Part shown: piece after piece, positions 1 through 64,000 of the stretch
Position numbering within the stretch: position 1 is the stretch's first letter
How the letters are laid out: the number at the start of each line of letters is the position of its first letter
Source: a virus
DNA: 64,000 nucleotides
IMG/VR virus record: IMGVR_UViG_3300005253_000144
Span: 38,175 to 102,174 of that record
Reading direction: 5' to 3' (one strand)
Made by a program: the position numbers and the translations under genes
Notes under the pieces: generated by a model
What the model was told of the DNA's origin: nothing
Database searches by the model: none
Seen by the model: the letters and a program-made list of their open reading frames with translations, nothing else

Positions 1-110
1 TCCCCCTTATTTTTCATTGGAGAAGAAGATTTCTTTGCCATACCTAATTACTACACTATAGCATAATTGTATGCGTATTATATAACAATAACCTTTTCAC
101 CATTCAGGGA

Positions 111-1733
111 TTATACCGATACAAATTTCGATTCCCTGAATCTGGTTTCTTCGCCCGTTATGAGCTTGTATGCGCCAGACAAACTATCTACTTGGTCATC
201 ATGGCCACCAAATGGAAACCCCGCCAATTCATTCAGCCATTCTCTGTTCCATATAGCTTTAAGAACCAATAGATTGCCAGCATTGAATTGACCTGCTATC
301 GGAGTTGCGCGAACAGCTTTTTTGCCCGTTGGACTATCACCATCAACATCAAATCCCTGCAACAAAATTATATAGCCGTGAATTAGGGTTTTACCTGCTG
401 CCCCGCCTTCCTGTTCAATTCTTATAGGAACTTTCGCGGTATCCAATATTGCTGTATCATATATTAGGTCGGCCACCCCTTCCGGGTCTAATCTGCGCCG
501 AATAACATCCAGCACGTAGGGACGGAATATTATTTTTCCAATCGCATTAACTTTGTCGGTTCTATATAATGCCATTAATGTCCCAACAGTGTAATCCGGA
601 TTGCGGCTAAACATTTCCTCTTCGGTGGCTGCCAAATCCCAATAACGCACATACCAAACGCCTTTCCCAAAACCCAAGGAAAGTAATTCGCCAGTATCGG
701 GATGTAAAGTGCCAACAGCTTCTGGAAGTGAATCAACATAATTAACATTGCCAATCTTAAACATTTGCCCCTTTGGTTTTGTGGGTCGCTGTTGATATTC
801 AGCCAAGAAAACCCGCGGAGCGTCTTTCTCTATCTCACGTAGGTATTCATAGGAATACCGTGAAGGGGCTAGAGCTTCACCAGGCTCACGTCCCAAAATA
901 TCTGGTAAGATTCCCAATTTCTCATCTGGTTCTTCCGCGATAGCCGCATATGAAAGGACTTTCCATCTCCCGCCCTCCTCAACCCTTCCTTCGCTGGCCA
1001 ATATCTGTCCGCCCAAATCTTCCTCATGCCAGCGGGTCATCATAAGGATTATAGAACCTTCCTCCCACATTCTAGTTTTGAATGTGCCTTTCCACCATTG
1101 CCAAGCATTTTCGCGAATAACGTCAGATTGAGCCGCAGCCCAATTTTCAATTGGGTCATCAATTATTCCTAAACCAAAGCCATGCCCAGTTATGGGACCA
1201 TCCAATCCCGCTGATATAACGTATCCCTTATGATTTGCAACGTGCCAATCCTTCATGCGCCAATTTTCTTTATCAGGCATCATGTGTGGAAATACCTGTT
1301 TGTATTGCGGCGTTAAAAAAACATCGCGCGCCATCCTTGAATTGCGTTTCGCAAGTGTGTCCCCGTAAGATATTAATGCGATAGGCATATCTGGTCGTTT
1401 TGCTAACCAAAAAGGTGGTAGACGTACTGAAACCAGCTCGGATTTTCCATGTTGGGGTGGCGCGAATAACATAAGGTGGCGGGTTTCACCAGCAACTACT
1501 TTATCAAGATTTTCGCAAATGTGTGCGTGGAACTTTTCTGTCTTATAGCGCAGATAGGTATGTTCTGTAAAATCTATCAGGTTTTCGCGGGCAAGCACTA
1601 CCTTCTTTGAATCTGGACCAGAAAGCTTTTCGCCCTCTAACGGTTCTATAAAATGCTCTGTAACAGCCTTGACAAGATGTGGATTGTGGTCATGAAAACC
1701 CCCCTTGGGCACGGTCGGCGTTTTAACTACCAT
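111..1733 (-). CDS. terL: Phage terminase large subunit (ATPase + RNase H-like nuclease)
   Basis: Walker A PPQHGKS, Walker B GIIDDP, MTRWHEEDL motif, C-terminal nuclease motifs YWDLA and HDDQVDSLS. Confidence 0.95.
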   Translation of the reverse strand: MVVKTPTVPKGGFHDHNPHLVKAVTEHFIEPLEGEKLSGPDSKKVVLARENLIDFTEHTYLRYKTEKFHAHICENLDKVVAGETRHLMLFAPPQHGKSELVSVRLPPFWLAKRPDMPIALISYGDTLAKRNSRMARDVFLTPQYKQVFPHMMPDKENWRMKDWHVANHKGYVISAGLDGPITGHGFGLGIIDDPIENWAAAQSDVIRENAWQWWKGTFKTRMWEEGSIILMMTRWHEEDLGGQILASEGRVEEGGRWKVLSYAAIAEEPDEKLGILPDILGREPGEALAPSRYSYEYLREIEKDAPRVFLAEYQQRPTKPKGQMFKIGNVNYVDSLPEAVGTLHPDTGELLSLGFGKGVWYVRYWDLAATEEEMFSRNPDYTVGTLMALYRTDKVNAIGKIIFRPYVLDVIRRRLDPEGVADLIYDTAILDTAKVPIRIEQEGGAAGKTLIHGYIILLQGFDVDGDSPTGKKAVRATPIAGQFNAGNLLVLKAIWNREWLNELAGFPFGGHDDQVDSLSGAYKLITGEETRFRESKFVSV

Positions 1734-2479
1734 TAAATATCGTTGGTCCCATCCCCAATCAATGTGTTTTCAGCGGCTGGAAAATAGCTACGGATACGAT
1801 TAATATATGCTTTCCTATCCTGAGGATTGGGGATAAATATAAACGCGGCCTGCTGCAAGAAAACCATCACTTCAATGACCTCGCTAACTGGCACATTTTG
1901 TAGGTTCTCTCTTGCCCATTTCTTTTGGGTATCTGAATTTTTCCTCATGAATTCTGTCACCTGCAAGATTTGTAACCATAGGTTGTGTTCCCGATTCGAA
2001 TCCTCAAGCAATGACCGAATCTCCCACAACGCCTCCTTTGCAGTAAGGATGCCCTTATCCCCTTGCCCCACATATTTTATTGCACGGTTAACCTGTTTTA
2101 AAACCGCTGCAACATCAACCCCTTCATGTTTCAAATCGTCCAATTTAAGTACTAATTGTTCCCACCTTGCACCCATTGCGGCCTGCTGCTCCACCATTTC
2201 CCAAATAGTGCTGTTCCCCATGATGCGATTAAATGCCGCTTCAATTTTTCTGGCAATGGAAAACTTTGAGCCGGGCGGACGACCGCCACGCGCGCCATGC
2301 ATCCGGCAAACTTTATATCCTTCTACCGGTCTATTCTTACAACGTCTATCGGTTTTACATTCAGGACATTTCCAGGTCTTATCCCCCTTGGTAAATCGAT
2401 GTTTACAGTTTGAGCATTTCTTTTTTCTTGCCTTGCACCTAGCCTTTTCAGCCGCGGCCTTTTCATCAGCTTTAGTCAT
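1733..2479 (-). CDS. Probable terminase small subunit
   Basis: Directly upstream of terL and abutting it; Cys-rich N-terminus with CRMHGARGG (HGGxSTG-like) followed by a helical region. Confidence 0.7.
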   Translation of the reverse strand: MTKADEKAAAEKARCKARKKKCSNCKHRFTKGDKTWKCPECKTDRRCKNRPVEGYKVCRMHGARGGRPPGSKFSIARKIEAAFNRIMGNSTIWEMVEQQAAMGARWEQLVLKLDDLKHEGVDVAAVLKQVNRAIKYVGQGDKGILTAKEALWEIRSLLEDSNREHNLWLQILQVTEFMRKNSDTQKKWARENLQNVPVSEVIEVMVFLQQAAFIFIPNPQDRKAYINRIRSYFPAAENTLIGDGTNDI

Positions 2480-2640
2480 TTATCACCCTTCCCTGCATCA
2501 TATTATATTGTATTTGTGTATGGGGCGTGGCGGGATAGCGGTGCCTATTGCGCGCAACCTCTGCCTCTTTATTCATGGTTTGCGGCATTTATTTTCTGCT
2601 TTTATGAATAGCTAATACGGTGAATGATATAATATCATAT

Positions 2641-2991
2641 ATGTCTGAGATAAACGAGCGCGCCATAGTGATATTCTTGCTCAATCAGATGGGGTTCAAA
2701 TCTGCCGATGAACGCAATTATAAGCGGCCTTATTACCAGTTGACAGGCGGCAAAATCATCTTATTTGCTGTGAAAAGCGAACCTGGGTTTTACTTTTTTC
2801 CTTTCAGCGACATAAAACATGCGTGGATGGTAATGAAGAGTTTGGGTAATGATGAAGATGCGCAAGATAAATTTGAGGGTTATTTTGTATATAACCAACT
2901 GGACATCATAGATATTACGCCACGCCATATTTGCATCGCCGCCGTAAAAGCACTTGCTGATGATGAGCAGTGCAAGGAGTGGGGATTGTGA
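2641..2991 (+). CDS. Small phage protein, ABA-sandwich-like family (paralog of 15546..15827)
   Basis: FPFSDIKHAWMV...ICIAAVKAL pattern; start moved to ATG 2641, downstream of an extended -10 element. Confidence 0.55.
   Translation: MSEINERAIVIFLLNQMGFKSADERNYKRPYYQLTGGKIILFAVKSEPGFYFFPFSDIKHAWMVMKSLGNDEDAQDKFEGYFVYNQLDIIDITPRHICIAAVKALADDEQCKEWGL
2932..2991 (+). repeat. 60-bp perfect repeat, inverted copy at 15546..15605
   Basis: tgcatcgccgccgtaaaagc...ggggattgtga matches the reverse complement of 15546-15605 exactly. Confidence 0.9.
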
Positions 2992-3662
2992 GCGAACAAG
3001 AACTAGCAAAGCATGTTGTGGCATGGCTTGAAGAGCAGCACTGGGATGTTTATCAAGAAGTACAGATTTTTAGGGGCGGGAAAGTAGCAGATATTATTGC
3101 CGTAAGAGGCAGTTTGTTATGGGTTATTGAATGTAAAAAATCTTTATCATTAGCAGTTATGGAGCAGGCTTCTTATTGGCGTACTCATTATCGCTCTGTT
3201 GCAGTACCCAGACAAAAAAATGAAATGCGAAGAGTGGGAATTGGTGTGGCGAAAAATTATTACCAGATTGGTGTGCTCACAGTAGGTGAAGGCTATTTTG
3301 ATTTTGGGGTTGATGAAATTGTTTCTGCACCCCTAAAAAGGGAATTTCATAGATTTGCAAAAGATATTCAGAAATGTTTATTGCCGGAACATAAAACATA
3401 TGCAATGGCAGGCTCAAACGATGGCGGACATTACACGCCTTATAAACGAACTATGGATGCTGTGAAAAGCTTTATTGAGAAAAACCCTGGTTGCACATTA
3501 AAGGAAATAATTGATTCCATTGGCAAAGGACATTATGCAAATAGTCAATCTGCAAGAGGGACTATCAGGGTAGCCCTATCAAACTGGGAAAGCGATTGGT
3601 GCCATATAGAGATAGCTACAAAGCCCTATAAATATTTTCTTGTTAGCAGCGCAAGGGATTGA
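2988..3662 (+). CDS. PD-(D/E)XK nuclease-fold protein with C-terminal winged helix
   Basis: YQEV...VADIIAV...VIECKK motif; GTG start overlaps the previous stop codon. Confidence 0.6.
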   Translation: MSEQELAKHVVAWLEEQHWDVYQEVQIFRGGKVADIIAVRGSLLWVIECKKSLSLAVMEQASYWRTHYRSVAVPRQKNEMRRVGIGVAKNYYQIGVLTVGEGYFDFGVDEIVSAPLKREFHRFAKDIQKCLLPEHKTYAMAGSNDGGHYTPYKRTMDAVKSFIEKNPGCTLKEIIDSIGKGHYANSQSARGTIRVALSNWESDWCHIEIATKPYKYFLVSSARD

Positions 3663-3667
3663 GGATT

Positions 3668-4444
3668 ATGAGTTTTCCAAAAGATTTAATTAGAGAACAT
3701 CCAGGTCTAGGGGATTGGAACATTTTACATGCCTATAGGGGTTCAATAGCTCATGGAATGTATATTCCTAAAAACGACCCTATTTCAATTGATGATAAGG
3801 ACACGATGGGGATTTGCGTTCCCCCAAAAGAATATTTCATCGGTACGAAAAGGTTTGCAAATAGGGGCACAAAAGAAATCAAGCGGGATGAATGGGATAT
3901 TGTCATCTATGAAATCCGCAAGGCAATCAGCTTGCTCACGAAGGGAAATCCCAATATGCTATCACTATTATGGGTTACCCCTCAATATTATATAAATATC
4001 ACTTGGGCAGGACAACTCTTGATTGATAATCGCGACCTGTTTTCTGGCAGGCATGTTTATAAATCATTCGCCGGGTATGCCAGCGGGCAACTTAAAAGGA
4101 TGACCAAGGGGAATCGGCAGGGGCATATGGGAGAAAAGCGTAAAGAGCTAATCGAACAATTTGGATATGACACGAAAAACGCTGCGCACTTAATGCGGTT
4201 ATTGAGGATGGGTATTGAATTCTTATCAACCGGCGAACTCAACATTGAAAGGCATGACGCCAAAGAACTATTAGAAATCAAGCGCGGGGAATGGTCTCTT
4301 GTAAAAGTTAAGCGAGAGGCAGAATTGCTTTTCTCGGACCACAGGCAAGCATTGATAAATTCCCCATTGCCCCTAGCTCCTGATAAGGAAGCCATTAATG
4401 CCCTTTGTATGGCCGTGGTTGAACTAGCACACAAAGGGCACTAG
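3668..4444 (+). CDS. Pol-beta superfamily nucleotidyltransferase, RlaP/YcgL-like (copy 1)
   Basis: YRGSIAHG, DxD (DDKDTMG), KGNPNMLSLLW, GYDTKNAAHLMRLLRMG motifs. Confidence 0.85.
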   Translation: MSFPKDLIREHPGLGDWNILHAYRGSIAHGMYIPKNDPISIDDKDTMGICVPPKEYFIGTKRFANRGTKEIKRDEWDIVIYEIRKAISLLTKGNPNMLSLLWVTPQYYINITWAGQLLIDNRDLFSGRHVYKSFAGYASGQLKRMTKGNRQGHMGEKRKELIEQFGYDTKNAAHLMRLLRMGIEFLSTGELNIERHDAKELLEIKRGEWSLVKVKREAELLFSDHRQALINSPLPLAPDKEAINALCMAVVELAHKGH

Positions 4445-4456
4445 AAGGACGGTGAT

Positions 4457-5188
4457 ATGAGACCAACACTTGCGCAGGGCAGATTGTTAAGATTGATGAG
4501 GGATAATCCAGAGGTTTATTTGCAGCGTAGTCAATATGGCAAAACAATACAATTCTCCATTGCGGGGAATTACAAAATGCGCAAGAAGATTCGTAGACAA
4601 ACCGGGGAGGCATTAGAAAAGGCGGGGTTTATAGAAGAGTGGTCTGGCGGCAGAACGTGGGAGAATGGATATAAAATAAGTGCGCTTGGAAAGAGCGCAA
4701 TCGAAAATTGGAAGGATATTGACTTTGAGGGCGACAAACACGGTGAGGCAAAACTGAGCCACCGCCAAGTATTTAGTGCTCTGTTGATAGCATTCTCTGA
4801 AAAACACCCTGGATGGCCAAGAAGATATATTTGCATTCCTGAATTGGTAAGCGACCAAATTGATAGGCGTATCGATTTATTTGTAATGGATTGCTGGAAA
4901 CCATATGTGAAAAGCAGTTATGAAATCAAGGTGAACAGGTCTGATTTCATAAAAGAAATGAAGTCGCCAGAGAAGAGACAGTTTGCCTTATCCATAAGCA
5001 ACCGTTTTTATTTCGCCACGCCAGAGGGACTAATTTCGCCAGATGAACTTCCAATAGAGGCGGGTCTAATAGAGGTAGCAGATGACAACACCATTTCAAC
5101 TGTTGTAGAAGCCCCCTACAGGGATGCCATTCCGCCAACCTGGGGGCTAATAACAAAGATATTCAGGTCAATGAATGGTGACAAATGA
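4457..5188 (+). CDS. MmcB-like PD-(D/E)XK nuclease
   Basis: RRIDLFV...YEIKVNRSDF...SNRFYFATP...ELPIEAGLI. Confidence 0.65.
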   Translation: MRPTLAQGRLLRLMRDNPEVYLQRSQYGKTIQFSIAGNYKMRKKIRRQTGEALEKAGFIEEWSGGRTWENGYKISALGKSAIENWKDIDFEGDKHGEAKLSHRQVFSALLIAFSEKHPGWPRRYICIPELVSDQIDRRIDLFVMDCWKPYVKSSYEIKVNRSDFIKEMKSPEKRQFALSISNRFYFATPEGLISPDELPIEAGLIEVADDNTISTVVEAPYRDAIPPTWGLITKIFRSMNGDK

Positions 5189-5561
5189 GAAGGCCGCTAA
5201 ATCCCCCCCTCACAATGGTCTAATAATGAGAAGCGATGGGCGCGATAGGTATAAGTCCGAGGTTTCTGCAATTGTCTTTAGTTATCGTCAAGCTCTTGGA
5301 AGAAAGAAAATAGGGAAACAATCATATGAACTTTCATTTCGGGACTTCGCCGCTATTCTCAACACAACTCTTAATCCCCTAGGAATGAAATGTAGCCATA
5401 CGACGATATCAAATTGGGAGAACCAAATTCACCTTCCGACATGGCATATTATGTACTCTCTGTCTCAACATGCACCGATTGGTATTATTAGGGACTTTGC
5501 ATTAGAGGTGTTTGGAGTCCTTCTAAGAAGACGTATGCATATAAAAGAAGAAAGGGAATAA
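5175..5561 (+). CDS. HTH (XRE-like) DNA-binding protein
   Basis: LSFRDFA...SHTTISNWENQIHLP. Confidence 0.6.
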   Translation: MVTNEKAAKSPPHNGLIMRSDGRDRYKSEVSAIVFSYRQALGRKKIGKQSYELSFRDFAAILNTTLNPLGMKCSHTTISNWENQIHLPTWHIMYSLSQHAPIGIIRDFALEVFGVLLRRRMHIKEERE

Positions 5562-5646
5562 ATTGAGTTAAATAAACGAACTCCCTAGCTCGCGGAGGAA
5601 GTTCGTTTAAACATAGGTTGGGTAACTAACACTATTATTAGAATAC

Positions 5647-5678
5647 AAAAAAGGCCTCCCGGATTTCGGGAGGCCTTT
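5647..5678. terminator. Bidirectional intrinsic terminator between convergent blocks
   Basis: 12-bp stem aaaggcctcccg/cgggaggccttt with an A-run on the left and TTT on the right. Confidence 0.8.
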
Positions 5679-5716
5679 CACCTTATACAAGATTGATTAG
5701 ATTTGGAGCCGCGGGG

Positions 5717-6361
5717 TTATTGTGTGCAGCTTAACGGGTATTTCAAAAATAGGTCTTCACAATCCGGTACTGATGTTTGGTCAACGCGCACGAAAAAGCC
5801 TGCCCCATACTCACCGGCGATTTCATACAAATGCATTGCACCATCACCGCGCCAACGACCAGGGAATTCCTTTTCATATATAACCGGGTCAGTGTCGGGA
5901 ACGGCAATTGAGCCTTGAGCATTAGCAGCGTCATTGAAAACTTGGTCGTAACTGATGGCATTATATGAGTTGTAAACTACAATAACTTCGTCAGCACCAA
6001 TAGTTTTCGCTGTGGGCACAAAGATGGGGAATCCGTTTGCGTTTATACCGACAAGTTCATATACGAACAAGTCTTGTTCAGCCTTTAGGTATAAGACGCC
6101 CCATTCTGCCGGGCAAGTATCCCAGGACATGCCTTCAACATCTTCCGGCCAGCCAGGTGGACAGGGGCTTTCTGTAGCGGTGGGTTCTGGAAGTGCCTCG
6201 GTAGGCGCGGCGGCTACAGCAGGGTCTACGGGTAGGGCTGGTGCGGGTGCCTCCGTAGCTTCATCGGCTTGGCCTCTCCAGCCACAGGCAGTCAAAAATA
6301 ATCCCAAGATAAGCAGGGCTAAAAAGGTAGCGATTTTCTTTGGTCCAAATATCCTCTTCAT
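5717..6361 (-). CDS. Lipoprotein with Pro/Thr/Ala-rich linker (lysis module)
   Basis: Signal peptide with lipobox LTAC; PTEALPEPTATE linker. Confidence 0.7.
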   Translation of the reverse strand: MKRIFGPKKIATFLALLILGLFLTACGWRGQADEATEAPAPALPVDPAVAAAPTEALPEPTATESPCPPGWPEDVEGMSWDTCPAEWGVLYLKAEQDLFVYELVGINANGFPIFVPTAKTIGADEVIVVYNSYNAISYDQVFNDAANAQGSIAVPDTDPVIYEKEFPGRWRGDGAMHLYEIAGEYGAGFFVRVDQTSVPDCEDLFLKYPLSCTQ

Positions 6362-6415
6362 GATGTTTTACTCTCCTTATGGTTAGTTGGATAAAAAAAG
6401 CTTATAATTTTCTAT

Positions 6416-7306
6416 TTAATTTTCATTGGCAGCTCCCAAATAATCCTGCAATAGGCGGGTCCAATAATCCACCTTGTCACTATATGTCCAGCCCCCAAAG
6501 GAATAGCATCTATCAGCCAATAACGATGCCCAGCTACAATTATAAGCAGCCATTGCCGCCCTAGTCGCATCACGTCCGGGCTGAAAGCCCTTTTCAATGG
6601 CCTGCTCAATAATTTGGTTGATTATTCTTGTCCCGCATTCGATATTCTTTGCTGGGTTTTTGAGTTGCTCGGCAGTAAGTCCACAGTTTCCGGGTGTCAG
6701 TGCCATGAGACCGATTGCGCAAGTCCCTCTTTTGGTGTCAAAATCGTTGCATTCAGCATAGTTATCACCCTGCGATTCCTGTGCAATGATACCAAGAACT
6801 ATTATATCCGTGGCATAGGGATAATCATTTCTTGCCAAAACATCATCAACTATGTATTTCCACCGTACAATTCTGCCCATCTGCCAAGCCAAAATCCTAG
6901 GCGGGTTTACAAACGTAATAACATTCTTATCCTCTGGAGGTGTGTAACGGTATTGTTTTATGGTGGGTAAGGATGCCTTTGGTTTGTTATTTGCATCATT
7001 GATATCTGGAACAGGCTTAATCGAAAAGGGCGAATTGAGAATCAGACTAACGCCATTGTTAATTGGTTTCGCAACGTCACTCCTTGTAATAACGGCTTGA
7101 CGCGGATACTCAATAGCGTACGCAGGTTTAACCCTAGCAGGTCCACCGAGTACCAAATCAACGCCAGCGTTAACTGGCTTTCCGGTATCGCTTCTGGTAA
7201 TAACGGCCTGACGTGGATATCCAATTGCCTGGACAGCTTGGGCATCAACGACCAAGAACATAACTGCCATAAAGACGCCCAGAAAAATATATCTAAATCT
7301 TTCCAT
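6416..7306 (-). CDS. Secreted lytic transglycosylase (SLT domain) with N-terminal tandem repeat
   Basis: IIAQESQG catalytic Glu, AIGLMAL, NIECG, AAYN motifs; N-terminal hydrophobic helix. Confidence 0.8.
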   Translation of the reverse strand: MERFRYIFLGVFMAVMFLVVDAQAVQAIGYPRQAVITRSDTGKPVNAGVDLVLGGPARVKPAYAIEYPRQAVITRSDVAKPINNGVSLILNSPFSIKPVPDINDANNKPKASLPTIKQYRYTPPEDKNVITFVNPPRILAWQMGRIVRWKYIVDDVLARNDYPYATDIIVLGIIAQESQGDNYAECNDFDTKRGTCAIGLMALTPGNCGLTAEQLKNPAKNIECGTRIINQIIEQAIEKGFQPGRDATRAAMAAYNCSWASLLADRCYSFGGWTYSDKVDYWTRLLQDYLGAANEN

Positions 7307-7589
7307 TGGAAACCAGACGTACTATTTTTTCTCCGTCATGAATTAGGCCAGCCACAGGTACTCCGATTATCGCGGTCACTAAATAGCTCACATAATCGAA
7401 AGCAACTCCTGAGCCTTCAATACCAGACAATGTGAAGAGATTTATTTCGGTGGCCGCGGCCATCAAAAAGACAAAGACAAATACAGCGTAGTGCTCCAAC
7501 TGCGCTTTGTCTTGCCTAACCAACTTGAAAACATTGATAGCGGAAAACGCAAATCCAGTAAGTAACGCGAGCGGTTCAAGTGCTTCCAT
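7293..7589 (-). CDS. Holin-like small membrane protein
   Basis: Three hydrophobic segments; lies in the lysis cluster; AGGAG RBS before ATG 7589. Confidence 0.55.
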   Translation of the reverse strand: MEALEPLALLTGFAFSAINVFKLVRQDKAQLEHYAVFVFVFLMAAATEINLFTLSGIEGSGVAFDYVSYLVTAIIGVPVAGLIHDGEKIVRLVSNGKI

Positions 7590-7713
7590 GGGTATTCTCC
7601 TATAAGGGGTTTGTGGGGGATGCGCCTGACTCGGCGCAAGATATTCTATACTATACACAGTTTCAGGGAAATTGCAAGTGAATTAAATTAAAGATTCCAT
7701 AAATTAAAATCAC

Positions 7714-7749
7714 GGGAAGTCTGTTTGCCCGCCGCCAGACTTCCCTTTT
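7714..7749. terminator. Hairpin/terminator
   Basis: gggaagtctg/cagacttccc 10-bp stem followed by TTTT on the + strand. Confidence 0.55.
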
Positions 7750-8229
7750 GTTGGGTTTATATATTTTATCCTGGAAGGAAAACTTATTGTCATTTCCAAG
7801 ATTCCCTTTTGTTATAGGGAATAAAATATTGCAACCTGCCCTTAAATTTGTAAACTACATCAACCGATTCTCCTGTGCGGCCTTCAACAAACGCGGCCGC
7901 TTCCTCTGGAGAGCAATGTGTGATAATCCACAAATCGCATTCAGGCAGTTCTTTCACGTTTTTAATTTCAATCAGTTTCACAATTTGTTACCTCCCAACT
8001 TAGTCTCATTGTTCGTTGGGGTATTTACCCAGTTTATAAACGGCTCTTTCTTACTGCGTTCCGGCATTCCCTGCCAACGCGCCCGACCAACCGTACCAGC
8101 CGACATGAGCCTGGGCTTGAGGTCTTTCCCTCGGTCACGCAGTTCTCTGCGAACGAGACCGGATGTCCAGGCCTCCAGGTAGTTCTCTACCAACGAGCCT
8201 TATGGGACAGGCAATTCCAGCACAAATGC

Positions 8230-8601
8230 CTAAGAAATAGGCATTTGTGTAGCACCTAAATTATAAGCCAATCCCAATTCTTTTGGTAGTTGAGTATATG
8301 TTTCCGCGGATAGCCAATCTTTGGGATGGGTGTTTCCCTTTGAATTATTGCATTCATGACAAGCGGGGACTAAGTTTTCCAATGCTTCAACTCCGCCCAG
8401 GATTTTCGGGATGAAGTGGTCAACAGTAAAAGCGGTAGGGTTTTTCATTCGCGGTTTTCCAAAATTCAGCTTTCTCCAACAATAGATACAGTTACCCTGT
8501 GTTTTTCCTAATATGCAAGCGCGCAAATTTATATCGATTGTTATCCAATAACCTTGTACTTTAACCCTAGGATTTTTGAAGCCGCCTAAAATACGTTTCA
8601 T
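8230..8601 (-). CDS. HNH endonuclease
   Basis: CIYC...TVDHFIPK..GG...NLVPACHECNNSKG. Confidence 0.9.
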   Translation of the reverse strand: MKRILGGFKNPRVKVQGYWITIDINLRACILGKTQGNCIYCWRKLNFGKPRMKNPTAFTVDHFIPKILGGVEALENLVPACHECNNSKGNTHPKDWLSAETYTQLPKELGLAYNLGATQMPIS

Positions 8602-9356
8602 TTGCGGTTCACTAATTTTATTAATTCATATAGACAGCCGCTTGAGGGAATTTCAGGGTCAGGCGGCGGGTCTACCGGAGGCACATCTTGAACTTTTAGA
8701 TAGCTATCCCAATCCCATAGGAAGTCGTTCCTATCCAATGTATGACCTGCTGTTTTATCCCAAGGGCTGAATTGATGGGCAACAACATCTTCCAGAACAT
8801 AGCCTCTAGGGATACCAAAGCGTGCAAAGTTTATGCCATAATACGCCGCCCATAAAGGATGCCGGAGGATTGAGATGGGGATATTTCTTGGCAATTCATA
8901 ATCCCACCACCATTTCCCGGTATAGTTCCAGATAAATTCTTCGTCCCACCACTTTCTTGCCTCTGCGAAAGCATCCACCAGCATATGCAGGCGCGCTAAT
9001 TTACTAATATGTGCTATCTGCCGGGGATGCTGTTCCACGTCTATCGCATAAATATCCTCGTCTTTGTGGTCTCCAATATGGTCGATACCAAGTTTTACTT
9101 GCTGCGCAGGACTGAGACCGCCTGAAAGATTAGCGTCAAATGTAATAAATGTTGTTGCACCGCGTAGCTCAAACATGTTTGCGGCAGTCCAATTATTTTC
9201 AAATTGTGAATCAATATGCCCCCTATAGTCAGGCGCCATAAAATAGCCGTCTGATACTTTACACATCGCCCCCTTGACCCCGGCATCTCTAAGCCTATTC
9301 CAGGGAAGAACTCCATTATGATGCGAAACATCGATGAAATCCATTACTGGAGCCAT
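8598..9356 (-). CDS. GH25 muramidase endolysin
   Basis: FIDVSHHNG, KVSDG, AIDVE, LWAAYY, HQFS, LDRN motifs. Confidence 0.85.
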   Translation of the reverse strand: MAPVMDFIDVSHHNGVLPWNRLRDAGVKGAMCKVSDGYFMAPDYRGHIDSQFENNWTAANMFELRGATTFITFDANLSGGLSPAQQVKLGIDHIGDHKDEDIYAIDVEQHPRQIAHISKLARLHMLVDAFAEARKWWDEEFIWNYTGKWWWDYELPRNIPISILRHPLWAAYYGINFARFGIPRGYVLEDVVAHQFSPWDKTAGHTLDRNDFLWDWDSYLKVQDVPPVDPPPDPEIPSSGCLYELIKLVNRK

Positions 9357-9478
9357 GTCTTTTCTCCTGTTTGTCTGATGGTCTATGCTTTTCTTCTACT
9401 TTATCACAGATTTATTCCATTAGTCAATAAGCTGAAGCGGTAAATGTTAATGTGCATTTGGATTTTTAATCAAAAAAC

Positions 9479-9763
9479 CCCGCAAATAATTGGGCGGTTA
9501 GCGTCAAGCATTTACGCTATACTCCAGGGCCTACTCCGCTTAAGCATCCGTATATCTGGCGGTCTTCCTTTAGCGTAATCTCTTGATTGGTTGGCTCTGT
9601 TTGCAGAGATTTCTCAACTAGGGTGCAATTATTCACCTAGCCTTCTTCTCACTATACCCCAGAAGCGGTTTTTCTCCTTGGTTTGAGTCTAGCGCGCCTA
9701 GCTCGGTATAGCGGCATCCACATCTCAGCTTGTTTTATAGCCAATCGCCCAATTAGTTACGGG
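9479..9763 (-). ncRNA. Putative 285-nt highly paired ncRNA
   Basis: 24-nt terminal inverted repeat (9479-9502/9740-9763) plus nested helices CAAGC/GCTTG, CGCTATAC/GTATAGCG, CCGCTT/AAGCGG, TCTGG/CCAGA, AATCTCT/AGAGATT; U-run follows on the minus strand; no credible ORF. Confidence 0.65.
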
Positions 9764-9799
9764 ATTTTTCGGTTTTTAAGGTTCACTTCTTTTCTTAGG

Positions 9800-9944
9800 A
9801 TTGAATATTTTCTTAGGCCGACAGGACTTGCACCTGTGACCTCCGTGCTTTTGGCAACGGTGCTCTATCAGCGCTACTTACTTGGCCGGGAGCGACCCAT
9901 TCTTTCGGCACCTATCTGAGCTACAGCCTAAGAAAATATTCAAT
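9800..9944 (-). ncRNA. tRNA-like RNA with 52-nt D-loop and extended acceptor stem
   Basis: TAGGCTG-TA-GCTC...GAGC-A-CCGT...ACGG-AGGTC-ACAGG-TGCAAGT-CCTGT-CGGCCTA cloverleaf (9813-9930) inside a perfect 19-bp inverted repeat (9800-9818/9926-9944). Confidence 0.75.
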
Positions 9945-9968
9945 TATTAATTTTCTGAATTCCATGTA

Positions 9969-9997
9969 ATATTACCATTTGCGCTATAATTTGTCAA
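9969..9997 (-). promoter_or_regulatory. sigma70-type promoter with TATAGC spacer box, upstream of the 9.5-9.9 kb ncRNAs
   Basis: TTGACA-AATTATAGCGCAAATGG (17 nt)-TAATAT. Confidence 0.75.
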
Positions 9998-10018
9998 GTG
10001 TTTTATATCAGATATATA

Positions 10019-11596
10019 TCAGAAAAGATTCTGCTGGATACCTAAACTCAACCAATAATCTAGCCGCGCTTTAGCAATGTCAATGTATGCCCGTAAAAAT
10101 TCTACACCAACTATGCATTCCCAGCCTGCCTGGAACGCGCCTATCATTTCGCTACCAGTTCCCGCAAATGGCACGAAAATACGGCGTGGGGCATATTCAT
10201 CTGGTGGGAGTAGCAGAGTTGCTAAGTGTTTGATTAGGGCAATCGTTTTTATGGTGGGGTGTACATTGCGCTTACAGGGTTCATCCTCTCCCTTGTCATT
10301 TATATGATGGGTGCTGTGTAGGTCCCCGCATTTGGCGCAGGGGATGTGATGGATTAATCCTTTCTCGCGCTCAACATTTCCGGTCTTTGCCATATATTTG
10401 AAGGCCGCTTCCTGTTCTAGCTTTTCGTATACATAATCAGCGTTGAAAAAGAATTGTGACGCGCCGCCAGAGTCGCCATAGGTATCCTGCAAAGTCGGTC
10501 TATCGCGGTCTCCTTTGTGCCAACCCCAGTTTTTAGCATTGTGTTCGGGAGTCATCAGTCCACTTTTCAAATGCCCGCTCTGCCTATCCAGTTCTCTTGC
10601 CGGACATCCTTCAACGCATTCCCAGACCGCACTTTCACCGCCAACTTCCTCGCCTTCGTAATCTTCGCCGACCGCGTCTCCGAACGGTTTTGCGCCGTCT
10701 GTAAATCGGTTGATAATATAGCCGTCCGGGGAAGTGCCAATGCGCTTGCAGTCTGGGGAATGTTGGATTATGAAGTTGGCTGGCCAGCGGCCAGAGGAAC
10801 CACCCCATTCCTTTTCTTTCTCTGTTTCCGCCCACCCATAAATGTGAGACGGCCCGCTCCCGGTCGGTCCTACTGGTTTTCCAATCCTCCCCCCATCAAT
10901 ATTCAACGCCCCCGCCCCCGTGCGCGTGATGTCGTCTACCGGTCTACCTTTCTCTGTGTACGGTTTCTGGAATACGATTATCGGCTCAAGTGCGGGCTTT
11001 TGAGCTTGCAGTCCGTAGCGGTGACCTTCCCAGGTTTTGGCTAGGTCGGTGGTAGCCTGTTCTCTATAATTGGTGTGTCTACCATCAAATATACTATTCT
11101 CTTGAATATCTTGTGTTTGTCTAGTACCACCATCTCTATATCGGTCATACCATTCTGATTCTCTCTCTGCCCCCGCCGCCTTATCAATCTGCGTATCAAT
11201 CCGAGTAGCTTTCGGAAATCCACTCCCATAAACCCAACCCATCATCGGGTGGATAATATAACCACTGTCCTCAATCGCAACCGCCATCCGGTGTGCTGTT
11301 CTACTGCCGCCGAATGTCATACAAAATGCGCCGGGATATAGTAAGTCCCAAAAGGCGCGCCATGTTTCTGGTCGGAATGCCACATCGCCTCCGTCCCATT
11401 CCTGTGACATAAAACCGCGGGATACCCGCTGAAATGCACCATCGCTCCCAAACTGAGCAGGTGCCGCGCCATCTTTTCCAAAACGTTTGGTGATACTGGT
11501 TAGATGATAGGGAGGGTCCGCGAGGAGTGCGTGAAAAGGCGCACCATCATAATGTTTAGCAAAACGTATTACATCACCATTTAATATTCTATTCAC
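10019..11596 (-). CDS. DNA adenine/N4-cytosine methyltransferase (beta-type)
   Basis: LADPPY motif IV; HPTIK; VPFAGTGS motif I. Confidence 0.9.
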   Translation of the reverse strand: MNRILNGDVIRFAKHYDGAPFHALLADPPYHLTSITKRFGKDGAAPAQFGSDGAFQRVSRGFMSQEWDGGDVAFRPETWRAFWDLLYPGAFCMTFGGSRTAHRMAVAIEDSGYIIHPMMGWVYGSGFPKATRIDTQIDKAAGAERESEWYDRYRDGGTRQTQDIQENSIFDGRHTNYREQATTDLAKTWEGHRYGLQAQKPALEPIIVFQKPYTEKGRPVDDITRTGAGALNIDGGRIGKPVGPTGSGPSHIYGWAETEKEKEWGGSSGRWPANFIIQHSPDCKRIGTSPDGYIINRFTDGAKPFGDAVGEDYEGEEVGGESAVWECVEGCPARELDRQSGHLKSGLMTPEHNAKNWGWHKGDRDRPTLQDTYGDSGGASQFFFNADYVYEKLEQEAAFKYMAKTGNVEREKGLIHHIPCAKCGDLHSTHHINDKGEDEPCKRNVHPTIKTIALIKHLATLLLPPDEYAPRRIFVPFAGTGSEMIGAFQAGWECIVGVEFLRAYIDIAKARLDYWLSLGIQQNLF

Positions 11597-12131
11597 GCTC
11601 TGCCCTTTGTAATTTTATTTCTCTGATACGATGACATCTGGGGCATACAGTTATAAGATTTTTAATCTGGTTTGCTTTTGAATAATCATTAAATTTCCTA
11701 GAAGGAACGATATGATGTACATGTAATGAGTGCCCTATATTTTCCAGACACTCACTTTCCGTTATTAAACAATCTTGACATGTATTATTATCTCGGTTTT
11801 TTACGGCTCTACGCTGTGCATACCAGTTTGCTCCGTGATGATTTATACCATTTCCATGAATAAACTGTGGATGATTTTTACCAATTCGGTATTCATCTCT
11901 GCATGGCCTAGAGCAATATTTTCCCGCCCCTTTATGTTGTTCAAGTTTGCTTTTGGCTATTACAAAGTTCTTTCCACAATTTAAACATTGTTTTTTGGCT
12001 AACCTAAGATGTGGTCTTGCTTTAATTGCAGCGTACTGGCAATCTTTTGAACAATGTTTACCGCGGCCATGTTTGATACGTGAAGGATTCCTACTAAATA
12101 TTTTTCCACAACATTCACATATGAAGTCCAT
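11589..12131 (-). CDS. HNH endonuclease with Zn-ribbon repeats
   Basis: Two CxxC...CSxxC repeats; RDNNTCQDC, LHVHHIVP, NLITVCPRCH. Confidence 0.9.
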   Translation of the reverse strand: MDFICECCGKIFSRNPSRIKHGRGKHCSKDCQYAAIKARPHLRLAKKQCLNCGKNFVIAKSKLEQHKGAGKYCSRPCRDEYRIGKNHPQFIHGNGINHHGANWYAQRRAVKNRDNNTCQDCLITESECLENIGHSLHVHHIVPSRKFNDYSKANQIKNLITVCPRCHRIREIKLQRAERE

Positions 12132-12253
12132 TTTATTATTATAAGATAAATCATGGGACGAGGCAATTGAAATACATAGCAAAGGCTATAACATCCCCTG
12201 TAATTATCCTTGCATTTATGCTTTCCATTTCTTAATTATACCAATATTGATAC

Positions 12254-12282
12254 TTGACATTTCACATCGCATCTGCTATACT
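12254..12282 (+). promoter_or_regulatory. Near-consensus sigma70 promoter antisense to the local genes
   Basis: TTGACA-17 nt-TATACT with TG extension. Confidence 0.6.
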
Positions 12283-12310
12283 TTGGTTATAACCCCTTGG
12301 CCTGCCCCCC

Positions 12311-12652
12311 TCAGGTCCGGGGGTTTATTTTATTTTCTGTAAATAGTCTTTCGGCATGATTACTATCCAATAGAGTAACGACCTCTTTAGTCGTGTTGCT
12401 GTAAATGGGGTAATAATCTTTATCTCCGCATCTCACCATATGCAGAGTCCGCGATTTTGTCAGCCTCACATATCGCTTGCTTTTATTCCTTCTTATCGAA
12501 TGTAGAATTTCCGTTCTTAATTCATCCGTGAAGTTGATATCCAGCTTTTCTCTGGCTCTTTTTATCGTATGGCGGCGATAACCCACTTCGCGCGTATAGC
12601 GTGCCCTTTTCCTTCTTCTTCTTCGCTTTGATGACCCGCGCCTACGCGGCAT
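12311..12652 (-). CDS. Basic hypothetical protein
   Basis: Arg-rich N-terminus; HTIKRARE...VVTLL resembles small RNase-fold phage proteins (weak). Confidence 0.5.
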   Translation of the reverse strand: MPRRRGSSKRRRRRKRARYTREVGYRRHTIKRAREKLDINFTDELRTEILHSIRRNKSKRYVRLTKSRTLHMVRCGDKDYYPIYSNTTKEVVTLLDSNHAERLFTENKINPRT

Positions 12653-12659
12653 CTAATGT

Positions 12660-13286
12660 CTACGCGTTGCCGTAGATATTATCAACCATGCCAGCCTTGA
12701 TAGCCATATCAGCATTGAACCAAGTATTATGCTTTAATGATTTCTCAACATCCTCCCGCTTAAGAGTGCTATTATTCAGATAAAATGTGGTGATGCGTTC
12801 TATCATCATATCCAATAGCTTAACATCGTCTTTAATTTGTGTATATGTACCCCACATAAATGCCGACAATTCGTGGATAAGCATGTAGGCCGAGGGTTGG
12901 ATATATCTTTGTGAACAGGCCATCGAAATGAACGTGGCCGCACTCGCGCACATTCCCTCAACAATGGAATAGATGGGCGTCTGGATTTGTTTGATTTGGT
13001 CTGAAATCGCAAACCCATCAGTCACCGAACCGCCCCAAGAATTTATATGAAGCCAGATGGGAATGGGTGGAAAGTCAGGTGGGAGTGCTCTTGAAATGTG
13101 TTCACTACGCAAGAAATTGTCCGCTTCCCTAAGCCGCTGCAACAATGTTAATCCCCTATCCGAATTAACATCAGCATAGAAATAGACATGATTATTAATT
13201 GCTTCGACAGTAGTTGGTGCAATAAATCGTGGTCCCTCATCTGCCGTTGGGGGAGTTGGTGATTCAAATGTTGGTTTTGGATACAT
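12660..13286 (-). CDS. ClpP-like serine protease
   Basis: LHINSWGGSV, CASAATFI (catalytic Ser), MLIHE, WFNADMAIKAGMVD. Confidence 0.9.
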   Translation of the reverse strand: MYPKPTFESPTPPTADEGPRFIAPTTVEAINNHVYFYADVNSDRGLTLLQRLREADNFLRSEHISRALPPDFPPIPIWLHINSWGGSVTDGFAISDQIKQIQTPIYSIVEGMCASAATFISMACSQRYIQPSAYMLIHELSAFMWGTYTQIKDDVKLLDMMIERITTFYLNNSTLKREDVEKSLKHNTWFNADMAIKAGMVDNIYGNA

Positions 13287-14103
13287 AATTTCTTTCTCCT
13301 TTTGTTTGATTTTCTGCCGGTGCAAGTCCGGGCAGATGAACGCTCGCTAATAAACCTTTTGCCATTTTACAATATTTTTCTACAACTTCAATTCCAATCC
13401 CCTTGCGCCCTATATCTTGGGCTGCCCGCAATGTAGTGCCGCTCCCCATAAATGGGTCTACAACAGTATCGCCTAGATATGAGTACAATTTTATCAGACG
13501 TTTTGGCAATTCATAGGGAAATGGAGCTGGATGTTTAGATGCCGTTACAGGCGTAAAGAACCAAGTCTCTTGGGTATAGGTCAAAAACTCTTTGCGTTCC
13601 CAAGGACCTGATTCCATCCCTTCCGAACTACGTTTCTCTCCCCATTTCTCGGCCACAATAATATATTCATGGCGCCCTCGAAGAACGGGAGCACTGGCAC
13701 TTTGCCAGCTACCCCATGCGGTCGTACCTAATGGAGTTTGTTTGTCCCAAACAATAATCCCAAGTAGCCGCATTAATCGGCGTAGCTGAATCGTGATATC
13801 GGCATGGATAGGGTAGTAAGGATTACGGCCTTGGTCATTAATATTTATGCATAATCGACCGCCACCAATTAATATTCTCTGGCAGGCTATCCAAACAGAA
13901 TCAAGCCAAGCCAAATAGTCCCAATATTCTTTGCTGTCATTGGTTTGATGATTCTCATCGCCATATTCTTTGCCAACATTATAGGGTGGCGATGTGACAA
14001 TAAGGGCTATGGAATTCATTGGAATCGCACTCAATATTTCTAAACTATCGCCATGAAATATTGTGGAATTTTCATTCTGATAAAATGGCTTAAGATATCT
14101 CAT
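13264..14103 (-). CDS. DNA methyltransferase (N4C/N6A, beta-type)
   Basis: VTSPPYN, HPAPFP, DPFMGSGTT. Confidence 0.92.
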   Translation of the reverse strand: MRYLKPFYQNENSTIFHGDSLEILSAIPMNSIALIVTSPPYNVGKEYGDENHQTNDSKEYWDYLAWLDSVWIACQRILIGGGRLCININDQGRNPYYPIHADITIQLRRLMRLLGIIVWDKQTPLGTTAWGSWQSASAPVLRGRHEYIIVAEKWGEKRSSEGMESGPWERKEFLTYTQETWFFTPVTASKHPAPFPYELPKRLIKLYSYLGDTVVDPFMGSGTTLRAAQDIGRKGIGIEVVEKYCKMAKGLLASVHLPGLAPAENQTKGERNYVSKTNI

Positions 14104-14460
14104 TTATTCCGCGGGGTCAACTTGAATGTAGGGCATTAAATATGTGCCCATGTTCCGCTGCGTTTGTATGAAATCCTTCCCTATTTTGTGGCGGATGCGG
14201 GAGACAAGATTGGAAAGATTGTTCATTCCAAGCTGCATTTCTTTCATTATCTCATCTCTTGACACGGCATCCCCAATATTGTTAGCCAGCAATAACAAAA
14301 ATTTATATTCCATCATCGTAAGAAAAATCTCCCTATCATTTAAGAATATTTTTGCACGGTGAAAATCAATCGTTAAATTTCCATTTTGTAGCATTATGTC
14401 ACCACAACTTCGGGGATTTATTGTTTTGGTAATTCTGATAGAGGATATATCCGGCAGCAA
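14104..14460 (-). CDS. Stand-alone OmpR/PhoB-type winged-helix DNA-binding domain
   Basis: LTMMEYKFLLLLA...VSRDEI...VSRIRHKIG...IQTQRNMGTY; no receiver domain. Confidence 0.8.
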   Translation of the reverse strand: MLPDISSIRITKTINPRSCGDIMLQNGNLTIDFHRAKIFLNDREIFLTMMEYKFLLLLANNIGDAVSRDEIMKEMQLGMNNLSNLVSRIRHKIGKDFIQTQRNMGTYLMPYIQVDPAE

Positions 14461-14504
14461 GAAGAATCGATATGACCACCGAAATTATATTTATGGTATT
14501 CAGT

Positions 14505-14996
14505 TTATTTTTTGTCATTGGCAGCTCTACTCTCTTCTGTAATCGAATAATCGTCGATTCCCCATTCCTTTAATTGCTCCCATGTAGTAGCTAAAACGCG
14601 CGCCGCGGCGATAGTTCTTTGTTTGGGGGAAGCATGAGCCAGCAGAAACATTTTTCTAAATATGCGCTTTTCCAACACTATTCTATCCAATTCAGATGCA
14701 TATTTAGCCATCGCCTTTTCCCCCATCTTTTCAATCATATCTTCCGCCATATATGCATGGTCAATATATCTCATAGGAAACCAGCTTTTTGCATACCAAT
14801 AATCAATAGTGTCACAATAACTAAGGTCATGTTCTGTTATCCAGAAACATGGGCGCGGCAAAGACTTGATGTTTTCATTGGTTATATTTTCAATGTCCAC
14901 TTCTTCCCATTTCATTAACTCTGATGCCAGAAACTTAACTATCGCTAGTTCTTCCGTTGAGGGATTTCCCTTAAGAGAAAATTTGTCTTCGCTCAA
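14505..14996 (-). CDS. ABA-sandwich-like phage protein
   Basis: WFPMRYIDHAY...HASPKQRTIAA; ends KEWGI like its paralogs. Confidence 0.5.
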   Translation of the reverse strand: MSEDKFSLKGNPSTEELAIVKFLASELMKWEEVDIENITNENIKSLPRPCFWITEHDLSYCDTIDYWYAKSWFPMRYIDHAYMAEDMIEKMGEKAMAKYASELDRIVLEKRIFRKMFLLAHASPKQRTIAAARVLATTWEQLKEWGIDDYSITEESRAANDKK

Positions 14997-15545
14997 TGCG
15001 GTCCTCCTGTAAGCGACCCATTTTTAATATCGCTTTTGGCCTTCCTCTCCCAGCCCGCCTCCTCCAATAATTCTGGGTGTATATGTTCTAAGCTTATCAA
15101 ATCCCCTTCCTTCGCAAGGATGACAAAAAAGCTTTTGTTGGAAAACCTTTCTTGTAAGTTCATTATGAGGTCAGTAATAGGCTCATAATCAACCTCTTCT
15201 CCTATTGTCATGATATAAATCGCCCCGTGATTCACGTCCACGCGCTTGATATCAATAATCGTTTTCAGTAATTTGAATAATATTTTTAACACCGTTCAGC
15301 CATTTCCTTTCCGCGCTGATTCAATGCAAAATAGGTGACTGTCCCCTCGGTATGCCTTTTCTTGATAAGCATTTTTTTCCAAAGTGAGTAACCTATTTTA
15401 CCCCCAATCCTTGTCAAATCACAATACCATCCTCCGGGTACTGCGCACACCAAATCTTTTCCGGCTACCATTTCAAGCAACACAAAATGCTCACGCGGGG
15501 TAATGTGCAAGGTGTTTATATCAGGAACAGGAATGCCAATAATCA

Positions 15546-15827
15546 TCACAATCCCCACTCCTTGCACTGCTCATCATCAGCAAGTGCTTTTACGGCGGCG
15601 ATGCAGATGGCTTTTGCCGCCTCCCCCGCATTCCTTGTAAAAACATGTCTGCCCATTAGTTGTTTATTGAATTTGTTGAGCTTTTTATTGCTACCATTTT
15701 GAAATATCCGCTCCACCACCATCCACGCGTGTTCTATCTTGTTCATGGGGTCGAACAGTTTAGGAAAAATAATGTAGTCTTTCCTCATCTGTTCTGCCAG
15801 GAACTTCACTATCGCGGATTCGTTCAT
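15546..15827 (-). CDS. ABA-sandwich-like phage protein (paralog of 2641..2991)
   Basis: FDPMNKIEHAWMVV...AICIAAVKAL; identical 3' end to 2641..2991. Confidence 0.6.
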   Translation of the reverse strand: MNESAIVKFLAEQMRKDYIIFPKLFDPMNKIEHAWMVVERIFQNGSNKKLNKFNKQLMGRHVFTRNAGEAAKAICIAAVKALADDEQCKEWGL

Positions 15828-16040
15828 CTCAGCCGCATCTTCTTAAACAATTCTACAAAGTAATCCATATTGCGCACATAATAAGTATACGTTCGCCTAT
15901 GCTTCAGCCAGTGCTTGCAGACTACCATGTGACCATCAACAATCGCGAGAATGTACAGTTTGGCAATGTTGTTTGGGTCATCCTTGCCGAAATCTATCCT
16001 ATACGTCTTGCCCACTTCTACTACCGCCTTTTCGTTCATC

Positions 16041-16724
16041 TCAGACATTCAGCACCTTGAATTCCACGACCCATACCCAGGGATTGGATTCCCAGGGATA
16101 GCCGCGCTTGGCGTTGATAGGATTCCATATCTCTCTAAAGGCCATACCTGGAATATCATTGGGATGAAATTCTGGAAACTTAGCATATTTATCAAGATGC
16201 CGCTGATGTATTCCTTCTGCAATAACATCCCCTACCGTGATTTCATGTAGTCGCTCCACGCGCACATCTGTTATTTCTAAAGTAATACGACTCGCCCAAC
16301 GGGGCATGTGGATTGAGGGTGACCAACGGTAGTTTTCTTCAAGCGTAAATGGGTCAAGATAGTTTGGTTCATCCGCGCGGAATATTATTCGGCAATCCTT
16401 CATATCTTCTGGTGGGTCCATGTCAGGCCATTCATAGAAAAATGTTTCCCGTACCCACAACCTTTCCCCAGGAACACCATAGGGACAATGATACAAAAGC
16501 CCATATGCTGCTTTTAGCTGATGTAATGTTGAGCCTGAAAATCCGCCAGCCCCCTTCTTCCATTCCCAGGCTTCTCCAAAAGATTTAATTCCCTGAGACT
16601 TTGGCTGAGGCTTAATAACCCGCCTCGTCTGAGACTTGCGCCCATCCAGAATAGCGCGAACCATATCGCTATTGAAAATAATCGGGCGTGTTTTTATCTC
16701 AATTGCTGAATTCGGGGACATCAC
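16041..16724 (-). CDS. ASCH/PUA-like phage protein
   Basis: RPIIFNSDMVRAILDGRKSQTRR, SIHMPRWASRITLEI, NPWVWVVEF. Confidence 0.8.
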   Translation of the reverse strand: MMSPNSAIEIKTRPIIFNSDMVRAILDGRKSQTRRVIKPQPKSQGIKSFGEAWEWKKGAGGFSGSTLHQLKAAYGLLYHCPYGVPGERLWVRETFFYEWPDMDPPEDMKDCRIIFRADEPNYLDPFTLEENYRWSPSIHMPRWASRITLEITDVRVERLHEITVGDVIAEGIHQRHLDKYAKFPEFHPNDIPGMAFREIWNPINAKRGYPWESNPWVWVVEFKVLNV

Positions 16725-19700
16725 CTATCAAACATCGTCTCCAATTTTATCAATTATTATAGATGTAGATTAAAAATTCCTAATATATTATAGTCCAATA
16801 AATGACTAATTGCAACACCCGCTAATGGTTTATGTTACGTAATCCAGATATCTTCTACATCGTCAAAGCACAATACTTCTGGTACTCCGCCAATTCGGAA
16901 ATCTGCCTCGCGCAATCTTCGGTCGTAGGAAGGGGAATAGTCGTTCTTAGCGCACATCTTGCACAATCTGCCTTTTCTGCTTAATGTGAGGCGGTGATTA
17001 TGTCCAGTCCAACATATCACTTGACATGCTGGGCCAATTGACGGATTATCGGTATTGGTGCCATACAGCATGGCGTGGTGTCTTACATTTCGTAGTGGTG
17101 ATTTGTAATATATGAGCCTGTTGCTCATTTCCTTGAAAACATAGCTTTTATGTCACTATAAATTTGCTTGAGCAAAGCTTGCCCTTTTCCCGACATCGGC
17201 TTATCTTCAAATACCTGCTCTTCAACAGATAATGTGGCCGTGCAAGTGACAATCACCATTCTCTGTTTTTCATCAACGCGGACTATTTTGAAAATTATTT
17301 GCTCATCTTTAATTTCTTCTTCTACAATCATGCTCGTCATTCTAATAGCATGTAAAAGATGTTGGCGGCCATAGTGAATGCCATCGCTGTATGGGCCAAG
17401 TTCGTTGAATGGATTTATATACTCCCCCTTAAAGTTTTGACTTTCGCCAAACTTGGTCTCTTCCTCTTCAATGAACTTCAGCATTTCCTTAACTAGTCTG
17501 CCCTTATCTTCAGCCATCGCTCATCCCTCCGCTTCCGGCATTGGGTCCAACCAATTGCCAACAACCTCATACTTTTGTCCAGCCCAATAACGAAAACCCT
17601 GAAACCCTTTATATGGAATCGGTCGAATCCATGTCCAGGTATCAGCCGGTATTGCAATATAATATCCTGCTCCCCACTCCTCCCCGCTTACTTCATCGGT
17701 CATATATCCGCGCCATGCAGTATTGGTAACTACCCCAAAACCGCGGATATAGCCATCTTCAACATAAAATATTTTGGTCTCGCCTGTACGTAATAGCTTT
17801 GGTAAGCGCGCGAATTTACGGAAATAATAACCACCGCCATGTTTAATACAGGCCGCCGCTTCGCGGGCAGCATGTTTGATTTGGTTGATGGGCGTGGTGA
17901 CCAATATATCGTGATTGGATGAAAGCATTATTCCTGCTTCTCCTCTTTCAGCGTTACGATAACACTTGAACTTGTGGGTTCATGCCCCAGCTTTTTCCCG
18001 GTGGCCGTCACTGCTTCAGAAAAATACCACCACATATTAAACTTATCTGTGCCAAGTAATGCCAATAATTTGATTAATCTGCGCACAAGCAGTTCCTGGT
18101 CTCCCTGATTTTCAAAAAATCTTATCGTTCCCTTGAATGGTGTATACGTGCAGTGGCTAATATCATTATTGTGACTATGCTCATCCACGACCCATCTTCG
18201 CTCATCAATCTTTCCATAACAGTCAAAGCTTGAACCAACATCGCTATCATCATGCGCAGATACAAGCAATAGTTCACAATTCAAATCAGGGCAACATCTT
18301 GGACGGGCCGGACCAGGACATTGGCTCCCGCTCCAGGCATCCTTTTCATGCCATGTAATTTGACACCATTCACATAACCAGATACCTTGCTTGGTTAGTG
18401 ATATATTAATTCTATGACCAGTCAATTTTCCTCTAGCCTCCACCGCCGCCGCCAGATGAGCCGCCAGATGATTTTCCCCCGCTTCTAATACCGGGGCTAA
18501 TGCCGGGGAACGGGCCAATCACCATTCCAGTTTCTGATTCTATCAGATGGGGTGTACCGCTTAATGAAAACTCTTCGTAACCCTGTTGCAGCAATTTGTG
18601 CCAAAGAGTTTCCAGTCTTTCAAACAAAAGCTTCACCTCTTCCAATGGAGTTAGATTTTCAATATTCAGAGCGTCCTCCCATTGGTTCTCTGTAATCTCA
18701 TTACCTTCGCTATCCAAATATTTAAATGAGTCTGAATGTTTGGCCTTGATAACCTCCATGGCCTGGCTTAATGCGTCGCTGATAAATATCTTGTTCATTC
18801 TCTCAACCTTCAATTCCTCCTCCGCTTGCGCAAGCCGCTCCAGCTTCAACCGGACATCTTCCCCTATTTCCTTAACTTGTTTTTCAACGTTTTTCATATC
18901 AACCGGCATCTGAAACCTCCATACAATTCTCATTAAGCCGAATCTCATAAAGTGCCTGGGGAATCACTTCGGTAAGGCGCAGGTCTGCCTTATAGCCATC
19001 GTCCCAGGGCGCGCCATCATACCAAGCCGTTTCGCGGTATCGCTTCATGACTTCATATAGCCCCACAAAGCCATCAATCAAAATGGCCCCTACAAGCGGG
19101 AGATTATTTATTGAACCCTCTAACTCGCGCTCCACTTCAGGATGTTCTATCGGATATTTGAAATCAAGCTGAAGCTGCTCAGGCCTAAACATGAACATTC
19201 CTTCATAGGGCGGAAATGGAATGCGATTCTTGTAAGGTGAGGATTCTTCCATATAAGGCCTTCCAGCGTTCATTTCCTTATTTCGATGGTGGTGCCATTC
19301 ACCGCAATACCACCATCGATTTACTTCCTTTGGCATCTTCAATTTTGCGCGCCAGCGCGCGGTGGTAATATATGGCGTCAAAAACAGCCATTGCCAAGGC
19401 GGTCGTACATATTTCATGTTCGTCATTTTGTCTCCTGGGAAGCCTCTGTCTTTACGAGTATTCCACATATGGTTAGCCCCCTGTTTATGTTTATGCCCCA
19501 TTGAACTTTGGTGACTACCCCGACCAATTCGCTTTCTTCTTTTTTGGTAGATGGATAAACCAAAAGGATTTCATCTCCGAGCCGTGGCACATCTTCCATT
19601 TCCATTTCCCAAACAATACTTTCTTTGCCTGCGTGAACTTCATAAATTATGACCTTTGTTATATGTATCATTTTGCAATCCAGGACTCTACTACGTTCCC

Positions 19701-20895
19701 AGATACAGTCCTCATCATGGGAAAAGGGTTTGCCTCGGACTTCTGAGCGACGGCAATATTTACAATAGTCCAAACGCGTATCATTGGCCTCATTGATATG
19801 CGTTCCTATGGGATGGCTTTTTGCTATTTCTGCAATTATCTTAACGTGTTCATTCATCCTTGAAAACTCCTTACTTTCCTTTAGCATCCTTTCTGCTCAT
19901 CTACTCAATTAGATAAATGAACAAGGTTTTGTTTTTCCAATTGGCTCTCTCTTTTCCGCACAAGTAACTCTAGCCCAAGCAATTTGTCTGCTAATCTATT
20001 TGATTTATTGCATTCTTTAAGGAACGCTTGGTCGGTTTTTGACAGGGAAGATAATACACCAAATAATGTGTCGTAATTAATAGTTAGATGAAACTCTTTG
20101 CTCATATTATTTGCGTTATGCCAATAAGTTAGCTTCACAATTCACACCTTTCTGCTTGCGATAAGATAGATTATAGCAAGCTAGTCTTCTCTCTGAACAA
20201 TACCACCTAATTTGATATATAAATCCACAGCTCCCTGTGCCTTTTGGGTAAGTATATTGTATCCATCATTGGTTCGCTCCACCAAGCCCAATGCCACCAA
20301 TTTATCTCTTTCGATTTTTCCGATTAAATCCCCGTCATAAACTCCAGCTTTTCTTGTGACGATTGATAAAAGCTGGTCAAACATTCCTATAGTAAATATT
20401 TGTTCCATTGTCTTGTTCTCCATTTGCTTTCATGTATTTCTTATTATTGTTTCTCCGCTTTCAACCGCTTCCTTGGTTTGAATAATCAAAAATCCCGCCC
20501 CCGCCATCTCTAAAGCAAGCGGGGCGTCTGCATCAATCATCATTGTTTCAGGAGTTATCAGCTCCCAAACCCCAAGTAATTTTCCTAACCCCATTGCCGC
20601 CATCGCAAGCCCTTGGTCGCCAATATCTGCACCCATCTCCAAATAATTATGTTCTTTGCCGTCTAACCAATGGGGAAATTGGTTTTTGATTAGTTCTGTA
20701 AACTCTTCCTTGTCACCTCCTATCTTAGAAACCTTGAAGAAAATCATATCGGTGGTATGGCCATCGGGCTGATGTGCTTCCGGGTCTTCAGGCGCATCAA
20801 AACAGCGACCGCACTTACATGCCCCCTTTTCGGCATTTTGGTTAACGTAGTCAATCAATTCTCTCAATCCCATACTATTACTCTCCTTTGATAAC

Positions 20896-21330
20896 TCATC
20901 CAAATAACCTACTATACATAACGATTGAACCTGCAACCGCCACATTATAAGATGGTATGTTGATGGCCTCTAGTGATACTAGCATATTGCAATCGTCCAC
21001 AATCACATCGGGTAATCCGTTATCTTCCGCCCCTAATATGTAAATGGCGCGTTCAGGATGGGCAAATGACGATAATGCGGTACCGCCCATCTCTACTGCC
21101 ACAGTCAGGCAATTCTTGGGCATATGACTCTTGAATTCATCCCAGTCTAAATAATGATAAAGCGGAAGATGCAAATATGCTTTGCTGGTATCGCTGGCTT
21201 GTTTTTTGTAGCGGCGGCCAATGGTAAAGATGAATGCCGCGCCAAGCTGTTGAGCAGAGCGCCATAGAGTACCGATATTCACTTCCATTTTAGTATGATA
21301 AATGCCTATTCCAAAATAGCCGCGTCTCAT
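20896..21330 (-). CDS. SpoU/TrmH-family RNA 2'-O-methyltransferase
   Basis: NIGTLWRSA, ILGAEDNGL, SYNVAVAGSIVMY. Confidence 0.9.
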   Translation of the reverse strand: MRRGYFGIGIYHTKMEVNIGTLWRSAQQLGAAFIFTIGRRYKKQASDTSKAYLHLPLYHYLDWDEFKSHMPKNCLTVAVEMGGTALSSFAHPERAIYILGAEDNGLPDVIVDDCNMLVSLEAINIPSYNVAVAGSIVMYSRLFG

Positions 21331-21994
21331 CTTGTTGCAATCTCCTCTGCCAAGTCTATCTCTAAATTAAGTTTATCCAGGGTCTTTAAAACACAACCGC
21401 AGCATATTTTCGATACGCCGGATATGCCGCTTGGAAACTTGTAAACGAATTGCGGCTCTTTCCCGCATCGCCTACACATGAAGGCCTTGTCCTTAGGCAA
21501 TACATATATGAAATTATTCATAACTACTGAATGCTATAAATACAGAGTCCATCCGGTCCTCTTGCCGATAATCCTGGTCTGAGTATTGTTTCCATTGTCT
21601 AACAAATTCCTTTTCAAATCGGCGTTTCCTTATATGCCGCCAAATGCGTAGCCCAATCAGATATAAGAATATGTAGCCTAGTATTTCAATCATTTATAAC
21701 CTCAACTTCAATTCCGCTTGCATATTTATGTGCCCCATAACCACCCAAAATCAACCCAGCACAATACTCACAATACTTATGGTTCTCCCAGTGTGGCCTA
21801 TTGTGTAGTATGTACCCGGCAACATTCGGGCAGTATTCTGTGGGAACCATCTCATTATCAATTAAATCCCATGCTCTCCAGGAGCTACATGCAACGTCAG
21901 CCATCAATCTTACTCCTCAAATCCCCTACCTAATGCAGTACCAATAGCCAATATATCTTTTGGTAATTTGGGTTTCATGTACCTAGTATTTCAA

Positions 21995-22333
21995 TCATTT
22001 TAGCCTAGGTAGCCAATAGATTAGCTCTTTTCCATTAGGGTCGCGGTAGTCAAATACCCAAAACTGATAATGCCCATCGCTATCCCCAACCGCAGTCCAC
22101 ATAAATATTATTCGGAAATTCTTTGGCTCTCCTGCTGGAAAAGCAAAGTAGTAATGAATTAGTCCCCAGCATATTGAATCAGAATAATATTCGTATGTTA
22201 GAGAATTAACTCTAACCTCTGTGGTGTTCTGCCTTCCAACACAGTCTGGATGACCATAGCCAGGTTCTGTTTTTACTTCGTACGGCACAACCAAAATCAG
22301 TATAACCAGTAAAACTATCCATTTGCGCTTCAT
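21995..22333 (-). CDS. Membrane-anchored Cys-containing protein (tandem paralog 3)
   Basis: N-terminal TM followed by VPYE..T, conserved Cys. Confidence 0.6.
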   Translation of the reverse strand: MKRKWIVLLVILILVVPYEVKTEPGYGHPDCVGRQNTTEVRVNSLTYEYYSDSICWGLIHYYFAFPAGEPKNFRIIFMWTAVGDSDGHYQFWVFDYRDPNGKELIYWLPRLK

Positions 22334-22337
22334 AACT

Positions 22338-22706
22338 TCACCATTTCCAATCAATCAGGGTCCGAATTAACTTTAGGTCTTCTCTGGTATAGTTTTCCCA
22401 GTCAAATGCTCGGTAGTCACTTATATGAAGAAAGTTGCTTTCATCCCAACACTCGCACCAAATGTAATTTACAGATAATGACTTTGGATAATCACCCCCA
22501 ATAATTACTATAATGGCAAACAAATTATCACATTTATATTCTAAATAAGCCGAATAAATGATAGCGTCTAGCTGTATGGATTTGTTTTCTAGCCCGGCCT
22601 CACAGTCAGGCCATTCGGGGACATCAGAGGTTCTTGTGCTGTAAGGCATGAAGAAAACCCCGACCAGCAATCCTACAAGTAAATAAAGAAACGTTCTTGG
22701 CTTCAT
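22338..22706 (-). CDS. Membrane-anchored Cys-containing protein (tandem paralog 2)
   Basis: N-terminal TM; WCECW and DWEN motifs. Confidence 0.65.
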   Translation of the reverse strand: MKPRTFLYLLVGLLVGVFFMPYSTRTSDVPEWPDCEAGLENKSIQLDAIIYSAYLEYKCDNLFAIIVIIGGDYPKSLSVNYIWCECWDESNFLHISDYRAFDWENYTREDLKLIRTLIDWKW

Positions 22707-22709
22707 ATA

Positions 22710-23069
22710 TCACCACTCCCAGTCAATAAGTAGAACATTCATTTTATCTTCCCATGTTGGGTTTTCCCAGTCATATTCCCAAAAGTTTTCCGCAGTGAGC
22801 ATGTTCTTTTTTTCCCAGCACACACACCATGCATACCTTACGGACAAAGCCCTTGGGCGGTATTCTGCTCCAAGATACATCCTGAATATATATAGCTTGC
22901 CACACATAAAATCGGCATTCGCAGAGTAGACTAATGCAGCTATTTGTATTCTTTTCTCTTCGCGGCCACATATATGCCATGGGGGATTATCAGAGGTATC
23001 TATTTCATATGGAACAATCAAAATAAGCAACGCAATCAGTGCTAACCCTAGCCTCCACCTTCTCTTCAT
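22710..23069 (-). CDS. Membrane-anchored Cys-containing protein (tandem paralog 1)
   Basis: N-terminal TM; WCVCW and DWEN motifs. Confidence 0.65.
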   Translation of the reverse strand: MKRRWRLGLALIALLILIVPYEIDTSDNPPWHICGREEKRIQIAALVYSANADFMCGKLYIFRMYLGAEYRPRALSVRYAWCVCWEKKNMLTAENFWEYDWENPTWEDKMNVLLIDWEW

Positions 23070-24151
23070 TTGCGCATATCCGCGATTATGAGCACGCCGA
23101 TAATTAATAAAATAAAGCCCCCAATTTCCTTTGTCGTTTCAATATCAGCAAGTAAGACGCCCCAAACTACTAGGATAATACCAATTATTATTTCTACCAT
23201 TCTACGCTCCAATTTCAGCTAACAATAAAACCGCCTACAGGAATAGGTCTTTCCGCAAGGTCGAAAAGCCACCGCGTTCTTTCCTTCGCCCACTCCAAAT
23301 CGGCCTCCCGGTTGGCAATCATTTCAGATATCTTAATAAGGTCTGAATCTTCTGCTTCACCCGCTTCAATTGAATTCTTGACTTTCTTTCTATAATATTG
23401 CTGAAGCCCGTAGGCAGTAGTAGATAATCCTAAATAAGAAATTTTTGGCGCGTGTTCATTAACGTTCCATCCCCAAAAAACTCCGCCAACATATAAACAG
23501 GGTTGTGCCGTTGCGCCTTTGTCAAATTCTGCGCTTTCCCACTCCTCACCCTTTGGTCGATTGTTCGGATTACACCATAATGAAAAACCCGCCATTAGTG
23601 GTTCGTAAACAGCATTGGGTGCAGGTGAGCGGAACACATCAAATATTCGTGCCTGCTCTATGACCGACGCATAAATCAAATGTTCCATTTGGTGACTCAT
23701 ATTTTCTGCCTTAAGAATTCTATATAATCTTTTTCAATAGCCTCCACGTATTCTCTCATTCCACAATACACGCTTCGAGATTAATCATATTGCTACCATC
23801 GCGTTCTTGCACAAAACACCAGATTTCCCGCGGTTCAAATATGGTGTCAATGATTTCTTCATCGTGAGGAACAAGTGGTGCTTGGGGCTGACTTTCGAGC
23901 CACAGGTAAATCAGCATATCTTTTCTTTTCCTCATATCCTTTTGCATCCGTTGTATTTCCGCCGAATACCCGAAGCGCATCAAATCCGTAGAACTTTGCG
24001 CGTCTACAAAATAAACTTGTAGTTGATGGCGATTCTTCGCGCTCTCGTCTGCCACAACTTGTTGTAAAACTACCCATGATAAAGCTACTGAAATTATTAC
24101 CGTCAATGCGTATTTCCAAATGTTCTTCATCGGTACTCCTTTGTGTAAATG

Positions 24152-24802
24152 TTACTTGGGAAAATCCTTATGCTTAATCTTGGTAATTATGCGGTTGCCG
24201 CGCCGATTAAGTAATTCAACTTCAGGGCGCATCACCATTCCTTCTGCTTGGAAGTCCCCCCAGCGGGACATAAATCCATTCCTGGTTTGCTCCACAGCAG
24301 TATACAAATTGCCTTGGCCGATAATAGGCGTAATTTGCAACCCCAGTTTTTCTGCGACGTCTTCAACGTTTTCGCGTTCTAAGAACATTTCACCGACCTT
24401 TACATCAAAGAGGCAAAAGTCAACACCATCAGAAATGTAATTCCCGCCGCCTTTTTGAATCCGTGCCCCAAACCCTTCGCCGTAGAGACAAACACCAGTG
24501 TCATAATCAAAGGCATTCTGTACGTTTTCCAAAGTGAACACCTCTTGTAATTTGCTTTCCAGGAACGGTGGTATCTGTGCTTTATCGGTCTTACCGCCAA
24601 ATCGTATTCCTTCAGCATCATACATTACTCGAATGTTAGTGCCGTCTACCTTTTCGGTAAATACCCAATTGTTGCTTTTGAGATAGTCGAATTCAGGATG
24701 TGCAAATTCGTCTAACAATGTCTTGTAATTATTAGTTGGGTCTCGCTTGTAAACTGTTGTGATTTTATGATATGGGTACATCGGGTATTTGCGGTCGGGC
24801 AT
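24152..24802 (-). CDS. ATP-dependent RNA ligase (Rnl2-like nucleotidyltransferase domain)
   Basis: Motif I TEKVDGTN, III LYGEGFG, IIIa FCLFDV, IV EGMVMR, V ITKIK. Confidence 0.88.
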   Translation of the reverse strand: MPDRKYPMYPYHKITTVYKRDPTNNYKTLLDEFAHPEFDYLKSNNWVFTEKVDGTNIRVMYDAEGIRFGGKTDKAQIPPFLESKLQEVFTLENVQNAFDYDTGVCLYGEGFGARIQKGGGNYISDGVDFCLFDVKVGEMFLERENVEDVAEKLGLQITPIIGQGNLYTAVEQTRNGFMSRWGDFQAEGMVMRPEVELLNRRGNRIITKIKHKDFPK

Positions 24803-25526
24803 CGTTACTATTGCTCAATTTCCATTATTTGTTCCAGTTCAAAAGTTGCATATTGCCCACCATGTACCTTATGTGCACGCAACTGTGCTGCGATAACAAT
24901 TCCAGTATCGGTCATGCGCACGCCCCCACTCGTGAGCGTTAGAAACTCTACAAATCCTGCCTTGACCATATTTTCTAGGCAATCCCAATCATCATGCTCT
25001 TTAATTACATTTGGTTTCTCTTCGGTGTGTCCTTTGAGGCGTGTTCCATATTTATAGCCGTAGGGAGGTTTTTCAAGAGCAAGGATTGCCCTAGCTTGTA
25101 TATGACCTACAAGTAATGGATGTGTTCTGATATTCACGCGTAGTTTGTTCCGGTCTATTTGCCCCCATTGGTCCAACGCATCTACACAAATGGTTTCAAG
25201 ATAAGCTAACAAACTCCAATGGTCGCGTCCAAATTTTTCAACTGGCACAGTTTCCATGGTGTGAACTCCTCATCATTAACATTCCCGCCAATTGTAGCAC
25301 CTTGGTTAGTATATGTCAATCGGTTTGCCTCTTTAATATACGAAGGCATTTTTTACAAGTCACATTATCCTTTTCGGTTGTCCATAAAGCTTGTCCCAAA
25401 TTTATTGCTCTAGGCCGCTTAAAACAAAGGGCCGACACATGACCATCTGACCTAATATGTGATGCCATATGATAAATCTTGTCATCGTAATATGGGTCAT
25501 TTTTAGGTGACATATTTCATATTGAA

Positions 25527-27158
25527 TCACTGCTCCCGCTCTTTTGCCGACCAAAGCGGCAATAACGATAAATCTTTTCCCTCCCCATCCTTCCCTTGGC
25601 CAGCTTCCCAGCTTTGCAATGCCTTTAATCCTAGGCGCTTACTTGCTAGTTTTAGATAATCCATAGCTATGTCTAGGCCAATGCCGTGCCTACCTAACTT
25701 GCGAGCCACGATAAGCGTTGTGCCAGAGCCGATAAAGGGGTCTAAAACCAAAGATGGCTCAAGCTCAATTTCCAAAACGCCCGCGCCCAAACAATCTGAA
25801 CAAACAATTTCCAGTTTGTCCTCTGGGTCAATTCCTATGCCAGCACACCTATCACAAGGCGCAAATTCCAATGGCCTTTTTCTGGCTCGCTTAAACCATT
25901 CGTCTTGGGTATCCTGTTGATACTTTTTGCGCGCACTCCTTACTCTTGGGAATGCGCGATAGGCATCATCATAATGTTTACAGACAGGACGCCAACCGAG
26001 GGTTTTACTCATTGCTGGCTTTTCCATTGTTCCGCTAGAGCGAGTTCTGCCCAGCTTATGAGTTCGCTCTGATCGTCTGATTTTCATGGCTATCTTCTCA
26101 ACCGTCCTCTCCCAAGGGTTACCGCATTCAGGACATACACCCTTCTCAGATACACCTGCTTTAATGCAAGTTTCTACAAGTGCAGGAGGATAAGTTGCGA
26201 AATGTGCACCTGAATATGGGGCTGTGGCCATTGTCCATACGGAACGTTTGTTGCGGCCTCGTTCCGAAAAATCATTGTCCCTTAATCCTGCATGTGGCTG
26301 GCCGTTCGGCATCACCCCTTCAGAATAACGTTTTTCGTTGTCTCGGTTTCTTAGACCCCAATCTTTCGATGGCTCACGAATGGCATCCGCATCATAGTAA
26401 TACTTCTTGCTCTTTGTGAGCAGGAACAAATACTCATGCGCCTTTGTTGGCCTGTCCGTGACGCTCTCCGGCATCGGGTTCGGCTTGTGCCAAATAATAT
26501 CCGAGCGCAGATACCAGCCATCGGCTTGCAATGCCAGAGCCACGCGCCAGGGGACTCCCATCAGGTCTTTGGGTTTGAGATCTAATTGTTTGCCAGCTCT
26601 GCGGCTATTCTGTTGACCTGATTTATGTGGGGAATTTTGTTGTGCAAACCCCGTTGATCTATTTGTGCCTGGATACTTTGGCTGTCCTTCTCGCAATCCG
26701 CCTTCGTTGTAATCCCCGCCAGCTCCACCACTTCCCGCGTAAGAATCTCCGAGATTTAACCAGAAGGTCGCGTCGTCTCTCAACACCCGCCAAACTTCCC
26801 GGCACCATTCTACGGTGTGGTCAATGTACATTTGCAGTGTCGGTTCGAGGCCGTATGCGCCGCGCCAGGCGTTGCATTTGGTACAAGAGCCGCCATGTAA
26901 TTGCGCAGTAGTTTCCCATCCATCAGGATTGCTTTTTCGCGTATGCCCATGTTGCCAGCGCTTACGTGATGTATAATTCTCGTCTTTGATTTCAGCGCCA
27001 AACCACTCGTGCACACAATCCTTATCGCCCCCGAATATGAATTCCTGCTCGCCAGAATATTTTCTGAGGGAATAGTAAGGGGGGCTGGTCACGCCCATAT
27101 GAACAGACTTATCCGGGAGTGGTATCTGGAAAGCGTTTGCCTGTGCTAGTAACAACAT
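25527..27158 (-). CDS. DNA methyltransferase (N4C/N6A) with Cys-rich insertions
   Basis: VTSPPYY, AHFATYP, LDPFIGSGTT. Confidence 0.9.
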   Translation of the reverse strand: MLLLAQANAFQIPLPDKSVHMGVTSPPYYSLRKYSGEQEFIFGGDKDCVHEWFGAEIKDENYTSRKRWQHGHTRKSNPDGWETTAQLHGGSCTKCNAWRGAYGLEPTLQMYIDHTVEWCREVWRVLRDDATFWLNLGDSYAGSGGAGGDYNEGGLREGQPKYPGTNRSTGFAQQNSPHKSGQQNSRRAGKQLDLKPKDLMGVPWRVALALQADGWYLRSDIIWHKPNPMPESVTDRPTKAHEYLFLLTKSKKYYYDADAIREPSKDWGLRNRDNEKRYSEGVMPNGQPHAGLRDNDFSERGRNKRSVWTMATAPYSGAHFATYPPALVETCIKAGVSEKGVCPECGNPWERTVEKIAMKIRRSERTHKLGRTRSSGTMEKPAMSKTLGWRPVCKHYDDAYRAFPRVRSARKKYQQDTQDEWFKRARKRPLEFAPCDRCAGIGIDPEDKLEIVCSDCLGAGVLEIELEPSLVLDPFIGSGTTLIVARKLGRHGIGLDIAMDYLKLASKRLGLKALQSWEAGQGKDGEGKDLSLLPLWSAKEREQ

Positions 27159-27163
27159 TGAAT

Positions 27164-28528
27164 CTAATCCCCATCATCAGCGCGGCCGCCCATAATAACA
27201 ACTTGCGGTTCAAGGCGCGCTACCCGATTAATAAGCAGGCCGTCCTGAATCGCCATTACATCTTCAATATCCTTATATGCCTGGATAGTTTCATCTGAGG
27301 CAACGCCATGATAAGAAATATTTTTGTCCTCCATGTGCTTTTTGAATTTTGCCTCGGAGTGCACCCGCTTGGCCTCTGTGCGCGAGTAGGGGCGGCCAGC
27401 ACCATGCGCGGATGAAAATAATGCCTCAGGGTTTCCTAGCCCACTAGTTAAATAACTTGGAGACCCGCTCGTACCGGGGATAAGTCCAATCTCATCCTTA
27501 TGTGCTGGCGTTGCGCCCTTGCGATGGACATAATTGCCCTTTGAGTTCAACCAAGCATAATTATGTCGATTGAAAATCGTCCCGGCTACTTGCAATCCAC
27601 TAGAGCGCGCAAATGTAGAGTGGATAATTTCGTGATTGGCAAGAGCATATTCACCCATAAGCTGCATGACCTCCCAATATTCCTTTCCAGCATCTGTATC
27701 CATACGTAACCAACCATGACCCTTTGGAACATTTCTGGTAGTCGCCTTGGTTTCATTTTCGGCCATCTTTGTATAATGCGTTGCCAATTTATGACCCGTG
27801 CCGCGGCTTCCAGAATGTGTGAGCAGGCCTATCCTTTTTACCCTATGGTCCATAGGCAAAAATTCTGGAGACACATTCGCTCGGATTCGTGAAATAAGAA
27901 CTATATCAGCAAAGTGATTTCCGCCGCCGCTTGTGCCCAACTGCCGATTTGCCAAATATTGCAGGGCTTTAACTTTGGGGGCTATATTCCATTGCTCATT
28001 ATCCATGACAGCATGTTTACGCGGGGAATCAAATTCTAAACCCACACCAAACTTTGTAGATGCTTTTAAATAATCTGCGAACATCTTGCGCCTGCTAATA
28101 AACGCATTTGGTGGGATATCATACACACTTAACATGACCATGCAGGAAATGTCGAAACCGATGTAACCTGGTGAAATCGCGTTTTCCGTTTCGATGACCC
28201 CGCCAATGGGTAGGCCGTAACCTTTGTGGGCGTCCGGCATCAGCGCAGCTCTTATTGCGGGCGGTATCCGCGCGCACACTTCCATTTGGTCATAAGCGTT
28301 TTTAGGAATTAGGGCGCCGACTTTTCCAAATGTTGCGATTGGCACGGGCACATCTCGGTATGCTGGAGAAGTATCCTTTCCGAATTTCTTTTCGACCGCC
28401 TCTAATATCTGTTCCGGGTCATTGCCGAGTTCCCCGGTCAGGCTCGCGGCGTACTTGGCAATTTCAGGATACCCGCGCCGTGAATGATATTCCTTTAGCA
28501 ATTCATGCGTGTTGATTCTTTTTGTCAT
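27164..28528 (-). CDS. rtcB: RtcB RNA 3'-phosphate/5'-OH ligase
   Basis: MPDAHKGYGLPIG, GFDISC, GGGNHF, HSGSRG, HRKGAT, SSAHGAGR. Confidence 0.95.
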   Translation of the reverse strand: MTKRINTHELLKEYHSRRGYPEIAKYAASLTGELGNDPEQILEAVEKKFGKDTSPAYRDVPVPIATFGKVGALIPKNAYDQMEVCARIPPAIRAALMPDAHKGYGLPIGGVIETENAISPGYIGFDISCMVMLSVYDIPPNAFISRRKMFADYLKASTKFGVGLEFDSPRKHAVMDNEQWNIAPKVKALQYLANRQLGTSGGGNHFADIVLISRIRANVSPEFLPMDHRVKRIGLLTHSGSRGTGHKLATHYTKMAENETKATTRNVPKGHGWLRMDTDAGKEYWEVMQLMGEYALANHEIIHSTFARSSGLQVAGTIFNRHNYAWLNSKGNYVHRKGATPAHKDEIGLIPGTSGSPSYLTSGLGNPEALFSSAHGAGRPYSRTEAKRVHSEAKFKKHMEDKNISYHGVASDETIQAYKDIEDVMAIQDGLLINRVARLEPQVVIMGGRADDGD

Positions 28529-28547
28529 ATTTAATGAGCCTCCTATC

Positions 28548-28985
28548 TTATTCTGTTTTTATTGTTTTTGTACTCTTTTGAATACGATGAATCATATAAT
28601 GTGCTGATTTATAGGTAATGTCTAACATATGGCGCAATTGTTGTGCTGGAATTCCCCTCTTGCTTATATTCATCATATAAATTGCGATTAGCCATTTATT
28701 CATGGGAATATGAGTGTCTTCAAAAAGCGTGCCAATGGTGACTGTGAAGTTCTTGCGGCAAAAACCGCATCGATATACACCAGGCCGAATTCTATTTTTA
28801 TACTTCGTTCCTGGTTTTGATTCTAGTTTCCATGCGCCTCCGGCACTCCCGCATTTTGAGCAGACAATTCCATTAGGCCATCGGATATCCTCAATAATCT
28901 CGCGGGATTCATCTTCTGATAGCTTCGCAATTTTTATTAAGTCAAGATTAATCAGATAGTTCTGTATTTCTTCTATTAGTGTCAT
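28548..28985 (-). mobile_element. IS1595-family transposase N-terminal fragment (Zn ribbon + HTH, no DDE domain)
   Basis: IRWPNGIVCSKCG...YRCGFCRKNFTVTIGTLFEDTHIP..KW...ITYKSA; ORF ends before the catalytic domain. Confidence 0.8.
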
Positions 28986-29065
28986 TCAATCAAGAATCCT
29001 AATCCTGCGGTCATACCAAAGCCAATGAATAGGATTGAGAATCCTTAATTCCTCTGGCATCATCG

Positions 29066-30817
29066 CTAAATGTCTCCTATCGCATTCTCGTAAAATACAT
29101 CACTGGCGCGTATTTCTTTGGTCCCGGTTATCAACTCTAATATGCGCAATTTACTCAGTGCGTTATTGAACCCGCCGCTGGTTACCTGATAATCCGTCAT
29201 TATGGCTATCATTTCCTTGGATAGGCTCTTCGGATATTCATCACAAAGTACGGCTAATATTCTTCGCTGTGCGCGGCCCAATTTCCGTTTCCAATATTCT
29301 ATCAACTCCTGACCAACGGGTAAAGGCGCGTATTCTTCCCCCAAGGCTTCAAACCCGCTATCCGTGATTATAAACTTTCCGAGGTTATCCACCTCCATAA
29401 ATCCAGAGATTTTAAGATTGCTTAAAGCATTTGCAAACCCTCCGCTATTGATTGAATAACTGGTAAGAATAGCGATTTGTTTCTTGTTCTTTGTGTTTGG
29501 ATGATGCTGTGCAAGAGTTCTTAATATCCGATTCTGCGCACGGGGCAACTTATCACCATCAAAATTTGGGAGCGTATTGTTTGCTATTGGCTGCATACTA
29601 GGGCGAAGTGTGCTGGTCTCTACTTGTGACGCCCTTGCCATCTTCTCCATTACCACTTTGCCACTGGCCTCCTGCTTCTTCATCCCAAGGATTATCTGGT
29701 CAATAGTTTTGGGCAGGTTTACGAATTCCTTTGTAATGGTAGTCAACTTCGTAGATAACTCTTGCAACGCTTCATAGGTTTCTTCAGGAACAAACGGAAC
29801 TCGCACAGGAACTTTGGTTTCAATATTCTTAATTACGGTATTAGGCGTTGCTACTATTTTCTCCGATGCCTTCGCCTTCCGGCGTGCTTTAGCAATATCG
29901 CGTTTCAGTTCTGTGTTCTCGGTCTGTAACTGCACCAATAGGTCGGTTTCCCTTTGCGCCTCCTGGGGCAAATCCCCCATTTGTGAAACCAATGTTAATA
30001 TCGCCTTCGATGCTGGCGGAACTCTCATTTTGAATCGTTCACCTTGTTTGGGATGCGTGCTTTTAACTTTGTCAGAGCGGAACTCCACAACACCTGCCAT
30101 GGAAAGGGCTGCCCCAAATGTATAAAACATTCCAGGTTTCAAATTACGCAACTCCATCCGCTTGGTTTTGCCCATACCCAATAGGTCGCCTGCCCGCTTT
30201 TGGTCAATATCTAAGGCTGTGCGCCCGATAATGATATTGTTTGCTTCGGCCGCGGCGTCTTTATGTAACTTGCTTAATCGCTGCGTGGAAAGGATTCCAG
30301 CGTAGCCACGCTTACGCCCCTGCGACATCAGGGCGATAACCGCCTCCGAACTTTCCGCACTTCCTGCAGAGCGTTCTGGGCAGTAGACATGCGCTTCATC
30401 TAAGATTACCAAGATAGGATGCCAATATTTACGCGGCAAATTCATCAAGCTATCTAAGAACAGCTTCACATAAGTTCTACGGTCAGCTAGTTTCAAATCG
30501 TACAAATCGATAATCGCGCTTATCTCTTTCTCTGCCAATTTGCGCGCTAACAATTTTGCCGTCTTGATAGTGGTGGCCAATTCGCCATCATTGCCAATAA
30601 GAGCAATGGTAATCTCTTCCCTTAATGTTATAAACTCTCCCTCCGGGTCCAAAATAATGATTTGGACATCTGCCGCCGTTCTTTCCGCGATAAGACGTAG
30701 TAGCCAAGACTTTCCCCCGCCGCTGTTTGCTGACACCAGCATACGTGTGTCAATCAGTTTTGGGAGGTCAATTTTTAATTGCTTATCCTTTGCGACTTGC
30801 CCAATTACGAATTGCAT
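29066..30817 (-). CDS. HerA/FtsK-like (DUF87) P-loop ATPase with coiled coil and two C-terminal winged-helix repeats
   Basis: ANSGGGKS, ILDPEGE, ILDEAH, QGRKRG, STQR; duplicated RAQxRIL...SGGFxNALSxL. Confidence 0.85.
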   Translation of the reverse strand: MQFVIGQVAKDKQLKIDLPKLIDTRMLVSANSGGGKSWLLRLIAERTAADVQIIILDPEGEFITLREEITIALIGNDGELATTIKTAKLLARKLAEKEISAIIDLYDLKLADRRTYVKLFLDSLMNLPRKYWHPILVILDEAHVYCPERSAGSAESSEAVIALMSQGRKRGYAGILSTQRLSKLHKDAAAEANNIIIGRTALDIDQKRAGDLLGMGKTKRMELRNLKPGMFYTFGAALSMAGVVEFRSDKVKSTHPKQGERFKMRVPPASKAILTLVSQMGDLPQEAQRETDLLVQLQTENTELKRDIAKARRKAKASEKIVATPNTVIKNIETKVPVRVPFVPEETYEALQELSTKLTTITKEFVNLPKTIDQIILGMKKQEASGKVVMEKMARASQVETSTLRPSMQPIANNTLPNFDGDKLPRAQNRILRTLAQHHPNTKNKKQIAILTSYSINSGGFANALSNLKISGFMEVDNLGKFIITDSGFEALGEEYAPLPVGQELIEYWKRKLGRAQRRILAVLCDEYPKSLSKEMIAIMTDYQVTSGGFNNALSKLRILELITGTKEIRASDVFYENAIGDI

Positions 30818-31201
30818 AATATGCCTCTTTCATTTATTATAACAATTGTTAGTCCCTAAATTTTTCCTTCATGGCTTCCATAAAACCTGGTGGCCCATCA
30901 AAATAAAACTCTGCTTTTATAGCATATGCGTTTTGTAAATACTGTGCCATTTCTTTAATGTCGTGTATGGATGCAGTATGTAGGTCCAGCCGCTTGACAA
31001 TATCTTGCCCCTTCTGGTGCGAAAGGATGAAGACCACAGTATTGCCATGACTTTTTTGGCTATGCCAATCCACGCCCACTTCCATATTCTCACCCAGGAT
31101 TAATTGCAATGCCTTTTTAAGCTGCGCAAATTCTGTCCGTAGTGCTTCGTCCCTAGGGATGAAAAGGTTTTGGAACTTACGCCGGATAAACGCTTTAATT
31201 T

Positions 31202-32605
31202 TCATTGGTAAATCCGTCCCCAAGCTTCGTCCAGCTTTTTGGCACTCCATATATTGGGGACATATTCAATGAGCGGCGCATCATGGTAGCTGCTGATGGC
31301 GGCTGTGCCTTCAACCGCATCCAAGTACATTGAAAATCTACCCTCGCCTTCAACGACTAAAATATCTGGTATCTCGGCCGCGTCAAGCACATCCTTATAC
31401 TGCTCCACAAAAGCGGTATCTACTGAAAGCCTTCCAGCACTCAGCAATATTTTTGGGGTTATATCCTGTTCCTTTTCCTCAAAGTCTGCCCCACGCCCAA
31501 CGTTTTTGAATCCGAGTAGCGTGAGTGGCAAGCCATGTTCTTTACATTCTTCGATTACATAAGAAATCTTATCACTATAATGTGCGCCCACAACAAAATG
31601 GGCAACACCGCGCAGACCAAAGGCATCGTTAAGACCGGCTATATTTTTAACATCGTAGTGATTGTCAAGAGAGAGCGCATATGAACCTGCATATTCTCTT
31701 ACAGCTCGCAGGACTTCATGGCTCCATTTATCGGGCCGGATAAAGGTCGTGAAATTTGGGATGATGTCCAATTCTCTCGCCCTTTTAAGGATGGCCGGGA
31801 AATCTGGATGCAGCGTTGGCTCCCCGCCGCCAATGGCAATTTCAAACACGCCGCGCGCAGATAAGACTTCTAAATATGTTTCGATAGTTTCATAATCGGC
31901 ATGGTTGCCAGCAATGGTGCTGTCTTGATAACAGAAAGCACAATTGGCCGGGCAATAGTTGGTTATCTTCAGGTCAACCAATTCCGGAGTCGCCGAGCGT
32001 AGCAATTCATTCGGCTTTTTATCAAAGGATAACCTTAACTTCGCCCCGGTTACTTGATTAAACAATGTCCACCAATGGCCTGATTTCTTGGCAAGATAAT
32101 TACTGCCATCGACCTCTCCCAGCATTCTTAGTTCCCAATCGATGGTATCCCTGGTCTTATGCTCTCCCCATTCATCCGGGTCATCGCCATTATCATTGCC
32201 GCCCAATACCATAATATCTGGGCGTTGGAGATAATCGCGGAAGTCTTTAATAAATGCGGTTGAAAGGCGTTTTGTATATGCATCGCGCGGGAAGCCTAGG
32301 TGAGATTGATGGTCAACATATGCGCCTTCAATTTCTTCAACTTCCATTTTTTTCCCTACCAATTCAGATATGATAACTGCGGCAAGGTCTTCGCCCATTT
32401 CCTTTACGATGGCTTGATAGACTTGGGCTATGAAATAATCCATTTTGGGTCCTGGGTCAGAAAGCACAAAACATTCCCATCCAAATTCATATCCCATATG
32501 TCCAGGATTAGTGGGCAGGGCAGCTTTCCCCTTTGGCAATATAATGATTGAATGGCTGCTAGATGAATTTGTTGCTAAACCGAGTCTAATATTTGCAAGT
32601 TGCAT
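31202..32605 (-). CDS. Radical SAM protein with N-terminal TNSSSSHS domain
   Basis: CPANCAFC cluster motif, GGGEPTLHP; N-terminal RLGLATNSSSSHS. Confidence 0.88.
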   Translation of the reverse strand: MQLANIRLGLATNSSSSHSIIILPKGKAALPTNPGHMGYEFGWECFVLSDPGPKMDYFIAQVYQAIVKEMGEDLAAVIISELVGKKMEVEEIEGAYVDHQSHLGFPRDAYTKRLSTAFIKDFRDYLQRPDIMVLGGNDNGDDPDEWGEHKTRDTIDWELRMLGEVDGSNYLAKKSGHWWTLFNQVTGAKLRLSFDKKPNELLRSATPELVDLKITNYCPANCAFCYQDSTIAGNHADYETIETYLEVLSARGVFEIAIGGGEPTLHPDFPAILKRARELDIIPNFTTFIRPDKWSHEVLRAVREYAGSYALSLDNHYDVKNIAGLNDAFGLRGVAHFVVGAHYSDKISYVIEECKEHGLPLTLLGFKNVGRGADFEEKEQDITPKILLSAGRLSVDTAFVEQYKDVLDAAEIPDILVVEGEGRFSMYLDAVEGTAAISSYHDAPLIEYVPNIWSAKKLDEAWGRIYQ

Positions 32606-32609
32606 AGTT

Positions 32610-32936
32610 TCACCTCATTTGTAGGATTGTCCAGATTGCGATTAAATGGAATGCTTGGTCATCCATTTGTTGAGCATATAGCTTTTCCTCATCATTGCCA
32701 ATTAAACGACTCCACCAATAGCCTAGCCGGAAGCCATCGATAATTGCATGGCTAATCGCAATGAAAAGAATTTGTGCGAGAGAAAATCCCAAGACCACAA
32801 ATGGTAATGATGTAATCAAAACGTGTAGTATTAGGATATAAAATTCCTTCTGTTTTCGTTTCCTCAAATAGGCCGTATTAAATAGCCAGTCCCCAATTAT
32901 GTGTGCGATTAATGCCTTTGAAAACATTGCTTCCAT
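32610..32936 (-). CDS. DUF3307-like membrane protein
   Basis: AHIIGDW, H...SHAIID, DQAFH; start trimmed because the longer ORF runs through tRNA-Asn. Confidence 0.75.
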   Translation of the reverse strand: MEAMFSKALIAHIIGDWLFNTAYLRKRKQKEFYILILHVLITSLPFVVLGFSLAQILFIAISHAIIDGFRLGYWWSRLIGNDEEKLYAQQMDDQAFHLIAIWTILQMR

Positions 32937-32938
32937 AG

Positions 32939-33011
32939 CTGCCACGGAAGGATTTGAACCTTCAACCTCGCGATTAACAGTCGCACGCTCCACCAATTGA
33001 GCTACATGGCA
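32939..33011 (-). tRNA. tRNA-Asn (GUU)
   Basis: Full cloverleaf TGCCATG...CTGTTAA...GGTTCAAATCC...CGTGGCA-G; G73; CCA not encoded. Confidence 0.95.
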
Positions 33012-33012
33012 A

Positions 33013-33180
33013 TGGTGACAGACCGCGACCTCGATTACGGCCAGCACCTCACGAGACGGAGTACGCTACTTTTGAGACCTGTGCTGAATGGCCGCTTCCA
33101 ACACATGGTAGCAATTCCACTGGCGGCCGGGACAGTATAGGAATCTCACTTAAGCCTCACTGGTTTTCCGGCGGCCTGTC
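33013..33180 (-). ncRNA. 168-nt tRNA-like RNA ending in ACCA
   Basis: Terminal stem GACAGGCCGC/GCGGTCTGTC + ACCA; internal arms GGCCGC/GCGGCC and CAGCAC/GTGCTG; exactly fills the tRNA-Met to tRNA-Asn gap. Confidence 0.75.
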
Positions 33181-33182
33181 AA

Positions 33183-33258
33183 TAGCGGAGGCGGGAATCG
33201 AACCCGCGTAGGTCCAGGTTATGAGCCTGGCAAGCAAGCCAACATGCTCAACTCCGCG
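33183..33258 (-). tRNA. tRNA-Met (CAU), initiator-like
   Basis: Cloverleaf with CTCATAA loop, C1xU72 mismatch and A11-U24; anticodon stem CCAGG/CCTGG has only two of the three initiator G-C pairs. Confidence 0.9.
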
Positions 33259-33259
33259 A

Positions 33260-33330
33260 TGTTGAGAGGGCAAGCACATAGGGGTTATGTAAAAATAAAA
33301 ATACTATGTGCCCATTCGTTGGCCCTCTCA
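33260..33330 (-). ncRNA. Small rod-like RNA between tRNA-Pro and tRNA-Met (Y-RNA-like stem)
   Basis: TGAGAGGGC/GCCCTCTCA and GCACATAG/CTATGTGC helices, asymmetric bulge, U-rich apical loop. Confidence 0.55.
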
Positions 33331-33331
33331 G

Positions 33332-33405
33332 TCAGGATGGTAGGATTTGAACCTACGCCCTCCTGGTCCCAAACCAGGCGTTCCACCGGACTGAACTACA
33401 CCCTG
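33332..33405 (-). tRNA. tRNA-Pro (UGG)
   Basis: CAGGGTG...TTTGGGA...GGTTCAAATCC...CATCCTG-A cloverleaf; C1-G72, A73. Confidence 0.95.
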
Positions 33406-33429
33406 AATGTTAGACAAAAGATAGTCTTT

Positions 33430-33696
33430 TTAATTCTCTAGCGAAAGACGGATAATGTACAACTCTTCCTTCATATTCTTTACCTCTTTAACCTGCCTCG
33501 CAATTTTGCCAGCCAAGGGACATAGCTCTGATATAGGCTCTTTTTCACTCCCAGAGGTCGTCGAGGTTAGCTGTATGGATATTGCGTTTTCCAACCGTGT
33601 ACGCAATTCATCAATTGCTGGACGTAACTCAGCCAGTGCATCCTCTAAATATGAAATCTGAGCCGTTACTTGTGATTCTTGTACTGCTTCGTTCAT
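33430..33696 (-). CDS. Small coiled-coil protein inside the RNA cluster
   Basis: 88-aa ORF with AAGGA RBS and heptad pattern. Confidence 0.65.
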   Translation of the reverse strand: MNEAVQESQVTAQISYLEDALAELRPAIDELRTRLENAISIQLTSTTSGSEKEPISELCPLAGKIARQVKEVKNMKEELYIIRLSLEN

Positions 33697-33725
33697 TTTG
33701 ATATCCTTTCAAATAAATTTCGTTT

Positions 33726-33872
33726 AGATACTCAGATGGTGGCGGCAGCCAGGCCTCGCACGGTTTCAACCTGGGTCACTTTCAACATTCGTCTGCCGGC
33801 TATCCTCCCGTGCTCTGGGAGTCTTGATTACTCGTAACGCTTTAGTCGCCTTCCGCCACCACTTGAATATCC
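33726..33872 (-). ncRNA. Structured RNA with tRNA-like 3' end (CCGCC-ACCA)
   Basis: Outer stem GGATATTCA/TGAGTATCT (two G-U pairs on minus strand), inner TGGTGGCGG/CCGCCACCA, CCAGG/CCTGG arm before the acceptor-like strand. Confidence 0.6.
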
Positions 33873-33878
33873 TTCTTA

Positions 33879-34105
33879 TTGGATGCTCACTATGGGCGAG
33901 GAAGGGCTGACACCTATCGCCTTCGCCCATCCTCTCATTCTCTCTGGGCGTTATCCCGCTCTAATCAGGAAAACTTACGTATGCTTTACCGATTGCAGTT
34001 CAAACCCCTGCAACTAGGTAAACAGCCTTGATAGGATTTCCGTTACTAAGGGGCCTCTGTCAGACTAGAGCAACACGCCACTATATGCCCATAGTGAGCA
34101 TCCAA
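33879..34105 (-). ncRNA. 227-nt structured RNA closed by a perfect 19-bp stem
   Basis: ttggatgctcactatgggc (33879-33897) / gcccatagtgagcatccaa (34087-34105); inner helices GCTCTAGTC/GATTAGAGC, TTTACC/GGTAAA, TTGCAG/CTGCAA. Confidence 0.7.
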
Positions 34106-34124
34106 ATGTTAATGTTCTGGGGAG

Positions 34125-34197
34125 ATTGAATATCCAGGAAAGCGGTGGGATGAAATGTTGGCCGCATCCCATCCCGCCGCCGTCTCGGACATTCAAT
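34125..34197 (-). ncRNA. Small structured RNA/hairpin
   Basis: ATTGAATGTCC/GGATATTCAAT 11-bp stem (G-U only on minus strand), inner TGGGATG/CATCCCA. Confidence 0.55.
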
Positions 34198-34201
34198 TTG
34201 T

Positions 34202-34256
34202 GAGGGGGAAGGCCAGCTAACAAAGATTGTAAGTCTAATGCTTAGCCTTCCCCCTC
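34202..34256. ncRNA. 12-bp GC-rich hairpin with structured loop
   Basis: gagggggaaggc/gccttccccctc perfect inverted repeat. Confidence 0.5.
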
Positions 34257-34294
34257 TGTTGTAAACAAGGGCTTCCCTGCCCTTGCATACTGTG

Positions 34295-34456
34295 CGGGTA
34301 TTGTGATTAACGATTGCGCCAATTTCTATACCGATGCTCTATCGACTGAGCTACGGACCCCAATATAAACAAACCATTCTTGATTTGCTTATGGAGGGTC
34401 CAGTGGGACTCAAACCCACGACCTTCGGTTCTCATTGCTGTCGTTTATCACACCCG
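34295..34456 (-). ncRNA. Circularly permuted tRNA-like RNA (YrlA/Y-RNA-type architecture)
   Basis: tRNA 3' half with CCA (34429-34392) precedes a 31-nt hairpin linker and then the 5' half (34360-34330); acceptor GGGTCCG/TGGACCC; anticodon arm replaced by a long terminal duplex. Confidence 0.85.
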
Positions 34457-34519
34457 TGGGTGCTGACGCTATTGGAGTAATACGCTTATCTGATTCTTAA
34501 GCGGAGGCTCACAATAACG

Positions 34520-35275
34520 TTACTCCTTAATTTCTCGGGTCTCGATATAGGCAAACAGCTTTGCGGCCATGCCGATGCTATCAGGTTTTGTTTCGATGTC
34601 ATTGGCACGCTGCCGCGCCTTTTTGACTTCATATAACAAATTGTCAAGGCGCCCCAATCGGTCCCGCTTGTCCACAATGGTTATCATACCGGATTGGCTG
34701 ACGGTTTCCCATTCGCCAACTTTGGCATCCTCGTTGTAGGGTTGTACCTGCGCCGGATGTTCAAGCGTGGCCTCATACAAGACATGGGTTTTCATTTGTT
34801 TCTTCATTCGGTTGGTAATAACCGGGTCAGAAACATAGATACCCTTTTGCTCATCGAAATCCCATTTTTGACCGGGAGGAAGCGTGGGGATGGCTTCATA
34901 AACCCTGCGTAATTCTGCCAGCTTCCCTTCCAGATTCAGCAATGCTGTGGCTGGCAATTCTCCAAGCAGTGGCGTGCCATCAATTAATATCGTGTCCCTA
35001 GCTTCGGTATTGGCAATTTCTTTACCAACCGATACGTCAATCCAGGCACCGACTTGCTCAAAGACGCGCGCCAACTCTGCCTCTACCGTAGTAGCAAGTT
35101 CAGTGTGCTCTTCCGGGTAAGTATCCTCTCCCTCAACAATCAACTGATATTTGCGGAACTGCCCCAAGAAATGGGCTTGTCCCGCATCAAATAATCCCCG
35201 GACCTCATTGATTATTGCTGTCGCCTTACCTCGCAAATCCGGTTCAACCGCTAATAGTTCGTACAACTTTGTCAT
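34520..35275 (-). CDS. Helical 251-aa protein of unknown function embedded in the ncRNA operon
   Basis: AAGGAG RBS; MTKLYELLAVE start, LPATALLNLE, YEATLEHPAQV, VKKARQRAN motifs; I recognise the style as a widespread uncharacterised family but cannot confirm a name. Confidence 0.85.
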   Translation of the reverse strand: MTKLYELLAVEPDLRGKATAIINEVRGLFDAGQAHFLGQFRKYQLIVEGEDTYPEEHTELATTVEAELARVFEQVGAWIDVSVGKEIANTEARDTILIDGTPLLGELPATALLNLEGKLAELRRVYEAIPTLPPGQKWDFDEQKGIYVSDPVITNRMKKQMKTHVLYEATLEHPAQVQPYNEDAKVGEWETVSQSGMITIVDKRDRLGRLDNLLYEVKKARQRANDIETKPDSIGMAAKLFAYIETREIKE

Positions 35276-35295
35276 GCTGAAACTCCTTTCGTTAA

Positions 35296-35400
35296 TTGGG
35301 TGCTCAACTGGTGGCGTGTCGGTTTCTCACCGACGGCAACGCGCTGTTGATATTCACCAATCCGCTATATGCTTTCCGCCGCCACCACCTCAATATCCAA
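35296..35400 (-). ncRNA. Leader RNA with T-arm-like hairpin and CGCC-ACCA end; related to 33726..33872
   Basis: TGGTGGCG/CGCCACCA stem; GTCGG-TGAGAAA-CCGAC 5-bp stem/7-nt loop; sits between the promoter and the ORF RBS. Confidence 0.6.
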
Positions 35401-35411
35401 AGTGAATGACA

Positions 35412-35440
35412 AATATATCACTTACGCTATATATAGTCAA
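35412..35440 (-). promoter_or_regulatory. sigma70-type promoter with TATAGC box heading the ncRNA/tRNA operon
   Basis: TTGACT-ATATATAGCGTAAGTGA (17 nt)-TATATT. Confidence 0.75.
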
Positions 35441-35976
35441 CCCTGATTATCATTAAATATCAACCCCATCCCTATATCTCTATAATTTTCAATAGGATAT
35501 CCGAGGTCTGTTAGCACCCCTGTAAAATAAGCCAACGTATTTGGGTGACAGTAATTCCAGCGGTCGATATTTTTCTTAAGCCATATGCTCATATCCCAGC
35601 CCCCGGTATACTCCCTTGATGCGCCAAGTAAGTCAGCCACCCATTCGCGCACATAGGCTTCCGGCATTGGGACTGCCCCATGTGCCCACTCAAATATCCC
35701 TACGGTAGTCCAGTATTCGGGATGATGCTTATTGTTTTTTTGGTGGTGCATCCATGCTTTGATAAACGCGTCAGGATATTTTTTTCTGCCACCGGGCAAT
35801 TTATAGTTTTTAGCATAATTCACAAATTCGACCGGCATGAACTTTGTCCAATCATGAATCAGTAACCGCCAGAAAGTTATACCCCCAACTATTTTCCATC
35901 CGGCCCAAAACACAAACGCCTTATGCCGGACAGTGCTTAATAAATATTGAATTATTGCTTTTGATATTTCCATCAT
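35437..35976 (-). CDS. HD-like metal-binding protein (DUF5662-like)
   Basis: RHKAFV, LIHDWTKF, AWMHHQKNNKHHPEYW, EWVAD. Confidence 0.75.
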   Translation of the reverse strand: MMEISKAIIQYLLSTVRHKAFVFWAGWKIVGGITFWRLLIHDWTKFMPVEFVNYAKNYKLPGGRKKYPDAFIKAWMHHQKNNKHHPEYWTTVGIFEWAHGAVPMPEAYVREWVADLLGASREYTGGWDMSIWLKKNIDRWNYCHPNTLAYFTGVLTDLGYPIENYRDIGMGLIFNDNQG

Positions 35977-36337
35977 GAGATATTCGCAGCCCTGCACCTT
36001 TCTATCCACTCAATCTTCGCAGCCATTAAATCATTCGGGCGTATGCTTGAGTCGCTACTTGCATTCATGACTTCCAGCCCTTCAATTAATAAGGTGGAGC
36101 GTTGCAGGCATTCTGCATTTGAATATTCTAACGCATGGCCGCAATCATCCGCGTGACCTTCATCTTTTGGGAAGCCGCAGGATGTACAGGCAATGACATA
36201 CCCATCATTTTCTTCAGTTAGTTCATAGCCATAGTTGCGCAATTCTTCCTGTAAAATCTTTGTCTTTGCCAACGCCGCCCTGTACCTTTGTAGCTTGTCT
36301 TCGTTTTCGCTCATTGGTTGCCTCGCTTTCTCACTCA

Positions 36338-36604
36338 TCACTTGTCCTCTATTGTACATGGCATTGTTTCAGGGTCAACCTTTATTATATTGAATACGGT
36401 CCCATCATGAAACGATATTGTTCCTGGCGATTTCCCATGCCCACAACAACAGCCGCCAGTATAAAGTCCCGCATCATTTAATGCCTTTATATATGGCGCA
36501 AGACACTTATCAATCCCTTTTACAGCCCACCGGAATTTTCCTGTGTAACTGCACCTTGCCGGGATAGGTACATTCAAAACAACGTTATCGCCCCAGTCAC
36601 ACAT
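36338..36604 (-). CDS. Small Cys-rich phage protein
   Basis: IDKCLAPYIKALNDAG..T..CCCGHG motif. Confidence 0.6.
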   Translation of the reverse strand: MCDWGDNVVLNVPIPARCSYTGKFRWAVKGIDKCLAPYIKALNDAGLYTGGCCCGHGKSPGTISFHDGTVFNIIKVDPETMPCTIEDK

Positions 36605-38675
36605 CTTCTTTCCTTTGGAGGGCGTTTTCTACCCAATGCGTTACTTCATTACTTGGCATTGCCTCATTACACATGTCGGCTAAATGAAATCACCCCGTAC
36701 CTTCAACGTTTTCTCCATCAGCATCCAATCCAAAGTCGTATACGGCCATCCAAAGCATTGCATTATCTAGTAAAACAAAATAGAATGTGGGTTTATGCCT
36801 TGGCAACTCTTTCTCTACGTCTTTCCAAAGCCACGCCCCATCCAACTCCGCTATGCGCCCCTGTGCCTCTTTTAGCTTTTTATTCCTGTCCACTTTGTCA
36901 TTATGCCATTTCAATCCTTGGCTTTTTAGCCTACTCTGCACCTTTGCTAATTCTATCTTATTGTCTACAGCAGCCGCGATTACGCTATCTCTAACTCTCC
37001 GCGCCTCTTCTAGCTCATTTTTATCAATTTCGTAGTCATTCTTCCATTCTACAAACCGCTCCAATGATTCTGCCCACCCTTTCTGCGCCTCTGCTAGTTG
37101 CTCATGTAATTTAAATGCCTTTCCTTGCCAATAAGTTCTATCTGTGCCTACCCCAGCTAGTTGCTCCCGTAGTTTGGCGTTTTCTTTGCGCAGTTCATCA
37201 ATTATTACTTCTTTATTAGTTCTGTCATCAGCCATCACTCACCGCCTTTAGCCACTATCGTTGCTTTTTGCCTTGCCTGTCCCCCTCACGGCATTTTTGA
37301 ACTCCCTCATCCTGTCAATCAATGGCGGTACTGTTTCCGCACCGCCCGCCAATTCCCCTCGCTGAATCGCCTCCACAATCTCCACCCCCTCCGCTATCTG
37401 CTTTTCTAACATAAGACTTTTGGTAAAATAGTGAGTTGACCAATCTTTTGCTTTTATAAGCTGCCCTTCTACTTCGGCTATCCCCACGGCTTGGGTGTCC
37501 ACTAGATCAAGAAGTTTGTTTCCAATTTCTAGCAGGGTCGATTCGGCCTCGCTTTCAACCCTAAGCAACTTGTTCATTGCCTCTAGCTCGTCGCGTATCT
37601 CTTCCAACCGCTTATTCATTGCGCGCCTCCAGCATTTCTTTTAGTCTATCCGATGCCCAACGAACTAGCTCTTTTGAACTAATGGGGACTGCTCCAAGTT
37701 TTATCGCTTTCTCATACAAATCCGCTACGACATCAATATGTTCAATTCCGGTATGGTGAACTGGCAAATCTAACTTCTTGCTAAATTCGATCAGTTCGAG
37801 TATATCGTCCGCAACCAGGAATGCGGTAGGAGTTCTGGCAAATGTATCAACTGGGGCAATATATTTACTCATCGTCTATTTTTTAATAGGGGTTTTCTAT
37901 CTTTAGATCTCCGTCCATCCACGCGTGTTCTTCTGCTTCGCTTTCTAATATTACTCCATCTCTTTTCGCCTTCCTTTTACACTTCTCGCAATAAACAACA
38001 TGGCTAACGGTATTTGCAAACCCGCCTTCGTCCCAGTCAATATCCTTTGTGGCTATCGCACACGAGATATTAGCAAATCCATTAATATCAAATTCTTCGG
38101 AAACATCATGCCCACAAGTCCCAATCATACTACCCATCGTCTGCTGCCTCGCTTTCATTCCATCTAGCAACGCACTCCTCACAATATCCCCGCTCACCTA
38201 TCGGGCTTAATCCCCAATAGTAGCACGCACTACACGAACGCGGATCATCAATAACATGTGCAATACCAGCCGCCAATTTGTCTTTGTCCGCTTCTTCAAA
38301 AAGCCAATCCTTATCCCGAAGCCACCTTACAGCACCGTCAATATATTCATCTACAATCATAAGGTGCCCTGTCCCCCAGCCCTCCCTACCGGCTTCCCGT
38401 GCAGTATTCGCGAATACCAGTATAGCCCCTTCTTCTGATCCCCCACTGCGGGAATAATACATATAGGCTCTCATCACTCCTCCCGCTTGTGGCCGTCACA
38501 GACCATGTAGCCGGTTCTGGCTATCCACATAAGACTATTTTCCCTATCCCTTTGGCAATATACTTTGTCATTGTATCGCTTATCTTTCCCCAGAATAGCA
38601 GAAGAGCCGTGGGCGCAATTTACACAACACTTTGCTTCTCTATAGTCTATTGGTTTTTTTAATTTCCTGCTCATA

Positions 38676-38915
38676 TCACTTGTCCTCCTCAATTCTTACA
38701 CCAGCAAACAACATGCTCATATTCTTTCCGTAAATATCAACCAGCTTTTGGCACGTTCTCAATGACGGCAAAGTCCTGTCCCGCTCAATGTCACTCAGAA
38801 ACGAAACGGATAAGCCAGTTCTTACCGCGGCTGCCCGTAACGTGGTTGTGTGCTTCTGCTTCCTCCACATTCTCAGCCGTTTGCCTACAGTCGTATAACT
38901 GGTTACACTCATCAC
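38676..38915 (-). CDS. XRE-family HTH regulator
   Basis: VGKRLRMWR...LSVSFLSDIERDRTLPSL. Confidence 0.85.
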   Translation of the reverse strand: MMSVTSYTTVGKRLRMWRKQKHTTTLRAAAVRTGLSVSFLSDIERDRTLPSLRTCQKLVDIYGKNMSMLFAGVRIEEDK

Positions 38916-39119
38916 TTGTCCTCTGGGGATGCCTCGTGCATTATCTTCAGTGCTTCCGGCATTTCTGGTAAATATCTTGGCCTCATGTCACCAACCATCA
39001 ATGCCAACTGTGAGTGCATCTTACACAGATACTTCAATCCAAGCAATGGATTTTCACATTCGCATTCTGCCATTATTCCATAGGGCTTACATTCATCATG
39101 GTCACACGGCACAGTTTCT

Positions 39120-39440
39120 CTATATGGCTTGCTCACCGCTCGCCTCCAATACTGCCAATAGTGCCTTTGCGTACATGCCCGGTTTGTAAGAACCCAAAAC
39201 AAGGTTCAAGTGGAACGCAGGCATATCAACATAACCATCCGGCACAGGAATAAGACTAATAAGAGCTTCCTTAAATATATTCAACCTAGAGTTGCTCCGC
39301 ACCCACTCCAATATTATCCCGTCACTTTCCCAAGAGGGCGCACTGTCGAATTTGGGAAATGCATTTCCGTACCCGCCATAACCCCCGTTAACGTTTCTTC
39401 CCAACACCACCACCGCTATGCGTATGTCATTCTTGGTCAT
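39120..39440 (-). CDS. Phage protein (paralog of 42301..42711)
   Basis: Shared NDIRIA, FDSAPSWESDGIILEWV and ALLAVLEASGE blocks. Confidence 0.65.
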   Translation of the reverse strand: MTKNDIRIAVVVLGRNVNGGYGGYGNAFPKFDSAPSWESDGIILEWVRSNSRLNIFKEALISLIPVPDGYVDMPAFHLNLVLGSYKPGMYAKALLAVLEASGEQAI

Positions 39441-39705
39441 TTTGGTTTTCCCCTATCGGCTAACTTACTTGGCCAACCAACAAGTTGAATACGTAGTCCA
39501 TCAGAATATTTCACGTCAATATCCAGCATCCCCAAAGACAGCAGCCACACACCAAGCCATAAAATTGTTCTACCCATCGCTCACTCTCCTGTATCACCGG
39601 TTATACAAAATCTCTTGGGTCATCCGTGCTCTTTTCCTTACATTCCTAATATTTATACCCAAGTGTTTATGAAAAATTTCCTTATCTATTCTTCTCATCA
39701 CTCCT

Positions 39706-39945
39706 CTACTGAACAAGCTCTCTGCCCGTCCACACTATAACTTCAACGTATTCGATATTCAATAACTTGGCAATTTCTAGCCGATGGTTGCCATCTATGA
39801 CATACCACTTCATGTCCATAACGATTGGCTCTCTTATTCCCCTCTTCCTCACATCTTTCAACATACGGTCAAATCTCTTATTTCCTGGCATTAAGCCTGA
39901 ATTGGGAGGCCAGAGGGTTTGGAGAAGCTGTGTCGGAATTTTCAT
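39706..39945 (-). CDS. ParB/Srx N-terminal-domain protein
   Basis: GIREPIV...VIDGNHRLEIAKLL. Confidence 0.8.
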   Translation of the reverse strand: MKIPTQLLQTLWPPNSGLMPGNKRFDRMLKDVRKRGIREPIVMDMKWYVIDGNHRLEIAKLLNIEYVEVIVWTGRELVQ

Positions 39946-40440
39946 CTATTCATCCTCTATTTTGGCTTCGATTAGATTTATCAACGGCTTGCGGTATATC
40001 GCCCCATCTATGGGATGAGCGTACCTATTGATTGTCTCAATATCCTCCCGCCGCGCCGCATTACGCTCTTGCTTACCTTGCTTTTCTAGGAACGGATCAA
40101 GTAATCGCAATGTATTGTCAGCCTCTTTTCTGTCACTGTCTTTTTCTTCTTCGGACAATTCGGAATAAGGTGTACCAATCTGTCTTTGCCAACGCTCAGC
40201 ATATATAAGAGAGATCATAATGTTCCCAAACTCATCTTTCGTACATTGGCTAAATAAATACTTCATCCACCCGGACCAGCGTTCATGTTCCTGATCTGCC
40301 AATTGCTCACGTAGCCGGGCGCGCTCCTCAGCGCTTATCTGCTTATCCTTATTGATATGTAGCGTAGTTTCCGGTGCTACGCGACCAGGGAAGTCAGTGT
40401 TTTCTGTGTCTAATTTCATATTGCGCTCCTTACGCATCAC
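39946..40440 (-). CDS. Phage protein (paralog of 40891..41466)
   Basis: QEHERWSxWMKYLFS...WQRQIxTPY..SEEEKDSDRKEADNTLRL shared. Confidence 0.7.
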   Translation of the reverse strand: MMRKERNMKLDTENTDFPGRVAPETTLHINKDKQISAEERARLREQLADQEHERWSGWMKYLFSQCTKDEFGNIMISLIYAERWQRQIGTPYSELSEEEKDSDRKEADNTLRLLDPFLEKQGKQERNAARREDIETINRYAHPIDGAIYRKPLINLIEAKIEDE

Positions 40441-40890
40441 CTTATTTGCTGGTATCTCAAAGTTTGCCTTTATCCAGCCAGTTGTTCAAAGAAACCAGTA
40501 GTTTTTCTACTAGTTCTACATCCAGGTGCATTCTTTCCCCATTCGCCGTACCCAACCACACCGCCGATGAACCAGGTTGCGTATTGTCCGCTAATGAACT
40601 TTGCTGGAGGCTACAATCAAGTCCATATCTATCCTTGAACACAATATATTGAAATCCCCGTGATGTATTTTTTATTTCGCCTAACCTATCCATACGCACC
40701 AGAAATCCGGGCTTTTCAGGAACATGCATATCATTGTCGCTTGCCCTCAAATGTGTCGTTGCCGCCCACCCTTCCGCTTGCTCCCTTTGTTCCAATGTCC
40801 AGCCTTCTATATCCTCAATTTCTACATGAACACCAACCAAACTTAATAAATCTTTCAATGCTTCCATAATCAACCTCTCTTACATACTGC

Positions 40891-41466
40891 CTAGTATTTA
40901 TCTTCCAGACCATATTCTTCTGCTAGATTCTTGAGCAATTCGTGGTTTGGGGAAACGTGCTTTATAAATTCCCCAGCACCACCACCACGCGCCCAGACTT
41001 TGTATGCCTCAACTTCCGCGGGGAATCCCACGGCTAGTTTTTTGAGATTATTTACGTCAGCGATGTGAATTGCCTCAAATAGATTCTTATAAAAGCTACC
41101 GCTTCTCCTATACTGAAAGTCTAAATATTTGTCAAAGCCATTTACGGATTTATCTACCGCCGCATATCCGGGGAGATGGGCTTCAATAAGTCGAAGCGTA
41201 TTGTCGGCCTCTTTCCTGTCGCTATCCTTTTCTTCCTCAGACATTTTGGCATATGGCGTATCGATTTGCCTTTGCCAATGTTCAACACTTTCAGCGGGAA
41301 TCACCATCGCCTTATCCAAGCCATAGCATTTTGAAAATAAATACTTCATCCACCTGGACCAGCGTTCATGTTCTTGAGCCGCTAACATCTCGCGTATCTC
41401 TTCCAACCGCTTATTCATCTGCTGCCTCTCTTGCTCTGTTTTATTAGCCAGTGTCCGGCTTTCCAT
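40891..41466 (-). CDS. Phage protein (paralog of 39946..40440) with a different C-terminal domain
   Basis: Same QEHERW block, then GSFYKNLFEAI..AD..NL.KL..GFP. Confidence 0.7.
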   Translation of the reverse strand: MESRTLANKTEQERQQMNKRLEEIREMLAAQEHERWSRWMKYLFSKCYGLDKAMVIPAESVEHWQRQIDTPYAKMSEEEKDSDRKEADNTLRLIEAHLPGYAAVDKSVNGFDKYLDFQYRRSGSFYKNLFEAIHIADVNNLKKLAVGFPAEVEAYKVWARGGGAGEFIKHVSPNHELLKNLAEEYGLEDKY

Positions 41467-42300
41467 AACAAAAACCTCCTGAAGGTTTTGAGGGTTGGTT
41501 CTACTACATACCAGCCATTGCCAAAATCAAGCGTTTTCATCATTCACTCCTGTGGCCGTCACAGACATATAGGGCAGCTCGGCCCAGGTTGTCGTATTTA
41601 GGGCCATCTGGACGTCTACAATCCCATACCGAACTTCTGATAGATTCTCCAATTTTTTTACGTGAGTACAACTCGTCAAGTAGCCCACAACCACGACATG
41701 ATTTTCTTACTGGCAACATCCGCAAATTCCGTGGAGAAACTCTCCTTCCTTTCGTATGTTCAAATCCCATTCTGCACCTTCCTGTACTTCTTTGGGGGGT
41801 TTAGTTTAGGCATCATTGTGGTTTCCTTACTCTAAATCCTGTTAGTCCAGCCAGAGGATGATTTGATTCGTCTTGTGGAGCGATAGCCAAGCGCGCCTCC
41901 GTCCCATCCGCAGACATCGCTGCGCCATTCAAGTTAACCCCTAATGGCAAACCTCTAAACACAAAGGGCAACTCACAATCCCTGCACCGAACACGAATAT
42001 CCGCACTGAATCTGCCAGAATCCACTAGTCTATTCACCTCAACAAAAGCGTCAAATTCCAAGTGCTTACACTCACTCATCACTTGTCCTCTGGGGGGATG
42101 CCATCAAAATGCTTGGCGGGGAAACCCTATTGTTTAGGGTGTTTACCGCTACATCATAATAAGCCTTGCTCTCTTTTGCCAAAGCCTCTACACACAAGAT
42201 TAGCATTTCCTCTTTATCAACATCCCCCCTAAGATAGCTTTGATAACCAACGTATACTATCGGGCTTTCCCTAGCCACCTCTATTATGCGCATCAAAGTG

Positions 42301-42711
42301 TCACTCACCGCTCGCCTCCAATACTGCCAATAGTGCAGTTGCGTAGTCGCCTTTTTTGCCATACGTTAAATACATGCGTAGCGTGTTGTTTATGACAGGA
42401 AAAATACCCTCTCTTTTGACAATTAGGCGTTCTACCTCATCTGCAATGGCCTGTATGAAAAAATCATCCTGCCCCTGCACCCATTCCAATATTATCCCGT
42501 CACTTTCCCAAGAGGGCGCACTGTCGAAGGGACGAGCGACCCATTTTCCGGGCTCTTTACCAACGAATTCAAGTATCCAGCAACCACTCTTTGAAACCCA
42601 AGGAAACCCGTCAATACTATCTAATAATGCTTGAGCCATTCCCCCACCGCCCAATAAGTCTGGTTTCGGTTCAACCGCCTCCGCTATGCGTATGTCATTA
42701 GCGTTTGTCAT
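42301..42711 (-). CDS. Phage protein (paralog of 39120..39440)
   Basis: Shared identical sequence blocks with 39120..39440. Confidence 0.65.
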   Translation of the reverse strand: MTNANDIRIAEAVEPKPDLLGGGGMAQALLDSIDGFPWVSKSGCWILEFVGKEPGKWVARPFDSAPSWESDGIILEWVQGQDDFFIQAIADEVERLIVKREGIFPVINNTLRMYLTYGKKGDYATALLAVLEASGE

Positions 42712-42870
42712 TTCTATACCAACGTATTTCAACCCTTCGCAACATCACGTAGCTAAATACATCTTCATCATTACGCGCCCACCAAGCTGAAAATCCGCGG
42801 TTCATCGGCCAAATAACAACACTTAATCTGCCCAACCTTTTTGATGGTACAACATTCACCATAAATTTAC

Positions 42871-43131
42871 TCATCGCTCACTCTCCGTATATCCGGTTAC
42901 ACTGGGCGGTTCTGGGAGCGGCATCCAGTGGGTAACAGGTTCAAGCCTATTGCCAATTCCTTGATTCTCCCCCACAAAATGCCAGCCATTTTTTTCCAAC
43001 CAACCAATAGTTGTAAGACGAACACCCTCCAGCCCAATTGCTTTTATCTGTGTCCCACATACCAAAACATCCTCAGACGAAACATTTTCGTCAACTTCTG
43101 GCGCTCTCTCGCCAACACTAATCCATTCCAT
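42871..43131 (-). CDS. DUF551-like protein
   Basis: WISVGERAP...VTHWMPLPEPP. Confidence 0.85.
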   Translation of the reverse strand: MEWISVGERAPEVDENVSSEDVLVCGTQIKAIGLEGVRLTTIGWLEKNGWHFVGENQGIGNRLEPVTHWMPLPEPPSVTGYTESER

Positions 43132-43759
43132 CTTGCGCCTCCAGTGCTGTTAGGGCTTCTCTTAGCTTATCTTCTGTATGAAATCCTGGATCTTTTATTA
43201 ATTCCCGCGCTGCCTTACGCAACGCTTCGTAGTGGGTGAGTTTAGTGCGCAATTCCGTTATCCTCTGGTAATCATTCCACATTGCATTCTTTATATCGTC
43301 TTCGCTCATGTTCTCAAAATACGCGGCGATAAATTCTTTCTTCGTTGGCATGTCACTCCTCTATTTTGGCTTCAATTGCTTTTGCATAATCTGTAAGAGC
43401 TTTGTTGTACGCCCTCCGCTCCCTCGCATTCTCTCCACGCCATATATTTAGGTATCCCGTATGCAATTCCGCCCGCGCCGCATTACGCTCTTGCTTACCG
43501 TGGACTTTGAATTCATCCTCCAAATCTTTTTTTATGGCCTTGTTCGCATCCATATCGCCATGTTCCAAATGATGTTCTAGTGCCGTTACCGATGCTTGGA
43601 GTCGGGTGTTTTCTTTTTGGCAATTTTCAATGCGCGTCTCTGCCCAAACCCGGAGTGCCTCAATCTGTTCCTCGCGCAATTCTCCAGCGCGTTGAATGTT
43701 TTTAAGCCCCTCGTCAATATTATCCATTATTTCATTTGCTTCATTATGAAAGTTGCTCA

Positions 43760-44476
43760 TTATTCGGTTTCTCCTTTTCGATAATCATTGCCCCATGAAT
43801 CTTCGCCGCGCGCCATGTCGATTGCGACCCAACCTGTCACAGTTATTATCCAATCGACCGACCACCACCCGCTAAAGCGTTTAGCAACAACTGCCGTTCG
43901 CGCGGTTAGTTCTAATACTTCGTCCTTGCTTTCTTGATTAACACGCCAAAGCAACTCTCCCCAATTATCCGGGAGTGGCATTCCATAATAATTGGTTTGA
44001 AAGACTTCTTTTGGCCAATAAGGAATGTGATGCTCAACCTTTCCGTCCCTAAAAAAGTAGCGCCGCTCAATTCTTATTGGCAATCCATTAAAGGCTGTGA
44101 ATGCGGCGGGGTTTCCAAACTTCAATCGTTCCCGGACCGCCCAAGTCCCCATCGGCAAACTAGGCATCGCCATGCCAGATTCTTCAACCAATGCAAAGAT
44201 ATGTGCGGCAAGTCTTTCTGTTGTTTCCAGTAAACAGGTTTGCTTGGCATTATGCTTACCTGATGTATGACCGGTGCGCAAGAATACTGGATGTCCTATA
44301 ATTGAAATGGCATGTTTTAATTCACCAAGAAACTCGTCCATTCTGTGCGGCACCTTGCCATCCAGCATGTCCCATAAGTCACCAGATGTTTGAATGATAA
44401 TTGTTTTGGGCACAGGCTGTTCTGATAGTAAAAGCTTCGGGAACCAGTATGCTATATCATTCTTGTCTATTGCCAT
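43760..44476 (-). CDS. ATP-grasp-like protein, first gene of the leftward arm
   Basis: PVFLRTGHTSGKH, ERRYF, WSVDW...WVAIDM. Confidence 0.55.
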   Translation of the reverse strand: MAIDKNDIAYWFPKLLLSEQPVPKTIIIQTSGDLWDMLDGKVPHRMDEFLGELKHAISIIGHPVFLRTGHTSGKHNAKQTCLLETTERLAAHIFALVEESGMAMPSLPMGTWAVRERLKFGNPAAFTAFNGLPIRIERRYFFRDGKVEHHIPYWPKEVFQTNYYGMPLPDNWGELLWRVNQESKDEVLELTARTAVVAKRFSGWWSVDWIITVTGWVAIDMARGEDSWGNDYRKGETE

Positions 44477-44516
44477 TAACCTATCATCCTTTATATTCTT
44501 TAATATGCTATGAAGT

Positions 44517-44546
44517 ATATTATCACGTTCCGCTATAATATGTCAA
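44517..44546 (-). promoter_or_regulatory. Leftward divergent promoter with TATAGC box
   Basis: TTGACA-TATTATAGCGGAACGTGA (18 nt)-TAATAT. Confidence 0.7.
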
Positions 44547-44677
44547 GATTGGTAAATCGTGGACGGACTTTTAAAGGGCGGGGAGGGCTTTATTATAGGG
44601 GTCACAAGTTTGCAAAGGGTTTTGTGTTCTGGCACCATACTTTGGACGTTTAATGCGCAGCCCCAAATTTGCTTGAC

Positions 44678-44706
44678 TTGACGAATTATAGCACCTGTGG
44701 TATAAT
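44678..44706 (+). promoter_or_regulatory. Rightward divergent promoter with TATAGC box
   Basis: TTGACG-AATTATAGCACCTGTGG (17 nt)-TATAAT. Confidence 0.85.
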
Positions 44707-45078
44707 TAGGTATATGCGTTTTACAAACCATAAATGATTGGAGGTCATAACTATGGCAGGGCGTAATAAAGCTTGGTTCGTTTGTGTTCTAAGGGCATTC
44801 CCGCGCTACCCCTATATCGCAGCAGTATATGCTACATCTAAGACTGCCGCGTGCCAACTCTTTCTGGAATATCTGGAAGATGGCGATTTCAGATTAAAGC
44901 GTAAAACCACAAGCGCGGTCGAAACAATTCTGGCCAGCACGAAACGGTCGAAAAGTTTTGCCGGTGGCAAATCCGGGTATGTGATTCTTGGCTTTGAATT
45001 TGAAGAAGAATCGGCTGACGAGAATACTGATGAATCAGAAGTCACGGGTGCTGAAATAGTTTTGGTGGCGGCATAATT

Positions 45079-45588
45079 ATGGGGAGTAAACGAGATACCC
45101 AACGAGCGCGCGTCTATCGCGCCGAGAAGGATGCCTTTTACACCTATAACGGTTCTGGTAACAAACAACTTTTGTTTGGGAAGTCATTTAGTTCCCTGAA
45201 AGATATGCGTATCCGGGTCAAAAACATATGCTCATCAAAATGGTGGCGTGACAAATCTTATACATTCTGGATATCGTTGAACCGTTTTGAGAAACAACTT
45301 TATGGAGCAACGGCATATAGTTATAAAATCCTGATTGGGAAACGTGAAACCGATGAGTGGGTATTGATTCACGAACTGGCCCATGTATTGCAACGCTCAG
45401 TGCGCGATGAATACTCTGACAGGTTGGGCATTCCTGCTTTCATAGGTGATACACGCGGTCATGGTCGCTCTTTTTGCCGTATTTATCTTGCGATGGTACG
45501 GCGGTTCATTGGGGTTGAGGCCTACAATGCCCTACGCCTCTCATTCAAACATAACAACGTCAAATACGCAAGGTCGGCAGAGGATTAA
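45079..45588 (+). CDS. Zincin-like metallopeptidase-fold protein
   Basis: VLIHELAH plus downstream GHGRSFCRIYL. Confidence 0.75.
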   Translation: MGSKRDTQRARVYRAEKDAFYTYNGSGNKQLLFGKSFSSLKDMRIRVKNICSSKWWRDKSYTFWISLNRFEKQLYGATAYSYKILIGKRETDEWVLIHELAHVLQRSVRDEYSDRLGIPAFIGDTRGHGRSFCRIYLAMVRRFIGVEAYNALRLSFKHNNVKYARSAED

Positions 45589-45589
45589 T

Positions 45590-46354
45590 ATGGCACCATC
45601 ATATGATGAAAAGATTTTTACCGTTCATAATGAAAAGTGGCATACACCTGCCAGCAATTATCCTCAAAATGAATTTGGGGAAGTCAGACTCAAGTCCATC
45701 AACTACAAGCCCGGAATTTACCCTTGCTATGGAATGCGAGGATATCAATACTTCCAGGTTATCAAGATGCTCCCGGTAATGACGCTCCAGCGCAAATTCA
45801 CGCCCATCAAACAACGCCAAAGTACGCATTGGCACACATGGATGGTAGACGATATTCCCCATTGGTGGGCAATGCAGGATTATGCATCTAAGTGTAGCGG
45901 CGATGTGTTGGTTGGCGGATTAGGTCTCGGATTGATAATTCATGCCCTTTGTGCCAATCCTTCTGTTCAGCACATTCATGTTGTTGATTACGATTCAGAC
46001 GTAATCAAATTGGTTGCGCCTCTCCTTCCAAAGGGAAGCAAGGCTTCTATTGAAATTGTTGATGCCAATTTCTTTGATTGGTGGTACGATGACGAAAAGG
46101 ATTGGGACAACGTCATCCTAGATTTATGGGTCACCAAAGGAAAGGACCAAACGCTGCGTTTGGAAAAAAACACGATAACCCCTTTATATCGCTATCTCTG
46201 CAAACGCTACCCCTGGGGCAAAAGTTTTATTCACGGATTTATGTCTGCTCATAGAACTACTGAAGGGAAGTATATGCGGCACATCCACCTTTCAAATTAT
46301 CCGGGGGTAAATTTCTTACGCCCTTCATATAATAATATGCTTGACAATCTATAG
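45590..46354 (+). CDS. Class I SAM-dependent (spermidine synthase-like) transferase
   Basis: WMVD, GDVLVGGLGLG, VVDYDSDVIKLV, ILDLW; start moved to ATG 45590. Confidence 0.75.
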   Translation: MAPSYDEKIFTVHNEKWHTPASNYPQNEFGEVRLKSINYKPGIYPCYGMRGYQYFQVIKMLPVMTLQRKFTPIKQRQSTHWHTWMVDDIPHWWAMQDYASKCSGDVLVGGLGLGLIIHALCANPSVQHIHVVDYDSDVIKLVAPLLPKGSKASIEIVDANFFDWWYDDEKDWDNVILDLWVTKGKDQTLRLEKNTITPLYRYLCKRYPWGKSFIHGFMSAHRTTEGKYMRHIHLSNYPGVNFLRPSYNNMLDNL

Positions 46355-46369
46355 CGCACCTGCTATTAT
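46341..46369 (+). promoter_or_regulatory. Promoter with TATAGC box
   Basis: TTGACA-ATCTATAGCGCACCTGC (17 nt)-TATTAT. Confidence 0.75.
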
Positions 46370-46629
46370 ATGTATGTCTTATAAAACAGGAACAAAAAAG
46401 GAGAAAAGTTGATGGAAAACACCGCTAGTATTAATCTCATCGGCACATATAATTTCACCAACGCCAATGCCCGGCAGCCCTGGGGCGTGGTGGAAAATGC
46501 AAACCACCGTTCAGGTCTTCTTGACGTTTTCTTTCCCCACAACCCTGAAGACAAACAGCACGGTCAAGTAGCACTCCACGAATTACTGGCCTGGTCATCT
46601 GCGGGGGTTATCGAAAAGGTTGATAATTC

Positions 46630-47394
46630 ATGAGCACGCCATGGGGACGTATCCAGCAAGTAGATGTGTATGAACGCGGAATCGCTTTCGTGCACACAGG
46701 TAGTCATGGCGGAGTAAGGGTTTCCCCATCCTATGCTAAAAAGCATCTCAGCCCACTTGCCATTGAACGGGGAACACGTTGGGGAGGGAGCGATACCTAT
46801 CTTTATTATGAAGAGGATTGCCAATGGGCAATAGTGGCATGGGAATTGCCGCACCTTTGGGATAAGTTCTTTTCCTACGCGCATGAGAAAACCGCTGTTC
46901 AGCAGAGGGAATTCTTGGCCGGAACATTGGCTCATTGGGAGCCGGAATATGCTATACAAATGGGCATAATCGATTTACAGAATCCGCCCGAAATCTTTTG
47001 TCACGGCAACCACGATTCTGGTCAGCCGCTTACTGGCAAACCTATTGTCTCGGTCAATGGTAGCAAAAGCATTGTGTGTGATATATGCGGGGAGACCATA
47101 CTTGATAATGTTTCCACCCCGCTCCCGTTTACAAGGGTAACAGCAAAGTTCCGCGGTACTGAACATGTTGGAACCACATTGCCCGTGAACTCGCGCTATG
47201 CATGGGCGGGTACTTGGCATTTTGGTTGGGAAAGCGACAATCTTCCAACACAGGTGGCCGTGGATATCCACGTTGAGAATTGCAAAGCGCGTAGCACGGT
47301 ATTGGAAATCCCGGTTGCGTGGGATTTTGGCGAGATATATTTTGAGCGCGCTGACCAACTCTTGGAGGATGACAGAGCATATGACACAAACTAA
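46630..47394 (+). CDS. Phage/plasmid early-region protein (TPWG...SHGG...YEEDC family)
   Basis: TPWG, TGSHGG, YYEEDCQWAIV motifs. Confidence 0.65.
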   Translation: MSTPWGRIQQVDVYERGIAFVHTGSHGGVRVSPSYAKKHLSPLAIERGTRWGGSDTYLYYEEDCQWAIVAWELPHLWDKFFSYAHEKTAVQQREFLAGTLAHWEPEYAIQMGIIDLQNPPEIFCHGNHDSGQPLTGKPIVSVNGSKSIVCDICGETILDNVSTPLPFTRVTAKFRGTEHVGTTLPVNSRYAWAGTWHFGWESDNLPTQVAVDIHVENCKARSTVLEIPVAWDFGEIYFERADQLLEDDRAYDTN

Positions 47395-48079
47395 AGTCAT
47401 CCCCAATAACTATGTTTGGTATCACGGCGGCATAATGACCGAATATCATACAAACATGTACAACGAAATGAGCCGCGAAATTGCGGAATTGCAGCGTAGC
47501 GGATTTAACAAAGACCACCTTGAACGCCTGTTAAATTCCCGCCACATGTTGGTTGAATTTTACATCCCGACATTGATATAGATGGCTATCGCTCTCCAGA
47601 GGTACACACAATGACACAATTTGAATTAATGCTAGAAGGCAGAAAACGCGTAATATGGGAGGGCAAGAATTGGCAAGATGCTATTGCGCGCTATCTTGAT
47701 TGCCACCCAAACCAAACCGTGATTGCTTGGCGCATTGCTCCTCAACACGGTATTTTCGTGGGAAACCACAAGCGTATTGCCCAATAACTCTCTCGTGGAG
47801 GCTTCATGACAAAGGATATGAAGAACCTACTACCTTATTCGGCCAACGGATTTAAAGTTCTCAATAAGTACGGCGATTTGGTCGTTGAAACTTTAAGCAA
47901 GAAGCAAGCCGAATTCCTCGCCACCGTAACTAATGCCCATTACCCTATGTTAGATGCCCTTGAAAAAATAAAGCGGCAATCCTCAAAACGAGTAGCCGCC
48001 GGACGGAAAAACGAGGTTGATTATTTTAATATTGCAGTAGCCGCAATCGCACAGGCCAAAGTAGAGGAGGCAGATAATC

Positions 48080-48661
48080 ATGGCTAGGATATCTTATATT
48101 CCAGAAAACCCCACCGAAGTCATTGAAGATGAAGGCTTAAAGACCATTATATATAGTTCTGATACGATACATGGAAAGCCGAAAGCCACGGCATTCAGCG
48201 GTAGACGGCAAGAGCCAGACTTCAATTATATATTCAAAAGCGTTGAGCAACGTAGTGAGCACATCGAACAGTATCTGGAAAGTCTGCGTAATGCGCGTGC
48301 TAGAAAAGACGAAGCCGCTCAACGCCGGAAGGATTTTGAGCACGACTTTATAGTTGGCGACATTCTCTATACATCGTGGGGATATGACCAAACCAATGTA
48401 AACTTCTTCCAGGTGACTGAGGTAGTTTCAAAGAAGAGCGTCCGCATCCGCGAGATTGCAAGTTCTGTTAAACAAGCCGGCTTCATGAGCGGTGAGGCTA
48501 TTCCACGTCCTGACGCTTTTTTGGAGCATTCTGCCGTCCTCAAAAACAACGATGGGACCTCCCTTAAACGTGTTCAGCCCGGCAACACGCTGTCGCTCAC
48601 AAGCTATTCCAGTGCCTATAAATGGGACGGCAAACCCAAGTATACAAGTTGGTATGCATAA
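48080..48661 (+). CDS. Conserved phage protein
   Basis: VGDILYTSWGYDQTNVNFFQV motif; GAGGAGG RBS. Confidence 0.7.
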   Translation: MARISYIPENPTEVIEDEGLKTIIYSSDTIHGKPKATAFSGRRQEPDFNYIFKSVEQRSEHIEQYLESLRNARARKDEAAQRRKDFEHDFIVGDILYTSWGYDQTNVNFFQVTEVVSKKSVRIREIASSVKQAGFMSGEAIPRPDAFLEHSAVLKNNDGTSLKRVQPGNTLSLTSYSSAYKWDGKPKYTSWYA

Positions 48662-49124
48662 TATGTTGAATGATGCCGCTAGTTTGCTCAAGGGAATTGG
48701 TCTAGAATCGGTGACCAGCGTATTTGCTGAATTGGTAGCTGCGGAAGAGGTTATTGTTACGGCTCAGAAAAAGTATCCAGATAAAGCGGATGAATTATCG
48801 GAACTGTTTTTAGTATTGATGCCCCCGACGGCTTTATGACGCGCACTGCGAAGAACTTGTAGAGCGTGTTGTAAATGGCAATGGGGATTCTAAAAGCCTT
48901 GCGGTTGCTACCAAGGCCGAGGTTGTGGCTCTGCTTTCCCTGCTATCTCTGGCCTCCCCGTTAAAAACCGATTATGTCGTGCTATATGAAACCCTCTTTA
49001 CAGAAATATTTGGTGGTGTAATCGCCGATAAATTATTTGATTATGGACCCATGCGCGAAAGCTATAAAGGCGCATGTGATGAAATTCTTAACAAAATCCG
49101 AAGTAAGTACGAAAGGAAATAATC

Positions 49125-49949
49125 ATGCGTAAAGATAAAAAAGGTGACCAAGTAGAGGAAGCCGTTTCCGTTCTAATCACCGGCAACAAGGCTGAAAGAA
49201 ACGCCATAAATTATTTGATTCTGGCAGTTACCAAGGATAAGACTAGGCCAATTCTTGGGGGTGTTTTTGTAGATGGCCCCAACGCAATGGCTGCCAATGG
49301 CTTTGTTTTACATATCGTGCCCACGCCTAAGTGTTTGAAGCCCTTTGACGGCAAAGTTGTCAAGCTGGGGAAATTAACAATAATTAAAGGCGCAAAGGCC
49401 TCTGATGAAAAATACTTTGTAGCAACGGCGGAAGTTGTTGAAGGCGATTTTCCTGACTACACCAAAATTGCCCGCATCAATCATGCCAATTTCCAAATCG
49501 GCGTGGACCTGGGGTTATTGCGTAATGCCATTGATAAAAACATTCCCCGCAGCCCGCTGTCCTCTTTTGGACTTATCACCCTCCAAGAGCCGTACAGCCC
49601 CATTATCATACAATCCAGTACGCCAGAACGCCATCCGGGGTTTGGTCGCCGCCGAAAAAGAAAGGGCAATAAGATAGCTGATGAAGACATACATGATGAC
49701 GCTTATATGGCGCAACGCCTAGCCGTTGTTTTGCCAATGCATGAAGCAGCAAGAAAGCTCAATCCCTTCTTGTCCGATTCAGAGAATGGGGACCTAACTT
49801 ACAGCCCCGTTGCTAGTCAGCGCCGGGAGGTTGAAACTTTGTTGGATATGATAAATGATGCATTTCCCCATTACCTGGAATTGTCAGGCGAGCATAAAGA
49901 ATTTGCCGCACAAGTTATAAAGGTGCGGCGCAAATTCGCCCTAGACTGA
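49125..49949 (+). CDS. DNA polymerase III beta-clamp-like fragment protein
   Basis: AVTKDKTRPILGGVFV...AANGFVL, GDFPDY resemble clamp domain motifs. Confidence 0.55.
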   Translation: MRKDKKGDQVEEAVSVLITGNKAERNAINYLILAVTKDKTRPILGGVFVDGPNAMAANGFVLHIVPTPKCLKPFDGKVVKLGKLTIIKGAKASDEKYFVATAEVVEGDFPDYTKIARINHANFQIGVDLGLLRNAIDKNIPRSPLSSFGLITLQEPYSPIIIQSSTPERHPGFGRRRKRKGNKIADEDIHDDAYMAQRLAVVLPMHEAARKLNPFLSDSENGDLTYSPVASQRREVETLLDMINDAFPHYLELSGEHKEFAAQVIKVRRKFALD

Positions 49950-50374
49950 CATGAGCATTGCCCAATCATTAGCCGATGAACTAGCTCTCACGCCATTTAA
50001 GGTGTGGTTTGCAACCGATGGCTTTACCTTCCGTGCGAATGTGCGCGCACCAAATAGCTTTGCGGCGCGGTTAGCCTTTATGACCTTGGTACGTGAGTTA
50101 GAGCCAGAAAAGGCAACCCTTTTGCCCCCGCTGATTAGCCTATTGTCTTTGGATATTGGATCGGATAATAGTTGGGCTACATTAGAATGCTGCCTACAAT
50201 GTAAGGGTGCCGGCGAAATGATGAGCGGCTTTAACCGAGAGGGGTACAATATACATTTGAGGCAATGTACCAACTGCGGCGGCGCGGGCGGCTTTCTTAC
50301 AGTAGACGATGCAAGCAAAGGCATTATAGGTAGTACAATATAAAGAATGTCAAAAACAAAGATTGAATGGATGC

Positions 50375-50926
50375 TCAAGCAGTATGAATGTTTTCGTGAC
50401 ACGAGGAACAAATTGTCAGTCCATTTTCTACATCGAACCTTAGTTCAGGATAATCTGCGAAGGGCTTAATGTGATGAGCTACCAAATTTCCCCCTTTGTC
50501 ATCCCCACATTTTTGGCAGGTGAATTTATCTCGCAGGTAAACATCATAACGCCAGCGCTTATATTGCATCGACCATCTTTGGCCTCTGCGCTCTTGAACC
50601 TTTCCGTCCTTATAAGCCGGTGCATCTCTCCCACTAGGGCTTCTCTCCCTAGATATTATGCTAATTTTGGCTCTTGTTTCAAGTGTGTGTTTTTTGCCAA
50701 TTCTATTGGATGGTCTCTTCTTAGCCGCTTCGCTCATTTTCCTACGAGATTCCTTGCTCATCTTTTTCCCCTTCATTGGCGGAATAAAATTAGGATGACG
50801 AAGTTGCCACATTTCCCTCATCTTTTGTTTGGTTTCCTCAGTGTGTTTTCTGCCAAAGAAAGGGTTGTTTTCCCCCTTATTATTTATTTGATTTGGTTTG
50901 TTTTTGGGTTTCTTAGCAGTTACCAT
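50375..50926 (-). CDS. Free-standing NUMOD3-HNH homing endonuclease
   Basis: NPFFGRKHTEETKQKM and GKKHTLETRAKI repeats; RDKFTCQKC, AHHIK, NGLTICSSCH. Confidence 0.9.
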   Translation of the reverse strand: MVTAKKPKNKPNQINNKGENNPFFGRKHTEETKQKMREMWQLRHPNFIPPMKGKKMSKESRRKMSEAAKKRPSNRIGKKHTLETRAKISIISRERSPSGRDAPAYKDGKVQERRGQRWSMQYKRWRYDVYLRDKFTCQKCGDDKGGNLVAHHIKPFADYPELRFDVENGLTICSSCHENIHTA

Positions 50927-50968
50927 ATATAATTATATTATACGTTCAAACTTGGAAAAGATATATAA

Positions 50969-51739
50969 ATGGGCAGTAACACAAAAATTGAATGGTGTGA
51001 CAGCAGCGGCAATTTGCAAATGGGCTGCGATGGATGTGAGCTGTGGAACAAAAAAGTTCGTACATGCTACTCTGGCATTCTCACAAATCAATATGCTGGC
51101 AATAAAGGCTGGCCTGATAGTTTTGATAAACCCAAAATATTTCCAGAACGTGTAGACACAATTATCAAGTGGCGTTCCTTGGTCGCCAAAACACGTCCCA
51201 ACAAACCCTGGCTGAATGGGTTACCACGGGTAGTTTTCCTGAATGACATGGGGGACACATTTACTGAAGGCTTACCCATTGACTGGCTGTCGCCCTTCAT
51301 TGATAAGTTAGAGAAATCCCCCCACATCTACCTCATACTCACCAAGCGACCAAAACGGATGCGGGAGTTCTTTGGGTCACTTGGCTATGTTCCTGAGAAC
51401 TTTTGGTTGGGAACTTCTGCTACAGATCAGGCGACCGCCGACATCCGCATCCCCGAACTGCTGAAGATACCCGCCAAAGTCCGGTTCCTGAGTTGTGAGC
51501 CGTTATTGGAAGAAATTTCCTTGTGGCAGGCGTTGCCAGCCGGTGGACATCTTTTAGATATTCATTGGGTTATTGTGGGTGGCGAGAGCGGAACAAGGAA
51601 AAGGGCATTTAATTCTAATTGGGCGCGCAATTTAAGGAAACAGTGCCTTCCTCTTGGTATTCCTTTTTTCATGAAGCAGATCGACAAAGTACAACCAATC
51701 CCAGACGACCTAATGATAAGGGAGTTCCCCAATGCTTGA
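50969..51739 (+). CDS. Gp37/Gp68 (DUF5131) family protein, copy 1
   Basis: TKIEW, GCDGC...CY, FLNDMGDTF, LTKRP, FLSCEPLL, WVIVGGESG, FFMKQ. Confidence 0.9.
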   Translation: MGSNTKIEWCDSSGNLQMGCDGCELWNKKVRTCYSGILTNQYAGNKGWPDSFDKPKIFPERVDTIIKWRSLVAKTRPNKPWLNGLPRVVFLNDMGDTFTEGLPIDWLSPFIDKLEKSPHIYLILTKRPKRMREFFGSLGYVPENFWLGTSATDQATADIRIPELLKIPAKVRFLSCEPLLEEISLWQALPAGGHLLDIHWVIVGGESGTRKRAFNSNWARNLRKQCLPLGIPFFMKQIDKVQPIPDDLMIREFPNA

Positions 51740-52426
51740 ACTATTAGGCTACATATTCTTATATCTGATTATAGGGGTGGTGTTGTTGCCGTTCTATATG
51801 ATAGCAGCACGACTGGAGGTTACAAAGTATGGGAAAAAGAACTTGGCCGTGGCTATAATATTTTGGCCGATTGTCAACACATTTTTATTTGTTATAGCTT
51901 TGGTGGGTGGTTGGATAGAACTCAAAAACCACTTATGAACAAACGCTTACGGAAAGTGCTTACCGCAATAAAACGCGGCATTGAAATAGGGTTGTTGGAT
52001 GAGGGCATTGAGTTTGTTTACAAAGACTTTATAACAGAAGACGGCTATATATATCCTAGACAAATAGAATGGGCACGTAAACCACATCCCGGAAAACGAT
52101 TTGGGCGTTGGGATGAATAAGCGCGAGCAACTAAAGCGTGACTTAATAGAAGACCGCAAAGTCTATCAGAACGGTTGTGAAGGGCAGGCATTCAAAGAAC
52201 ACGAGTGTACTCAGATATTCCACCTCAATGAAATTCTATTCACAAGAAATCACTTCAGACACCTAACGCCCAAGAAGAAAGAATACTTTTGGGATGAGCT
52301 TAACTGCGCTATTCACTGTAGTTGCTTTCATGAACAATACGGACATTCAAAAGACTATAGAGCATTCTGGAAAGAAACGCATAATATGGAAGAATACGTC
52401 AGGAATGCGCCGTTGGTGATAAAGGC

Positions 52427-53923
52427 ATGAAATTCGGTAGCCTGTTCTCCGGTATTGGCGGTATGGACAAAGGCTTGGAAGATGCAGGAATGGAATGTGC
52501 TTGGCAGGTCGAGATAGATGATTACTGCCAAAAGGTATTAACCAAGCATTGGCCGGATGTACCAAAATTCAAGGATGTTAGAGATGTCGGAAGAAAAAAC
52601 CTCAAACCAGTTGACCTTATTTGCGGGGGATTTCCCTGCCAGGACGTATCTGTGGCTGGACGCCGTGCTGGATTGGGCGGAGAGCGGAGCAGCCTGTGGT
52701 GGGAGTTTGCACGAATTATTGAGGAACTTCGCCCGCGATGGGTCGTTATCGAAAATGTCCCCGGACTACTATCTTCTTGGACACCTACGGAACCGCCGCC
52801 GTTCTCAATATCGCCTCGAACCTTTGATAAAAAAGAAGAAGCTGAAGAATGGGGAAATAGTTTATCAGGTGAGTGGGACGTGGAAGAAACAAACGACCTT
52901 GAAACCATCCTTGTTGAATTGGAAAAACTCGGCTATTTTGGGGCCTTCAGGATTTTTGACGCTCAATACTTCAACTTGGCGCAAAGACGGGCGCGCGTGT
53001 TCATTGTCGGACATCTTACAGAACCAACCTATCCCATCAAAGTATTATTTGAGCCAGAGAGCGGCGAAAGGCATTCTCCGCCGGGCAGAGAAAAGGGGAA
53101 AGTCACTCCCCCCCGTACTGCAACAGGCGTTGGAGCAGGTCGCACAGAGAATGAGCGAAACGAATTAGACTTTGTGATTCCATTCAGCCACAGTCGCGGA
53201 CATGGTAAAGAGACAGATATCGCGCCAACGCTAAATAGCAGAACCAAAGATGGCATGATGAAAAATCAGGAGGGGCTGGGAGTTGTTGAAATAGGGCAGG
53301 GATATTGGGAGGAAGGCAAACCCAAATTGGATAAATCTTTTGCCGGAAAACCGAGGAATTTAATCGCATTCCATAATCGCCAAGACCCCGACGTGAGCGG
53401 TGAAGTAACACATCCGCTAGGAACCAAAGACAATGGAATGGGGGTAGCCTATGGATTGAACAGCCGCGGTAATAGATATGATGGCGAGAGCCAATCACTA
53501 ATTACTGAAACCGCGGCACCATTAACTGTAAAGCGCGGCGGGGGCAGCAATCAACGGCCAGCACATAATGAGGCAGATAATCTAATTGCATGGCATGAAA
53601 ACAAAGAAGGGAATCTGTCGTCAGACAATGAAACGGCCAGAGCCTTGCGCTCTAGTGCTTCCCATAGTTATCAGGGTATTGGTGTCCGCCGTCTAACTCC
53701 CCTAGAATGTGAGCGGTTGCAGGGCTTTCCCGATGATTGGACAAGAGTTCCTGCAATAGGGAAAGACGCAGGAATAGAAATTGCCTCACACCCAGAGGAT
53801 GAAGATGAAATAATCAGGGGAAAAATCATGTCGGATGCCCAACGCTATAAGATGATGGGAAATGCCGTGAGCGTCCCCGTGATTGAGGCAATAAGGAGAA
53901 AAATTTTGGAATGTATCGCATAA
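52427..53923 (+). CDS. DNA cytosine-5 methyltransferase
   Basis: LFSGIGG, GGFPCQD, IENVPG, QRRARVF, RRLTPLECERLQGFP, GNAV. Confidence 0.95.
   Translation: MKFGSLFSGIGGMDKGLEDAGMECAWQVEIDDYCQKVLTKHWPDVPKFKDVRDVGRKNLKPVDLICGGFPCQDVSVAGRRAGLGGERSSLWWEFARIIEELRPRWVVIENVPGLLSSWTPTEPPPFSISPRTFDKKEEAEEWGNSLSGEWDVEETNDLETILVELEKLGYFGAFRIFDAQYFNLAQRRARVFIVGHLTEPTYPIKVLFEPESGERHSPPGREKGKVTPPRTATGVGAGRTENERNELDFVIPFSHSRGHGKETDIAPTLNSRTKDGMMKNQEGLGVVEIGQGYWEEGKPKLDKSFAGKPRNLIAFHNRQDPDVSGEVTHPLGTKDNGMGVAYGLNSRGNRYDGESQSLITETAAPLTVKRGGGSNQRPAHNEADNLIAWHENKEGNLSSDNETARALRSSASHSYQGIGVRRLTPLECERLQGFPDDWTRVPAIGKDAGIEIASHPEDEDEIIRGKIMSDAQRYKMMGNAVSVPVIEAIRRKILECIA
52557..53168 (+). CDS. Nested alternative-frame ORF, probable beta subunit of the C5 methyltransferase
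   Basis: 203-aa open frame ending CSLSDIL...KYYLSQRAAKGILRRAEKRGKSLP, as in nested beta chains of M.EcoHK31I-type enzymes. Confidence 0.6.
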   Translation: MYQNSRMLEMSEEKTSNQLTLFAGDFPARTYLWLDAVLDWAESGAACGGSLHELLRNFARDGSLSKMSPDYYLLGHLRNRRRSQYRLEPLIKKKKLKNGEIVYQVSGTWKKQTTLKPSLLNWKNSAILGPSGFLTLNTSTWRKDGRACSLSDILQNQPIPSKYYLSQRAAKGILRRAEKRGKSLPPVLQQALEQVAQRMSETN

Positions 53924-53930
53924 AAAGATT

Positions 53931-55562
53931 ATGACAACTAGAAAGTGGCCATCTGATTTCGTCAATAAAGTAATCTGCGGGGACTGCCTTGAGGTGATGA
54001 AGCAAATACCGGACGAATGCGTTGATATGGTCATGACTTCGCCGCCTTACTGGGGCCTCCGGGATTATGGAATAGAGCAGATATTTGGGGGAAATCCAGA
54101 TTGCGAGCATGAGTGGGGAAATCAATTATCTCATCCGAAACAAGAAAAGAGAACAATTAAACAATTAAGATCGAGTAGTGGTTTATCATGGAATCGTGGA
54201 GAGAATGCGTCTATTTTTAAATGGCAAGAATACAGTCCTAAGAATCAAGGTAATTTTTGCCTCAAATGCCAAGCATGGAAGGGCCAGCTCGGACTCGAGC
54301 CGACTCCTGAAATGTATATCGAGCATTTGACCATAATATTCAATGAAGTCAAGCGGACGCTGAAGAAAGAAGGGACGCTCTGGCTGAATATCGGGGATAC
54401 TTATGGAGGGAGTAATACTGGCCACACAGGTCCGGCTCCTACTAAATGGAAAAAGCTACCAAGGGCGAATGGAAAAAGCCTACAGAGCCAAATTAATTAT
54501 CAGCCTAAATGTCTCTGCATGATTCCCGAGCGGCTGGCTTGGTCGCTGATCCAGAATGGTTGGATCCTTAGAAATAAAATCATCTGGTATAAGCCTAATT
54601 CAATGCCTTCGTCAGTTAAGGATAGATTCAGTAATCGTTGGGAAGGTCTATTTCTTTTCGTTAAAAGTAGCAAGCCTGTTTATTGGACAAATAGAAAGAC
54701 AGGGGAGCTTGTTACTAAAAGTCCTTTTGGGATAAAGGGGCTAGAGGGAATAGATTGGGAATGGAAAAAATTAAATAGCAAATTAAAAAAGGTCTCTCTC
54801 TGGCAATCGCATGATTATTATTTTGATTTAGATGCAGTAAGGGAGCCTCATAAATATGATGGGAGAAAAGATACTTTATACAAAGGTGGACCAAAAGATA
54901 TGCAAATAGGAAAACATGAAAGATGGCCAGACCCCGCAGGAAAAAATCCTGGCGATGTTATTAAAGTAGACAGGAAATGGAATGAAGTCCCGGGCCAAGA
55001 AACCCAATCAATCGCGCAAGATCATGGTGGTTGGTATAGGAAGGATGGCTCTCCTATAGTAGATTTTGAGAAGGGTAAAAACCCTGGCGACTTCTGGGGT
55101 ATAAATACCCAACCATTTCCTGAGGCTCATTTTGCCGTGTTTCCTGAAAAGCTATGTGAGAAGCCGATAAAAGCCGGTTGCCCAAAAAAGGCATGTAAGA
55201 AATGTGGAAAGGCGAGGGAGAGGATAATTGAAAAATATGACACTGGCGGGACTCAGAAAATGCCTGATTATTGGGAAACAGATCCAGGTAGTCACGGAGC
55301 TATTCATAGAAAAGGAAGATCAAAAGGAGTGGCGGGAATTCCTATTATGGCGAATAAAACCATCGGCTGGACATCCTGTAAATGCAATGCTGGCTTCGAG
55401 TCGGGCATAATCCTAGACCCATTTGCAGGAGCTGGGACAGTCGGTGTCGTGACCAAGAAATTTGGCCGGCGATTCATCCTGATAGACATCAAAAAAGAAT
55501 ACTGCGAGATGGCAGAAAAAAGGATAGCTCAAGTCGGCTATCAGATGGAGCTGAGGATTTGA
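53931..55562 (+). CDS. DNA methyltransferase (N4C/N6A) with Cys-rich insertions; paralog of 25527..27158
   Basis: MTSPPYW, AHFAVFP, LDPFAGAGT. Confidence 0.9.
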   Translation: MTTRKWPSDFVNKVICGDCLEVMKQIPDECVDMVMTSPPYWGLRDYGIEQIFGGNPDCEHEWGNQLSHPKQEKRTIKQLRSSSGLSWNRGENASIFKWQEYSPKNQGNFCLKCQAWKGQLGLEPTPEMYIEHLTIIFNEVKRTLKKEGTLWLNIGDTYGGSNTGHTGPAPTKWKKLPRANGKSLQSQINYQPKCLCMIPERLAWSLIQNGWILRNKIIWYKPNSMPSSVKDRFSNRWEGLFLFVKSSKPVYWTNRKTGELVTKSPFGIKGLEGIDWEWKKLNSKLKKVSLWQSHDYYFDLDAVREPHKYDGRKDTLYKGGPKDMQIGKHERWPDPAGKNPGDVIKVDRKWNEVPGQETQSIAQDHGGWYRKDGSPIVDFEKGKNPGDFWGINTQPFPEAHFAVFPEKLCEKPIKAGCPKKACKKCGKARERIIEKYDTGGTQKMPDYWETDPGSHGAIHRKGRSKGVAGIPIMANKTIGWTSCKCNAGFESGIILDPFAGAGTVGVVTKKFGRRFILIDIKKEYCEMAEKRIAQVGYQMELRI

Positions 55563-56371
55563 GAATAGCGAGAGTCTTTCCCACGAAAACAAGCATGAGT
55601 CCTGATGACCATGATGTATATTTTGGCGAGCCAGGACTCTTCATGCCTGAATACGATGAGGTCCACATTTCTGTAGCCTTCACATGGGATCTCGAGCGAG
55701 CTAAATGGCTTAAAAGGCAATGGGAATTCATAGCCCCGGTAAAGATAGGTGGGCCTGCAATAGATGGTGAGGGCGATGGTTTTGTGCCTGGGAAATATCT
55801 TAAAAAAGGCATTACATTCACATCACGGGGTTGCCCTAACCGATGTCCTTGGTGTTTTATAAATAAGCCACTTAAAGAACTTGATCCTGTCCTAGAGGGA
55901 AACATAATCCAAGATAACAATATTTTAGCGTGTTCCAGAAAACATTTGGATAAAGTCTTCCAAATGCTCTCCCGGCAACATGCGATCAGATTCCCAGGCG
56001 GACTTGAAGCTAGACGCATCAGATACGATATTGTCGAGCGTTTCAGGAGTTTAAGGATAAATGAGCTTTGGTTATCTTATGACAATGATGAGGCTATTTA
56101 CGATCTTATGAAGGCCGCCTATCTTCTTAAGAAATACTTCAAGCGATGGAAGTTGAGATGCTATGTCCTTATAGGCTTTAAAAATGACACCATCAAGAAA
56201 GCCGAAAAAAGGCTTGTAAAGACTTGGGAGTTTGGTTTTCTTCCCTTCGCCATGCTTTATAGAAACAAGAAGGGGGATTATCCAAAGCCTGAGAGAGAAT
56301 GGCGACATTTTCAGAGAACCTGGACTAGACCTGCTGCTATAGCCACAAAAATAAAGGAATTATTAAATTGA
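55559..56371 (+). CDS. Radical SAM protein
   Basis: SRGCPNRCPWC, QDNNIL, CYVLIG; TTG start overlapping the previous stop. Confidence 0.85.
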   Translation: MRIARVFPTKTSMSPDDHDVYFGEPGLFMPEYDEVHISVAFTWDLERAKWLKRQWEFIAPVKIGGPAIDGEGDGFVPGKYLKKGITFTSRGCPNRCPWCFINKPLKELDPVLEGNIIQDNNILACSRKHLDKVFQMLSRQHAIRFPGGLEARRIRYDIVERFRSLRINELWLSYDNDEAIYDLMKAAYLLKKYFKRWKLRCYVLIGFKNDTIKKAEKRLVKTWEFGFLPFAMLYRNKKGDYPKPEREWRHFQRTWTRPAAIATKIKELLN

Positions 56372-56375
56372 AAAA

Positions 56376-56864
56376 ATGACCATAATTAAACCGCTCAAAT
56401 CTTGGGATACTCGGGTCCCGATTTCTAAAAGCCAAGAAGATATTCGAAATCTATTGGCAAGATTCGGAGCAACAAAAATAGCTTTTGAAGAGGATCTTCA
56501 AAATGGAACACAAATTTTAAGATTTGAATATCCGATGAAAGAAAAAATGAGTGTGCCTGTTCAATTTAAAATAGAGGTAAAGGGTGTTTTTGATTGGCTG
56601 GAAGAAAATGGCCGATCCTCCTGGAATAACGATTATCTTTGGAAGCAATCAAAAAAAGTAGCCTGGAGACATATATTCGATTGGACCAAGTCGAACATCA
56701 ACCTTGTCGAGTTTGGATTGATTCCCTTTGAGAATATGTTCCTGAGCTACTTCTCGCATGTCCTCCCCGACGGGAGCTACAGAAGCTTGGGAGAGTTCAT
56801 TCTGCCCAAGCTCCATTCGGGGGAACTGTTCAGGAAACTACTGCATCAAGGAGAGGACAAATGA
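56376..56864 (+). CDS. Conserved phage protein
   Basis: SQEDIRNLLARFGA...KVAWRHIFDWTK pattern. Confidence 0.6.
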   Translation: MTIIKPLKSWDTRVPISKSQEDIRNLLARFGATKIAFEEDLQNGTQILRFEYPMKEKMSVPVQFKIEVKGVFDWLEENGRSSWNNDYLWKQSKKVAWRHIFDWTKSNINLVEFGLIPFENMFLSYFSHVLPDGSYRSLGEFILPKLHSGELFRKLLHQGEDK

Positions 56865-58138
56865 TGAGGGAAACCTCCCTGCCTTCGGGCCATACAATGA
56901 AACTCAAATTATCTGAAATTATATTCGATGCAGAAGTCTATCCAAGAATAGAAAAAGACGATGAGAAAATTAATTTATACCGCCAAGCTATTGATTTATT
57001 ACCTCCGATTATCATCTCAAAAAATAAAAAACTTATAGATGGCTACCATCGGCTAATTGTCTATCGGCTTGAACAGAAAAAAGAAATAGAAGCTAAAGTT
57101 TTAGATATTACCGAAGACCAGGATATTTATTTAGAAGCGCTAAAAAGGAATTCATCTCATGGCATGCAATTAAACTTGGCAGAGAAAAAGAGAGCCGCCA
57201 TTGCCCTTTATGAGAAATACAAATTCACAGAAGCAGAAATTGCCGAGATTCTATCGGTTACCCAAAAATCTATATCTAACTATATTGCAGACCTAATAAA
57301 AATAAAAAAGGAAGAAAGAGCCAGGATGATTTTAGACCTCTATCTTAAATGTTATCCAGAACATGAGATAGGAATTTTACTTAAAAAAGCAGGTCATGGC
57401 AATTTAGAAAGAAGGCAAATCCATAATATAATTGAAGATAGCGAGATTTTTAGTAAATTTACTAAAATTGCCATCACTTCGCCTCAGCACTCTAACTCCT
57501 GGAAGCAATTCAATTTAGATAAAAGCCAGATAAAATTTAAAGGTCAGCTGCCAAAAGAGTTGGTCCAGAATATTATTTATTACTACTCCGAGCCGAGGGA
57601 TATTGTTATTGATCCAATGGCGGGAAGCGGAATAACCGGAGTTGTCTGCAAAGAAATGGGGAGAAGACACAAGCTTTATGACATAGATCCCATCCATGAA
57701 GAGATCGAACAGAATGATATATTAAAAGGGGTCCCAAAGTTAAAGGTTAATAAATTAGCCGATTTAATCTTTTTTGATCCCTGGTATTTTTCCCTATTAA
57801 AAAATGATTATCCGCCTTCAAAATTCACAGAAAGCTACGATAGCTTTTTAGATTCAATAAAAAAAGCCACTAATAATTGCTTACCAGTTTTAAAAAAGGG
57901 CGGGAGATTGGTTCTGTTGATGAAACCTATGAGAGAAAAACTTTATGAAGGCCGATGGTTGCCGAGTTCCAGGGATAGTTCAATCCTAATTGAAAAAAAT
58001 GGATTTGAGTTGATTCAAGAGATTTCAGCGCCTTTGAGTTTTCATGAAACCTTTTCTCCTCATCAAGTAAAAGAAGCAGAAGAGAGAAAAGTTTTATTAA
58101 ATATCGTTAACCATATTTTGGTGTTCAAGAGAATGTAA
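56861..58138 (+). CDS. ParB-HTH-DNA methyltransferase fusion
   Basis: LPPIII...LIDGYHRL (ParB), EIAEILSVTQKSIS (HTH), DPMAGSG (motif I), FFDPWY (motif IV variant). Confidence 0.8.
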   Translation: MMRETSLPSGHTMKLKLSEIIFDAEVYPRIEKDDEKINLYRQAIDLLPPIIISKNKKLIDGYHRLIVYRLEQKKEIEAKVLDITEDQDIYLEALKRNSSHGMQLNLAEKKRAAIALYEKYKFTEAEIAEILSVTQKSISNYIADLIKIKKEERARMILDLYLKCYPEHEIGILLKKAGHGNLERRQIHNIIEDSEIFSKFTKIAITSPQHSNSWKQFNLDKSQIKFKGQLPKELVQNIIYYYSEPRDIVIDPMAGSGITGVVCKEMGRRHKLYDIDPIHEEIEQNDILKGVPKLKVNKLADLIFFDPWYFSLLKNDYPPSKFTESYDSFLDSIKKATNNCLPVLKKGGRLVLLMKPMREKLYEGRWLPSSRDSSILIEKNGFELIQEISAPLSFHETFSPHQVKEAEERKVLLNIVNHILVFKRM

Positions 58139-58720
58139 ATGGGAGATAAGAAATACATTGAAGAAGAAGAGACCAGAAGATTAGGTTGGAATCCTTTAGA
58201 GCTAGAGGATATTTTATGCACAAAAGTTAAGCCTCATAAAGATCATATCCTAGAAAAAAACAATAGATTAGATAAATGTACAATTGACCTGAGATTGAAA
58301 GATCGAAAAACTGGAGAAATTATCGCAAGAATCGATTTAGAGTCAAGGACAAATGAATTGTCTAAGCCATATTTTAAGACTATTCATGTGCCAAAATTTG
58401 ATTGGAAAGGTTTCAGAAACCAACATTTTCTTAGAAGAAGTAATAAAATTTTATACTACGTAAAACATCCCAATAATTCTTTTCATTTATCTTGGTCGGT
58501 AAATGAAAAATTGGGCTATCTAATGATAGCCAAGGACATTCTTTCTAGCCCTGTAGTGAAAGTAATAGATAGAACTGGAAGATACGGAAGAAAAATACAA
58601 GATATTTTTTGTTACGATGTTCCTAAAGCTAAGGCTCGTGAAATAAATGTAAAAGACGGCGGTAAGGGTTTAATCGAGCTAATAATTAGCTGGGTTAAGG
58701 CTATGGGGATAAATTTTTAA
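58139..58720 (+). CDS. Putative PD-(D/E)XK endonuclease
   Basis: TIDLRL...IDLESR; directly follows the methylase; AT-rich. Confidence 0.45.
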   Translation: MGDKKYIEEEETRRLGWNPLELEDILCTKVKPHKDHILEKNNRLDKCTIDLRLKDRKTGEIIARIDLESRTNELSKPYFKTIHVPKFDWKGFRNQHFLRRSNKILYYVKHPNNSFHLSWSVNEKLGYLMIAKDILSSPVVKVIDRTGRYGRKIQDIFCYDVPKAKAREINVKDGGKGLIELIISWVKAMGINF

Positions 58721-58771
58721 ATGCCCGAAGGACGCATACATAAAAAGCACATATCGGAAAGGATAAATTAA

Positions 58772-59653
58772 TTGAAAAAAAGAACAGGAGACGATTGGTT
58801 CCCATTCTGGATCGACAAGTGGCTTTTAGGGTCCACGAGAGACGAGTTGACAATCGAACAGTGTGCGGTATGGGTGGACTTCCTCGCTTTGAGTTACAAA
58901 GACGAAGGCTACATAAGAGCCAACGAGGGAATCCCATATCCAATCAAAAGGCTTTCCGGGCTTTTGAATAGGCCGATAAAACTTATACAACAGACAATTG
59001 ACCGGTGTCTGGAACCTAAGATAAACAAACTGAGGCTTGAATCTGATGGCACTCTTTACGTTATTTCGCACCCGGAATATGAGCTTTCAAAGCGCCATAA
59101 AAGAAGGCTCATGGAAGATGATGTCCGCCAAAAAGGACACGATGACCGACAAAAGGACACTAAGAGAAGAAGAGAGAAGAGTAGAATAGATAAGAATAGA
59201 GAAGATAAAGAAATCCTCAATCTTCTTTCCAAGGTTAAAAATTATCCGCTCAATAAAGAAAAGGACTTAGAGTTTATTAAAGAGTTGAAGGTTGAATTTC
59301 CCGATGTCGATATCTTGGAGAAGGTTAAGCAAATCTGTGCAAACTGGCTTGATAGGCCATTATTGAAAAAATCCAGACCTCGAGTCCAGATTAGGCGATG
59401 GGTTTCAAACGAACAAAAGTGGCAACAGGAGGGAGACAAAGAAAGGAAGGTCGGCAGACTCTATGCAAAAGAACCGCAATTCCTGTCCATGGAACTATTG
59501 AATAACGTCTATCGGATAATCAATGGAAAAGGAGGAGACAAGGGGAAATTTTATATCAAGGCAAAATTAGCCTTTCCTAAGATTAAGACAAAATGGCAAC
59601 AATCCGACAAGAAGCCGGAGACGTTCATTAGGCTCGTAGAGAGTGTGCAATGA
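58772..59653 (+). CDS. Phage replication initiator-like protein
   Basis: WFPFWIDKWL N-terminus, central HTH, REKSRIDKNREDK linker, C-terminal helical domain. Confidence 0.7.
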   Translation: MKKRTGDDWFPFWIDKWLLGSTRDELTIEQCAVWVDFLALSYKDEGYIRANEGIPYPIKRLSGLLNRPIKLIQQTIDRCLEPKINKLRLESDGTLYVISHPEYELSKRHKRRLMEDDVRQKGHDDRQKDTKRRREKSRIDKNREDKEILNLLSKVKNYPLNKEKDLEFIKELKVEFPDVDILEKVKQICANWLDRPLLKKSRPRVQIRRWVSNEQKWQQEGDKERKVGRLYAKEPQFLSMELLNNVYRIINGKGGDKGKFYIKAKLAFPKIKTKWQQSDKKPETFIRLVESVQ

Positions 59654-59934
59654 GGACAATTTACAAATACCCGATTCCGATCGAAGGTGCATTCGAGATT
59701 GAGTTGCCAACGGGGGCGATGATTCTGTCTTTCCAGAGCCAGAATGGGGTGCCTTGCATATGGGCGATGGTTGATACGGGGTTTGTCGAGGAAGAGAGAA
59801 GTTTCAGGCTATTTGGGACAGGGCATCCGATCGGGAATATTCCGAAAGGTGTCAGTCTCCATTACATCGGCACGATGCAGCAGAGCCAAATCCCTCCGCT
59901 TGTATGGCATCTGTTCGAGGAGGCGAAGAAGTGA
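59650..59934 (+). CDS. Conserved small phage protein
   Basis: IYKYPIP...IWAMVD...FGTGH...YIGT...VWHLFE. Confidence 0.75.
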   Translation: MRTIYKYPIPIEGAFEIELPTGAMILSFQSQNGVPCIWAMVDTGFVEEERSFRLFGTGHPIGNIPKGVSLHYIGTMQQSQIPPLVWHLFEEAKK

Positions 59935-60344
59935 ACTTCGCAGACAGGGTGGACTTCTCGAAGAAGATGATAGAGGTAGCTACGGTCGTCGGCCGGGCGA
60001 TAGATGATGTCGAGATAAGCGCCTATTTCACTCGCTTAGCCGAATATCCGCTGGACTTGGTATGCAAAGCATTTGATAGAGCATTAGACGATCGTGACCA
60101 TGAGGATATATATTTGGCGACACTGATTCCCACCGATAATGAAATCCAGAAGGCGATATCGGCGATCCTCGCGGAGGAGGGAGGCCCGGACGCGACAATC
60201 GGATGCGAGAAATGCAAGGGGACGGGTTTCATTATGGGAGAACGCAAGAACGGTTCAGTTGTCGCCGGGCGCTGCGAATGCCTCCTGGCGACCATTGAAA
60301 TGAGGAAAAAATACAGTCCGAAGGACAAAAAAAAGGAGGGATAA
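59931..60344 (+). CDS. Replication-associated protein (helicase loader/inhibitor-like) with Zn ribbon
   Basis: Located after the initiator; CEKCKGTG...RCEC. Confidence 0.5.
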   Translation: MNFADRVDFSKKMIEVATVVGRAIDDVEISAYFTRLAEYPLDLVCKAFDRALDDRDHEDIYLATLIPTDNEIQKAISAILAEEGGPDATIGCEKCKGTGFIMGERKNGSVVAGRCECLLATIEMRKKYSPKDKKKEG

Positions 60345-60609
60345 ATGATCGTATACGCTGTCGTAGGCTGGATGGTGTTCGCCATTGTGCTTTTGTTTCT
60401 CATAGCTGTTTTTCTGGTGTCAAAAGCGAAGATAAAAAACCTGGAAAAATGCAATCGCGAACTCATAGACGAGAAATCCAAACTCTCTGATCAGGTCCAG
60501 ATTAAAAGCATGGCTGTGAATCGTTTGACCAAGGAGGTCAAGAGATTGGAGAAAGAGAATACCGGATGCAATACTGATCTAGAGATATCTAAACCAATGA
60601 CATTGCATA

Positions 60610-61425
60610 ATGAATAAGCAAATAATAAAGAATGACAAGCTACTAAACGAACTCGAGCCTTATTGCATCCTGAAGGGGTACAGGGGAAGCATAGCCCACA
60701 ACACTTACGAGGAAAATGTGACCCATGACGACAAGGATGTGATGGGGATTTTCGTCCCTCACGAAGATGTTCTTTTCGGTTTGGAAAAGATGGAGACGAT
60801 TGAGAGGATGGTCGAGGAGAAGCTAAGCCAGAAGAGAACGGTTACCTGGGACATCATTTATTATTCCCTCCCCAAGTATCTGAATTTGGTTTTGAAGCAG
60901 AACCCGAATGTGCTTAGCATACTTTGGCTTTCGGAGAAACACTACATTAAAAAAAGTTCGTTGGGAGATAAACTCGTCAAGAATCGGCATAAGCTGATAT
61001 CGAAGGAGTGCTACAAGTCATTCACCGGCTACGCTTACGGGCAATTGCACCGCATGACCCATATGGCTCCTACCGGGAAACTCGGGGCAAAGCGCAAAGA
61101 GCTAGTGGAGAGGTTCGGGTTCGATGTGAAAAATGCAAGTCATCTGATAAGGCTCCTGAAGATGGGAGTGGAAGTCCTGACAACGGGAGAACTGCTTGTG
61201 GAGAGGCCGGACAACAATATGCTTTTGGAGATAAAGCGGGGGGAGTGGGAGTTGCAGAGGGTTTTGGATTATGCGAACAGCCTGTTCAGGCTGGTGGATG
61301 AGGCCTTGATCAAGTCTCCCATGGCCAACAAAGTCGATTACCACTTTGCGAATGAGCTCTGCAAGTGGATAACGATAAATTTCTACAAAAACAATCCGCC
61401 CATTCCATTGGGCGAGGAACCATGA
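60610..61425 (+). CDS. Pol-beta superfamily nucleotidyltransferase, RlaP/YcgL-like (copy 2)
   Basis: YRGSIAHN, DDKDVMG, QNPNVLSILW, GFDVKNASHLIRLLKMG. Confidence 0.85.
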   Translation: MNKQIIKNDKLLNELEPYCILKGYRGSIAHNTYEENVTHDDKDVMGIFVPHEDVLFGLEKMETIERMVEEKLSQKRTVTWDIIYYSLPKYLNLVLKQNPNVLSILWLSEKHYIKKSSLGDKLVKNRHKLISKECYKSFTGYAYGQLHRMTHMAPTGKLGAKRKELVERFGFDVKNASHLIRLLKMGVEVLTTGELLVERPDNNMLLEIKRGEWELQRVLDYANSLFRLVDEALIKSPMANKVDYHFANELCKWITINFYKNNPPIPLGEEP

Positions 61426-61817
61426 CAAGGGAGAGAGTATATAAGCAGGATTATGTCAACTAAATGGGAAAAATTAGAACCGCTAAAAGGCAGAATTAGT
61501 GGCTGTTTGCATTGTGGTTATACAGAAGGTAAGGCTTCAATGAAAACTAAAGTCATTGCAGGTTTCGGAGAAGCAATAATAAAAAAAGATTCGGAGTTCA
61601 TTTACCAAGCCCTATATGACTTGGAGTGGAAAGATGCTTTCACCCTTCAAAAGTTTGAAAATAGGGCAAGAAAAGACCCTAACCATGATTGGCGATTTGA
61701 GCTAATTCTTCCATTAAGAGAAGCAGAATATCAAAGGCAAGGTGATAATAATTGGGTCTTGGTAAAAGTCGGAGAAGGCTTCGCCTAACGTTCATGAGAA
61801 AATTTATGTAAAATAAA

Positions 61818-62546
61818 ATGCAAAAATCAAACATTGAATGGACTGATTACACTTGGAATCCCATTAAGGGAATATGTCCTGTCGGTTGTTGGTATTGTTA
61901 TGCAAGGCGAATGTATCAGAGGTTTGGATGGAACCCTGAAATAAGGCTTGATGGGGAATTATTTGGGTCATGCCAAGATGCCTTTGCTCCAAATATTAAT
62001 GTATATAAAAAGCTTGAACGCATAAAGGCAGGAAGTAAAATATTTATCTGTTCTACGTTTGAATTATTTCATCCTCATGTTCCCAAAGAATGGAAAGATG
62101 CAATATTTCAGGCAATCAAAGACAATCCCCAGCACACCTTCCAAATCCTAACCAAACTCCCCCAGAACATAGACAGAGAGATGCCTGATAATGTGTGGTT
62201 AGGGGTGACGATAACTGGAGATGATGATCAATGGAGTAAGGCATTTAATCTTTATTCGAAACTGCCCAAAATAAAATTCATCTCGTTTGAGCCCCTATTC
62301 CAGCCGATAGAAATTATAGACGAACTCTGGGTTTTTGATTGGATTATCACGGGGAGGGTTACAGGACAGGGAAAGAAACATCAACCAGAAAGGGCCTGGA
62401 TTCAAGAAATAGTGGATGAATGTAAAAATAGTGACACTCCCGTTTTCATCAAAAACAACCTCAAGCAGATTTGGGGTGAGCCTCTGATTCAGGAGTTTCC
62501 CAATATCGCCGAAGAAAGCATATATCAACAAAATATAAATTCATAG
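61818..62546 (+). CDS. Gp37/Gp68 (DUF5131) family protein, copy 2
   Basis: SNIEWTDYTWNP, CPVGCWYCYA, LTKLP, ISFEPL, VFIK. Confidence 0.88.
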   Translation: MQKSNIEWTDYTWNPIKGICPVGCWYCYARRMYQRFGWNPEIRLDGELFGSCQDAFAPNINVYKKLERIKAGSKIFICSTFELFHPHVPKEWKDAIFQAIKDNPQHTFQILTKLPQNIDREMPDNVWLGVTITGDDDQWSKAFNLYSKLPKIKFISFEPLFQPIEIIDELWVFDWIITGRVTGQGKKHQPERAWIQEIVDECKNSDTPVFIKNNLKQIWGEPLIQEFPNIAEESIYQQNINS

Positions 62547-62558
62547 GAGGTAAAGATA

Positions 62559-62990
62559 ATGAATTATCAGAATGATGAGACAAAACGGATTAATCCCGCT
62601 CCGTGGGTGGTTTTGGGCATTATCGGTTTGGTGCTTTTAATCGCCTTGGGAATGTGGGGCTGTCCGAAGTACAATGTGTGGCAGAAAGAGCTTAGTGGAA
62701 AAGCTCAGTTAAAGGAAGCCGAGTGGAACCGTCAGATTACAATTACAGAAGCACAGGCCAAGGAAGAAGCCGCTAAGGCCTTGGCAGGAGCCGAAGTTGA
62801 AAGAGCAAAGGGCGTCGCTGAGGCAAACAAAATTATAGGCAAGAGCCTTAAAGATAATGAGGCTTATTTGCGGTATCTGTGGATTAACGGCCTGCACGAT
62901 GGAAGTTCAGAAGTTATTTATATTCCCACAGAAGCCAATTTACCCATTTTAGAATCGGTTCGCAAACTTCAATCCAAAGCGAAAAAGTAG
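62559..62990 (+). CDS. Membrane-anchored conserved phage protein
   Basis: N-terminal TM; AEVERAKGVAEANKIIG...YLRYLWI...IYIPTEANLPILE. Confidence 0.75.
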   Translation: MNYQNDETKRINPAPWVVLGIIGLVLLIALGMWGCPKYNVWQKELSGKAQLKEAEWNRQITITEAQAKEEAAKALAGAEVERAKGVAEANKIIGKSLKDNEAYLRYLWINGLHDGSSEVIYIPTEANLPILESVRKLQSKAKK

Positions 62991-63149
62991 CGACATTTTT
63001 AAATATATAATGGACATTATTGTGAACAATAAGAATCTAAGTCATTGTAAATATTAAGAATAACATGGACAAAAAAAAGTACAAAGAAATATACAAAAAT
63101 TATTTAAAAAAAGCAAAGTAAAGGTAATTAAATTTTAGGAGAGGTAAAA

Positions 63150-63734
63150 ATGCTTAAAAAGAAAAAAGAAAGTCATGTTGCATTCCTTTTAGACCAAACT
63201 GGCTCGATGGAGTCATGTAAAGGGGATACGATAGGAGGCTTCAACAATTTTCTCAAGGAACAGAAGGAAAAGAAAGGAGATTCATTGAAGTTTTCTCTCA
63301 CGCTTTTTAACTCTGCAAAGGTGGAAAAGCGTTATGTAGGAGTCGACATTAAGAAAGTGAAAAAGCTCGATGATAAGAATTATATTCCCTTATATCTCAC
63401 TCCTTTGTGGGATGCAGTCGGGAATACGATTCAGGAGTTCCCCAGAGATAAAGATATGTTCTTTATTATTCTCACCGATGGCTATGAAAATTTCTCCAAA
63501 GAGTTTAAGGCAAATGCAGTAAAAAGGCTAATTACTGATAAGGAAAAGAACTTCGGCTGGAAATTCCTTTACCTCGGAGCTGACCTTGGAAGTTTCCATG
63601 ATGCACAGAGCGTAGGAATCGGGCTACATTTCAAGGTAGATAAGTCGAACATGAGGCAAACTTATGCCTGTGTTTCCCAGTCCGTTTCAGGCTATCGTGA
63701 TACAGGCGATATAAAATACGGAGATAAAAAATAG
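63150..63734 (+). CDS. von Willebrand factor A domain protein
   Basis: MIDAS-like LLDQTGSM, TPLWDAVG, ILTDGYEN, FLYLGA. Confidence 0.9.
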   Translation: MLKKKKESHVAFLLDQTGSMESCKGDTIGGFNNFLKEQKEKKGDSLKFSLTLFNSAKVEKRYVGVDIKKVKKLDDKNYIPLYLTPLWDAVGNTIQEFPRDKDMFFIILTDGYENFSKEFKANAVKRLITDKEKNFGWKFLYLGADLGSFHDAQSVGIGLHFKVDKSNMRQTYACVSQSVSGYRDTGDIKYGDKK

Positions 63735-64000
63735 CGTCGGATAACTAACGATTATGTAAATAAGGAGCCATAAATGTGGAAGGATAAAGATGAATATATA
63801 ATTAGGTGTGAATGTGGTGATTTAAGTCATCCTGTCCACCTGTGTTTTTGGGCAGAAAGATACCCGAAGGCAGAGAAAAAATTCAAGAGAAAATATATAG
63901 ACTTAGACATTTATCTAGAAATTGAGAATGTTGGATTTTGGCAAAGAATAAAAAACGCCTTTTTATACATTTGGAAACAACGGAAATTCTGGCATTATGG

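Follow-up and report, generated by a model that had tools for sequence, protein, structure and literature searches.

The tRNA cluster of phage T4 includes two stable small RNAs, species 1 and species 2 (rnaC and rnaD), that are co-transcribed with tRNA-type genes and cut from a common precursor. Long flanking duplexes of more than 20 base pairs are classical substrates of RNase III. GOLLD RNAs often occur near tRNAs and in prophages, and ROOL RNAs have the same properties (PMC5737381). The element described here occupies positions 9479-9763 of a 64,000-nucleotide stretch of DNA (the window) that corresponds to bases 38175-102174 of an IMG/VR phage record, which is 102 kb long and has an estimated completeness of 91%. 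The record encodes TerL, a head protease and an endolysin, in agreement with the assignment of the element to a phage in the initial annotation. No GenBank phage has a large terminase more than 36% identical to the one encoded here, and thus the phage is uncultured and far from known ones.

The element sits in a 660-nucleotide gap without convincing ORFs, with a DNA methyltransferase gene that carries a large insert (10019-11596, minus strand) upstream and a GH25 endolysin gene (8598-9356, minus strand) downstream. The endolysin gene is followed on the same strand by an HNH endonuclease gene and then by an SLT transglycosylase gene. The interval had been described as free of ORFs, and this is borne out: the longest ORFs encode 30-44 amino acids and lack credible ribosome-binding sites, and the single ORF reported by the gene caller (44 amino acids, plus strand) has no homologue among 5.8 billion proteins. 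A hidden small protein or holin was rejected on these grounds and because the minus-strand ORFs are not hydrophobic. When antisense targets were sought in the phage genome, the longest complement was 14 nucleotides, which is at chance level. The upstream methyltransferase gene is one of three (the others at 25527-27158 on the minus strand and 53931-55562 on the plus strand) that match the same PHROG profile, with ∼220 profile positions spread across more than 500 residues. This spacing implies an insertion of ∼300 amino acids in each of the three proteins, perhaps an intein or an inserted domain. The G+C content is higher, at 54-56%, in the 10.45-11.05 kb part of the window.

The element is closed by a 24-nucleotide inverted repeat (9479-9502 and 9740-9763), in which, as originally reported, 22 of the 24 positions are paired on the minus strand when G-U is counted. 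The pairing is longer still, and extends to a 30-base-pair helix between 9471-9502 and 9740-9771. This closing helix, termed P1, was delineated both by the repeat scan and by the predicted fold. Its 5′ strand (9740..9771, minus) includes an A5 run and its 3′ strand (9471..9502, minus) includes a U6 run, which corresponds to A6 at 9472-9477 on the plus strand. The helix consists of 26 Watson-Crick pairs and four G-U pairs, with two 1×1 mismatches. In a scan of the entire 102-kb genome for inverted repeats 30-450 nucleotides apart, the closing repeat ranks first with a score of 25.5 (arms of 35 nucleotides, 80% complementary, spanning 307 bp). For comparison, the best repeat in each of eight composition-preserving shuffles of the genome scored 15-19.5, so that the element outscores all eight. 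Of the six positions in the helix that are not Watson-Crick pairs, four are G-U on the minus strand but only one on the plus strand, a distribution that leans toward the minus strand. If transitions gave rise to the mismatches, this strand bias falls short of significance (4/5, one-sided p ∼0.19).

The minus strand of the 285-nucleotide element is predicted to fold with a free energy of −94 kcal/mol (z −4.27), and none of the shuffled sequences folds as well. The plus-strand fold is weaker, at −86 kcal/mol (z −2.6). When the full closing helix and the flanking A/U runs are included (311 nucleotides, 9466..9776, minus), the minimum free energy is −104.7 kcal/mol and the z score is −5.11. The rod-like shape proposed at the outset is not what emerges, however, since P1 closes a five-way junction from which four sub-domains, D1 to D4, project. 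D1 (9650..9713, minus) is a three-way junction with pair probabilities of 0.97-0.99 and a z score of −3.33, and is composed of a nine-base-pair stem (CGCUAUACC/GGUAUAGUG), a CUAG-GCGCG-CUAG hairpin and a GGAG/CUUC hairpin. D2 (9616..9642, minus) is a hairpin formed by GGCUAGGUG and CACCCUAGUU (P ∼0.85, z −1.7), and D3 (9595..9608, minus) is a small hairpin, CUCUG-CAAA-CAGAG, with P 0.56. D4 (9504..9586, minus) is an irregular 83-nucleotide hairpin closed by UCAAG/CUUGA and UUACGCUA/UAGCGUAA (P 0.5-0.7, z −1.6). The CUAG/CUAG and CUAGG/CCUAG side hairpins noted previously are both present in the predicted fold. D1 and D4 have a CUGGRGUAUAGYG motif in common; an overall similarity between the two sub-domains, as an internal duplication would produce, is not significant (z 0.86).

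Removal of the closing helix leaves a 237-nucleotide interior whose z score is −1.97 on the minus strand (6 of 200 shuffles fold as well) and −0.84 on the plus strand. A z score of −1.97 or lower is reached by 10% of 41 windows of the same size sampled across the genome. Because the interior is thus near the genomic background, it is the closing helix that accounts for the bulk of the folding signal (z −4.3 to −5.1). Among the sub-domains only D1 is clearly non-random (z −3.3), with the proviso that it was chosen post hoc. In thermodynamic terms, therefore, a large structured RNA is supported mainly by one very long inverted repeat together with one good small domain. The comparison with shuffled sequences that had been suggested as a check supports the element as a whole and D1, but the interior only marginally.

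A sigma-70-type promoter-like site, TTGACA-17-(TG)TAATAT, with 10 of 12 matches and an extended −10 element, is located upstream on the minus strand (9969..9997), and the start predicted for it lies near 9962. This site would drive the element and a tRNA mimic that lies between the two as one transcript. No further promoter-like site occurs on the minus strand from 9969 down to 9427, the interior of the element included, which accords with the earlier view that the element and the tRNA-like RNA share a promoter. An invertible promoter segment was rejected for the same lack of an internal promoter-like site. A second promoter-like site, TTGACT-18-(TG)TAAAGT (9398..9427, minus), is present just past the element and ahead of the endolysin gene. 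The U6 run that was said to follow the element does so on the minus strand, but it is itself paired with the A5 run in the predicted fold, and a terminator scan of the region found no canonical terminator hairpin. The sole local hairpin ahead of U6 has only four base pairs, so that termination would require the long-range helix. Given the promoter, the orientation of the genes, the adjoining tRNA mimic and the better fold of the minus strand, an RNA transcribed from the minus strand is plausible.

The tRNA mimic (9794..9950, minus) lies upstream of the element in the same putative transcript. It contains a perfect 19-base-pair inverted repeat that prolongs the acceptor stem in register, such that the RNA is closed by an acceptor-stem extension of 21-27 base pairs, and its predicted fold has a z score of −5.23. 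The mimic is called neither by ARAGORN nor by the Rfam tRNA model. The sequence TTTTCTTAGG occurs twice on the 3′ side of its closing stem, at 9790-9799 and 9808-9817 of the window (plus strand), the copies being 18 nucleotides apart; hence the 5′ strand of this stem has two alternative partners. Features of the mimic recur in tRNA-like genes of other IMG/VR phages of up to 177 kb (L118:3121-3208(−), L119:259-372(+), L117:3873-3986(−) and L120:11319-11436(+)): a hairpin of 30-60 nucleotides is inserted directly behind the GG of the D-loop, and the T-loop is UGCAAGU. In the L119 copy, the anticodon loop is GAA and CCA is encoded. Together with the mimic, these four genes may represent a phage tRNA family in which the D-loop carries either an additional arm or an intron.

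Long closing stems are found elsewhere in the same genome. The next-best long-range repeats close the tRNA mimic and a 227-nucleotide ORF-free element (33879-34105, minus; z −7.1), and a 147-nucleotide ORF-free element (33726-33872, minus) is closed in the same way. The latter two are located in the tRNA/DUF7873 region and have closing helices of at least 18-20 base pairs. At least three other RNAs with long closing stems are thus present in the phage besides the element, and such stems are a recurrent feature of its RNA genes. The best argument that the repeat of our element would likewise act at the RNA level comes by analogy with the mimic, whose repeat plainly continues an RNA helix.

The proposal that the element is unclassified is upheld by searches with Rfam 15. 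At the gathering threshold, cmscan of the window reported only three tRNAs, at 32.9-33.4 kb, and thus no known RNA family at the element. A search of 9300-10100 with lax filters and E≤10 yielded only a sub-threshold match to fstAT, at 17 bits versus a cut-off of 72 bits and on the other strand. There is no Rfam match to RNase P RNA, SRP, tmRNA, 6S, GOLLD, ROOL, group I or group II introns, T-box, ribozymes or Y RNA, and ARAGORN finds no tmRNA in the window. The sequence features of the element and their statistical excess are established, as is the lack of a known family that matches it.

The gene content of the phage bears on several specific candidates. A retron non-coding RNA was considered on account of the flanking a1/a2-like inverted repeats and was rejected, because the 102-kb genome has no RVT_1 match; the neighbours of the element are the methyltransferase and the endolysin, not a reverse transcriptase. 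A Y RNA or YrlA was ruled out because the genome lacks a Ro60 (TROVE) gene and Rfam reports no Y RNA match. Processing by a phage-encoded RNase III and archaeal-type splicing were also dismissed, since the genome contains neither an RNase III gene nor a splicing endonuclease gene. Rfam likewise gave no match to any of these rejected classes. The phage does encode a full-length RtcB RNA ligase (27164-28528, minus; Pfam E 3.6e-71) and other RNA-linked genes, and genes for a radical SAM enzyme, DUF7873 and DUF5662 are present as well.

Searches for relatives were carried out at the level of both the element and its neighbours. Blastn against GenBank phages and plasmids gave no match to the element, which is also single-copy in its own genome. 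In a large protein collection, six relatives share 52-81% identity with the endolysin, and three further contigs fall into its own 90% cluster. Alignment-based scans with the endolysin led to four loci, L006-L009, at ∼52% identity, none of which has the RNA upstream. In L006, the nearest of these that keeps the endolysin-SLT order downstream, tail genes and a short gap precede the endolysin. Thus, the module occupies a variable region and is no conserved core feature. Two further contigs encode a near-identical TerL. The best TerL relative in IMG/VR is 56% identical, and neither blastn, nhmmer and DNA searches nor an inverted-repeat scan of five whole TerL-relative records found a homologue or a comparable element. 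A covariance model, R1, for which the single sequence and its centroid structure served as input, recovered from 1.5 Mb of loci plus the five whole records only the element itself and short terminator-like hairpins. Pattern scans of IMG/VR matched the helix core by itself at six isolated places, a chance-level result, and the paired cores nowhere.

A single non-coding candidate turned up in the closest IMG/VR relative (56% TerL identity), L104:3625-3810; its repeats lie between mirrored promoter-like boxes, and it is not a homologue. This interval contains four copies of ACTTAAC, is bounded by a 16-bp inverted repeat with TATAAT-like boxes, and may serve in replication as an origin or else in regulation. 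In our window, a 161-bp interval (44532-44692) lies between mirrored GCTATAAT...TTGACA-like boxes, and looks more like a face-to-face or back-to-back promoter pair than like an RNA stem.

We favor the interpretation that the element specifies a non-coding RNA co-transcribed with the tRNA mimic, with the terminal helix serving as a processing or stability stem and as a terminator, and estimate its probability at roughly 45%. In this model, the element would be the 3′ part of a non-coding transcript of ∼490 nucleotides, which the host RNA polymerase would start at the consensus promoter (9997-9969, minus) and which would contain the tRNA mimic first and then the ∼300-nucleotide RNA. The two ends of this RNA would pair into the 30-base-pair helix that closes the five-way junction of four sub-domains. 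The helix could have three roles. Its GC-rich outer part and the U6 run may stop transcription ahead of the endolysin gene, for which a separate promoter-like site is available. Its more than two turns of near-perfect duplex would be a likely substrate for host RNase III, the cleavage of which would free the RNA from the tRNA mimic. The stump that remains after cleavage might then shield the RNA from exonucleases. Once released, the RNA would represent a new family of stable phage RNAs that act in trans, and would join the unusual RNA repertoire of this phage, made up of the tRNA mimic, the 227- and 147-nucleotide stem-closed RNAs, the three tRNAs and the RtcB ligase. The transcription, processing and stability of the RNA, as well as any function in trans, are inferred. 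The ORF-free gap, the consensus promoter, the top-ranked helix, the recurrent closing stems, the minus-strand fold, D1 and the presence of RtcB make this interpretation plausible. Counting against it are the failure to find a homologue, the near-background interior, the non-significant G-U bias, the lack of a canonical terminator and the missing module in L006. A more elaborate version, in which a new RNA family is cut from a precursor shared with the tRNA mimic and works with RtcB and the other stem-closed, tRNA-like RNAs, is speculative and quite improbable as a whole. In that version the RNA could possibly counter RNA-cleaving defences of the host as a decoy or a repair scaffold, or could be a substrate that is ligated into a circle.

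The near-background fold of the interior is also what would be expected if the repeat were a transcription stop or insulator, that is, a long bidirectional terminator-like sequence between the RNA/methylase unit and the lysis genes that encloses some 240 nucleotides of functionless spacer or decayed sequence. On either strand, the GC-rich outer stem lies between the A5 and U6 runs, the R1 matches in other phage contigs are short A/U-flanked hairpins of 34-60 nucleotides, and a promoter-like site directly follows the element. Intrinsic terminators, however, have loops of a few bases, whereas the loop here is ∼240 nucleotides and the scan detected no canonical terminator; 30 base pairs far exceeds the length needed for termination, D1 is clearly structured, and the other RNAs of the phage carry the same long closing stems without U-runs. 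On balance we consider this explanation unlikely. Control of the lysis or late genes by a cis-acting leader, with read-through of U6 governed by an antiterminator or by the RNA fold, would give the same stop signal a regulatory role. The lysis genes of phage lambda are preceded by a short constitutive transcript and a terminator, and the element likewise lies directly upstream of the co-oriented endolysin, HNH and SLT genes; a strong promoter and a stop signal are found in the intervening DNA. Yet the endolysin gene has its own promoter-like site past the element, the gene upstream is a methyltransferase rather than a Q-like gene, no alternative pairing with the ribosome-binding site of the endolysin gene was seen, and no Rfam antitermination family matches, all of which make a leader very improbable.

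The repeat might instead act at the level of DNA, in a MITE-like mobile or recombining element of ∼303 bp with imperfect terminal inverted repeats of ∼30 bp, placed amid homing-type genes. An ORF-free element with terminal inverted repeats and a size within 100-600 bp fits this description, HNH endonuclease genes are nearby (8230-8601 and 11589-12182), and the absence of the module upstream of the endolysin in L006 would be consistent with mobility. TTTTTAA occurs at both borders (9463-9469 and 9773-9779), but this putative target duplication is of low complexity and overlaps the ends of the repeat. The single copy in the genome, the lack of matches in GenBank phages or plasmids, and the fact that the matches to the repeat core in IMG/VR were isolated, chance-level and never paired speak against a mobile element, as does the neighboring tRNA mimic, which has the same kind of repeat in a position where it clearly extends an RNA helix. 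We regard a mobile element as distinctly doubtful.

The sequence feature is real and statistically unusual, and its interpretation as a co-transcribed non-coding RNA is plausible but unproven, the element being an orphan so far. Because the present evidence does not separate these interpretations and the fold signal of the interior is weak, the element is a lead and not a discovery. Should the RNA prove genuine, the small group of large non-coding RNAs that phages carry beside tRNA genes gains a new family, and the co-occurrence of RtcB, tRNA mimics and several stem-closed RNAs in one phage may indicate an RNA-based toolkit for infection or counter-defence. A long terminator or a MITE would be ordinary.

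Like GOLLD and ROOL, the element is apparently non-coding and multi-branched, and is found in phage DNA by a tRNA-type gene. GOLLD and ROOL, however, average ∼580-800 nucleotides and have pseudoknots and conserved nucleotides, whereas the element is ∼300 nucleotides long and matches neither Rfam model. Species 1 and 2 of phage T4 are smaller (∼120-140 nucleotides) and are also phage non-coding RNAs beside tRNA-type genes. Retron msr-msd RNAs share the terminal inverted repeats (a1/a2) that close a structured RNA of a few hundred nucleotides, but the genome of our element has no reverse transcriptase gene. YrlA of the rsr-rtcB RNA repair operons shares a long terminal stem, nearby tRNA mimicry and an RtcB gene in the genome (PMC4201824). 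The ends of YrlA, however, enter at the position of the anticodon stem, whereas the mimic next to the element is closed through its acceptor stem. The leader-trailer stems of rRNA operons and the RNase III sites of phage T7 likewise place a long-range duplex of more than 20 base pairs around a structured RNA within a longer transcript; the element differs in that its cleavage is putative, the enclosed RNA is not rRNA and the phage itself lacks an RNase III gene. The element is a member of none of the known RNA systems compared here; by context it resembles GOLLD and ROOL, and by architecture it resembles the RNAs that are released from leader-trailer stems.

Follow-up and report, generated by a model that had tools for sequence, protein, structure and literature searches.

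The window analysed here, a stretch of 64,000 nucleotides from the genome of an uncultured marine-sediment phage, carries a cluster of small RNA elements and tRNAs on its minus strand (Table 1). The cluster is bounded by a single promoter-like site and a single terminator-like hairpin located after tRNA-Asn; between them are the DUF7873 gene, three tRNAs, a YrlA-like permuted tRNA mimic and a series of elements (El2 to El5) that abut one another. The sigma-70-like promoter would drive the entire minus-strand unit of RNAs, ORFs and tRNAs; no second site comparable to it was found before the terminator-like hairpin, and no internal promoters are predicted at the sequence motif that the elements share. 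With a single strong promoter-like site and abutting elements, this arrangement supports the polycistronic setting proposed in a first-pass annotation, and the cluster is probably transcribed as one unit. El3 and El5 each lie directly upstream of an ORF. El1 is located 24 kb from El2 in a separate transcription unit with its own promoter-like site, adjoining a 525-aa ORF that encodes a DNA methyltransferase and close to an HNH endonuclease gene. Two RNA-repair genes, for RtcB and for an ATP-dependent RNA ligase, are found downstream of the RNA cluster. No match to the RNase III family PF14622 was obtained in the phage record, whose completeness is 91%. The model of the DUF7873 protein had no match in the PDB at E <= 0.001 with Foldseek; an 83%-identical DUF7873 protein (P0002) exists on another contig.

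Table 1 Coordinates of the RNA elements, regulatory sites, repeats and RNA-repair genes in the window.
Feature	Position	Strand	Description
El1	9800..9944	(-)	tRNA-like RNA; orientation class A'...A; MFE -56.4 kcal/mol, z -5.5; 19-bp perfect arms
El2	34125..34197	(-)	73-nt rod hairpin; class A'...A; MFE -42.2 kcal/mol, z -6.9
El3	33726..33872	(-)	147-nt RNA immediately upstream of 88-aa ORF; class A...A'; MFE -56.1 kcal/mol, z -3.7
El4	33879..34105	(-)	227-nt multi-branched RNA; class A...A'; MFE -100.1 kcal/mol, z -7.1
El5	35296..35400	(-)	leader RNA between operon promoter and DUF7873 gene; class A...A'; z -2.7, weakest fold
YrlA-like permuted tRNA mimic	34332-34427		Rfam RF02553, 33 bits, E 1e-4
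10-nt word GGAUAUUCAA	33862..33872	(-)	5' strand of El3
GGAUAUUCAA(U) copy	34125..34135	(-)	3' strand of El2
Sigma-70-like promoter	35412..35440	(-)	TTGACT-17-TATATT, TG-extended
El1 promoter-like site	9997-9969	(-)	TTGACA-17-TAATAT
RtcB	27164-28528	(-)	E 3.6e-71
PF09414 ATP-dependent RNA ligase	24152-24802	(-)	E 3e-19

All five inverted repeats that had been described as closing stems are present, and in the MFE folds of the minus strand they make up the outermost helices, whether the elements are folded alone or in a 576-nt context. The arms of El1 (9800-9818/9926-9944) and El4 (33879-33897/34087-34105) are perfect over 19 bp, and few long-range inverted repeats in the 64 kb are as long as these and the 22-nt arms of El3 (33727-33871); the remaining 38 kb of the genome has none comparable. 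In El1, a 7-bp acceptor stem and a 14-bp extension make up a 21-bp closing helix (AUUGAAUAUUUUCUUAGGCUG / CGGCCUAAGAAAAUAUUCAAU) around an interior with a D arm carrying an insertion of ~40 nt, a short 'anticodon' arm with a 5-nt loop, and a T arm. The closing helix of El4 is a perfect 19-bp duplex (UUGGAUGCUCACUAUGGGC / GCCCAUAGUGAGCAUCCAA), and that of El3 consists of 9 + 10 bp around a 1x1 loop (5' GGAUAUUCA-A-GUGGUGGCGG with 3' CCGCCACCAU-C-UGAGUAUCU). The 12-bp outer helix of El2 (5' AUUGAAUGUCC / 3' GGAUAUUCAAU) runs on into a rod of ~31 bp, and in El5 the two strands (5' UUGGAUAUUGAGGUGGUGGCGG, 3' CGCCACCAGUUGAGCACCCAA) pair imperfectly, with four mismatches and a weak outer helix. In El1 to El4 the intramolecular dsRNA has roughly the two helical turns (~20-22 bp) expected of an RNase III stem, the outer part of El5 being weak. 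RNase III accommodates ~22 bp (PMC6212723), close to the lengths found here (21, 19 and 9+10 bp, and a rod of ~31 bp). As had been noted, the G-U pairs in two elements speak for the minus strand: there is one in El2 and there are two in El3, and the plus strand would give A.C or C.A at these positions. That the arm transitions yield G-U on the minus strand only suggests selection on pairing at the RNA level.

How far do these helices also share sequence? The first-pass annotation had described one common duplex for all five stems, and this holds for El1, El2, El3 and El5, in which GGAUAUUCA is paired with UGARURUCY; El4 resembles only El5, with similar ends (cayuuuGGAU / UGAGCAYCCaau), and has just GGAU..UCA / UGAGCAUCC in common with the other elements. 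Exact matches include the 10-mer TTGAATATCC at 33863 and 34126, ATTGAATAT at 9800 and 34125, and a 10-nt direct repeat, GGATATTCAA, whose copies at 33862-33872 and 34125-34135 bracket El4. Relative to the cargo, the duplex is flipped, facing one way in El1 and El2 and the other way in El3, El4 and El5. When base-pair columns were shuffled within 12 closing helices, identical runs of at least 7 nt, which are common to five element pairs, were expected in 0.2, and none of 5000 shuffles reached the observed number. The interiors of El1 and El2 are unrelated, as claimed for all the RNAs, but El3 and El5 are paralogues, with homologous ends of ~30 nt (5') and ~20 nt (3'). Genome-wide enrichment of the looser consensus TGARYAT/RTRYTCA, on the other hand, is not borne out: it occurs at chance level, with 32 and 78 copies of the two halves on one strand and 36 8-mer pairs against 30.8 expected (one mismatch allowed, spacing 40-300 nt; P 0.26). 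Perfect Watson-Crick inverted repeats of at least 9 bp are likewise at chance across the genome (104 observed, 105 expected), and the sharing of 8-mers among them was uninformative. The earlier observation is thus partly confirmed: the likeness of the stems is statistically real, it belongs to one phage lineage, and its functional role is a candidate one.

A relative from a second study is ~99% identical on both flanks, while 128 unrelated letters replace positions 33746-33875 at El3, which suggests that cargo is swapped. Across El2, El4, the YrlA-like RNA and the rod, the relative has eight substitutions, four of which keep a predicted pair and two of which break one, with the rest in unpaired positions; within El2, a change at 34181 converts G-U to A-U and one at 34136 disrupts the last pair at the inner end of the outer helix. 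The four substitutions in El5 all fall outside predicted pairs, and the G->C change at 35391 makes the motif GGAUAUUCA and adds a C-G pair. Beyond this relative, GenBank phages gave matches to the tRNAs only, an IMG/VR protein scan gave no close relative, and an exact-pattern scan for relatives gave no matches. Related DUF7873 loci of other phages have no motif-flanked stems, as judged from a motif-pair scan of all 160 loci and a blastn-short comparison of the elements with the 80 viral ones among them. A 14-nt identity in one of these loci (L078) lies inside coding sequence and was taken as chance.

The best explanation in our view, which we hold tentatively and with somewhat less than even confidence, is that the stems are lineage-specific frame helices of ~20 bp that are alike mainly by descent, shield RNA ends and probably serve as substrates of an RNase III-type host nuclease. 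A frame would be the duplex GGAUAUUCA/UGARURUCY, lengthened to ~19-21 bp and enclosing differing cargo RNAs on what is probably a polycistronic phage transcript. The likeness would have arisen mainly through duplication and through recombination that exchanges cargo between conserved arms, and such descent is indicated by the end homology of El3 and El5, the shared ends of El4 and El5, and the GGATATTCAA repeat around El4. What would maintain the frames is a long terminal helix that conceals both RNA ends from exonucleases and also gives an RNase III-type host dsRNA endonuclease a place to cut each RNA from a primary transcript of ~2.5 kb, with the neighbouring tRNAs presumably freed by RNase P and 3'-end tRNA-processing enzymes. 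RNase III is present in most bacteria. Given helices of 19-21 bp in three elements and sequence sharing beyond chance, the common dsRNA signal proposed earlier is plausible. The weak outer helix of El5, the lack of an RNase III match in the phage record and the absence of the motif from other DUF7873 loci count against this explanation. In addition, since the duplex is flipped in El1 and El2, the stubs would differ if cutting took place at one set position in the motif, and this orientation and the paralogy of El3 and El5 mean that common ancestry could account for the likeness with no recognition signal involved.

The closest competitor, which is possible but rather unlikely, takes that last point further: the likeness would be a by-product of duplication and AU-rich helix ends, a stable helix of any kind would suffice, with no factor reading its sequence. 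Besides the paralogy, the similar ends of El4 and El5 and the flipped orientation, the chance-level frequency of the loose consensus across the genome and the motif-free DUF7873 loci of other phages fit such an origin. It sits less well with El1 and El2, which are 24 kb apart with unrelated interiors and yet have AUUGAAU and AUAUUCAAUC in common exactly at the base of the helix, with the stricter conservation of the GGAUAUUCA strand compared to its partner strand, and with the 35391 change that brings El5 of the relative nearer the motif.

It is improbable that the shared word acts in translation, GGAUAUUCAA being partly initiation-like and masked by the complementary strand in a leader-peptide or masking control of downstream ORFs. 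ORFs do lie directly downstream of both El3 and El5, where GGAUAUUCAA provides a GGA Shine-Dalgarno-like box 10 nt ahead of GUG mini-ORFs (VVAEGD and VVAAESI, each followed by a stop); the start of the 88-aa ORF comes after AAGGAUAUCAAAAUG, and the relative has AUG as the first codon (35388) and a synonymous GAA to GAG change (35374). However, these informative substitutions are two only, no start codon follows the motif in El1 or El2, in El3 the 9+10-bp helix buries both motif and start codon, and the outer helix of El5 is weak. GGATAT precedes an ORF of at least 40 codons in only 7 of its 117 genomic occurrences and was rejected as a general ribosome-binding context. An anti-SD switch between the El3 3' strand and the SD of the 88-aa ORF was also rejected, as alignment by hand gave three central mismatches in register.

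Still less probable is that one of the phage proteins DUF7873, RtcB and the PF09414 ligase recognises or loads onto the duplex and then seals or circularises the excised RNAs. The phage encodes both RNA ligases, the DUF7873 gene lies within the RNA cluster, and the closing helices hold 5' and 3' ends together. RNase III products nonetheless have 5'-phosphate and 3'-OH ends (PMC6212723), which are unsuited to RtcB, an enzyme that joins a 3'-phosphate or 2',3'-cyclic phosphate to a 5'-OH (PMC7824862), so that on chemical grounds RtcB circularisation is inconsistent with prior RNase III cutting. No nuclease that would make RtcB-type ends, with a 2',3'-cyclic phosphate and a 5'-OH at the stem, was identified among the ORFs scanned, and the region 32500-35600 had no match to a self-cleaving ribozyme family at E <= 10. 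Furthermore, the DUF7873 model lacks a recognisable fold match, other phages pair DUF7873 with the YrlA-like mimic, an RNA without the motif, and tRNA repair is the role generally ascribed to phage RNA ligases (PMC7824862). We give marginally less credence again to the broader idea that GGAUAUUCA/UGARURUCY is a cassette frame read by sequence, from which a phage or host factor would excise, and RtcB and the ATP-dependent ligase would seal, swappable tRNA-mimic cargo as a modular system in phage-host tRNA conflict. Finally, repeated near-palindromic TTGAATAT(T)CAA half-sites for a regulator, recombinase or homing enzyme are very improbable, because despite a palindromic AATATT core, copies in both orientations clustered in two non-coding regions, and the HNH endonuclease gene close to El1, the partner-arm transitions preserve G-U on just one of the strands, a sign of selection at the RNA level, the remaining genomic copies share no context and are located in coding sequence, and gaps of 18 and 6 nt separate the direct repeats from the inverted ends of El4, so that these repeats are not target-site duplications.

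Several known systems resemble the frame helices in part. Y RNAs have a long stem formed by their ends that bears a protein-binding site (Chen et al. 2014, PMC4201824), and the phage cluster, like the systems with YrlA-class Y RNAs (RF02553) and Ro60/Rsr, has a YrlA-like permuted tRNA mimic, although here the YrlA-like RNA is without the shared motif. A Ro60-binding site was ruled out, since the 102-kb record has no match to the TROVE family PF05731, the 525-aa neighbour of El1 is the methyltransferase, and the Rsr-associated motif GNCGAAN0-1G (PMC4201824) is absent from the shared strands GGAUAUUCA and UGARURUCY, which contain no CGAA. El4 resembles MITEs in its 19-bp perfect terminal inverted repeats between two 10-nt direct-repeat copies, but differs from them in that the direct repeats are offset and belong to the stems of neighbouring RNAs and in that the G-U pairing points to RNA-level selection; as El4 also has no other copies in the genome, a MITE-like element was rejected. 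If the frames are processing signals, they would offer the phage a way to pack many unrelated small RNAs (tRNA mimics, leaders and tRNAs) in one transcript and to release them, new cargo could enter by recombination between the constant arms, phage small RNAs could be found by their frame instead of their variable interior, and the cluster would be tied to the RNA-repair genes downstream. The early and late transcripts of phage T7 contain mutually similar RNase III sites, and in rRNA, processing stems surround 16S and 23S. The frames are unlike these stems in that their cut sites are putative, their cargo is small and diverse (tRNA mimics and others), the motif has two orientations and the phage record gives no RNase III match. 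Like the T7 and rRNA stems, however, they are intramolecular helices of ~20 bp between units of a probably polycistronic transcript and are similar within one genome and, like the rRNA stems, they enclose a cargo RNA.

Four or five of the phage RNAs have closing helices whose likeness in sequence is real and above chance. Five folded non-coding RNAs, El1-El5, are each closed by an outer helix (the frame), and all five inverted repeats reported in the first-pass annotation were recovered. All five RNAs lie on the minus strand, and in each the inverted repeat closes the MFE fold of that strand as its outermost helix. Fold z-scores are -5.5 for El1 (tRNA-like), -6.9 for El2 (a rod hairpin), -3.7 for El3, -7.1 for El4 (multi-branched) and -2.7 for El5 (the leader RNA before the DUF7873 gene), and the local helices are unchanged in a joint fold of 576 nt. 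No long-range inverted repeats in the 64-kb window are longer than the arms of El1, El4 and El3 and those of a ~300-nt structured RNA that follows El1 immediately downstream; the remaining 38 kb of the genome contains no comparable inverted repeats and no tRNAs. The ~300-nt RNA has 35-nt closing arms (z -4.6) that are 80% complementary on DNA, and more so with minus-strand G-U pairs; it has no Rfam match and the shared motif is absent from it. The argument from G-U pairs for the minus strand also holds: El2 has one such pair and El3 has two, at positions where the plus strand would give A.C or C.A.

The shared duplex had been described as TGARYAT/RTRYTCA on the outer stems of unrelated RNAs. 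As a loose consensus it does not exceed chance genome-wide (32 and 78 plus-strand occurrences), and 8-mer pairs with one mismatch, 40-300 nt apart, number 36 vs 30.8 expected (P 0.26). Other genomic copies, among those placed, lie mostly within ORFs, and no sequence context is common to these and the RNA copies. For the actual stems, however, the sharing stands. When base-pair columns were shuffled per helix in the outer 8-11 bp of all 12 non-tRNA closing helices from the two RNA loci, identical runs of at least 7 nt connected five element pairs vs 0.2 expected (0/5000 column shuffles). The longest run was 9 nt (P 0.005), the El3 arm having entered the test at 9 nt; the genomic word common to El2 and El3 is 10 nt. 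Run sharing takes in El1, El2, El3 and El5, with El4 linked via El5 only, by a 6-nt run.

Features of the RNA loci and ligase genes, the El5 to tRNA-Asn unit being listed 5' to 3'
Feature	Position	Strand	5' closing strand	3' closing strand	Details
Promoter-like site heading unit	35440-35412	minus			strong; TTGACT-17-TATATT, TG-extended
El5	35400-35296	minus	GGAUAUUGAGG	UGAGCACCC	
Mini-ORF VVAAESI*	35365-35388	minus			GUG start; inside El5 5' strand; similar to El3 mini-ORF
DUF7873 gene		minus			251 aa; E 4.6e-69
Hairpin, then YrlA-like permuted tRNA mimic		minus			RF02553, 33 bits, E 1e-4, under gathering score
Two more hairpins		minus			
El2	34197-34125	minus	AUUGAAUGUCC	GGAUAUUCAAU	73 nt
El4	34105-33879	minus	GGAUGCUCACU	UGAGCAUCC	227 nt
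El3	33872-33726	minus	GGAUAUUCAAG	UGAGUAUCU	147 nt
Mini-ORF VVAEGD*	33842-33862	minus			GUG start; inside El3 5' strand
ORF		minus			88 aa
tRNA-Pro, rod RNA, tRNA-Met, 168-nt RNA, tRNA-Asn		minus			in that order
Three tRNA genes	32938-33405	minus			
RtcB	27164-28528	minus			E 3.6e-71
ATP-dependent RNA ligase, PF09414	24152-24802	minus			E 3e-19
El1 promoter-like site	9997-9969	minus			TTGACA-17-TAATAT
El1	9800-9944	minus	AUUGAAUAUUU	AAAUAUUCAAU	
~300-nt RNA	9468-9774	minus			

Strand A of the duplex, GGAUAUUCAA, is the 5' strand in El3, El4 and El5 and the 3' strand in El1 and El2, so that the two classes carry their cargo (the RNA interior enclosed by the frame) at opposite duplex ends. Exact copies of A in El2 and El3 form a 10-nt direct repeat flanking El4; a MITE-like element was rejected, as the direct repeats lie apart from the El4 inverted ends and the element has no other copies. 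Compared with a perfect complement of A, the pairing strand A' differs mostly by transitions leaving G-U pairs, a pattern that would be expected from selection on an RNA helix and not on a DNA site. El3 and El5 have in common GGAUAUU.A.GUGGUGGCGG.GGAA.GC at their 5' ends and CGCCACCA..UGAG.A.C at their 3' ends; by these ends they are paralogues, and the description of the RNAs as unrelated thus fails for this pair. Common to El4 and El5 are cayuuuGGAU and UGAGCAYCCaau. Within the El1 3' closing strand, CCUAAGAAAA has a direct repeat 8 nt downstream (9789-9809, minus), and the downstream copy could be an alternative partner for the El1 5' strand.

El2, El3, El4 and El5 belong to a single unit, with El1 outside it, and no comparable promoter-like site was found within the unit from 35412 to the terminator-like hairpin past tRNA-Asn. 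The phage (IMG/VR record of 102,174 bp, 91% complete by CheckV; window, bases 38175-102174) is present in marine-sediment metagenome DNA runs of two studies, and phage-like genes of the window encode a GH25 lysin, an HNH endonuclease, DNA methylases, a HerA-like ATPase, a radical SAM protein and RtcB. In DUF7873 loci of other phages and bacteria a permuted tRNA mimic follows the protein gene, and the frame motif was not found in these related loci. Of 154 phage and bacterial loci, at least 88 carry the module by a crude pattern, downstream of the gene on the same strand, with a T arm, a closed acceptor-like hairpin and a D arm in YrlA topology (window 34263-35275, minus; loci L001-L162). No TROVE/Ro60 gene was found in five bacterial genomes encoding DUF7873 (four with the mimic by pattern), nor in this phage. 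A Ro60-binding stem was rejected: there is no TROVE gene, the motif is unlike GNCGAAN0-1G (PMC4201824) and the YrlA-like RNA lacks the shared motif. Immediately past the DUF7873 stop lies a hairpin, CGUUAUUGUGAG...CUCCAAUAGCG then UCAGC (34467-34519, minus), whose sequence is kept in distant phage loci (L005, L001 and L009 among them). Between tRNA-Met and tRNA-Asn, a 168-nt RNA (33013-33180, minus) has an 11-bp terminal helix, then CCAU; as a whole it folds with no clear advantage over shuffled sequences (z -1.8).

A near relative, on contigs of a 2024 marine-sediment sequencing run (X4) from a different study, covers most of the cluster at roughly 98% identity (~2.2 kb aligned, with 40 differing letters and 8 gaps), diverging from the window before 33172, at the 168-nt RNA (33005-33172). 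Eight substitutions fall in El2, El4, the YrlA-like RNA and the rod; predicted pairing survives four of these (G-U to A-U, or C-G to U-G) and is lost through two, and the others are unpaired. Of four substitutions in El5, none falls within predicted pairs; one, G->C at 35391 (GGAUAUUGA to GGAUAUUCA), turns a G.G mismatch of the outer helix, in a hand register, into a C-G pair. Positions 33746-33875 (130 nt; the El3 interior and 5' strand) are swapped for 128 unrelated letters between flanks ~99% identical, and such a wholesale swap looks like recombination rather than drift. At 33228-33230, within the low-scoring tRNA-Met gene, the dominant contig of another run (X2), possibly the source of this record, departs from the window by two G>C changes and a 1-nt insertion.

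The frames are most likely a lineage-specific helix family, alike by descent, that would act as processing stems in a polycistronic RNA operon and protect the RNA ends. The closest rival is that the likeness is purely by descent and no factor reads the sequence, as paralogy and the flipped orientation between element classes would suggest; however, El1 and El2 share sequence exactly though they are 24 kb apart and their interiors are unrelated. It is less likely that the duplex is a protein-loading or circularisation site, as first proposed. Cutting by RNase III gives 5'-phosphate and 3'-OH ends (PMC6212723), whereas RtcB joins a 3'-phosphate or 2',3'-cyclic phosphate to a 5'-OH (PMC7824862), which makes an RNase III cut followed by RtcB circularisation chemically unworkable. 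ATP-dependent ligases require a 5'-phosphate and 3'-OH (PMC7824862). Since the phage encodes both RtcB and the PF09414 ligase, sealing of some kind is conceivable, but a search of the RNA cluster for ribozyme families gave no match, a nuclease generating RtcB-type ends was not found, and tRNA repair is the usual role ascribed to phage RNA ligases (PMC7824862). Both ligase genes lie downstream of the tRNA/tRNA-mimic cluster on the same strand, an arrangement that points to an RNA-repair and decoy module. A translation-related word is another rival reading of the motif: its GGA lies 10 nt upstream of the GUG-initiated mini-ORFs in El3 and El5, a similar AAGGAUAUCAAAAUG precedes the start of the 88-aa ORF, and the relative has AUG for the El5 start and a synonymous GAA to GAG change, but El1 and El2 lack an ORF of this kind, the El3 site is buried within a stable helix and GGATAT is no general initiation context in this genome. 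G-U pairs valid on one strand only speak against a DNA-level site.

The processing frame is plausibly sound as a reading, with the likeness partly due to paralogy. Frame helices would shield the ends of the RNAs and, as processing stems, would release them from the polycistronic operon. No RNase III gene was found in the phage (record 91% complete), and the cutting enzyme would therefore have to come from the host. Obvious precedents are the T7 RNase III sites and rRNA processing stems. RNase III processing stems are the closest functional match for the frames, which are candidate members of that class. RNase III takes up helices of ~22 bp (PMC6212723), and the frames come close to this with lengths of 21 bp, 19 bp, 9+10 bp and, at the base of a ~31-bp rod, 12 bp.

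What the first reader, a model, noticed from the sequence alone, without database searches (positions are those of the whole stretch)
32939..35440. Candidate new system: a phage operon of tRNA-mimic RNAs built around an uncharacterised 251-aa protein
Seen (minus strand, in order): promoter; leader RNA ending ACCA; 251-aa ORF; permuted tRNA; two hairpin RNAs; 227-nt RNA; CCA-ended RNA; 88-aa ORF; tRNA-Pro; Y-like rod; tRNA-Met; 168-nt CCA-ended RNA; tRNA-Asn. Nearly every non-coding base falls in a closed helical domain, and elements abut tRNAs with 1-2 nt gaps. The three real tRNAs lack encoded CCA whereas four of the odd RNAs have it. Established: RNase P and 3' trimming of flanking tRNAs can release interleaved RNAs, and bacterial Y RNAs normally partner Ro60 and often sit near rtcB. 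No Ro60/TROVE gene is visible in this window. Inference: a ribonucleoprotein or decoy system in which tRNA-shaped RNAs titrate host tRNA-targeting defences or tRNA sensors, with the 251-aa protein as a possible cognate RNA-binding partner.
Basis: partly seen in the sequence, partly recalled or inferred. Interest (0 to 1): 0.9.

Follow-up and report, generated by a model that had tools for sequence, protein, structure and literature searches.

The report
Phage tRNA-mimic RNA partnered with DUF7873
A phage gene of unknown function (DUF7873) is followed by a back-to-front tRNA look-alike RNA, a pairing that recurs in almost every relative of the gene in phages and bacteria without the Ro60 protein that normally partners such RNAs, so it is probably an undescribed RNA-protein machine; the other odd RNAs around it are local extras.

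Summary
Every listed element is present on the minus strand. The solid core is the 251-aa ORF, which is Pfam DUF7873, and the "permuted tRNA" 73 nt after its stop. That RNA runs T arm, 7-bp acceptor-like stem, UCCA, linker, D arm, on a long stem with no anticodon loop. This is the topology of YrlA-class Y RNAs.

My covariance model finds such a head just downstream, on the same strand, in 158 of 160 related loci. It also finds one in 27 of 27 confident genes from family-defined samples of two bacterial phyla. No neighbouring protein is conserved.

Ro60/TROVE is missing from this phage, from 46 of 50 other DUF7873 phage records and from 15 of 37 host genomes. Where Ro60 exists it has its own adjacent RNAs with a different stem signature.

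The heads carry RNase P substrate features. DUF7873 has no known fold and is predicted to form a homodimer.

The other elements are lineage-specific. A close relative lacks the 227-nt RNA and the 88-aa ORF and has a damaged "Y-like rod". Only the permuted unit has T and D arms.

The protein-RNA partnership is supported; binding and the decoy role are untested. This scan met the same pair before on other DNA; I found no paper on it.

The parts
35412..35440 (-). Promoter-like site, TTGACT-17-TATATT with an upstream TG
   Evidence: Matches 10 of 12 consensus positions. This is a consensus match only.
35276..35400 (-). Structured 5' leader of the DUF7873 gene. Its closing stem GGUGGCG/CGCCACC is followed by A (ACCA); the ribosome-binding site is GAAAGGAG.
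   Evidence: Fold z is -1.95, which is weak. There is one compensatory U-A to C-G change in the closing stem against L165, where the tail reads GCCA. Its two ends resemble those of the CCA-ended RNA.
34520..35275 (-). DUF7873 gene, 251 aa
   Evidence: Pfam PF25283 matches at E=4.6e-69. There is no PHROG, PADLOC or NCBIfam match. A word-index search gave 706 homologues. The AF2 model has pLDDT 86 and no clear PDB relative. Homodimer prediction scored 0.54, with the best control at 0.00.
34457..34501 (-). 5' part of the RNA: a short hexamer run CUUAAGAAUCAG and the conserved box GUAUUACUCCAAUAGCGUCAG
   Evidence: The box recurs about 70 nt 5' of the strong head in related loci. Hexamer runs (NNUNAR)n are enriched after DUF7873 genes.
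34290..34475 (-). Permuted tRNA-like (YrlA-like) domain on an interrupted stem. Lower stem 34425-34429/34330-34334; variable loop AGGUC 34420-34424; T arm 34403-34419; acceptor 3' strand 34396-34402; UCCA 34392-34395; linker hairpin 34361-34391; acceptor 5' strand 34354-34360; U8A9 34352-34353; D arm 34336-34351.
   Evidence: R1 scores 75.8 bits. Rfam YrlA scores 33 bits over model positions 23-85. Fold z is -3.65. There are two compensatory changes in the acceptor stem against L165. A19 (34342) pairs with U56 (34412), and this swap recurs in L007 and L070. Duplex between the flanks: -29.3 kcal/mol, z -2.5.
34200..34300 (-). Two hairpins, with stems of 8 bp and about 18 bp
   Evidence: Fold z is -5.65. 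Against L165 there is 1 compensatory change, 4 one-sided changes that keep the pair, and 1 broken pair. Not found in other loci.
34106..34200 (-). Long imperfect hairpin
   Evidence: Fold z is -5.60. It is 93% identical in L165. Only chance-level miRNA matches in Rfam.
33879..34105 (-). 227-nt RNA with a 19-bp closing stem. It is an insertion relative to L165; the inserted bases are about 33873-34094.
   Evidence: Fold z is -7.09. It is absent from L165. Its far end is complementary to 11 nt of the pre-existing flank. There is no other copy in the phage.
33724..33872 (-). CCA-ended multi-branch RNA; a closing stem of about 19 bp is followed by ACCA
   Evidence: Fold z is -4.41. It is 94.6% identical in L165, with 2 compensatory changes in the closing stem. 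A further copy's 3' end lies upstream of the L165 gene. It has no T or D arm.
33430..33696 (-). 88-aa ORF, coiled-coil-like, with its own ribosome-binding site
   Evidence: Listed. It has no family match. It is absent from L165, so it is not a conserved partner.
33331..33405 (-). tRNA-Pro (UGG), with no encoded CCA
33260..33330 (-).
   Evidence: Fold z is -5.81. In L165 the 5' half of the inner stem, including CGAAUG, is missing. It has no Ro-type motif.
33182..33259 (-). tRNA-Met (CAU), atypical, with no encoded CCA
   Evidence: ARAGORN finds it. Rfam tRNA scores 34.3 bits.
33012..33181 (-). 168-nt RNA with an 11-bp terminal helix followed by ACCA; it ends 1 nt before tRNA-Asn
   Evidence: Fold z is -1.77, which is weak. 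Its 5' 78 nt are 86% identical in L165, where it follows a tRNA-Arg; a G.U pair in the helix becomes A-U there. It has no T arm.
32938..33011 (-). tRNA-Asn (GUU), with no encoded CCA

Best explanation
The region is the head of a phage tRNA/small-RNA operon. Its conserved core is a two-part module: the DUF7873 gene and, co-transcribed just downstream, a Y-RNA-like tRNA mimic.

**Shown.** The RNA head copies the top half of a tRNA. It has a T arm, a D arm with the elbow pair, U8, and a 7-bp acceptor stem. It sits on a long stem where the anticodon arm would be. This gene-RNA pairing is close to universal for the family and does not depend on Ro60.

**Inferred, step 1.** Host RNase P cuts 5' of G+1 of the acceptor stem. 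The linker is then trimmed back to the encoded UCCA. This gives a nicked two-piece RNA with a true CCA end, as was shown experimentally for M. smegmatis YrlA.

**Inferred, step 2.** A DUF7873 dimer binds the non-tRNA part of its own RNA, that is the stem, the conserved 5' box and the hexamer repeats. This would form a Ro60-independent ribonucleoprotein.

**Inferred, step 3.** The exposed tRNA-like head lets the particle engage machinery that recognises tRNA, such as processing, modification, repair or surveillance enzymes or the ribosome. In a phage this could protect or tune the tRNA supply during infection.

The other structured RNAs are lineage-specific spacer or stable RNAs of the tRNA operon, released by tRNA processing. 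They are comparable to RNAC and RNAD of the phage T4 tRNA region and are not part of the conserved module.
For: **Gene-RNA pairing**
- R1 hits lie on the gene's strand, about 0-800 nt past the end of the protein match (counted from the rows), in 79 of 80 viral and 79 of 80 bacterial loci. The two misses have no downstream DNA.
- In evenly drawn, family-defined samples, all 8 genes in Actinomycetota and all 19 confident genes in Planctomycetota have the RNA.
- The cultured phage RHph_TM16 has the RNA in an unannotated gap.
- No protein neighbour is shared by more than 12 loci.

**Structure of the head**
- The T stem is paired in 100% of cells and the acceptor stem in 98.5%. All 7 acceptor pairs covary; no shuffle in 500 reached the observed score, and slid-partner controls reach only 36-48% pairing.
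- All three units with U56 have A19.
- The flanks of each head tend to pair with each other; median z is -1.9 over 122 units.

**RNase P-type features in 124 units**
- The stem is 7-8 bp in 101 units.
- G+1 occurs in 97 and U-1 in 58.
- NCCA sits at positions 73-76 in 57, against about 1.8% expected by chance.
- Precedent: M. smegmatis YrlA is cut by RNase P in vivo and gains CCA (PMC4201824).

**Independence from Ro60**
- There is no TROVE in this phage, in 46 of 50 DUF7873 phage records, or in 15 of 37 host genomes.
- In genomes with both proteins, Ro60 has its own adjacent heads. Ten of 14 of these carry GGGUUAUCG, against 2 of 124 DUF7873-linked heads.

**Protein**
- The homodimer prediction scored 0.54, with the best control at 0.00. 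That mark was reached by 20 of 30 proteins solved as pairs and 1 of 23 solved as single chains. Run agreement was at least 23% of contacts, and partner pLDDT at least 65.

**Extras are not core**
- T4 RNAC and RNAD are the precedent for such RNAs (PMC3014915).
Against: - There are no transcript, end-mapping or binding data.
- Adjacency alone does not prove binding.
- DUF7873 has no recognisable RNA-binding fold.
- In this phage the base before G+1 is G, not U. Only one head is present, while many relatives have two.
- The window has only a stump of the hexamer array.
- My strict test for the published Ro-binding motif failed on the positive controls. The stem difference therefore rests on a motif chosen after the fact from 14 sequences of a few lineages.
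- R1 also scores tandem real tRNAs at 40-50 bits, so weak hits are ambiguous.
- An RtcB ligase 6 kb away suggests an RNA-repair link, but only 2 of 50 other DUF7873 phage records encode one.
Confidence: 0.5

Rival explanations
1. Ordinary Y RNA. The RNA is a YrlA that works with the host's Ro60, and DUF7873 is an accessory or unrelated neighbour.
For: - The head has YrlA topology and gives a sub-threshold YrlA match.
- Some phages and genomes carry TROVE near DUF7873: L092, L012 and L070.
- The host of this phage is unknown, so its Ro60 status could not be checked.
Against: - Fifteen of 37 DUF7873 genomes, including 7-11 Mb actinomycetes, show no TROVE.
- Ro60 genes have their own adjacent heads with a distinct stem motif.
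- YrlA did not reach Rfam's gathering score in the window or in 12 related loci.
- The RNA tracks DUF7873, not TROVE.
Confidence: 0.08
2. Cis-acting 3' element. The tRNA-like structure serves only the DUF7873 mRNA, for example by RNase P cleavage that defines or stabilises its 3' end. It has no trans role and does not bind the protein.
For: - The RNA is always downstream on the same strand.
- No terminator lies between gene and RNA here.
- The head has RNase P substrate features.
Against: - A simple processing signal would not need a D arm, an elbow covariation, two heads, a conserved 5' box and hexamer arrays, or several hundred bases of structure.
- Conservation across at least 8 phyla points to a function for the RNA itself.
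Confidence: 0.15
3. Anti-defence decoy. The CCA-ended tRNA mimic soaks up host toxins or sensors that target tRNA, and DUF7873 stabilises or delivers it.
For: - In phages the module often lies in tRNA clusters; 35 of 80 viral loci have a tRNA within 2.5 kb.
- This phage also encodes RtcB and an Rnl2-like ligase.
- NCCA is encoded mostly in the phage versions.
Against: - The module is single-copy and sits at the same place across Glycomyces, Actinomadura and Nostoc chromosomes, among ordinary genes.
- The head has no anticodon loop, so it cannot decoy anticodon nucleases.
- There is no PADLOC match.
- RtcB is rare in other DUF7873 phages.
Confidence: 0.15
4. Toxin-antitoxin pair of the RNA-antitoxin kind, with DUF7873 as the toxin and the RNA as its inhibitor, or the reverse.
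For: It is a self-contained two-part module that moves between phages and bacteria with no fixed neighbours.
Against: - In known type III systems the RNA comes first and is made of short tandem repeats. This is recalled from memory, not tested here.
- The tRNA-like fold would be unexplained.
- There is no PADLOC match.
- Inheritance within genera looks stable and vertical.
Confidence: 0.05
5. True permuted or split tRNA gene that is rejoined, for example by the phage RtcB, into a decoding tRNA.
For: - The 3' half precedes the 5' half, CCA is encoded, and the variable loop AGGUC is canonical.
- RtcB lies 6 kb away.
Against: - The anticodon stem runs on into a long interrupted duplex with no 7-nt loop.
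- The discriminator base is not conserved: T 21, A 15, G 13, C 8.
- ARAGORN calls neither a tRNA nor a tmRNA here.
- RtcB is absent from 48 of 50 other DUF7873 phage records.
Confidence: 0.02

Closest known systems
YrlA-class bacterial and phage Y RNAs with Ro60/Rsr (Rfam RF02553; Chen et al. 2014, PMC4201824)
   Same: - The head has the same permuted order: T arm, closed acceptor-like stem, D arm, on a long stem.
- The elbow is tRNA-like.
- M. smegmatis YrlA also has a 7-bp acceptor stem, is cut by RNase P and gains CCA.
- Tandem RNAs lie next to the partner gene.
- My model R1 detects both classes.
   Different: - The neighbouring protein is DUF7873, not a TROVE protein.
- The stem lacks the signature seen in Ro60-adjacent RNAs of the same genomes.
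- Rfam's gathering score is not reached.
- CCA is often encoded.
- A 5' box and hexamer repeats are present.
- The module occurs in genomes and phages without Ro60.
tmRNA with SmpB, including two-piece (permuted) tmRNAs
   Same: - It is a tRNA mimic without an anticodon arm that works with a dedicated small protein.
- In permuted tmRNA genes the T arm and CCA end precede the 5' acceptor strand, and the loop between them is removed. This point is recalled from memory.
- There is a weak Rfam beta_tmRNA match at 16 bits.
   Different: - There is no tag reading frame, no G3.U70 pair and no pseudoknot series.
- ARAGORN finds no tmRNA.
- A true D arm is present.
- DUF7873 is unrelated to SmpB by family search.
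Circularly permuted tRNA genes of red algae. This is recalled from memory, not tested.
   Same: The 3' half lies upstream of the 5' half, with CCA and a linker between them.
   Different: There is no anticodon loop, so no decoding tRNA can result.
RNAC and RNAD, small stable RNAs of the phage T4 tRNA region (PMC3014915)
   Same: Non-tRNA small RNAs of unknown role are interleaved with phage tRNA genes. This is the best analogy for the 168-nt, CCA-ended and spacer RNAs here.
   Different: This is an analogy, not membership.

Membership tests
Pfam DUF7873 (PF25283) | A full-length match above the curated cut-off of 27 bits | tested here: met
   The ORF scores 233.3 bits at E=4.6e-69, covering residues 1-244 of 251.
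YrlA (Rfam RF02553) | tRNA-like domain in the order T arm, closed acceptor-like stem, D arm | tested here: met
   The local YrlA match covers model positions 23-85. Covariation supports the T and acceptor stems, and A19-U56 supports the elbow.
YrlA (Rfam RF02553) | Rfam gathering score of 69 bits | tested here: not met
   The window scores 33.1 bits. None of 12 related loci reached the cut-off.
YrlA (Rfam RF02553) | Ro60-binding stem motif (published as GNCGAAN0-1G) | tested here: inconclusive
   The strict motif occurs in 3 of 124 units against 6.2% of control windows. It also failed in 0 of 15 Ro60-adjacent controls, so it does not discriminate. A motif chosen after the fact, GGGUUAUCG, occurs in 10 of 14 Ro60-linked units and 2 of 124 DUF7873-linked units.
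YrlA (Rfam RF02553) | Encoded next to a Ro60/TROVE gene | tested here: not met
   There is no TROVE in the phage record. TROVE occurs in 4 of 50 other DUF7873 phage records and is not among the conserved neighbours.
tRNA (Rfam RF00005) | Cloverleaf in standard order with an anticodon loop | tested here: not met
   This holds for the permuted unit: ARAGORN and Rfam tRNA do not call it, and its lower stem continues without a loop. The three flanking tRNAs do meet the feature.
tmRNA (one-piece or two-piece) | Tag reading frame, G3.U70, and detection by ARAGORN or Rfam | tested here: not met
   ARAGORN finds no tmRNA. Rfam beta_tmRNA scores 16 bits against a cut-off of 84. The pair at 3:70 is G-C.
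Known anti-phage defence or counter-defence proteins (PADLOC) | A match of DUF7873 to any model | tested here: not met
   No families matched.

The most novel reading that the evidence does not exclude
DUF7873 and its RNA may be a third lineage of protein-partnered tRNA mimic, beside tmRNA-SmpB and Ro60-YrlA. In this reading a protein dimer grips a repeat-bearing stem. RNase P then opens the head into a CCA-ended, perhaps aminoacylated, tRNA top half. That half plugs into translation or tRNA quality control, and both large-genome bacteria and phages use it.
Probability: 0.22. Interest if true: 0.85.

Novelty: new variant of a known kind. Interest (0 to 1): 0.7.

Why it matters
- tRNA-shaped non-coding RNAs with dedicated proteins are rare and have been informative. 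tmRNA-SmpB showed how stalled ribosomes are rescued, and Ro60-Y RNA showed how structured RNA is degraded.
- This is a widespread, strictly coupled gene-RNA pair. It occurs in at least eight bacterial phyla and in cultured phages of Rhizobium, Gordonia, Arthrobacter, Vibrio, Klebsiella and Ralstonia.
- It is unannotated in GenBank records and absent from Rfam, and I found no literature on it.
- The question is directly testable in existing laboratory phage-host pairs.
- It may also explain why phages place such RNAs inside their tRNA clusters.

Tried and rejected
**Searches that led nowhere**
- Fold searches of the DUF7873 model gave no answer. Foldseek against PDB had no hit at E<=0.001. The VIA-align 2 wide search of PDB representatives gave a best Z of 7.4, from generic helical bundles. 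BFVD gave nothing.
- A PDB sequence profile search found nothing.
- The ESM Atlas returned only unnamed clusters scoring about 0.8.
- I looked for a second tRNA-like head in the window. R1 with filters off and a pattern scan of the whole phage found none.
- I looked for relatives of the other odd RNAs. blastn against 160 loci found none. There are no other copies in the phage. A 27-nt pattern gave no hit in viral contigs. A 16-base pattern gave 35 hits, about the number I expect by chance for 16 bases in a collection of that size (my own rough estimate), and I did not pursue it.

**Ideas tested and dropped**
- An RtcB or RNA-repair link as a general rule is rejected: RtcB occurs in 2 of 50 records.
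- A phage CCA-adding enzyme was sought and not found.
- The strict Ro-motif test is invalid because it failed on the positive controls.

**Literature**
- I found no paper naming DUF7873 and none on this pairing.
- Burroughs and Aravind 2016 and the 2020 Ro60 review are not held in the library, so I could not read them.

Full report
**What is there.** The window is part of a 102-kb IMG/VR phage record estimated at 91% complete. All genes in the region run on the minus strand.
- ARAGORN and Rfam confirm tRNA-Asn (32938-33011), tRNA-Met (33182-33259) and tRNA-Pro (33331-33405). None has an encoded CCA, and the phage encodes no CCA-adding enzyme.
- A promoter-like TTGACT-17-TATATT sits at 35440-35412. 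No terminator-like site follows on this strand until the end of tRNA-Asn, so one transcription unit is plausible but not shown.
- The 251-aa ORF (34520-35275) is a full-length member of Pfam DUF7873 at E=4.6e-69. It has no match in PHROGs, PADLOC or NCBIfam.

**The permuted tRNA.** Seventy-three bases after the stop lies a unit whose order is as follows (coordinates under parts):
- a lower stem strand, then the variable loop AGGUC;
- a T arm, then a 7-bp acceptor 3' strand, then UCCA;
- a 31-nt linker hairpin, then the acceptor 5' strand, then U8-A9;
- a D arm, then the other lower stem strand.

The lower stem continues as a long interrupted duplex, and there is no anticodon loop. The minimum-energy fold reproduces this arrangement with z -3.65. 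Rfam's YrlA model matches only the tRNA-like part, at 33.1 bits against a cut-off of 69. This is therefore the topology of the YrlA class of bacterial Y RNAs.

**Is it conserved with the protein?**
- A word-index search found 706 homologues of the protein.
- I fetched 80 viral and 80 bacterial loci around relatives that are 31-54% identical.
- A crude T-loop-to-D-arm pattern already hit about 60 loci, 150-300 nt after the gene.
- I aligned 39 such units. The T stem is paired in 100% of cells and the acceptor stem in 98.5%, and all seven acceptor pairs show compensatory changes. None of 500 shuffles reached the observed score, and slid-partner controls reach only 36-48% pairing. The selection pattern fixed only the T loop and D arm, so the stem covariation is independent evidence.
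- A covariance model (R1) finds a hit on the gene's strand, about 0-800 nt past the end of the protein match (counted from the rows), in 79 of 80 viral and 79 of 80 bacterial loci. The two misses end before any downstream DNA.
- Those loci were chosen by peptide patterns, so I repeated the test on evenly drawn genomes searched with the Pfam model. In Actinomycetota, 8 of 401 genomes carry the gene and all 8 have the RNA. In Planctomycetota, 19 of 301 genomes carry the gene, and all 19 confident full-length genes with downstream DNA have the RNA. Two borderline matches below 30 bits do not.
- Clustering of all neighbouring ORFs found no protein family shared by more than 12 loci.
- The RNA is thus the only constant neighbour of the gene. 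Many loci have two heads in tandem; this phage has one.

**Tertiary and processing signatures.** I examined 124 units, after removing hits that overlap real tRNAs.
- The acceptor stem is 7-8 bp in 101 units.
- G+1 occurs in 97, U-1 in 58 and U8-A9 in 98.
- NCCA occupies positions 73-76 in 57, against about 1.8% expected by chance.
- Three units, from the window, L007 and L070, have U instead of C at T-loop position 56. All three have A instead of G at D-loop position 19. This covariation of the elbow pair argues for a real L-shaped fold.
- These are the determinants of a bacterial RNase P substrate. That reading rests on established knowledge of RNase P and was not tested here.
- Chen et al. 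showed that M. smegmatis YrlA, which has a 7-bp acceptor stem, is cut by RNase P in vivo and in vitro and acquires CCA (PMC4201824).
- I therefore infer cleavage between 34361 and 34360 and trimming to CCA at 34392, which would give a nicked two-piece RNA.

**Relation to Ro60.**
- TROVE is absent from this phage, from 46 of 50 other DUF7873 phage records, and from 15 of 37 host genomes, including 7-11 Mb actinomycetes.
- In genomes that have both proteins, R1 finds separate heads next to the TROVE gene and next to DUF7873.
- The published Ro motif, used as a strict pattern, failed even on these Ro60-adjacent controls. That test is uninformative.
- The Ro60-adjacent RNAs share a stem box, GGGUUAUCG, in 10 of 14 cases. 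It is almost absent from DUF7873-linked units, at 2 of 124. This motif was chosen after the fact and comes from a few lineages.
- DUF7873-linked RNAs have their own features. One is a box U(A/U)UU(G/A)C(U/C)CC...AG..U.AG about 70 nt 5' of the strong head; in the window it reads GUAUUACUCCAAUAGCGUCAG. The other is an array of period-6 repeats (NNUNAR)n just after the stop codon. Runs of three or more occur in 56% of 158 loci against 2.4% of shuffles. The window has only two repeats.
- Heads are shared between the two classes while stems are class-specific. That is what one expects if each protein reads its own stem, but it remains inference.

**The protein.**
- The AF2 model is confident, with pLDDT 86. 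It shows long helices and a long beta hairpin.
- It has no convincing structural relative and no PDB sequence relative.
- A homodimer prediction passed its mark, scoring 0.54 with the best control at 0.00. That mark was reached by 20 of 30 proteins solved as pairs and 1 of 23 solved as single chains. Run agreement was at least 23% of contacts and partner pLDDT at least 65.
- This supports but does not show dimerisation. A dimer would suit the two-headed RNAs.

**The other RNAs.** Two close relatives were found: L164, which is 99.8% identical, and L165, whose protein is 90% identical. Against L165:
- The 227-nt RNA is missing. In the window it is an insertion whose far end pairs with 11 nt of the older flank to build the 19-bp stem.
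- The 88-aa ORF is missing.
- L165 instead has a 33-codon hydrophobic ORF inserted after the hairpins.
- The spacer 'rod' has lost the 5' half of its inner stem, including the CGAAUG that suggested a Ro site.
- A tRNA-Arg precedes the 168-nt RNA.
- Compensatory changes give modest support to the acceptor stem (2), hairpins 1-2 (1), the CCA-ended RNA (2) and the leader's closing stem (1).

None of these RNAs has a relative in the 160 loci or a T arm. The leader and the CCA-ended RNA share their ends, and L165 has a further copy upstream. They form a small local family. I read all of them as spacer or stable RNAs of a phage tRNA operon, in the manner of T4 RNAC and RNAD, whose roles are unknown (PMC3014915). 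They are not parts of the DUF7873 module.

**Context.**
- RtcB (27164-28528) and an Rnl2-like ligase (24152-24802) lie downstream.
- RtcB is found in only 2 of 50 other DUF7873 phage records, so a repair link is not general.
- In phages the module often sits among tRNA genes.
- In bacteria it is single-copy among ordinary genes.

**Known or new?**
- I found no paper naming DUF7873 or describing this pairing. Two possibly relevant reviews could not be read.
- GenBank records leave the RNA unannotated.
- Earlier agents of this scan reported the same pair on other DNA. My tests agree with them and add several points: unbiased sampling, the elbow covariation, the RNase P feature counts, the comparison with Ro60-adjacent RNAs in the same genomes, the dimer prediction and the repeat array.

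**Verdict.**
- The core is a new, Ro60-independent variant of the Y-RNA-like tRNA-mimic theme.
- Binding, processing and function remain to be shown.

Noticed in passing
window 9797-9940 (minus strand), promoter-like TTGACA-17-TAATAT at about 9968-9996: A separate tRNA mimic in standard order, apparently driven by its own promoter. It has a 19-bp extended acceptor stem, a D arm with an insert of about 45 nt, an 18-nt arm without an anticodon loop, the variable loop AGGUC, and a T arm with loop UGCAAGU. There is no CCA. R1 scores only 9 bits.
   Followed up: partly
related loci, first 5-60 nt after the DUF7873 stop codon (e.g. L026, L028, L059, L086, L113); window 34490-34501: Arrays of period-6 repeats (NNUNAR)n, that is NAG or NAA triplets every six bases. 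Runs of three or more occur in 56% of 158 loci against 2.4% of shuffles. They may be a binding platform for a multimeric protein.
   Followed up: partly
window 33873-34094 compared with L165:1495-1503: The 227-nt hairpin RNA is an insertion relative to a close relative. It builds its closing stem by carrying a sequence complementary to the older 5' flank UUGGAUGCUCA. Its origin is unknown, and there is no other copy in the phage.
   Followed up: partly
L165:1306-1407: The relative carries a 33-codon hydrophobic ORF (MFVEMWFALFVFLLGIATGIQIAKWLVKTGWLN) with a ribosome-binding site, inserted among the hairpins where the window has none. The small-RNA region appears to be a hot spot for small insertions.
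   Followed up: no
window 24152-24802, 27164-28528, 29066-30817, 31202-32605 (all minus strand): Downstream genes include an Rnl2-like RNA ligase, RtcB, a HerA-like ATPase and a radical SAM protein with weak viperin-like matches. RNA repair enzymes are thus present in this phage.
   Followed up: partly
L092 8964-9073 (minus strand) and a weak TROVE ORF about 1.3 kb from the DUF7873 gene; also L012 and L070: In a few loci a Ro60-like gene with its own tRNA-like RNA lies within a few kb of the DUF7873 module. The two systems can therefore sit side by side.
   Followed up: partly
G019:C82:34286-34430 and G036:C1:2009900-2010044: R1 hits of about 60 bits lie next to neither DUF7873 nor TROVE in two actinomycete genomes. 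They could be tandem tRNAs or a further class of tRNA-like RNA.
   Followed up: no

What the first reader, a model, noticed from the sequence alone, without database searches (positions are those of the whole stretch)
33013..33180. 168-nt giant cloverleaf with a 10-bp acceptor-like stem and ACCA end
Seen: it starts 2 nt after tRNA-Met and ends 1 nt before tRNA-Asn. The terminal helix GACAGGCCGC/GCGGTCTGTC (one G-U, valid only on the minus strand) is followed by ACCA, and three long arms plus a short 3' hairpin (GGCC-GTAATCGA-GGTC) occupy the position of a T-arm. No anticodon loop or tmRNA-type G3-U70 is present. Inference: a stable, possibly aminoacylatable tRNA mimic that tRNA finders would miss.
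Basis: partly seen in the sequence, partly recalled or inferred. Interest (0 to 1): 0.78.

Follow-up and report, generated by a model that had tools for sequence, protein, structure and literature searches.

The report
Orphan folded RNA inside phage tRNA operon
Between two tRNA genes of an uncultured 102-kb phage lies a conserved 168-base non-coding RNA gene with a tRNA-style paired end and ACCA tail; it looks like the unexplained "stable RNAs" long known in the tRNA clusters of phages T4 and T5, and nothing shows that it carries an amino acid.

Summary
On the minus strand, 33180..33013 sits 2 nt after tRNA-Met and 1 nt before tRNA-Asn. Its ends form a 10-bp helix (pair probability about 1). 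Single-stranded ACCA follows the helix, and a 4-bp hairpin abuts its 3' strand. A terminal helix this long arose in 51 of 20,000 shuffles.

It is a discrete, constrained unit:
- In a related metagenome contig (L085) the same sequence starts at the same base, but behind a different tRNA (Arg-UCU).
- The 54 nt visible there are 91% identical, against 67% at four-fold degenerate sites of the neighbouring gene (p = 4e-5).
- It matches no tRNA, tmRNA, YrlA or other Rfam family, and it has no credible ORF.

The inner arms are not settled. Two folds lie within 2.5 kcal/mol of each other, the overall z-score is only -1.5, and no covariation could be obtained.

Best reading: a non-decoding RNA cut out of the tRNA operon by the tRNA-processing machinery. 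U-1, G+1:C and ACCA form an RNase P-type site. This is the kind of RNA seen in T4 RNAC/RNAD and in T5 RNAI and RNA2H, all of unknown function. Charging is unsupported.

This scan has noted similar phage tRNA-mimic arrays on other DNA. I class it as a new member of a known kind, of moderate interest.

The parts
33013..33180 (-). The 168-nt element (RNA positions 1-168 = window 33180 down to 33013)
   Evidence: Sequence. GC is 56.5% against 43.9% for the window. No Rfam, tRNA or tmRNA hit. No credible ORF.
33171..33180 (-). 5' strand of the terminal helix P1 (GACAGGCCGC); G33180 is the presumed mature 5' end, preceded by U-1 (33181)
   Evidence: Pair probability 0.85-1.0. In L085 position 6 is A, which would turn the G.U pair into A-U if the unseen 3' strand there is unchanged.
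33017..33026 (-). 3' strand of the terminal helix P1 (GCGGUCUGUC)
   Evidence: Not visible in any relative, because the contigs end before it.
33013..33016 (-). Genome-encoded single-stranded ACCA tail; one more U (33012) precedes tRNA-Asn
   Evidence: The three flanking tRNAs do not encode CCA (read).
33027..33042 (-). Short hairpin GGCC-GUAAUCGA-GGUC in the place of a T arm, stacking directly on P1
   Evidence: Pair probability 0.74-0.85. The loop lacks the T-loop consensus (read from sequence).
33043..33169 (-). Interior of the element: three arms of about 40 nt in one fold (RNA 12-51, 53-91, 96-138), or a different set of arms in the MFE fold
   Evidence: Two folds within 2.5 kcal/mol. The few variants in L085 and L084 support neither.
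33183..33258 (-). Upstream tRNA-Met(CAU), atypical: C1xU72 mismatch, large D loop, 34 bits
32938..33011 (-). Downstream tRNA-Asn(GUU); RNase P cleavage at its 5' end would define the 3' end of the element
   Evidence: 68 bits.
35412..35440 (-). Nearest sigma-70-type promoter upstream (TTGACT, 17 nt, TATATT, with TG); the scan found no terminator-like site on this strand between it and the 3' end of tRNA-Asn
   Evidence: a consensus scan only.

Best explanation
The element is a separate gene for a non-decoding structured RNA embedded in the phage's tRNA operon. It is of the same kind as the T4 RNAC/RNAD and T5 'stable RNAs'. Proposed mechanism: it is co-transcribed with tRNA-Pro, tRNA-Met and tRNA-Asn. 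Its 10-bp terminal helix, with U at -1, a G+1:C pair, an unpaired A and then CCA, forms an RNase P-type cleavage site. Host RNase P would therefore cut before G33180, which also leaves tRNA-Met with only a 2-nt trailer. RNase P cutting at tRNA-Asn +1 would leave ...ACCA-U, which is trimmed by one base. The result would be a closed, CCA-tailed RNA of about 168 nt that resists exonucleases. Shown: the anatomy, the discreteness of the unit, and sequence constraint on its first third. Inferred: transcription, the cleavage sites and stability. What the RNA does afterwards is unknown. My guess, at low confidence, is that it occupies or titrates a factor that recognises tRNA acceptor ends; the operon continues into an RtcB RNA ligase gene. 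I do not think it decodes or is charged.
For: Anatomy and fold; P1 pair probability is about 1, and a terminal helix of 10 bp or more arose in 51 of 20,000 shuffles. Discrete module: in L085 homology begins at element position 1, behind a different tRNA (Arg-UCU), again after a 2-nt spacer. Constraint: 49 of 54 nt are identical in L085, against 0.667 identity at 96 four-fold sites of the neighbouring DUF7873 gene; binomial p = 3.9e-5. GC is 56.5% against 43.9%. It is neither coding nor a known RNA family. Operon context: a promoter at 35440, and the scan found no terminator-like site on this strand before the end of tRNA-Asn. Precedent with the same architecture: T5 RNA2H (172 nt, 10-bp closing helix plus three arms), T5 RNAI (closing helix plus GCCA), T5 RNA3 (ends in ACCA), T4 rnaD (CACC followed by A) and T4 rnaC (acceptor-like stem plus T arm). 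All are annotated stable RNAs in tRNA clusters, several directly abutting tRNAs, and their roles are unknown (PMC3014915, PMC9697503). Closed terminal helices are also frequent in inter-tRNA gaps of other phages that carry DUF7873: about 15 of 58 gaps at p < 0.02.
Against: The whole-molecule folding energy is not exceptional (z = -1.49). The interior arms are ambiguous, and the few variants support neither fold. Only the first 54-57 nt are seen in a second lineage, so the 3' strand of P1, the ACCA and the hairpin have no comparative support and there is no covariation. The element is absent from the next relative, L086, whose neighbouring protein is 83% identical, and from about 160 other loci, by blastn, nhmmer and a covariance model. 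It is therefore young or restricted to one lineage. The hairpin lacks a T loop and the stack is 14 bp, so RNase P would have to rely on the helix and the RCCA motif alone. There are no expression data.
Confidence: 0.55

Rival explanations
1. It is only processing punctuation. On this reading the folded spacer has no role of its own: it keeps neighbouring pre-tRNAs from misfolding and supplies an RNase P site that trims the tRNA-Met trailer, and it is degraded after excision.
For: The same anatomical evidence as the best explanation. Many inter-tRNA gaps in related arrays are simple closed hairpins. The element is lineage-restricted.
Against: A 168-nt multi-arm RNA with 91% conservation of unpaired and paired positions alike is more than a spacer needs. 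Other tRNAs in these arrays are separated by 1-10 nt without such spacers.
Confidence: 0.15
2. It is a decayed remnant of two tRNA genes. Related arrays carry tRNA-Val(GAC) and tRNA-Glu(UUC) between tRNA-Met and tRNA-Asn, and the ACCA-U would be the old CCA end of the second tRNA.
For: L081 and L083 both have the order Met-Val(GAC)-Glu(UUC)-Asn. The two tRNAs fill about 155 nt, CCA is encoded there, and the bases 'CCAT' immediately precede tRNA-Asn, as here.
Against: Alignment of the element to either Val+Glu pair scores below the shuffled mean, while the two reference pairs align strongly to each other. There is no tRNA-model hit in the element at E <= 10. Two unrelated tRNAs would not give a 10-bp helix between the first 5' end and the second 3' end. 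Conservation is above neutral and GC is high.
Confidence: 0.1
3. It is a DNA-level palindromic or mobile insertion (MITE-like) with 10-11 bp terminal inverted repeats, and the 'helix' is a by-product.
For: Closed modules come and go between close relatives. The 227-nt unit and the 88-aa ORF are absent in L085, and a 145-nt unit plus tRNA-Arg is present only in L085. The L085 5' end is the exact reverse complement of the window's 3' strand.
Against: There is a single copy in the 102-kb genome and none in about 2.5 Mb of related loci. There is no target-site duplication (read). The G.U pair works only in RNA of the transcribed strand. The ends abut the tRNAs to the base, and the interior is conserved.
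Confidence: 0.07
4. One reading: a tRNA mimic that is aminoacylated on its ACCA end.
For: There is an acceptor-like helix with an unpaired A plus CCA, and a stacked hairpin. Minihelices can be charged by some synthetases (established knowledge, not tested here).
Against: There is no G3.U70, no anticodon, no D arm, no T loop, and the stack is 14 bp. Nothing in the data bears on charging.
Confidence: 0.05

Closest known systems
Phage T5 stable RNAs of the tRNA region (RNA2H, RNAI, RNAIII, RNAIV, RNA1, RNA2, RNA3; GenBank AY543070, annotated 'stable RNA with unknown functions' or 'tRNA-like stable RNA')
   Same: They lie inside a phage tRNA gene cluster, several of them abutting tRNAs. They are closed by a terminal helix with multi-arm interiors: RNA2H is 172 nt with a 10-bp closing helix and three arms, RNAI ends in GCCA after its closing helix, and RNA3 ends in ACCA. 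Their function is unknown.
   Different: There is no sequence similarity (z from -0.95 to 2.7). RNA1 and RNA2 keep a canonical T arm, which this element lacks. The T5 RNAs are annotated as stable RNAs in that record; this one is only predicted.
Phage T4 RNAC (species 1) and RNAD (species 2), genes rnaC and rnaD
   Same: [quoted passage not shown] Their biological roles are unknown (PMC3014915, PMC9697503).
   Different: There is no sequence similarity. rnaC has a canonical T arm (CCGGG-UUCGAAU-CCCGG). They are 119-139 nt long, against 168 nt here.
YrlA / bacterial Y RNAs (Rfam RF02553; PMC4201824)
   Same: They are non-decoding RNAs with tRNA-like features that can be cut by RNase P and receive CCA (M. 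smegmatis YrlA), and they are encoded near RtcB in some bacteria. A YrlA-like module lies 1.2 kb upstream in this same operon.
   Different: This element gives no YrlA hit at E <= 10 and has no T or D arm. No Ro60/TROVE gene was found in the 102-kb record.
Canonical tRNA, and tRNAs with unusual cloverleaves (8/4 or 9/3 acceptor/T branches; PMC5389517)
   Same: It has a paired 5'/3' end with an unpaired base plus CCA, and a hairpin stacked on the 3' strand.
   Different: There is no anticodon arm and no D arm. The branch is 10/4 = 14 bp, not 12. It is 168 nt long. ARAGORN and RF00005 do not find it.

Membership tests
tRNA (RF00005) | Cloverleaf with D, anticodon and T arms that scores above 29 bits | tested here: not met
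   No hit in 33013-33180, even at E <= 10. ARAGORN, with and without intron mode, finds only the three flanking tRNAs.
tmRNA (RF00023 and permuted forms) | tRNA-Ala-like domain with G3.U70 and a T arm, plus a tag reading frame | tested here: not met
   Position 3:70 is C-G. The only tmRNA-model fragments lie in the T arm of tRNA-Met. ARAGORN finds no tmRNA.
YrlA / Y RNA (RF02553) | tRNA-like domain with conserved T and D arms | tested here: not met
   No YrlA hit on the element at E <= 10. The partial YrlA hit (33 bits) lies at 34332-34427, not here.
YrlA / Y RNA (RF02553) | Encoded next to a Ro60/Rsr (TROVE) gene | tested here: not met
   PF05731 finds nothing in the 102-kb record at E <= 1, while the control genomes are found. 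The record is about 91% complete.
Phage tRNA-cluster stable RNAs (T4 RNAC/RNAD, T5 RNAI/RNA2H and others; a descriptive class, not a homology family) | Non-tRNA RNA gene inside a phage tRNA cluster, lying within a few nt of a tRNA gene | tested here: met
   2 nt after tRNA-Met and 1 nt before tRNA-Asn. Compare T4 and T5.
Phage tRNA-cluster stable RNAs | Ends paired in a closing helix, often followed by an NCCA-like tail | tested here: met
   10-bp P1 plus ACCA. T5 RNAI has GCCA, T5 RNA3 has ACCA, and T5 RNA2H has a 10-bp closing helix.
Phage tRNA-cluster stable RNAs | Accumulates as a discrete stable RNA in infected cells | not testable with these tools
Phage tRNA-cluster stable RNAs | Sequence homology to a T4 or T5 member | tested here: not met
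   Local alignment scores do not exceed shuffles in any meaningful way.
Bacterial RNase P substrate | Cleavage-site determinants: U at -1, G+1 paired with C+72, and an unpaired RCCA at the 3' end | tested here: met
   U33181; G33180:C33017; A-C-C-A at 33016-33013. This is a sequence reading only; cleavage itself was not tested.
Bacterial RNase P substrate | 12-bp acceptor/T-stem stack capped by a T loop | tested here: not met
   The stack would be 10 + 4 = 14 bp, and the loop GUAAUCGA (8 nt) lacks the UUCRANY pattern.

The most novel reading that the evidence does not exclude
The element is one of several CCA-tailed, closed RNAs in this operon; the A and B RNAs, the YrlA-like module and this element all encode CCA directly after a helix. 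Together with DUF7873 and RtcB they could form a phage system that mimics tRNA acceptor ends. Such a system might decoy, or be a preferred substrate of, host enzymes that attack or process tRNA 3' ends or acceptor stems. It would be a trans-acting anti-defence or tRNA-homeostasis RNA rather than a by-product, and could possibly even be charged.
Probability: 0.12. Interest if true: 0.7.

Novelty: new member of a known kind. Interest (0 to 1): 0.36.

Why it matters
Small stable RNAs in phage tRNA clusters have been known since the T4 and T5 era, and their roles are still listed as unknown (PMC3014915, PMC9697503). This element shows the same design in an unrelated, uncultured phage: a closing helix, an NCCA tail and a position abutting tRNAs. 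It also shows measurable purifying selection, and it sits in an operon that runs into an RtcB RNA ligase gene. That adds a data point to the view that such RNAs form a widespread functional class that tRNA finders and Rfam miss. On its own it does not reveal the function, and the more exciting claim of aminoacylation has no support.

Tried and rejected
**Known RNA families**
- Rfam at gathering threshold and at E <= 10 gave nothing on the element.
- ARAGORN, with and without intron mode, gave nothing.

**Decayed Val+Glu tRNAs**
- There is no similarity to the two tRNAs that occupy this slot in L081 and L083.

**Paralogues and T4/T5 similarity**
- There are no paralogues in the genome.
- There is no similarity to the neighbouring A and B RNAs or to the T4 and T5 RNAs.

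**Search for homologues**
- Three neighbouring proteins gave nothing as single queries in viral contigs.
- The DUF7873 profile gave 80 viral and 80 metagenome loci.
- P0002 gave nothing in genome contigs, and nothing close among isolated phages.
- Patterns anchored on the tRNAs or on the element found only L083 or nothing.
- blastn, nhmmer and a single-sequence covariance model (R1) over about 1.35 Mb found only L084 (first 30 nt) and L085 (first 54-57 nt).
- A weak model hit in L113 (16 bits, E about 0.05) overlaps ORFs, has z = -0.76 and lies in a locus with no tRNA; I rejected it as chance.

**Pair counts**
- Counts on the partial alignment were uninformative for both candidate folds.

**Archaeal-style multi-intron or permuted tRNA spliced by RtcB**
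- I considered this and set it aside. The promoter, the C1-mismatch initiator-like tRNA and the bacterial hosts of phages that carry DUF7873 point to a bacteriophage, and bacteria lack the splicing endonuclease (established knowledge).

**DUF7873 fold**
- The model is confident (pLDDT 84), but only generic helical matches came up in the PDB.

Full report
**What is there**

The window is part of a 102-kb IMG/VR virus record. On the minus strand a run of genes and RNAs reads as follows:
- DUF5662 and a sigma-70-type promoter (35440..35412).
- DUF7873 (35275..34520).
- About 800 nt of highly structured non-coding sequence, then an 88-aa ORF.
- tRNA-Pro (33405..33331), a 70-nt hairpin, and tRNA-Met (33258..33183).
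- The 168-nt element (33180..33013) and tRNA-Asn (33011..32938).
- Without a gap: DUF3307, a radical-SAM protein, a HerA-like ATPase, a zinc-ribbon protein, RtcB and a DNA methylase.

A 10-bp helix joins its first and last paired bases, with one G.U pair that works only on the minus strand. ACCA follows the helix. A 4-bp hairpin with an 8-nt loop abuts the 3' strand of the helix. Two U separate the element from tRNA-Met, and one U separates it from tRNA-Asn.

**Is it more than chance?**

The terminal helix has a pair probability of 0.85-1.0 and the hairpin 0.74-0.85. A terminal helix of 10 bp or more, allowing small offsets at both ends, arose in 51 of 20,000 shuffles of the spacer. The element has 56.5% GC in a 43.9% GC window.

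The molecule as a whole is not unusually stable (z = -1.49). The interior has at least two competing folds, the MFE at -60.6 kcal/mol and a tidy five-way junction at -58.1 kcal/mol. Only the ends are firmly established.

**What it is not**

- No Rfam family matches, even at E <= 10, and ARAGORN finds nothing there.
- There is no credible ORF.
- It is not a detectable remnant of tRNAs. Two related phage arrays (L081, L083) have tRNA-Val(GAC) and tRNA-Glu(UUC) in exactly this slot between tRNA-Met and tRNA-Asn. The element aligns to those pairs no better than shuffled sequence does. Two unrelated tRNAs would also not explain a 10-bp helix between the outermost ends.
- It has no second copy in the genome.

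**Relatives**

Homologues were hard to find. The DUF7873 profile recovered 160 loci, and three of them are close.
- **L084** is 99.8% identical, but its contig ends 30 nt into the element.
- **L085** has a neighbouring protein that is 90% identical, and its contig ends 54-57 nt into the element.
- **L086** has a neighbouring protein that is 83% identical and lacks the tRNAs and the element altogether.

L085 is informative in two ways.
- The element there follows a different tRNA (Arg-UCU), again after a 2-nt spacer, and similarity begins at element position 1. The 5' boundary is therefore a real module boundary.
- 49 of the 54 visible nt are identical, while four-fold degenerate sites of the neighbouring gene are only 66.7% identical (n = 96). 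The binomial p is 3.9e-5. At least the first third is under purifying selection.

The one change in the helix strand (G6 to A) would turn the G.U pair into A-U, but the partner strand is not visible in L085. The other variants favour neither interior fold. A covariance model of the element found nothing credible in about 1.35 Mb of related loci.

**How it most likely works**

The three tRNAs do not encode CCA, but the element does. Its 5' end shows the textbook determinants of a bacterial RNase P site (established knowledge; read):
- U at -1;
- G+1 paired with C;
- an unpaired A followed by CCA.

The likeliest course of events is:
1. Co-transcription with the tRNAs.
2. An RNase P cut before G33180, which also shortens the tRNA-Met trailer to 2 nt.
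3. An RNase P cut at tRNA-Asn +1.
4. Removal of one U.

The product would be a closed, CCA-tailed RNA. These steps are inferred, not shown. The stack of helix plus hairpin is 14 bp rather than 12, and the loop is not a T loop, so the mimicry is limited to the acceptor end.

**Comparison with what is known**

The design is not new.

T4 encodes RNAC and RNAD in its tRNA cluster. rnaD starts 1 nt after tRNA-Arg and rnaC follows it 6 nt later. rnaD ends in CACC followed by A, and rnaC has an acceptor-like stem with a true T arm.

T5 encodes at least seven 'stable RNAs with unknown functions' among its tRNAs. When folded, they show the same plan:
- RNA2H is 172 nt with a 10-bp closing helix and three arms.
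- RNAI is a closed RNA that ends in GCCA.
- RNA3 ends in ACCA.

Reviews and a recent omics paper still list the roles of the T4 RNAs as unknown (PMC3014915, PMC9697503). There is no sequence similarity to any of these RNAs, so the resemblance is one of kind, not of family.

In other phages that carry DUF7873, about a quarter of the longer inter-tRNA gaps are also closed by a significant terminal helix. Some are multi-arm units of 130-170 nt, and none is in Rfam. Earlier notes of this scan describe comparable arrays of CCA-ended tRNA mimics in other phage genomes. I used them only as leads. One of them pointed me to the T5 record, which I then checked myself.

**Context worth recording**

The stretch upstream is dense with other structured RNAs.
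- A YrlA-like permuted tRNA module lies behind DUF7873. It is conserved in L085 and L086, and odd tRNA-like calls recur 250-400 nt behind DUF7873 in many loci.
- An RNA that I call 'B' (33862..33745) has a 105-nt core that is 100% identical in L085. Its closing helix carries a compensatory G-C to A-U change.
- There is a 227-nt RNA with a perfect 19-bp closing helix (z = -5.95). It is absent from L085.

Several of these RNAs also place CCA directly after a helix. The element may therefore be one part of a larger RNA-based system together with DUF7873 and RtcB. I could not test that idea.

**Verdict**

It is a new member of a known but functionally unsolved kind, and its interest is moderate.

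Noticed in passing
window 34332-34427 (-), and loci such as L007 7069-7141, L021 6998-7069, L039 6993-7067, L045 7150-7224: A permuted tRNA-like module lies about 100 nt behind DUF7873, in the order T arm, acceptor 3' strand, CCA, loop, acceptor 5' strand, D arm. It gives a partial YrlA hit (RF02553, 33 bits, E 8e-5). ARAGORN calls odd 'tRNAs' 250-400 nt behind DUF7873 in many other loci. The region is 94% conserved in L085 and 80% in L086. No Ro60/TROVE gene is present in the genome.
   Followed up: partly
window 33745-33862 (-): The 'B' RNA is about 118 nt long and has a closing helix GGUGGCGG/CCGCCACC followed by A. Its 105-nt interior is 100% identical in L085, although synonymous sites are only 67% identical. 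The closing helix carries a compensatory G-C to A-U change. There is no Rfam hit.
   Followed up: partly
window 33880-34105 (-): A 227-nt RNA is closed by a perfect 19-bp helix (z = -5.95). It is absent from L085. Its 5' end repeats the leader of the B RNA as seen in L085 (TGGATGCTCA), so it looks like an insertion with a duplicated target. The A RNA (35310-35393), the B RNA and this unit share TTGGAT...ATCCAA-like termini.
   Followed up: partly
window 34125-34256 (-): Two very stable adjacent hairpins (combined z = -8.96). The second is 94% conserved in L085.
   Followed up: no
window 33262-33331 (-): A 70-nt hairpin between tRNA-Pro and tRNA-Met (z = -5.5). In L085 the interior has a 17-nt deletion, but the closing helix GAGAGGGC/GCCCUCUC is kept.
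   Followed up: partly
window 33183-33258 (-); L084 3619-3697; L085 1791-1873: The tRNA-Met is atypical: it has a C1xU72 mismatch, an oversized D loop, and scores only 34 bits. L084 has an extra base and mismatches in the anticodon stem. L085 has a tandem duplication in the D region. It may be a specialised or decaying tRNA.
   Followed up: no
L083 6134-6263 (-), L090 3057-3191 (+), L011 7353-7521 (+), L085 1874-2018 (+): Other phage tRNA arrays hold multi-arm units of 130-170 nt between tRNAs. The first three are closed by 10-11 bp terminal helices that span the gap; in L085 an 11-bp helix closes only the 3' two-thirds of the gap. None has a CCA tail and none is in Rfam. About 15 of 58 longer inter-tRNA gaps have a terminal helix at p < 0.02.
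   Followed up: partly
L081 10529-10853 (+); L083 3635-3940 (-): Two phages that each carry about 36 tRNAs share the order Met(CAU)-Val(GAC)-Glu(UUC)-Asn(GUU). The window has the 168-nt element in the Val+Glu slot. L081 also has a 142-nt non-tRNA unit where L083 has tRNA-Leu(CAA).
   Followed up: partly
window 34520-35275 (-): DUF7873 (251 aa) gives a confident AlphaFold model (pLDDT 84): long helices plus a beta sheet. It has no convincing match by sequence or by fold in the PDB. The family is widespread in phages of Rhizobium, Vibrio, Gordonia, Klebsiella and others.
   Followed up: partly
window 27164-32936 (-): The DUF3307 ORF starts 2 nt after tRNA-Asn. It is followed by a radical-SAM protein, a HerA-like ATPase, a zinc-ribbon protein and RtcB. 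The tRNA/RNA array therefore sits in the leader of an operon that includes an RNA ligase.
   Followed up: no
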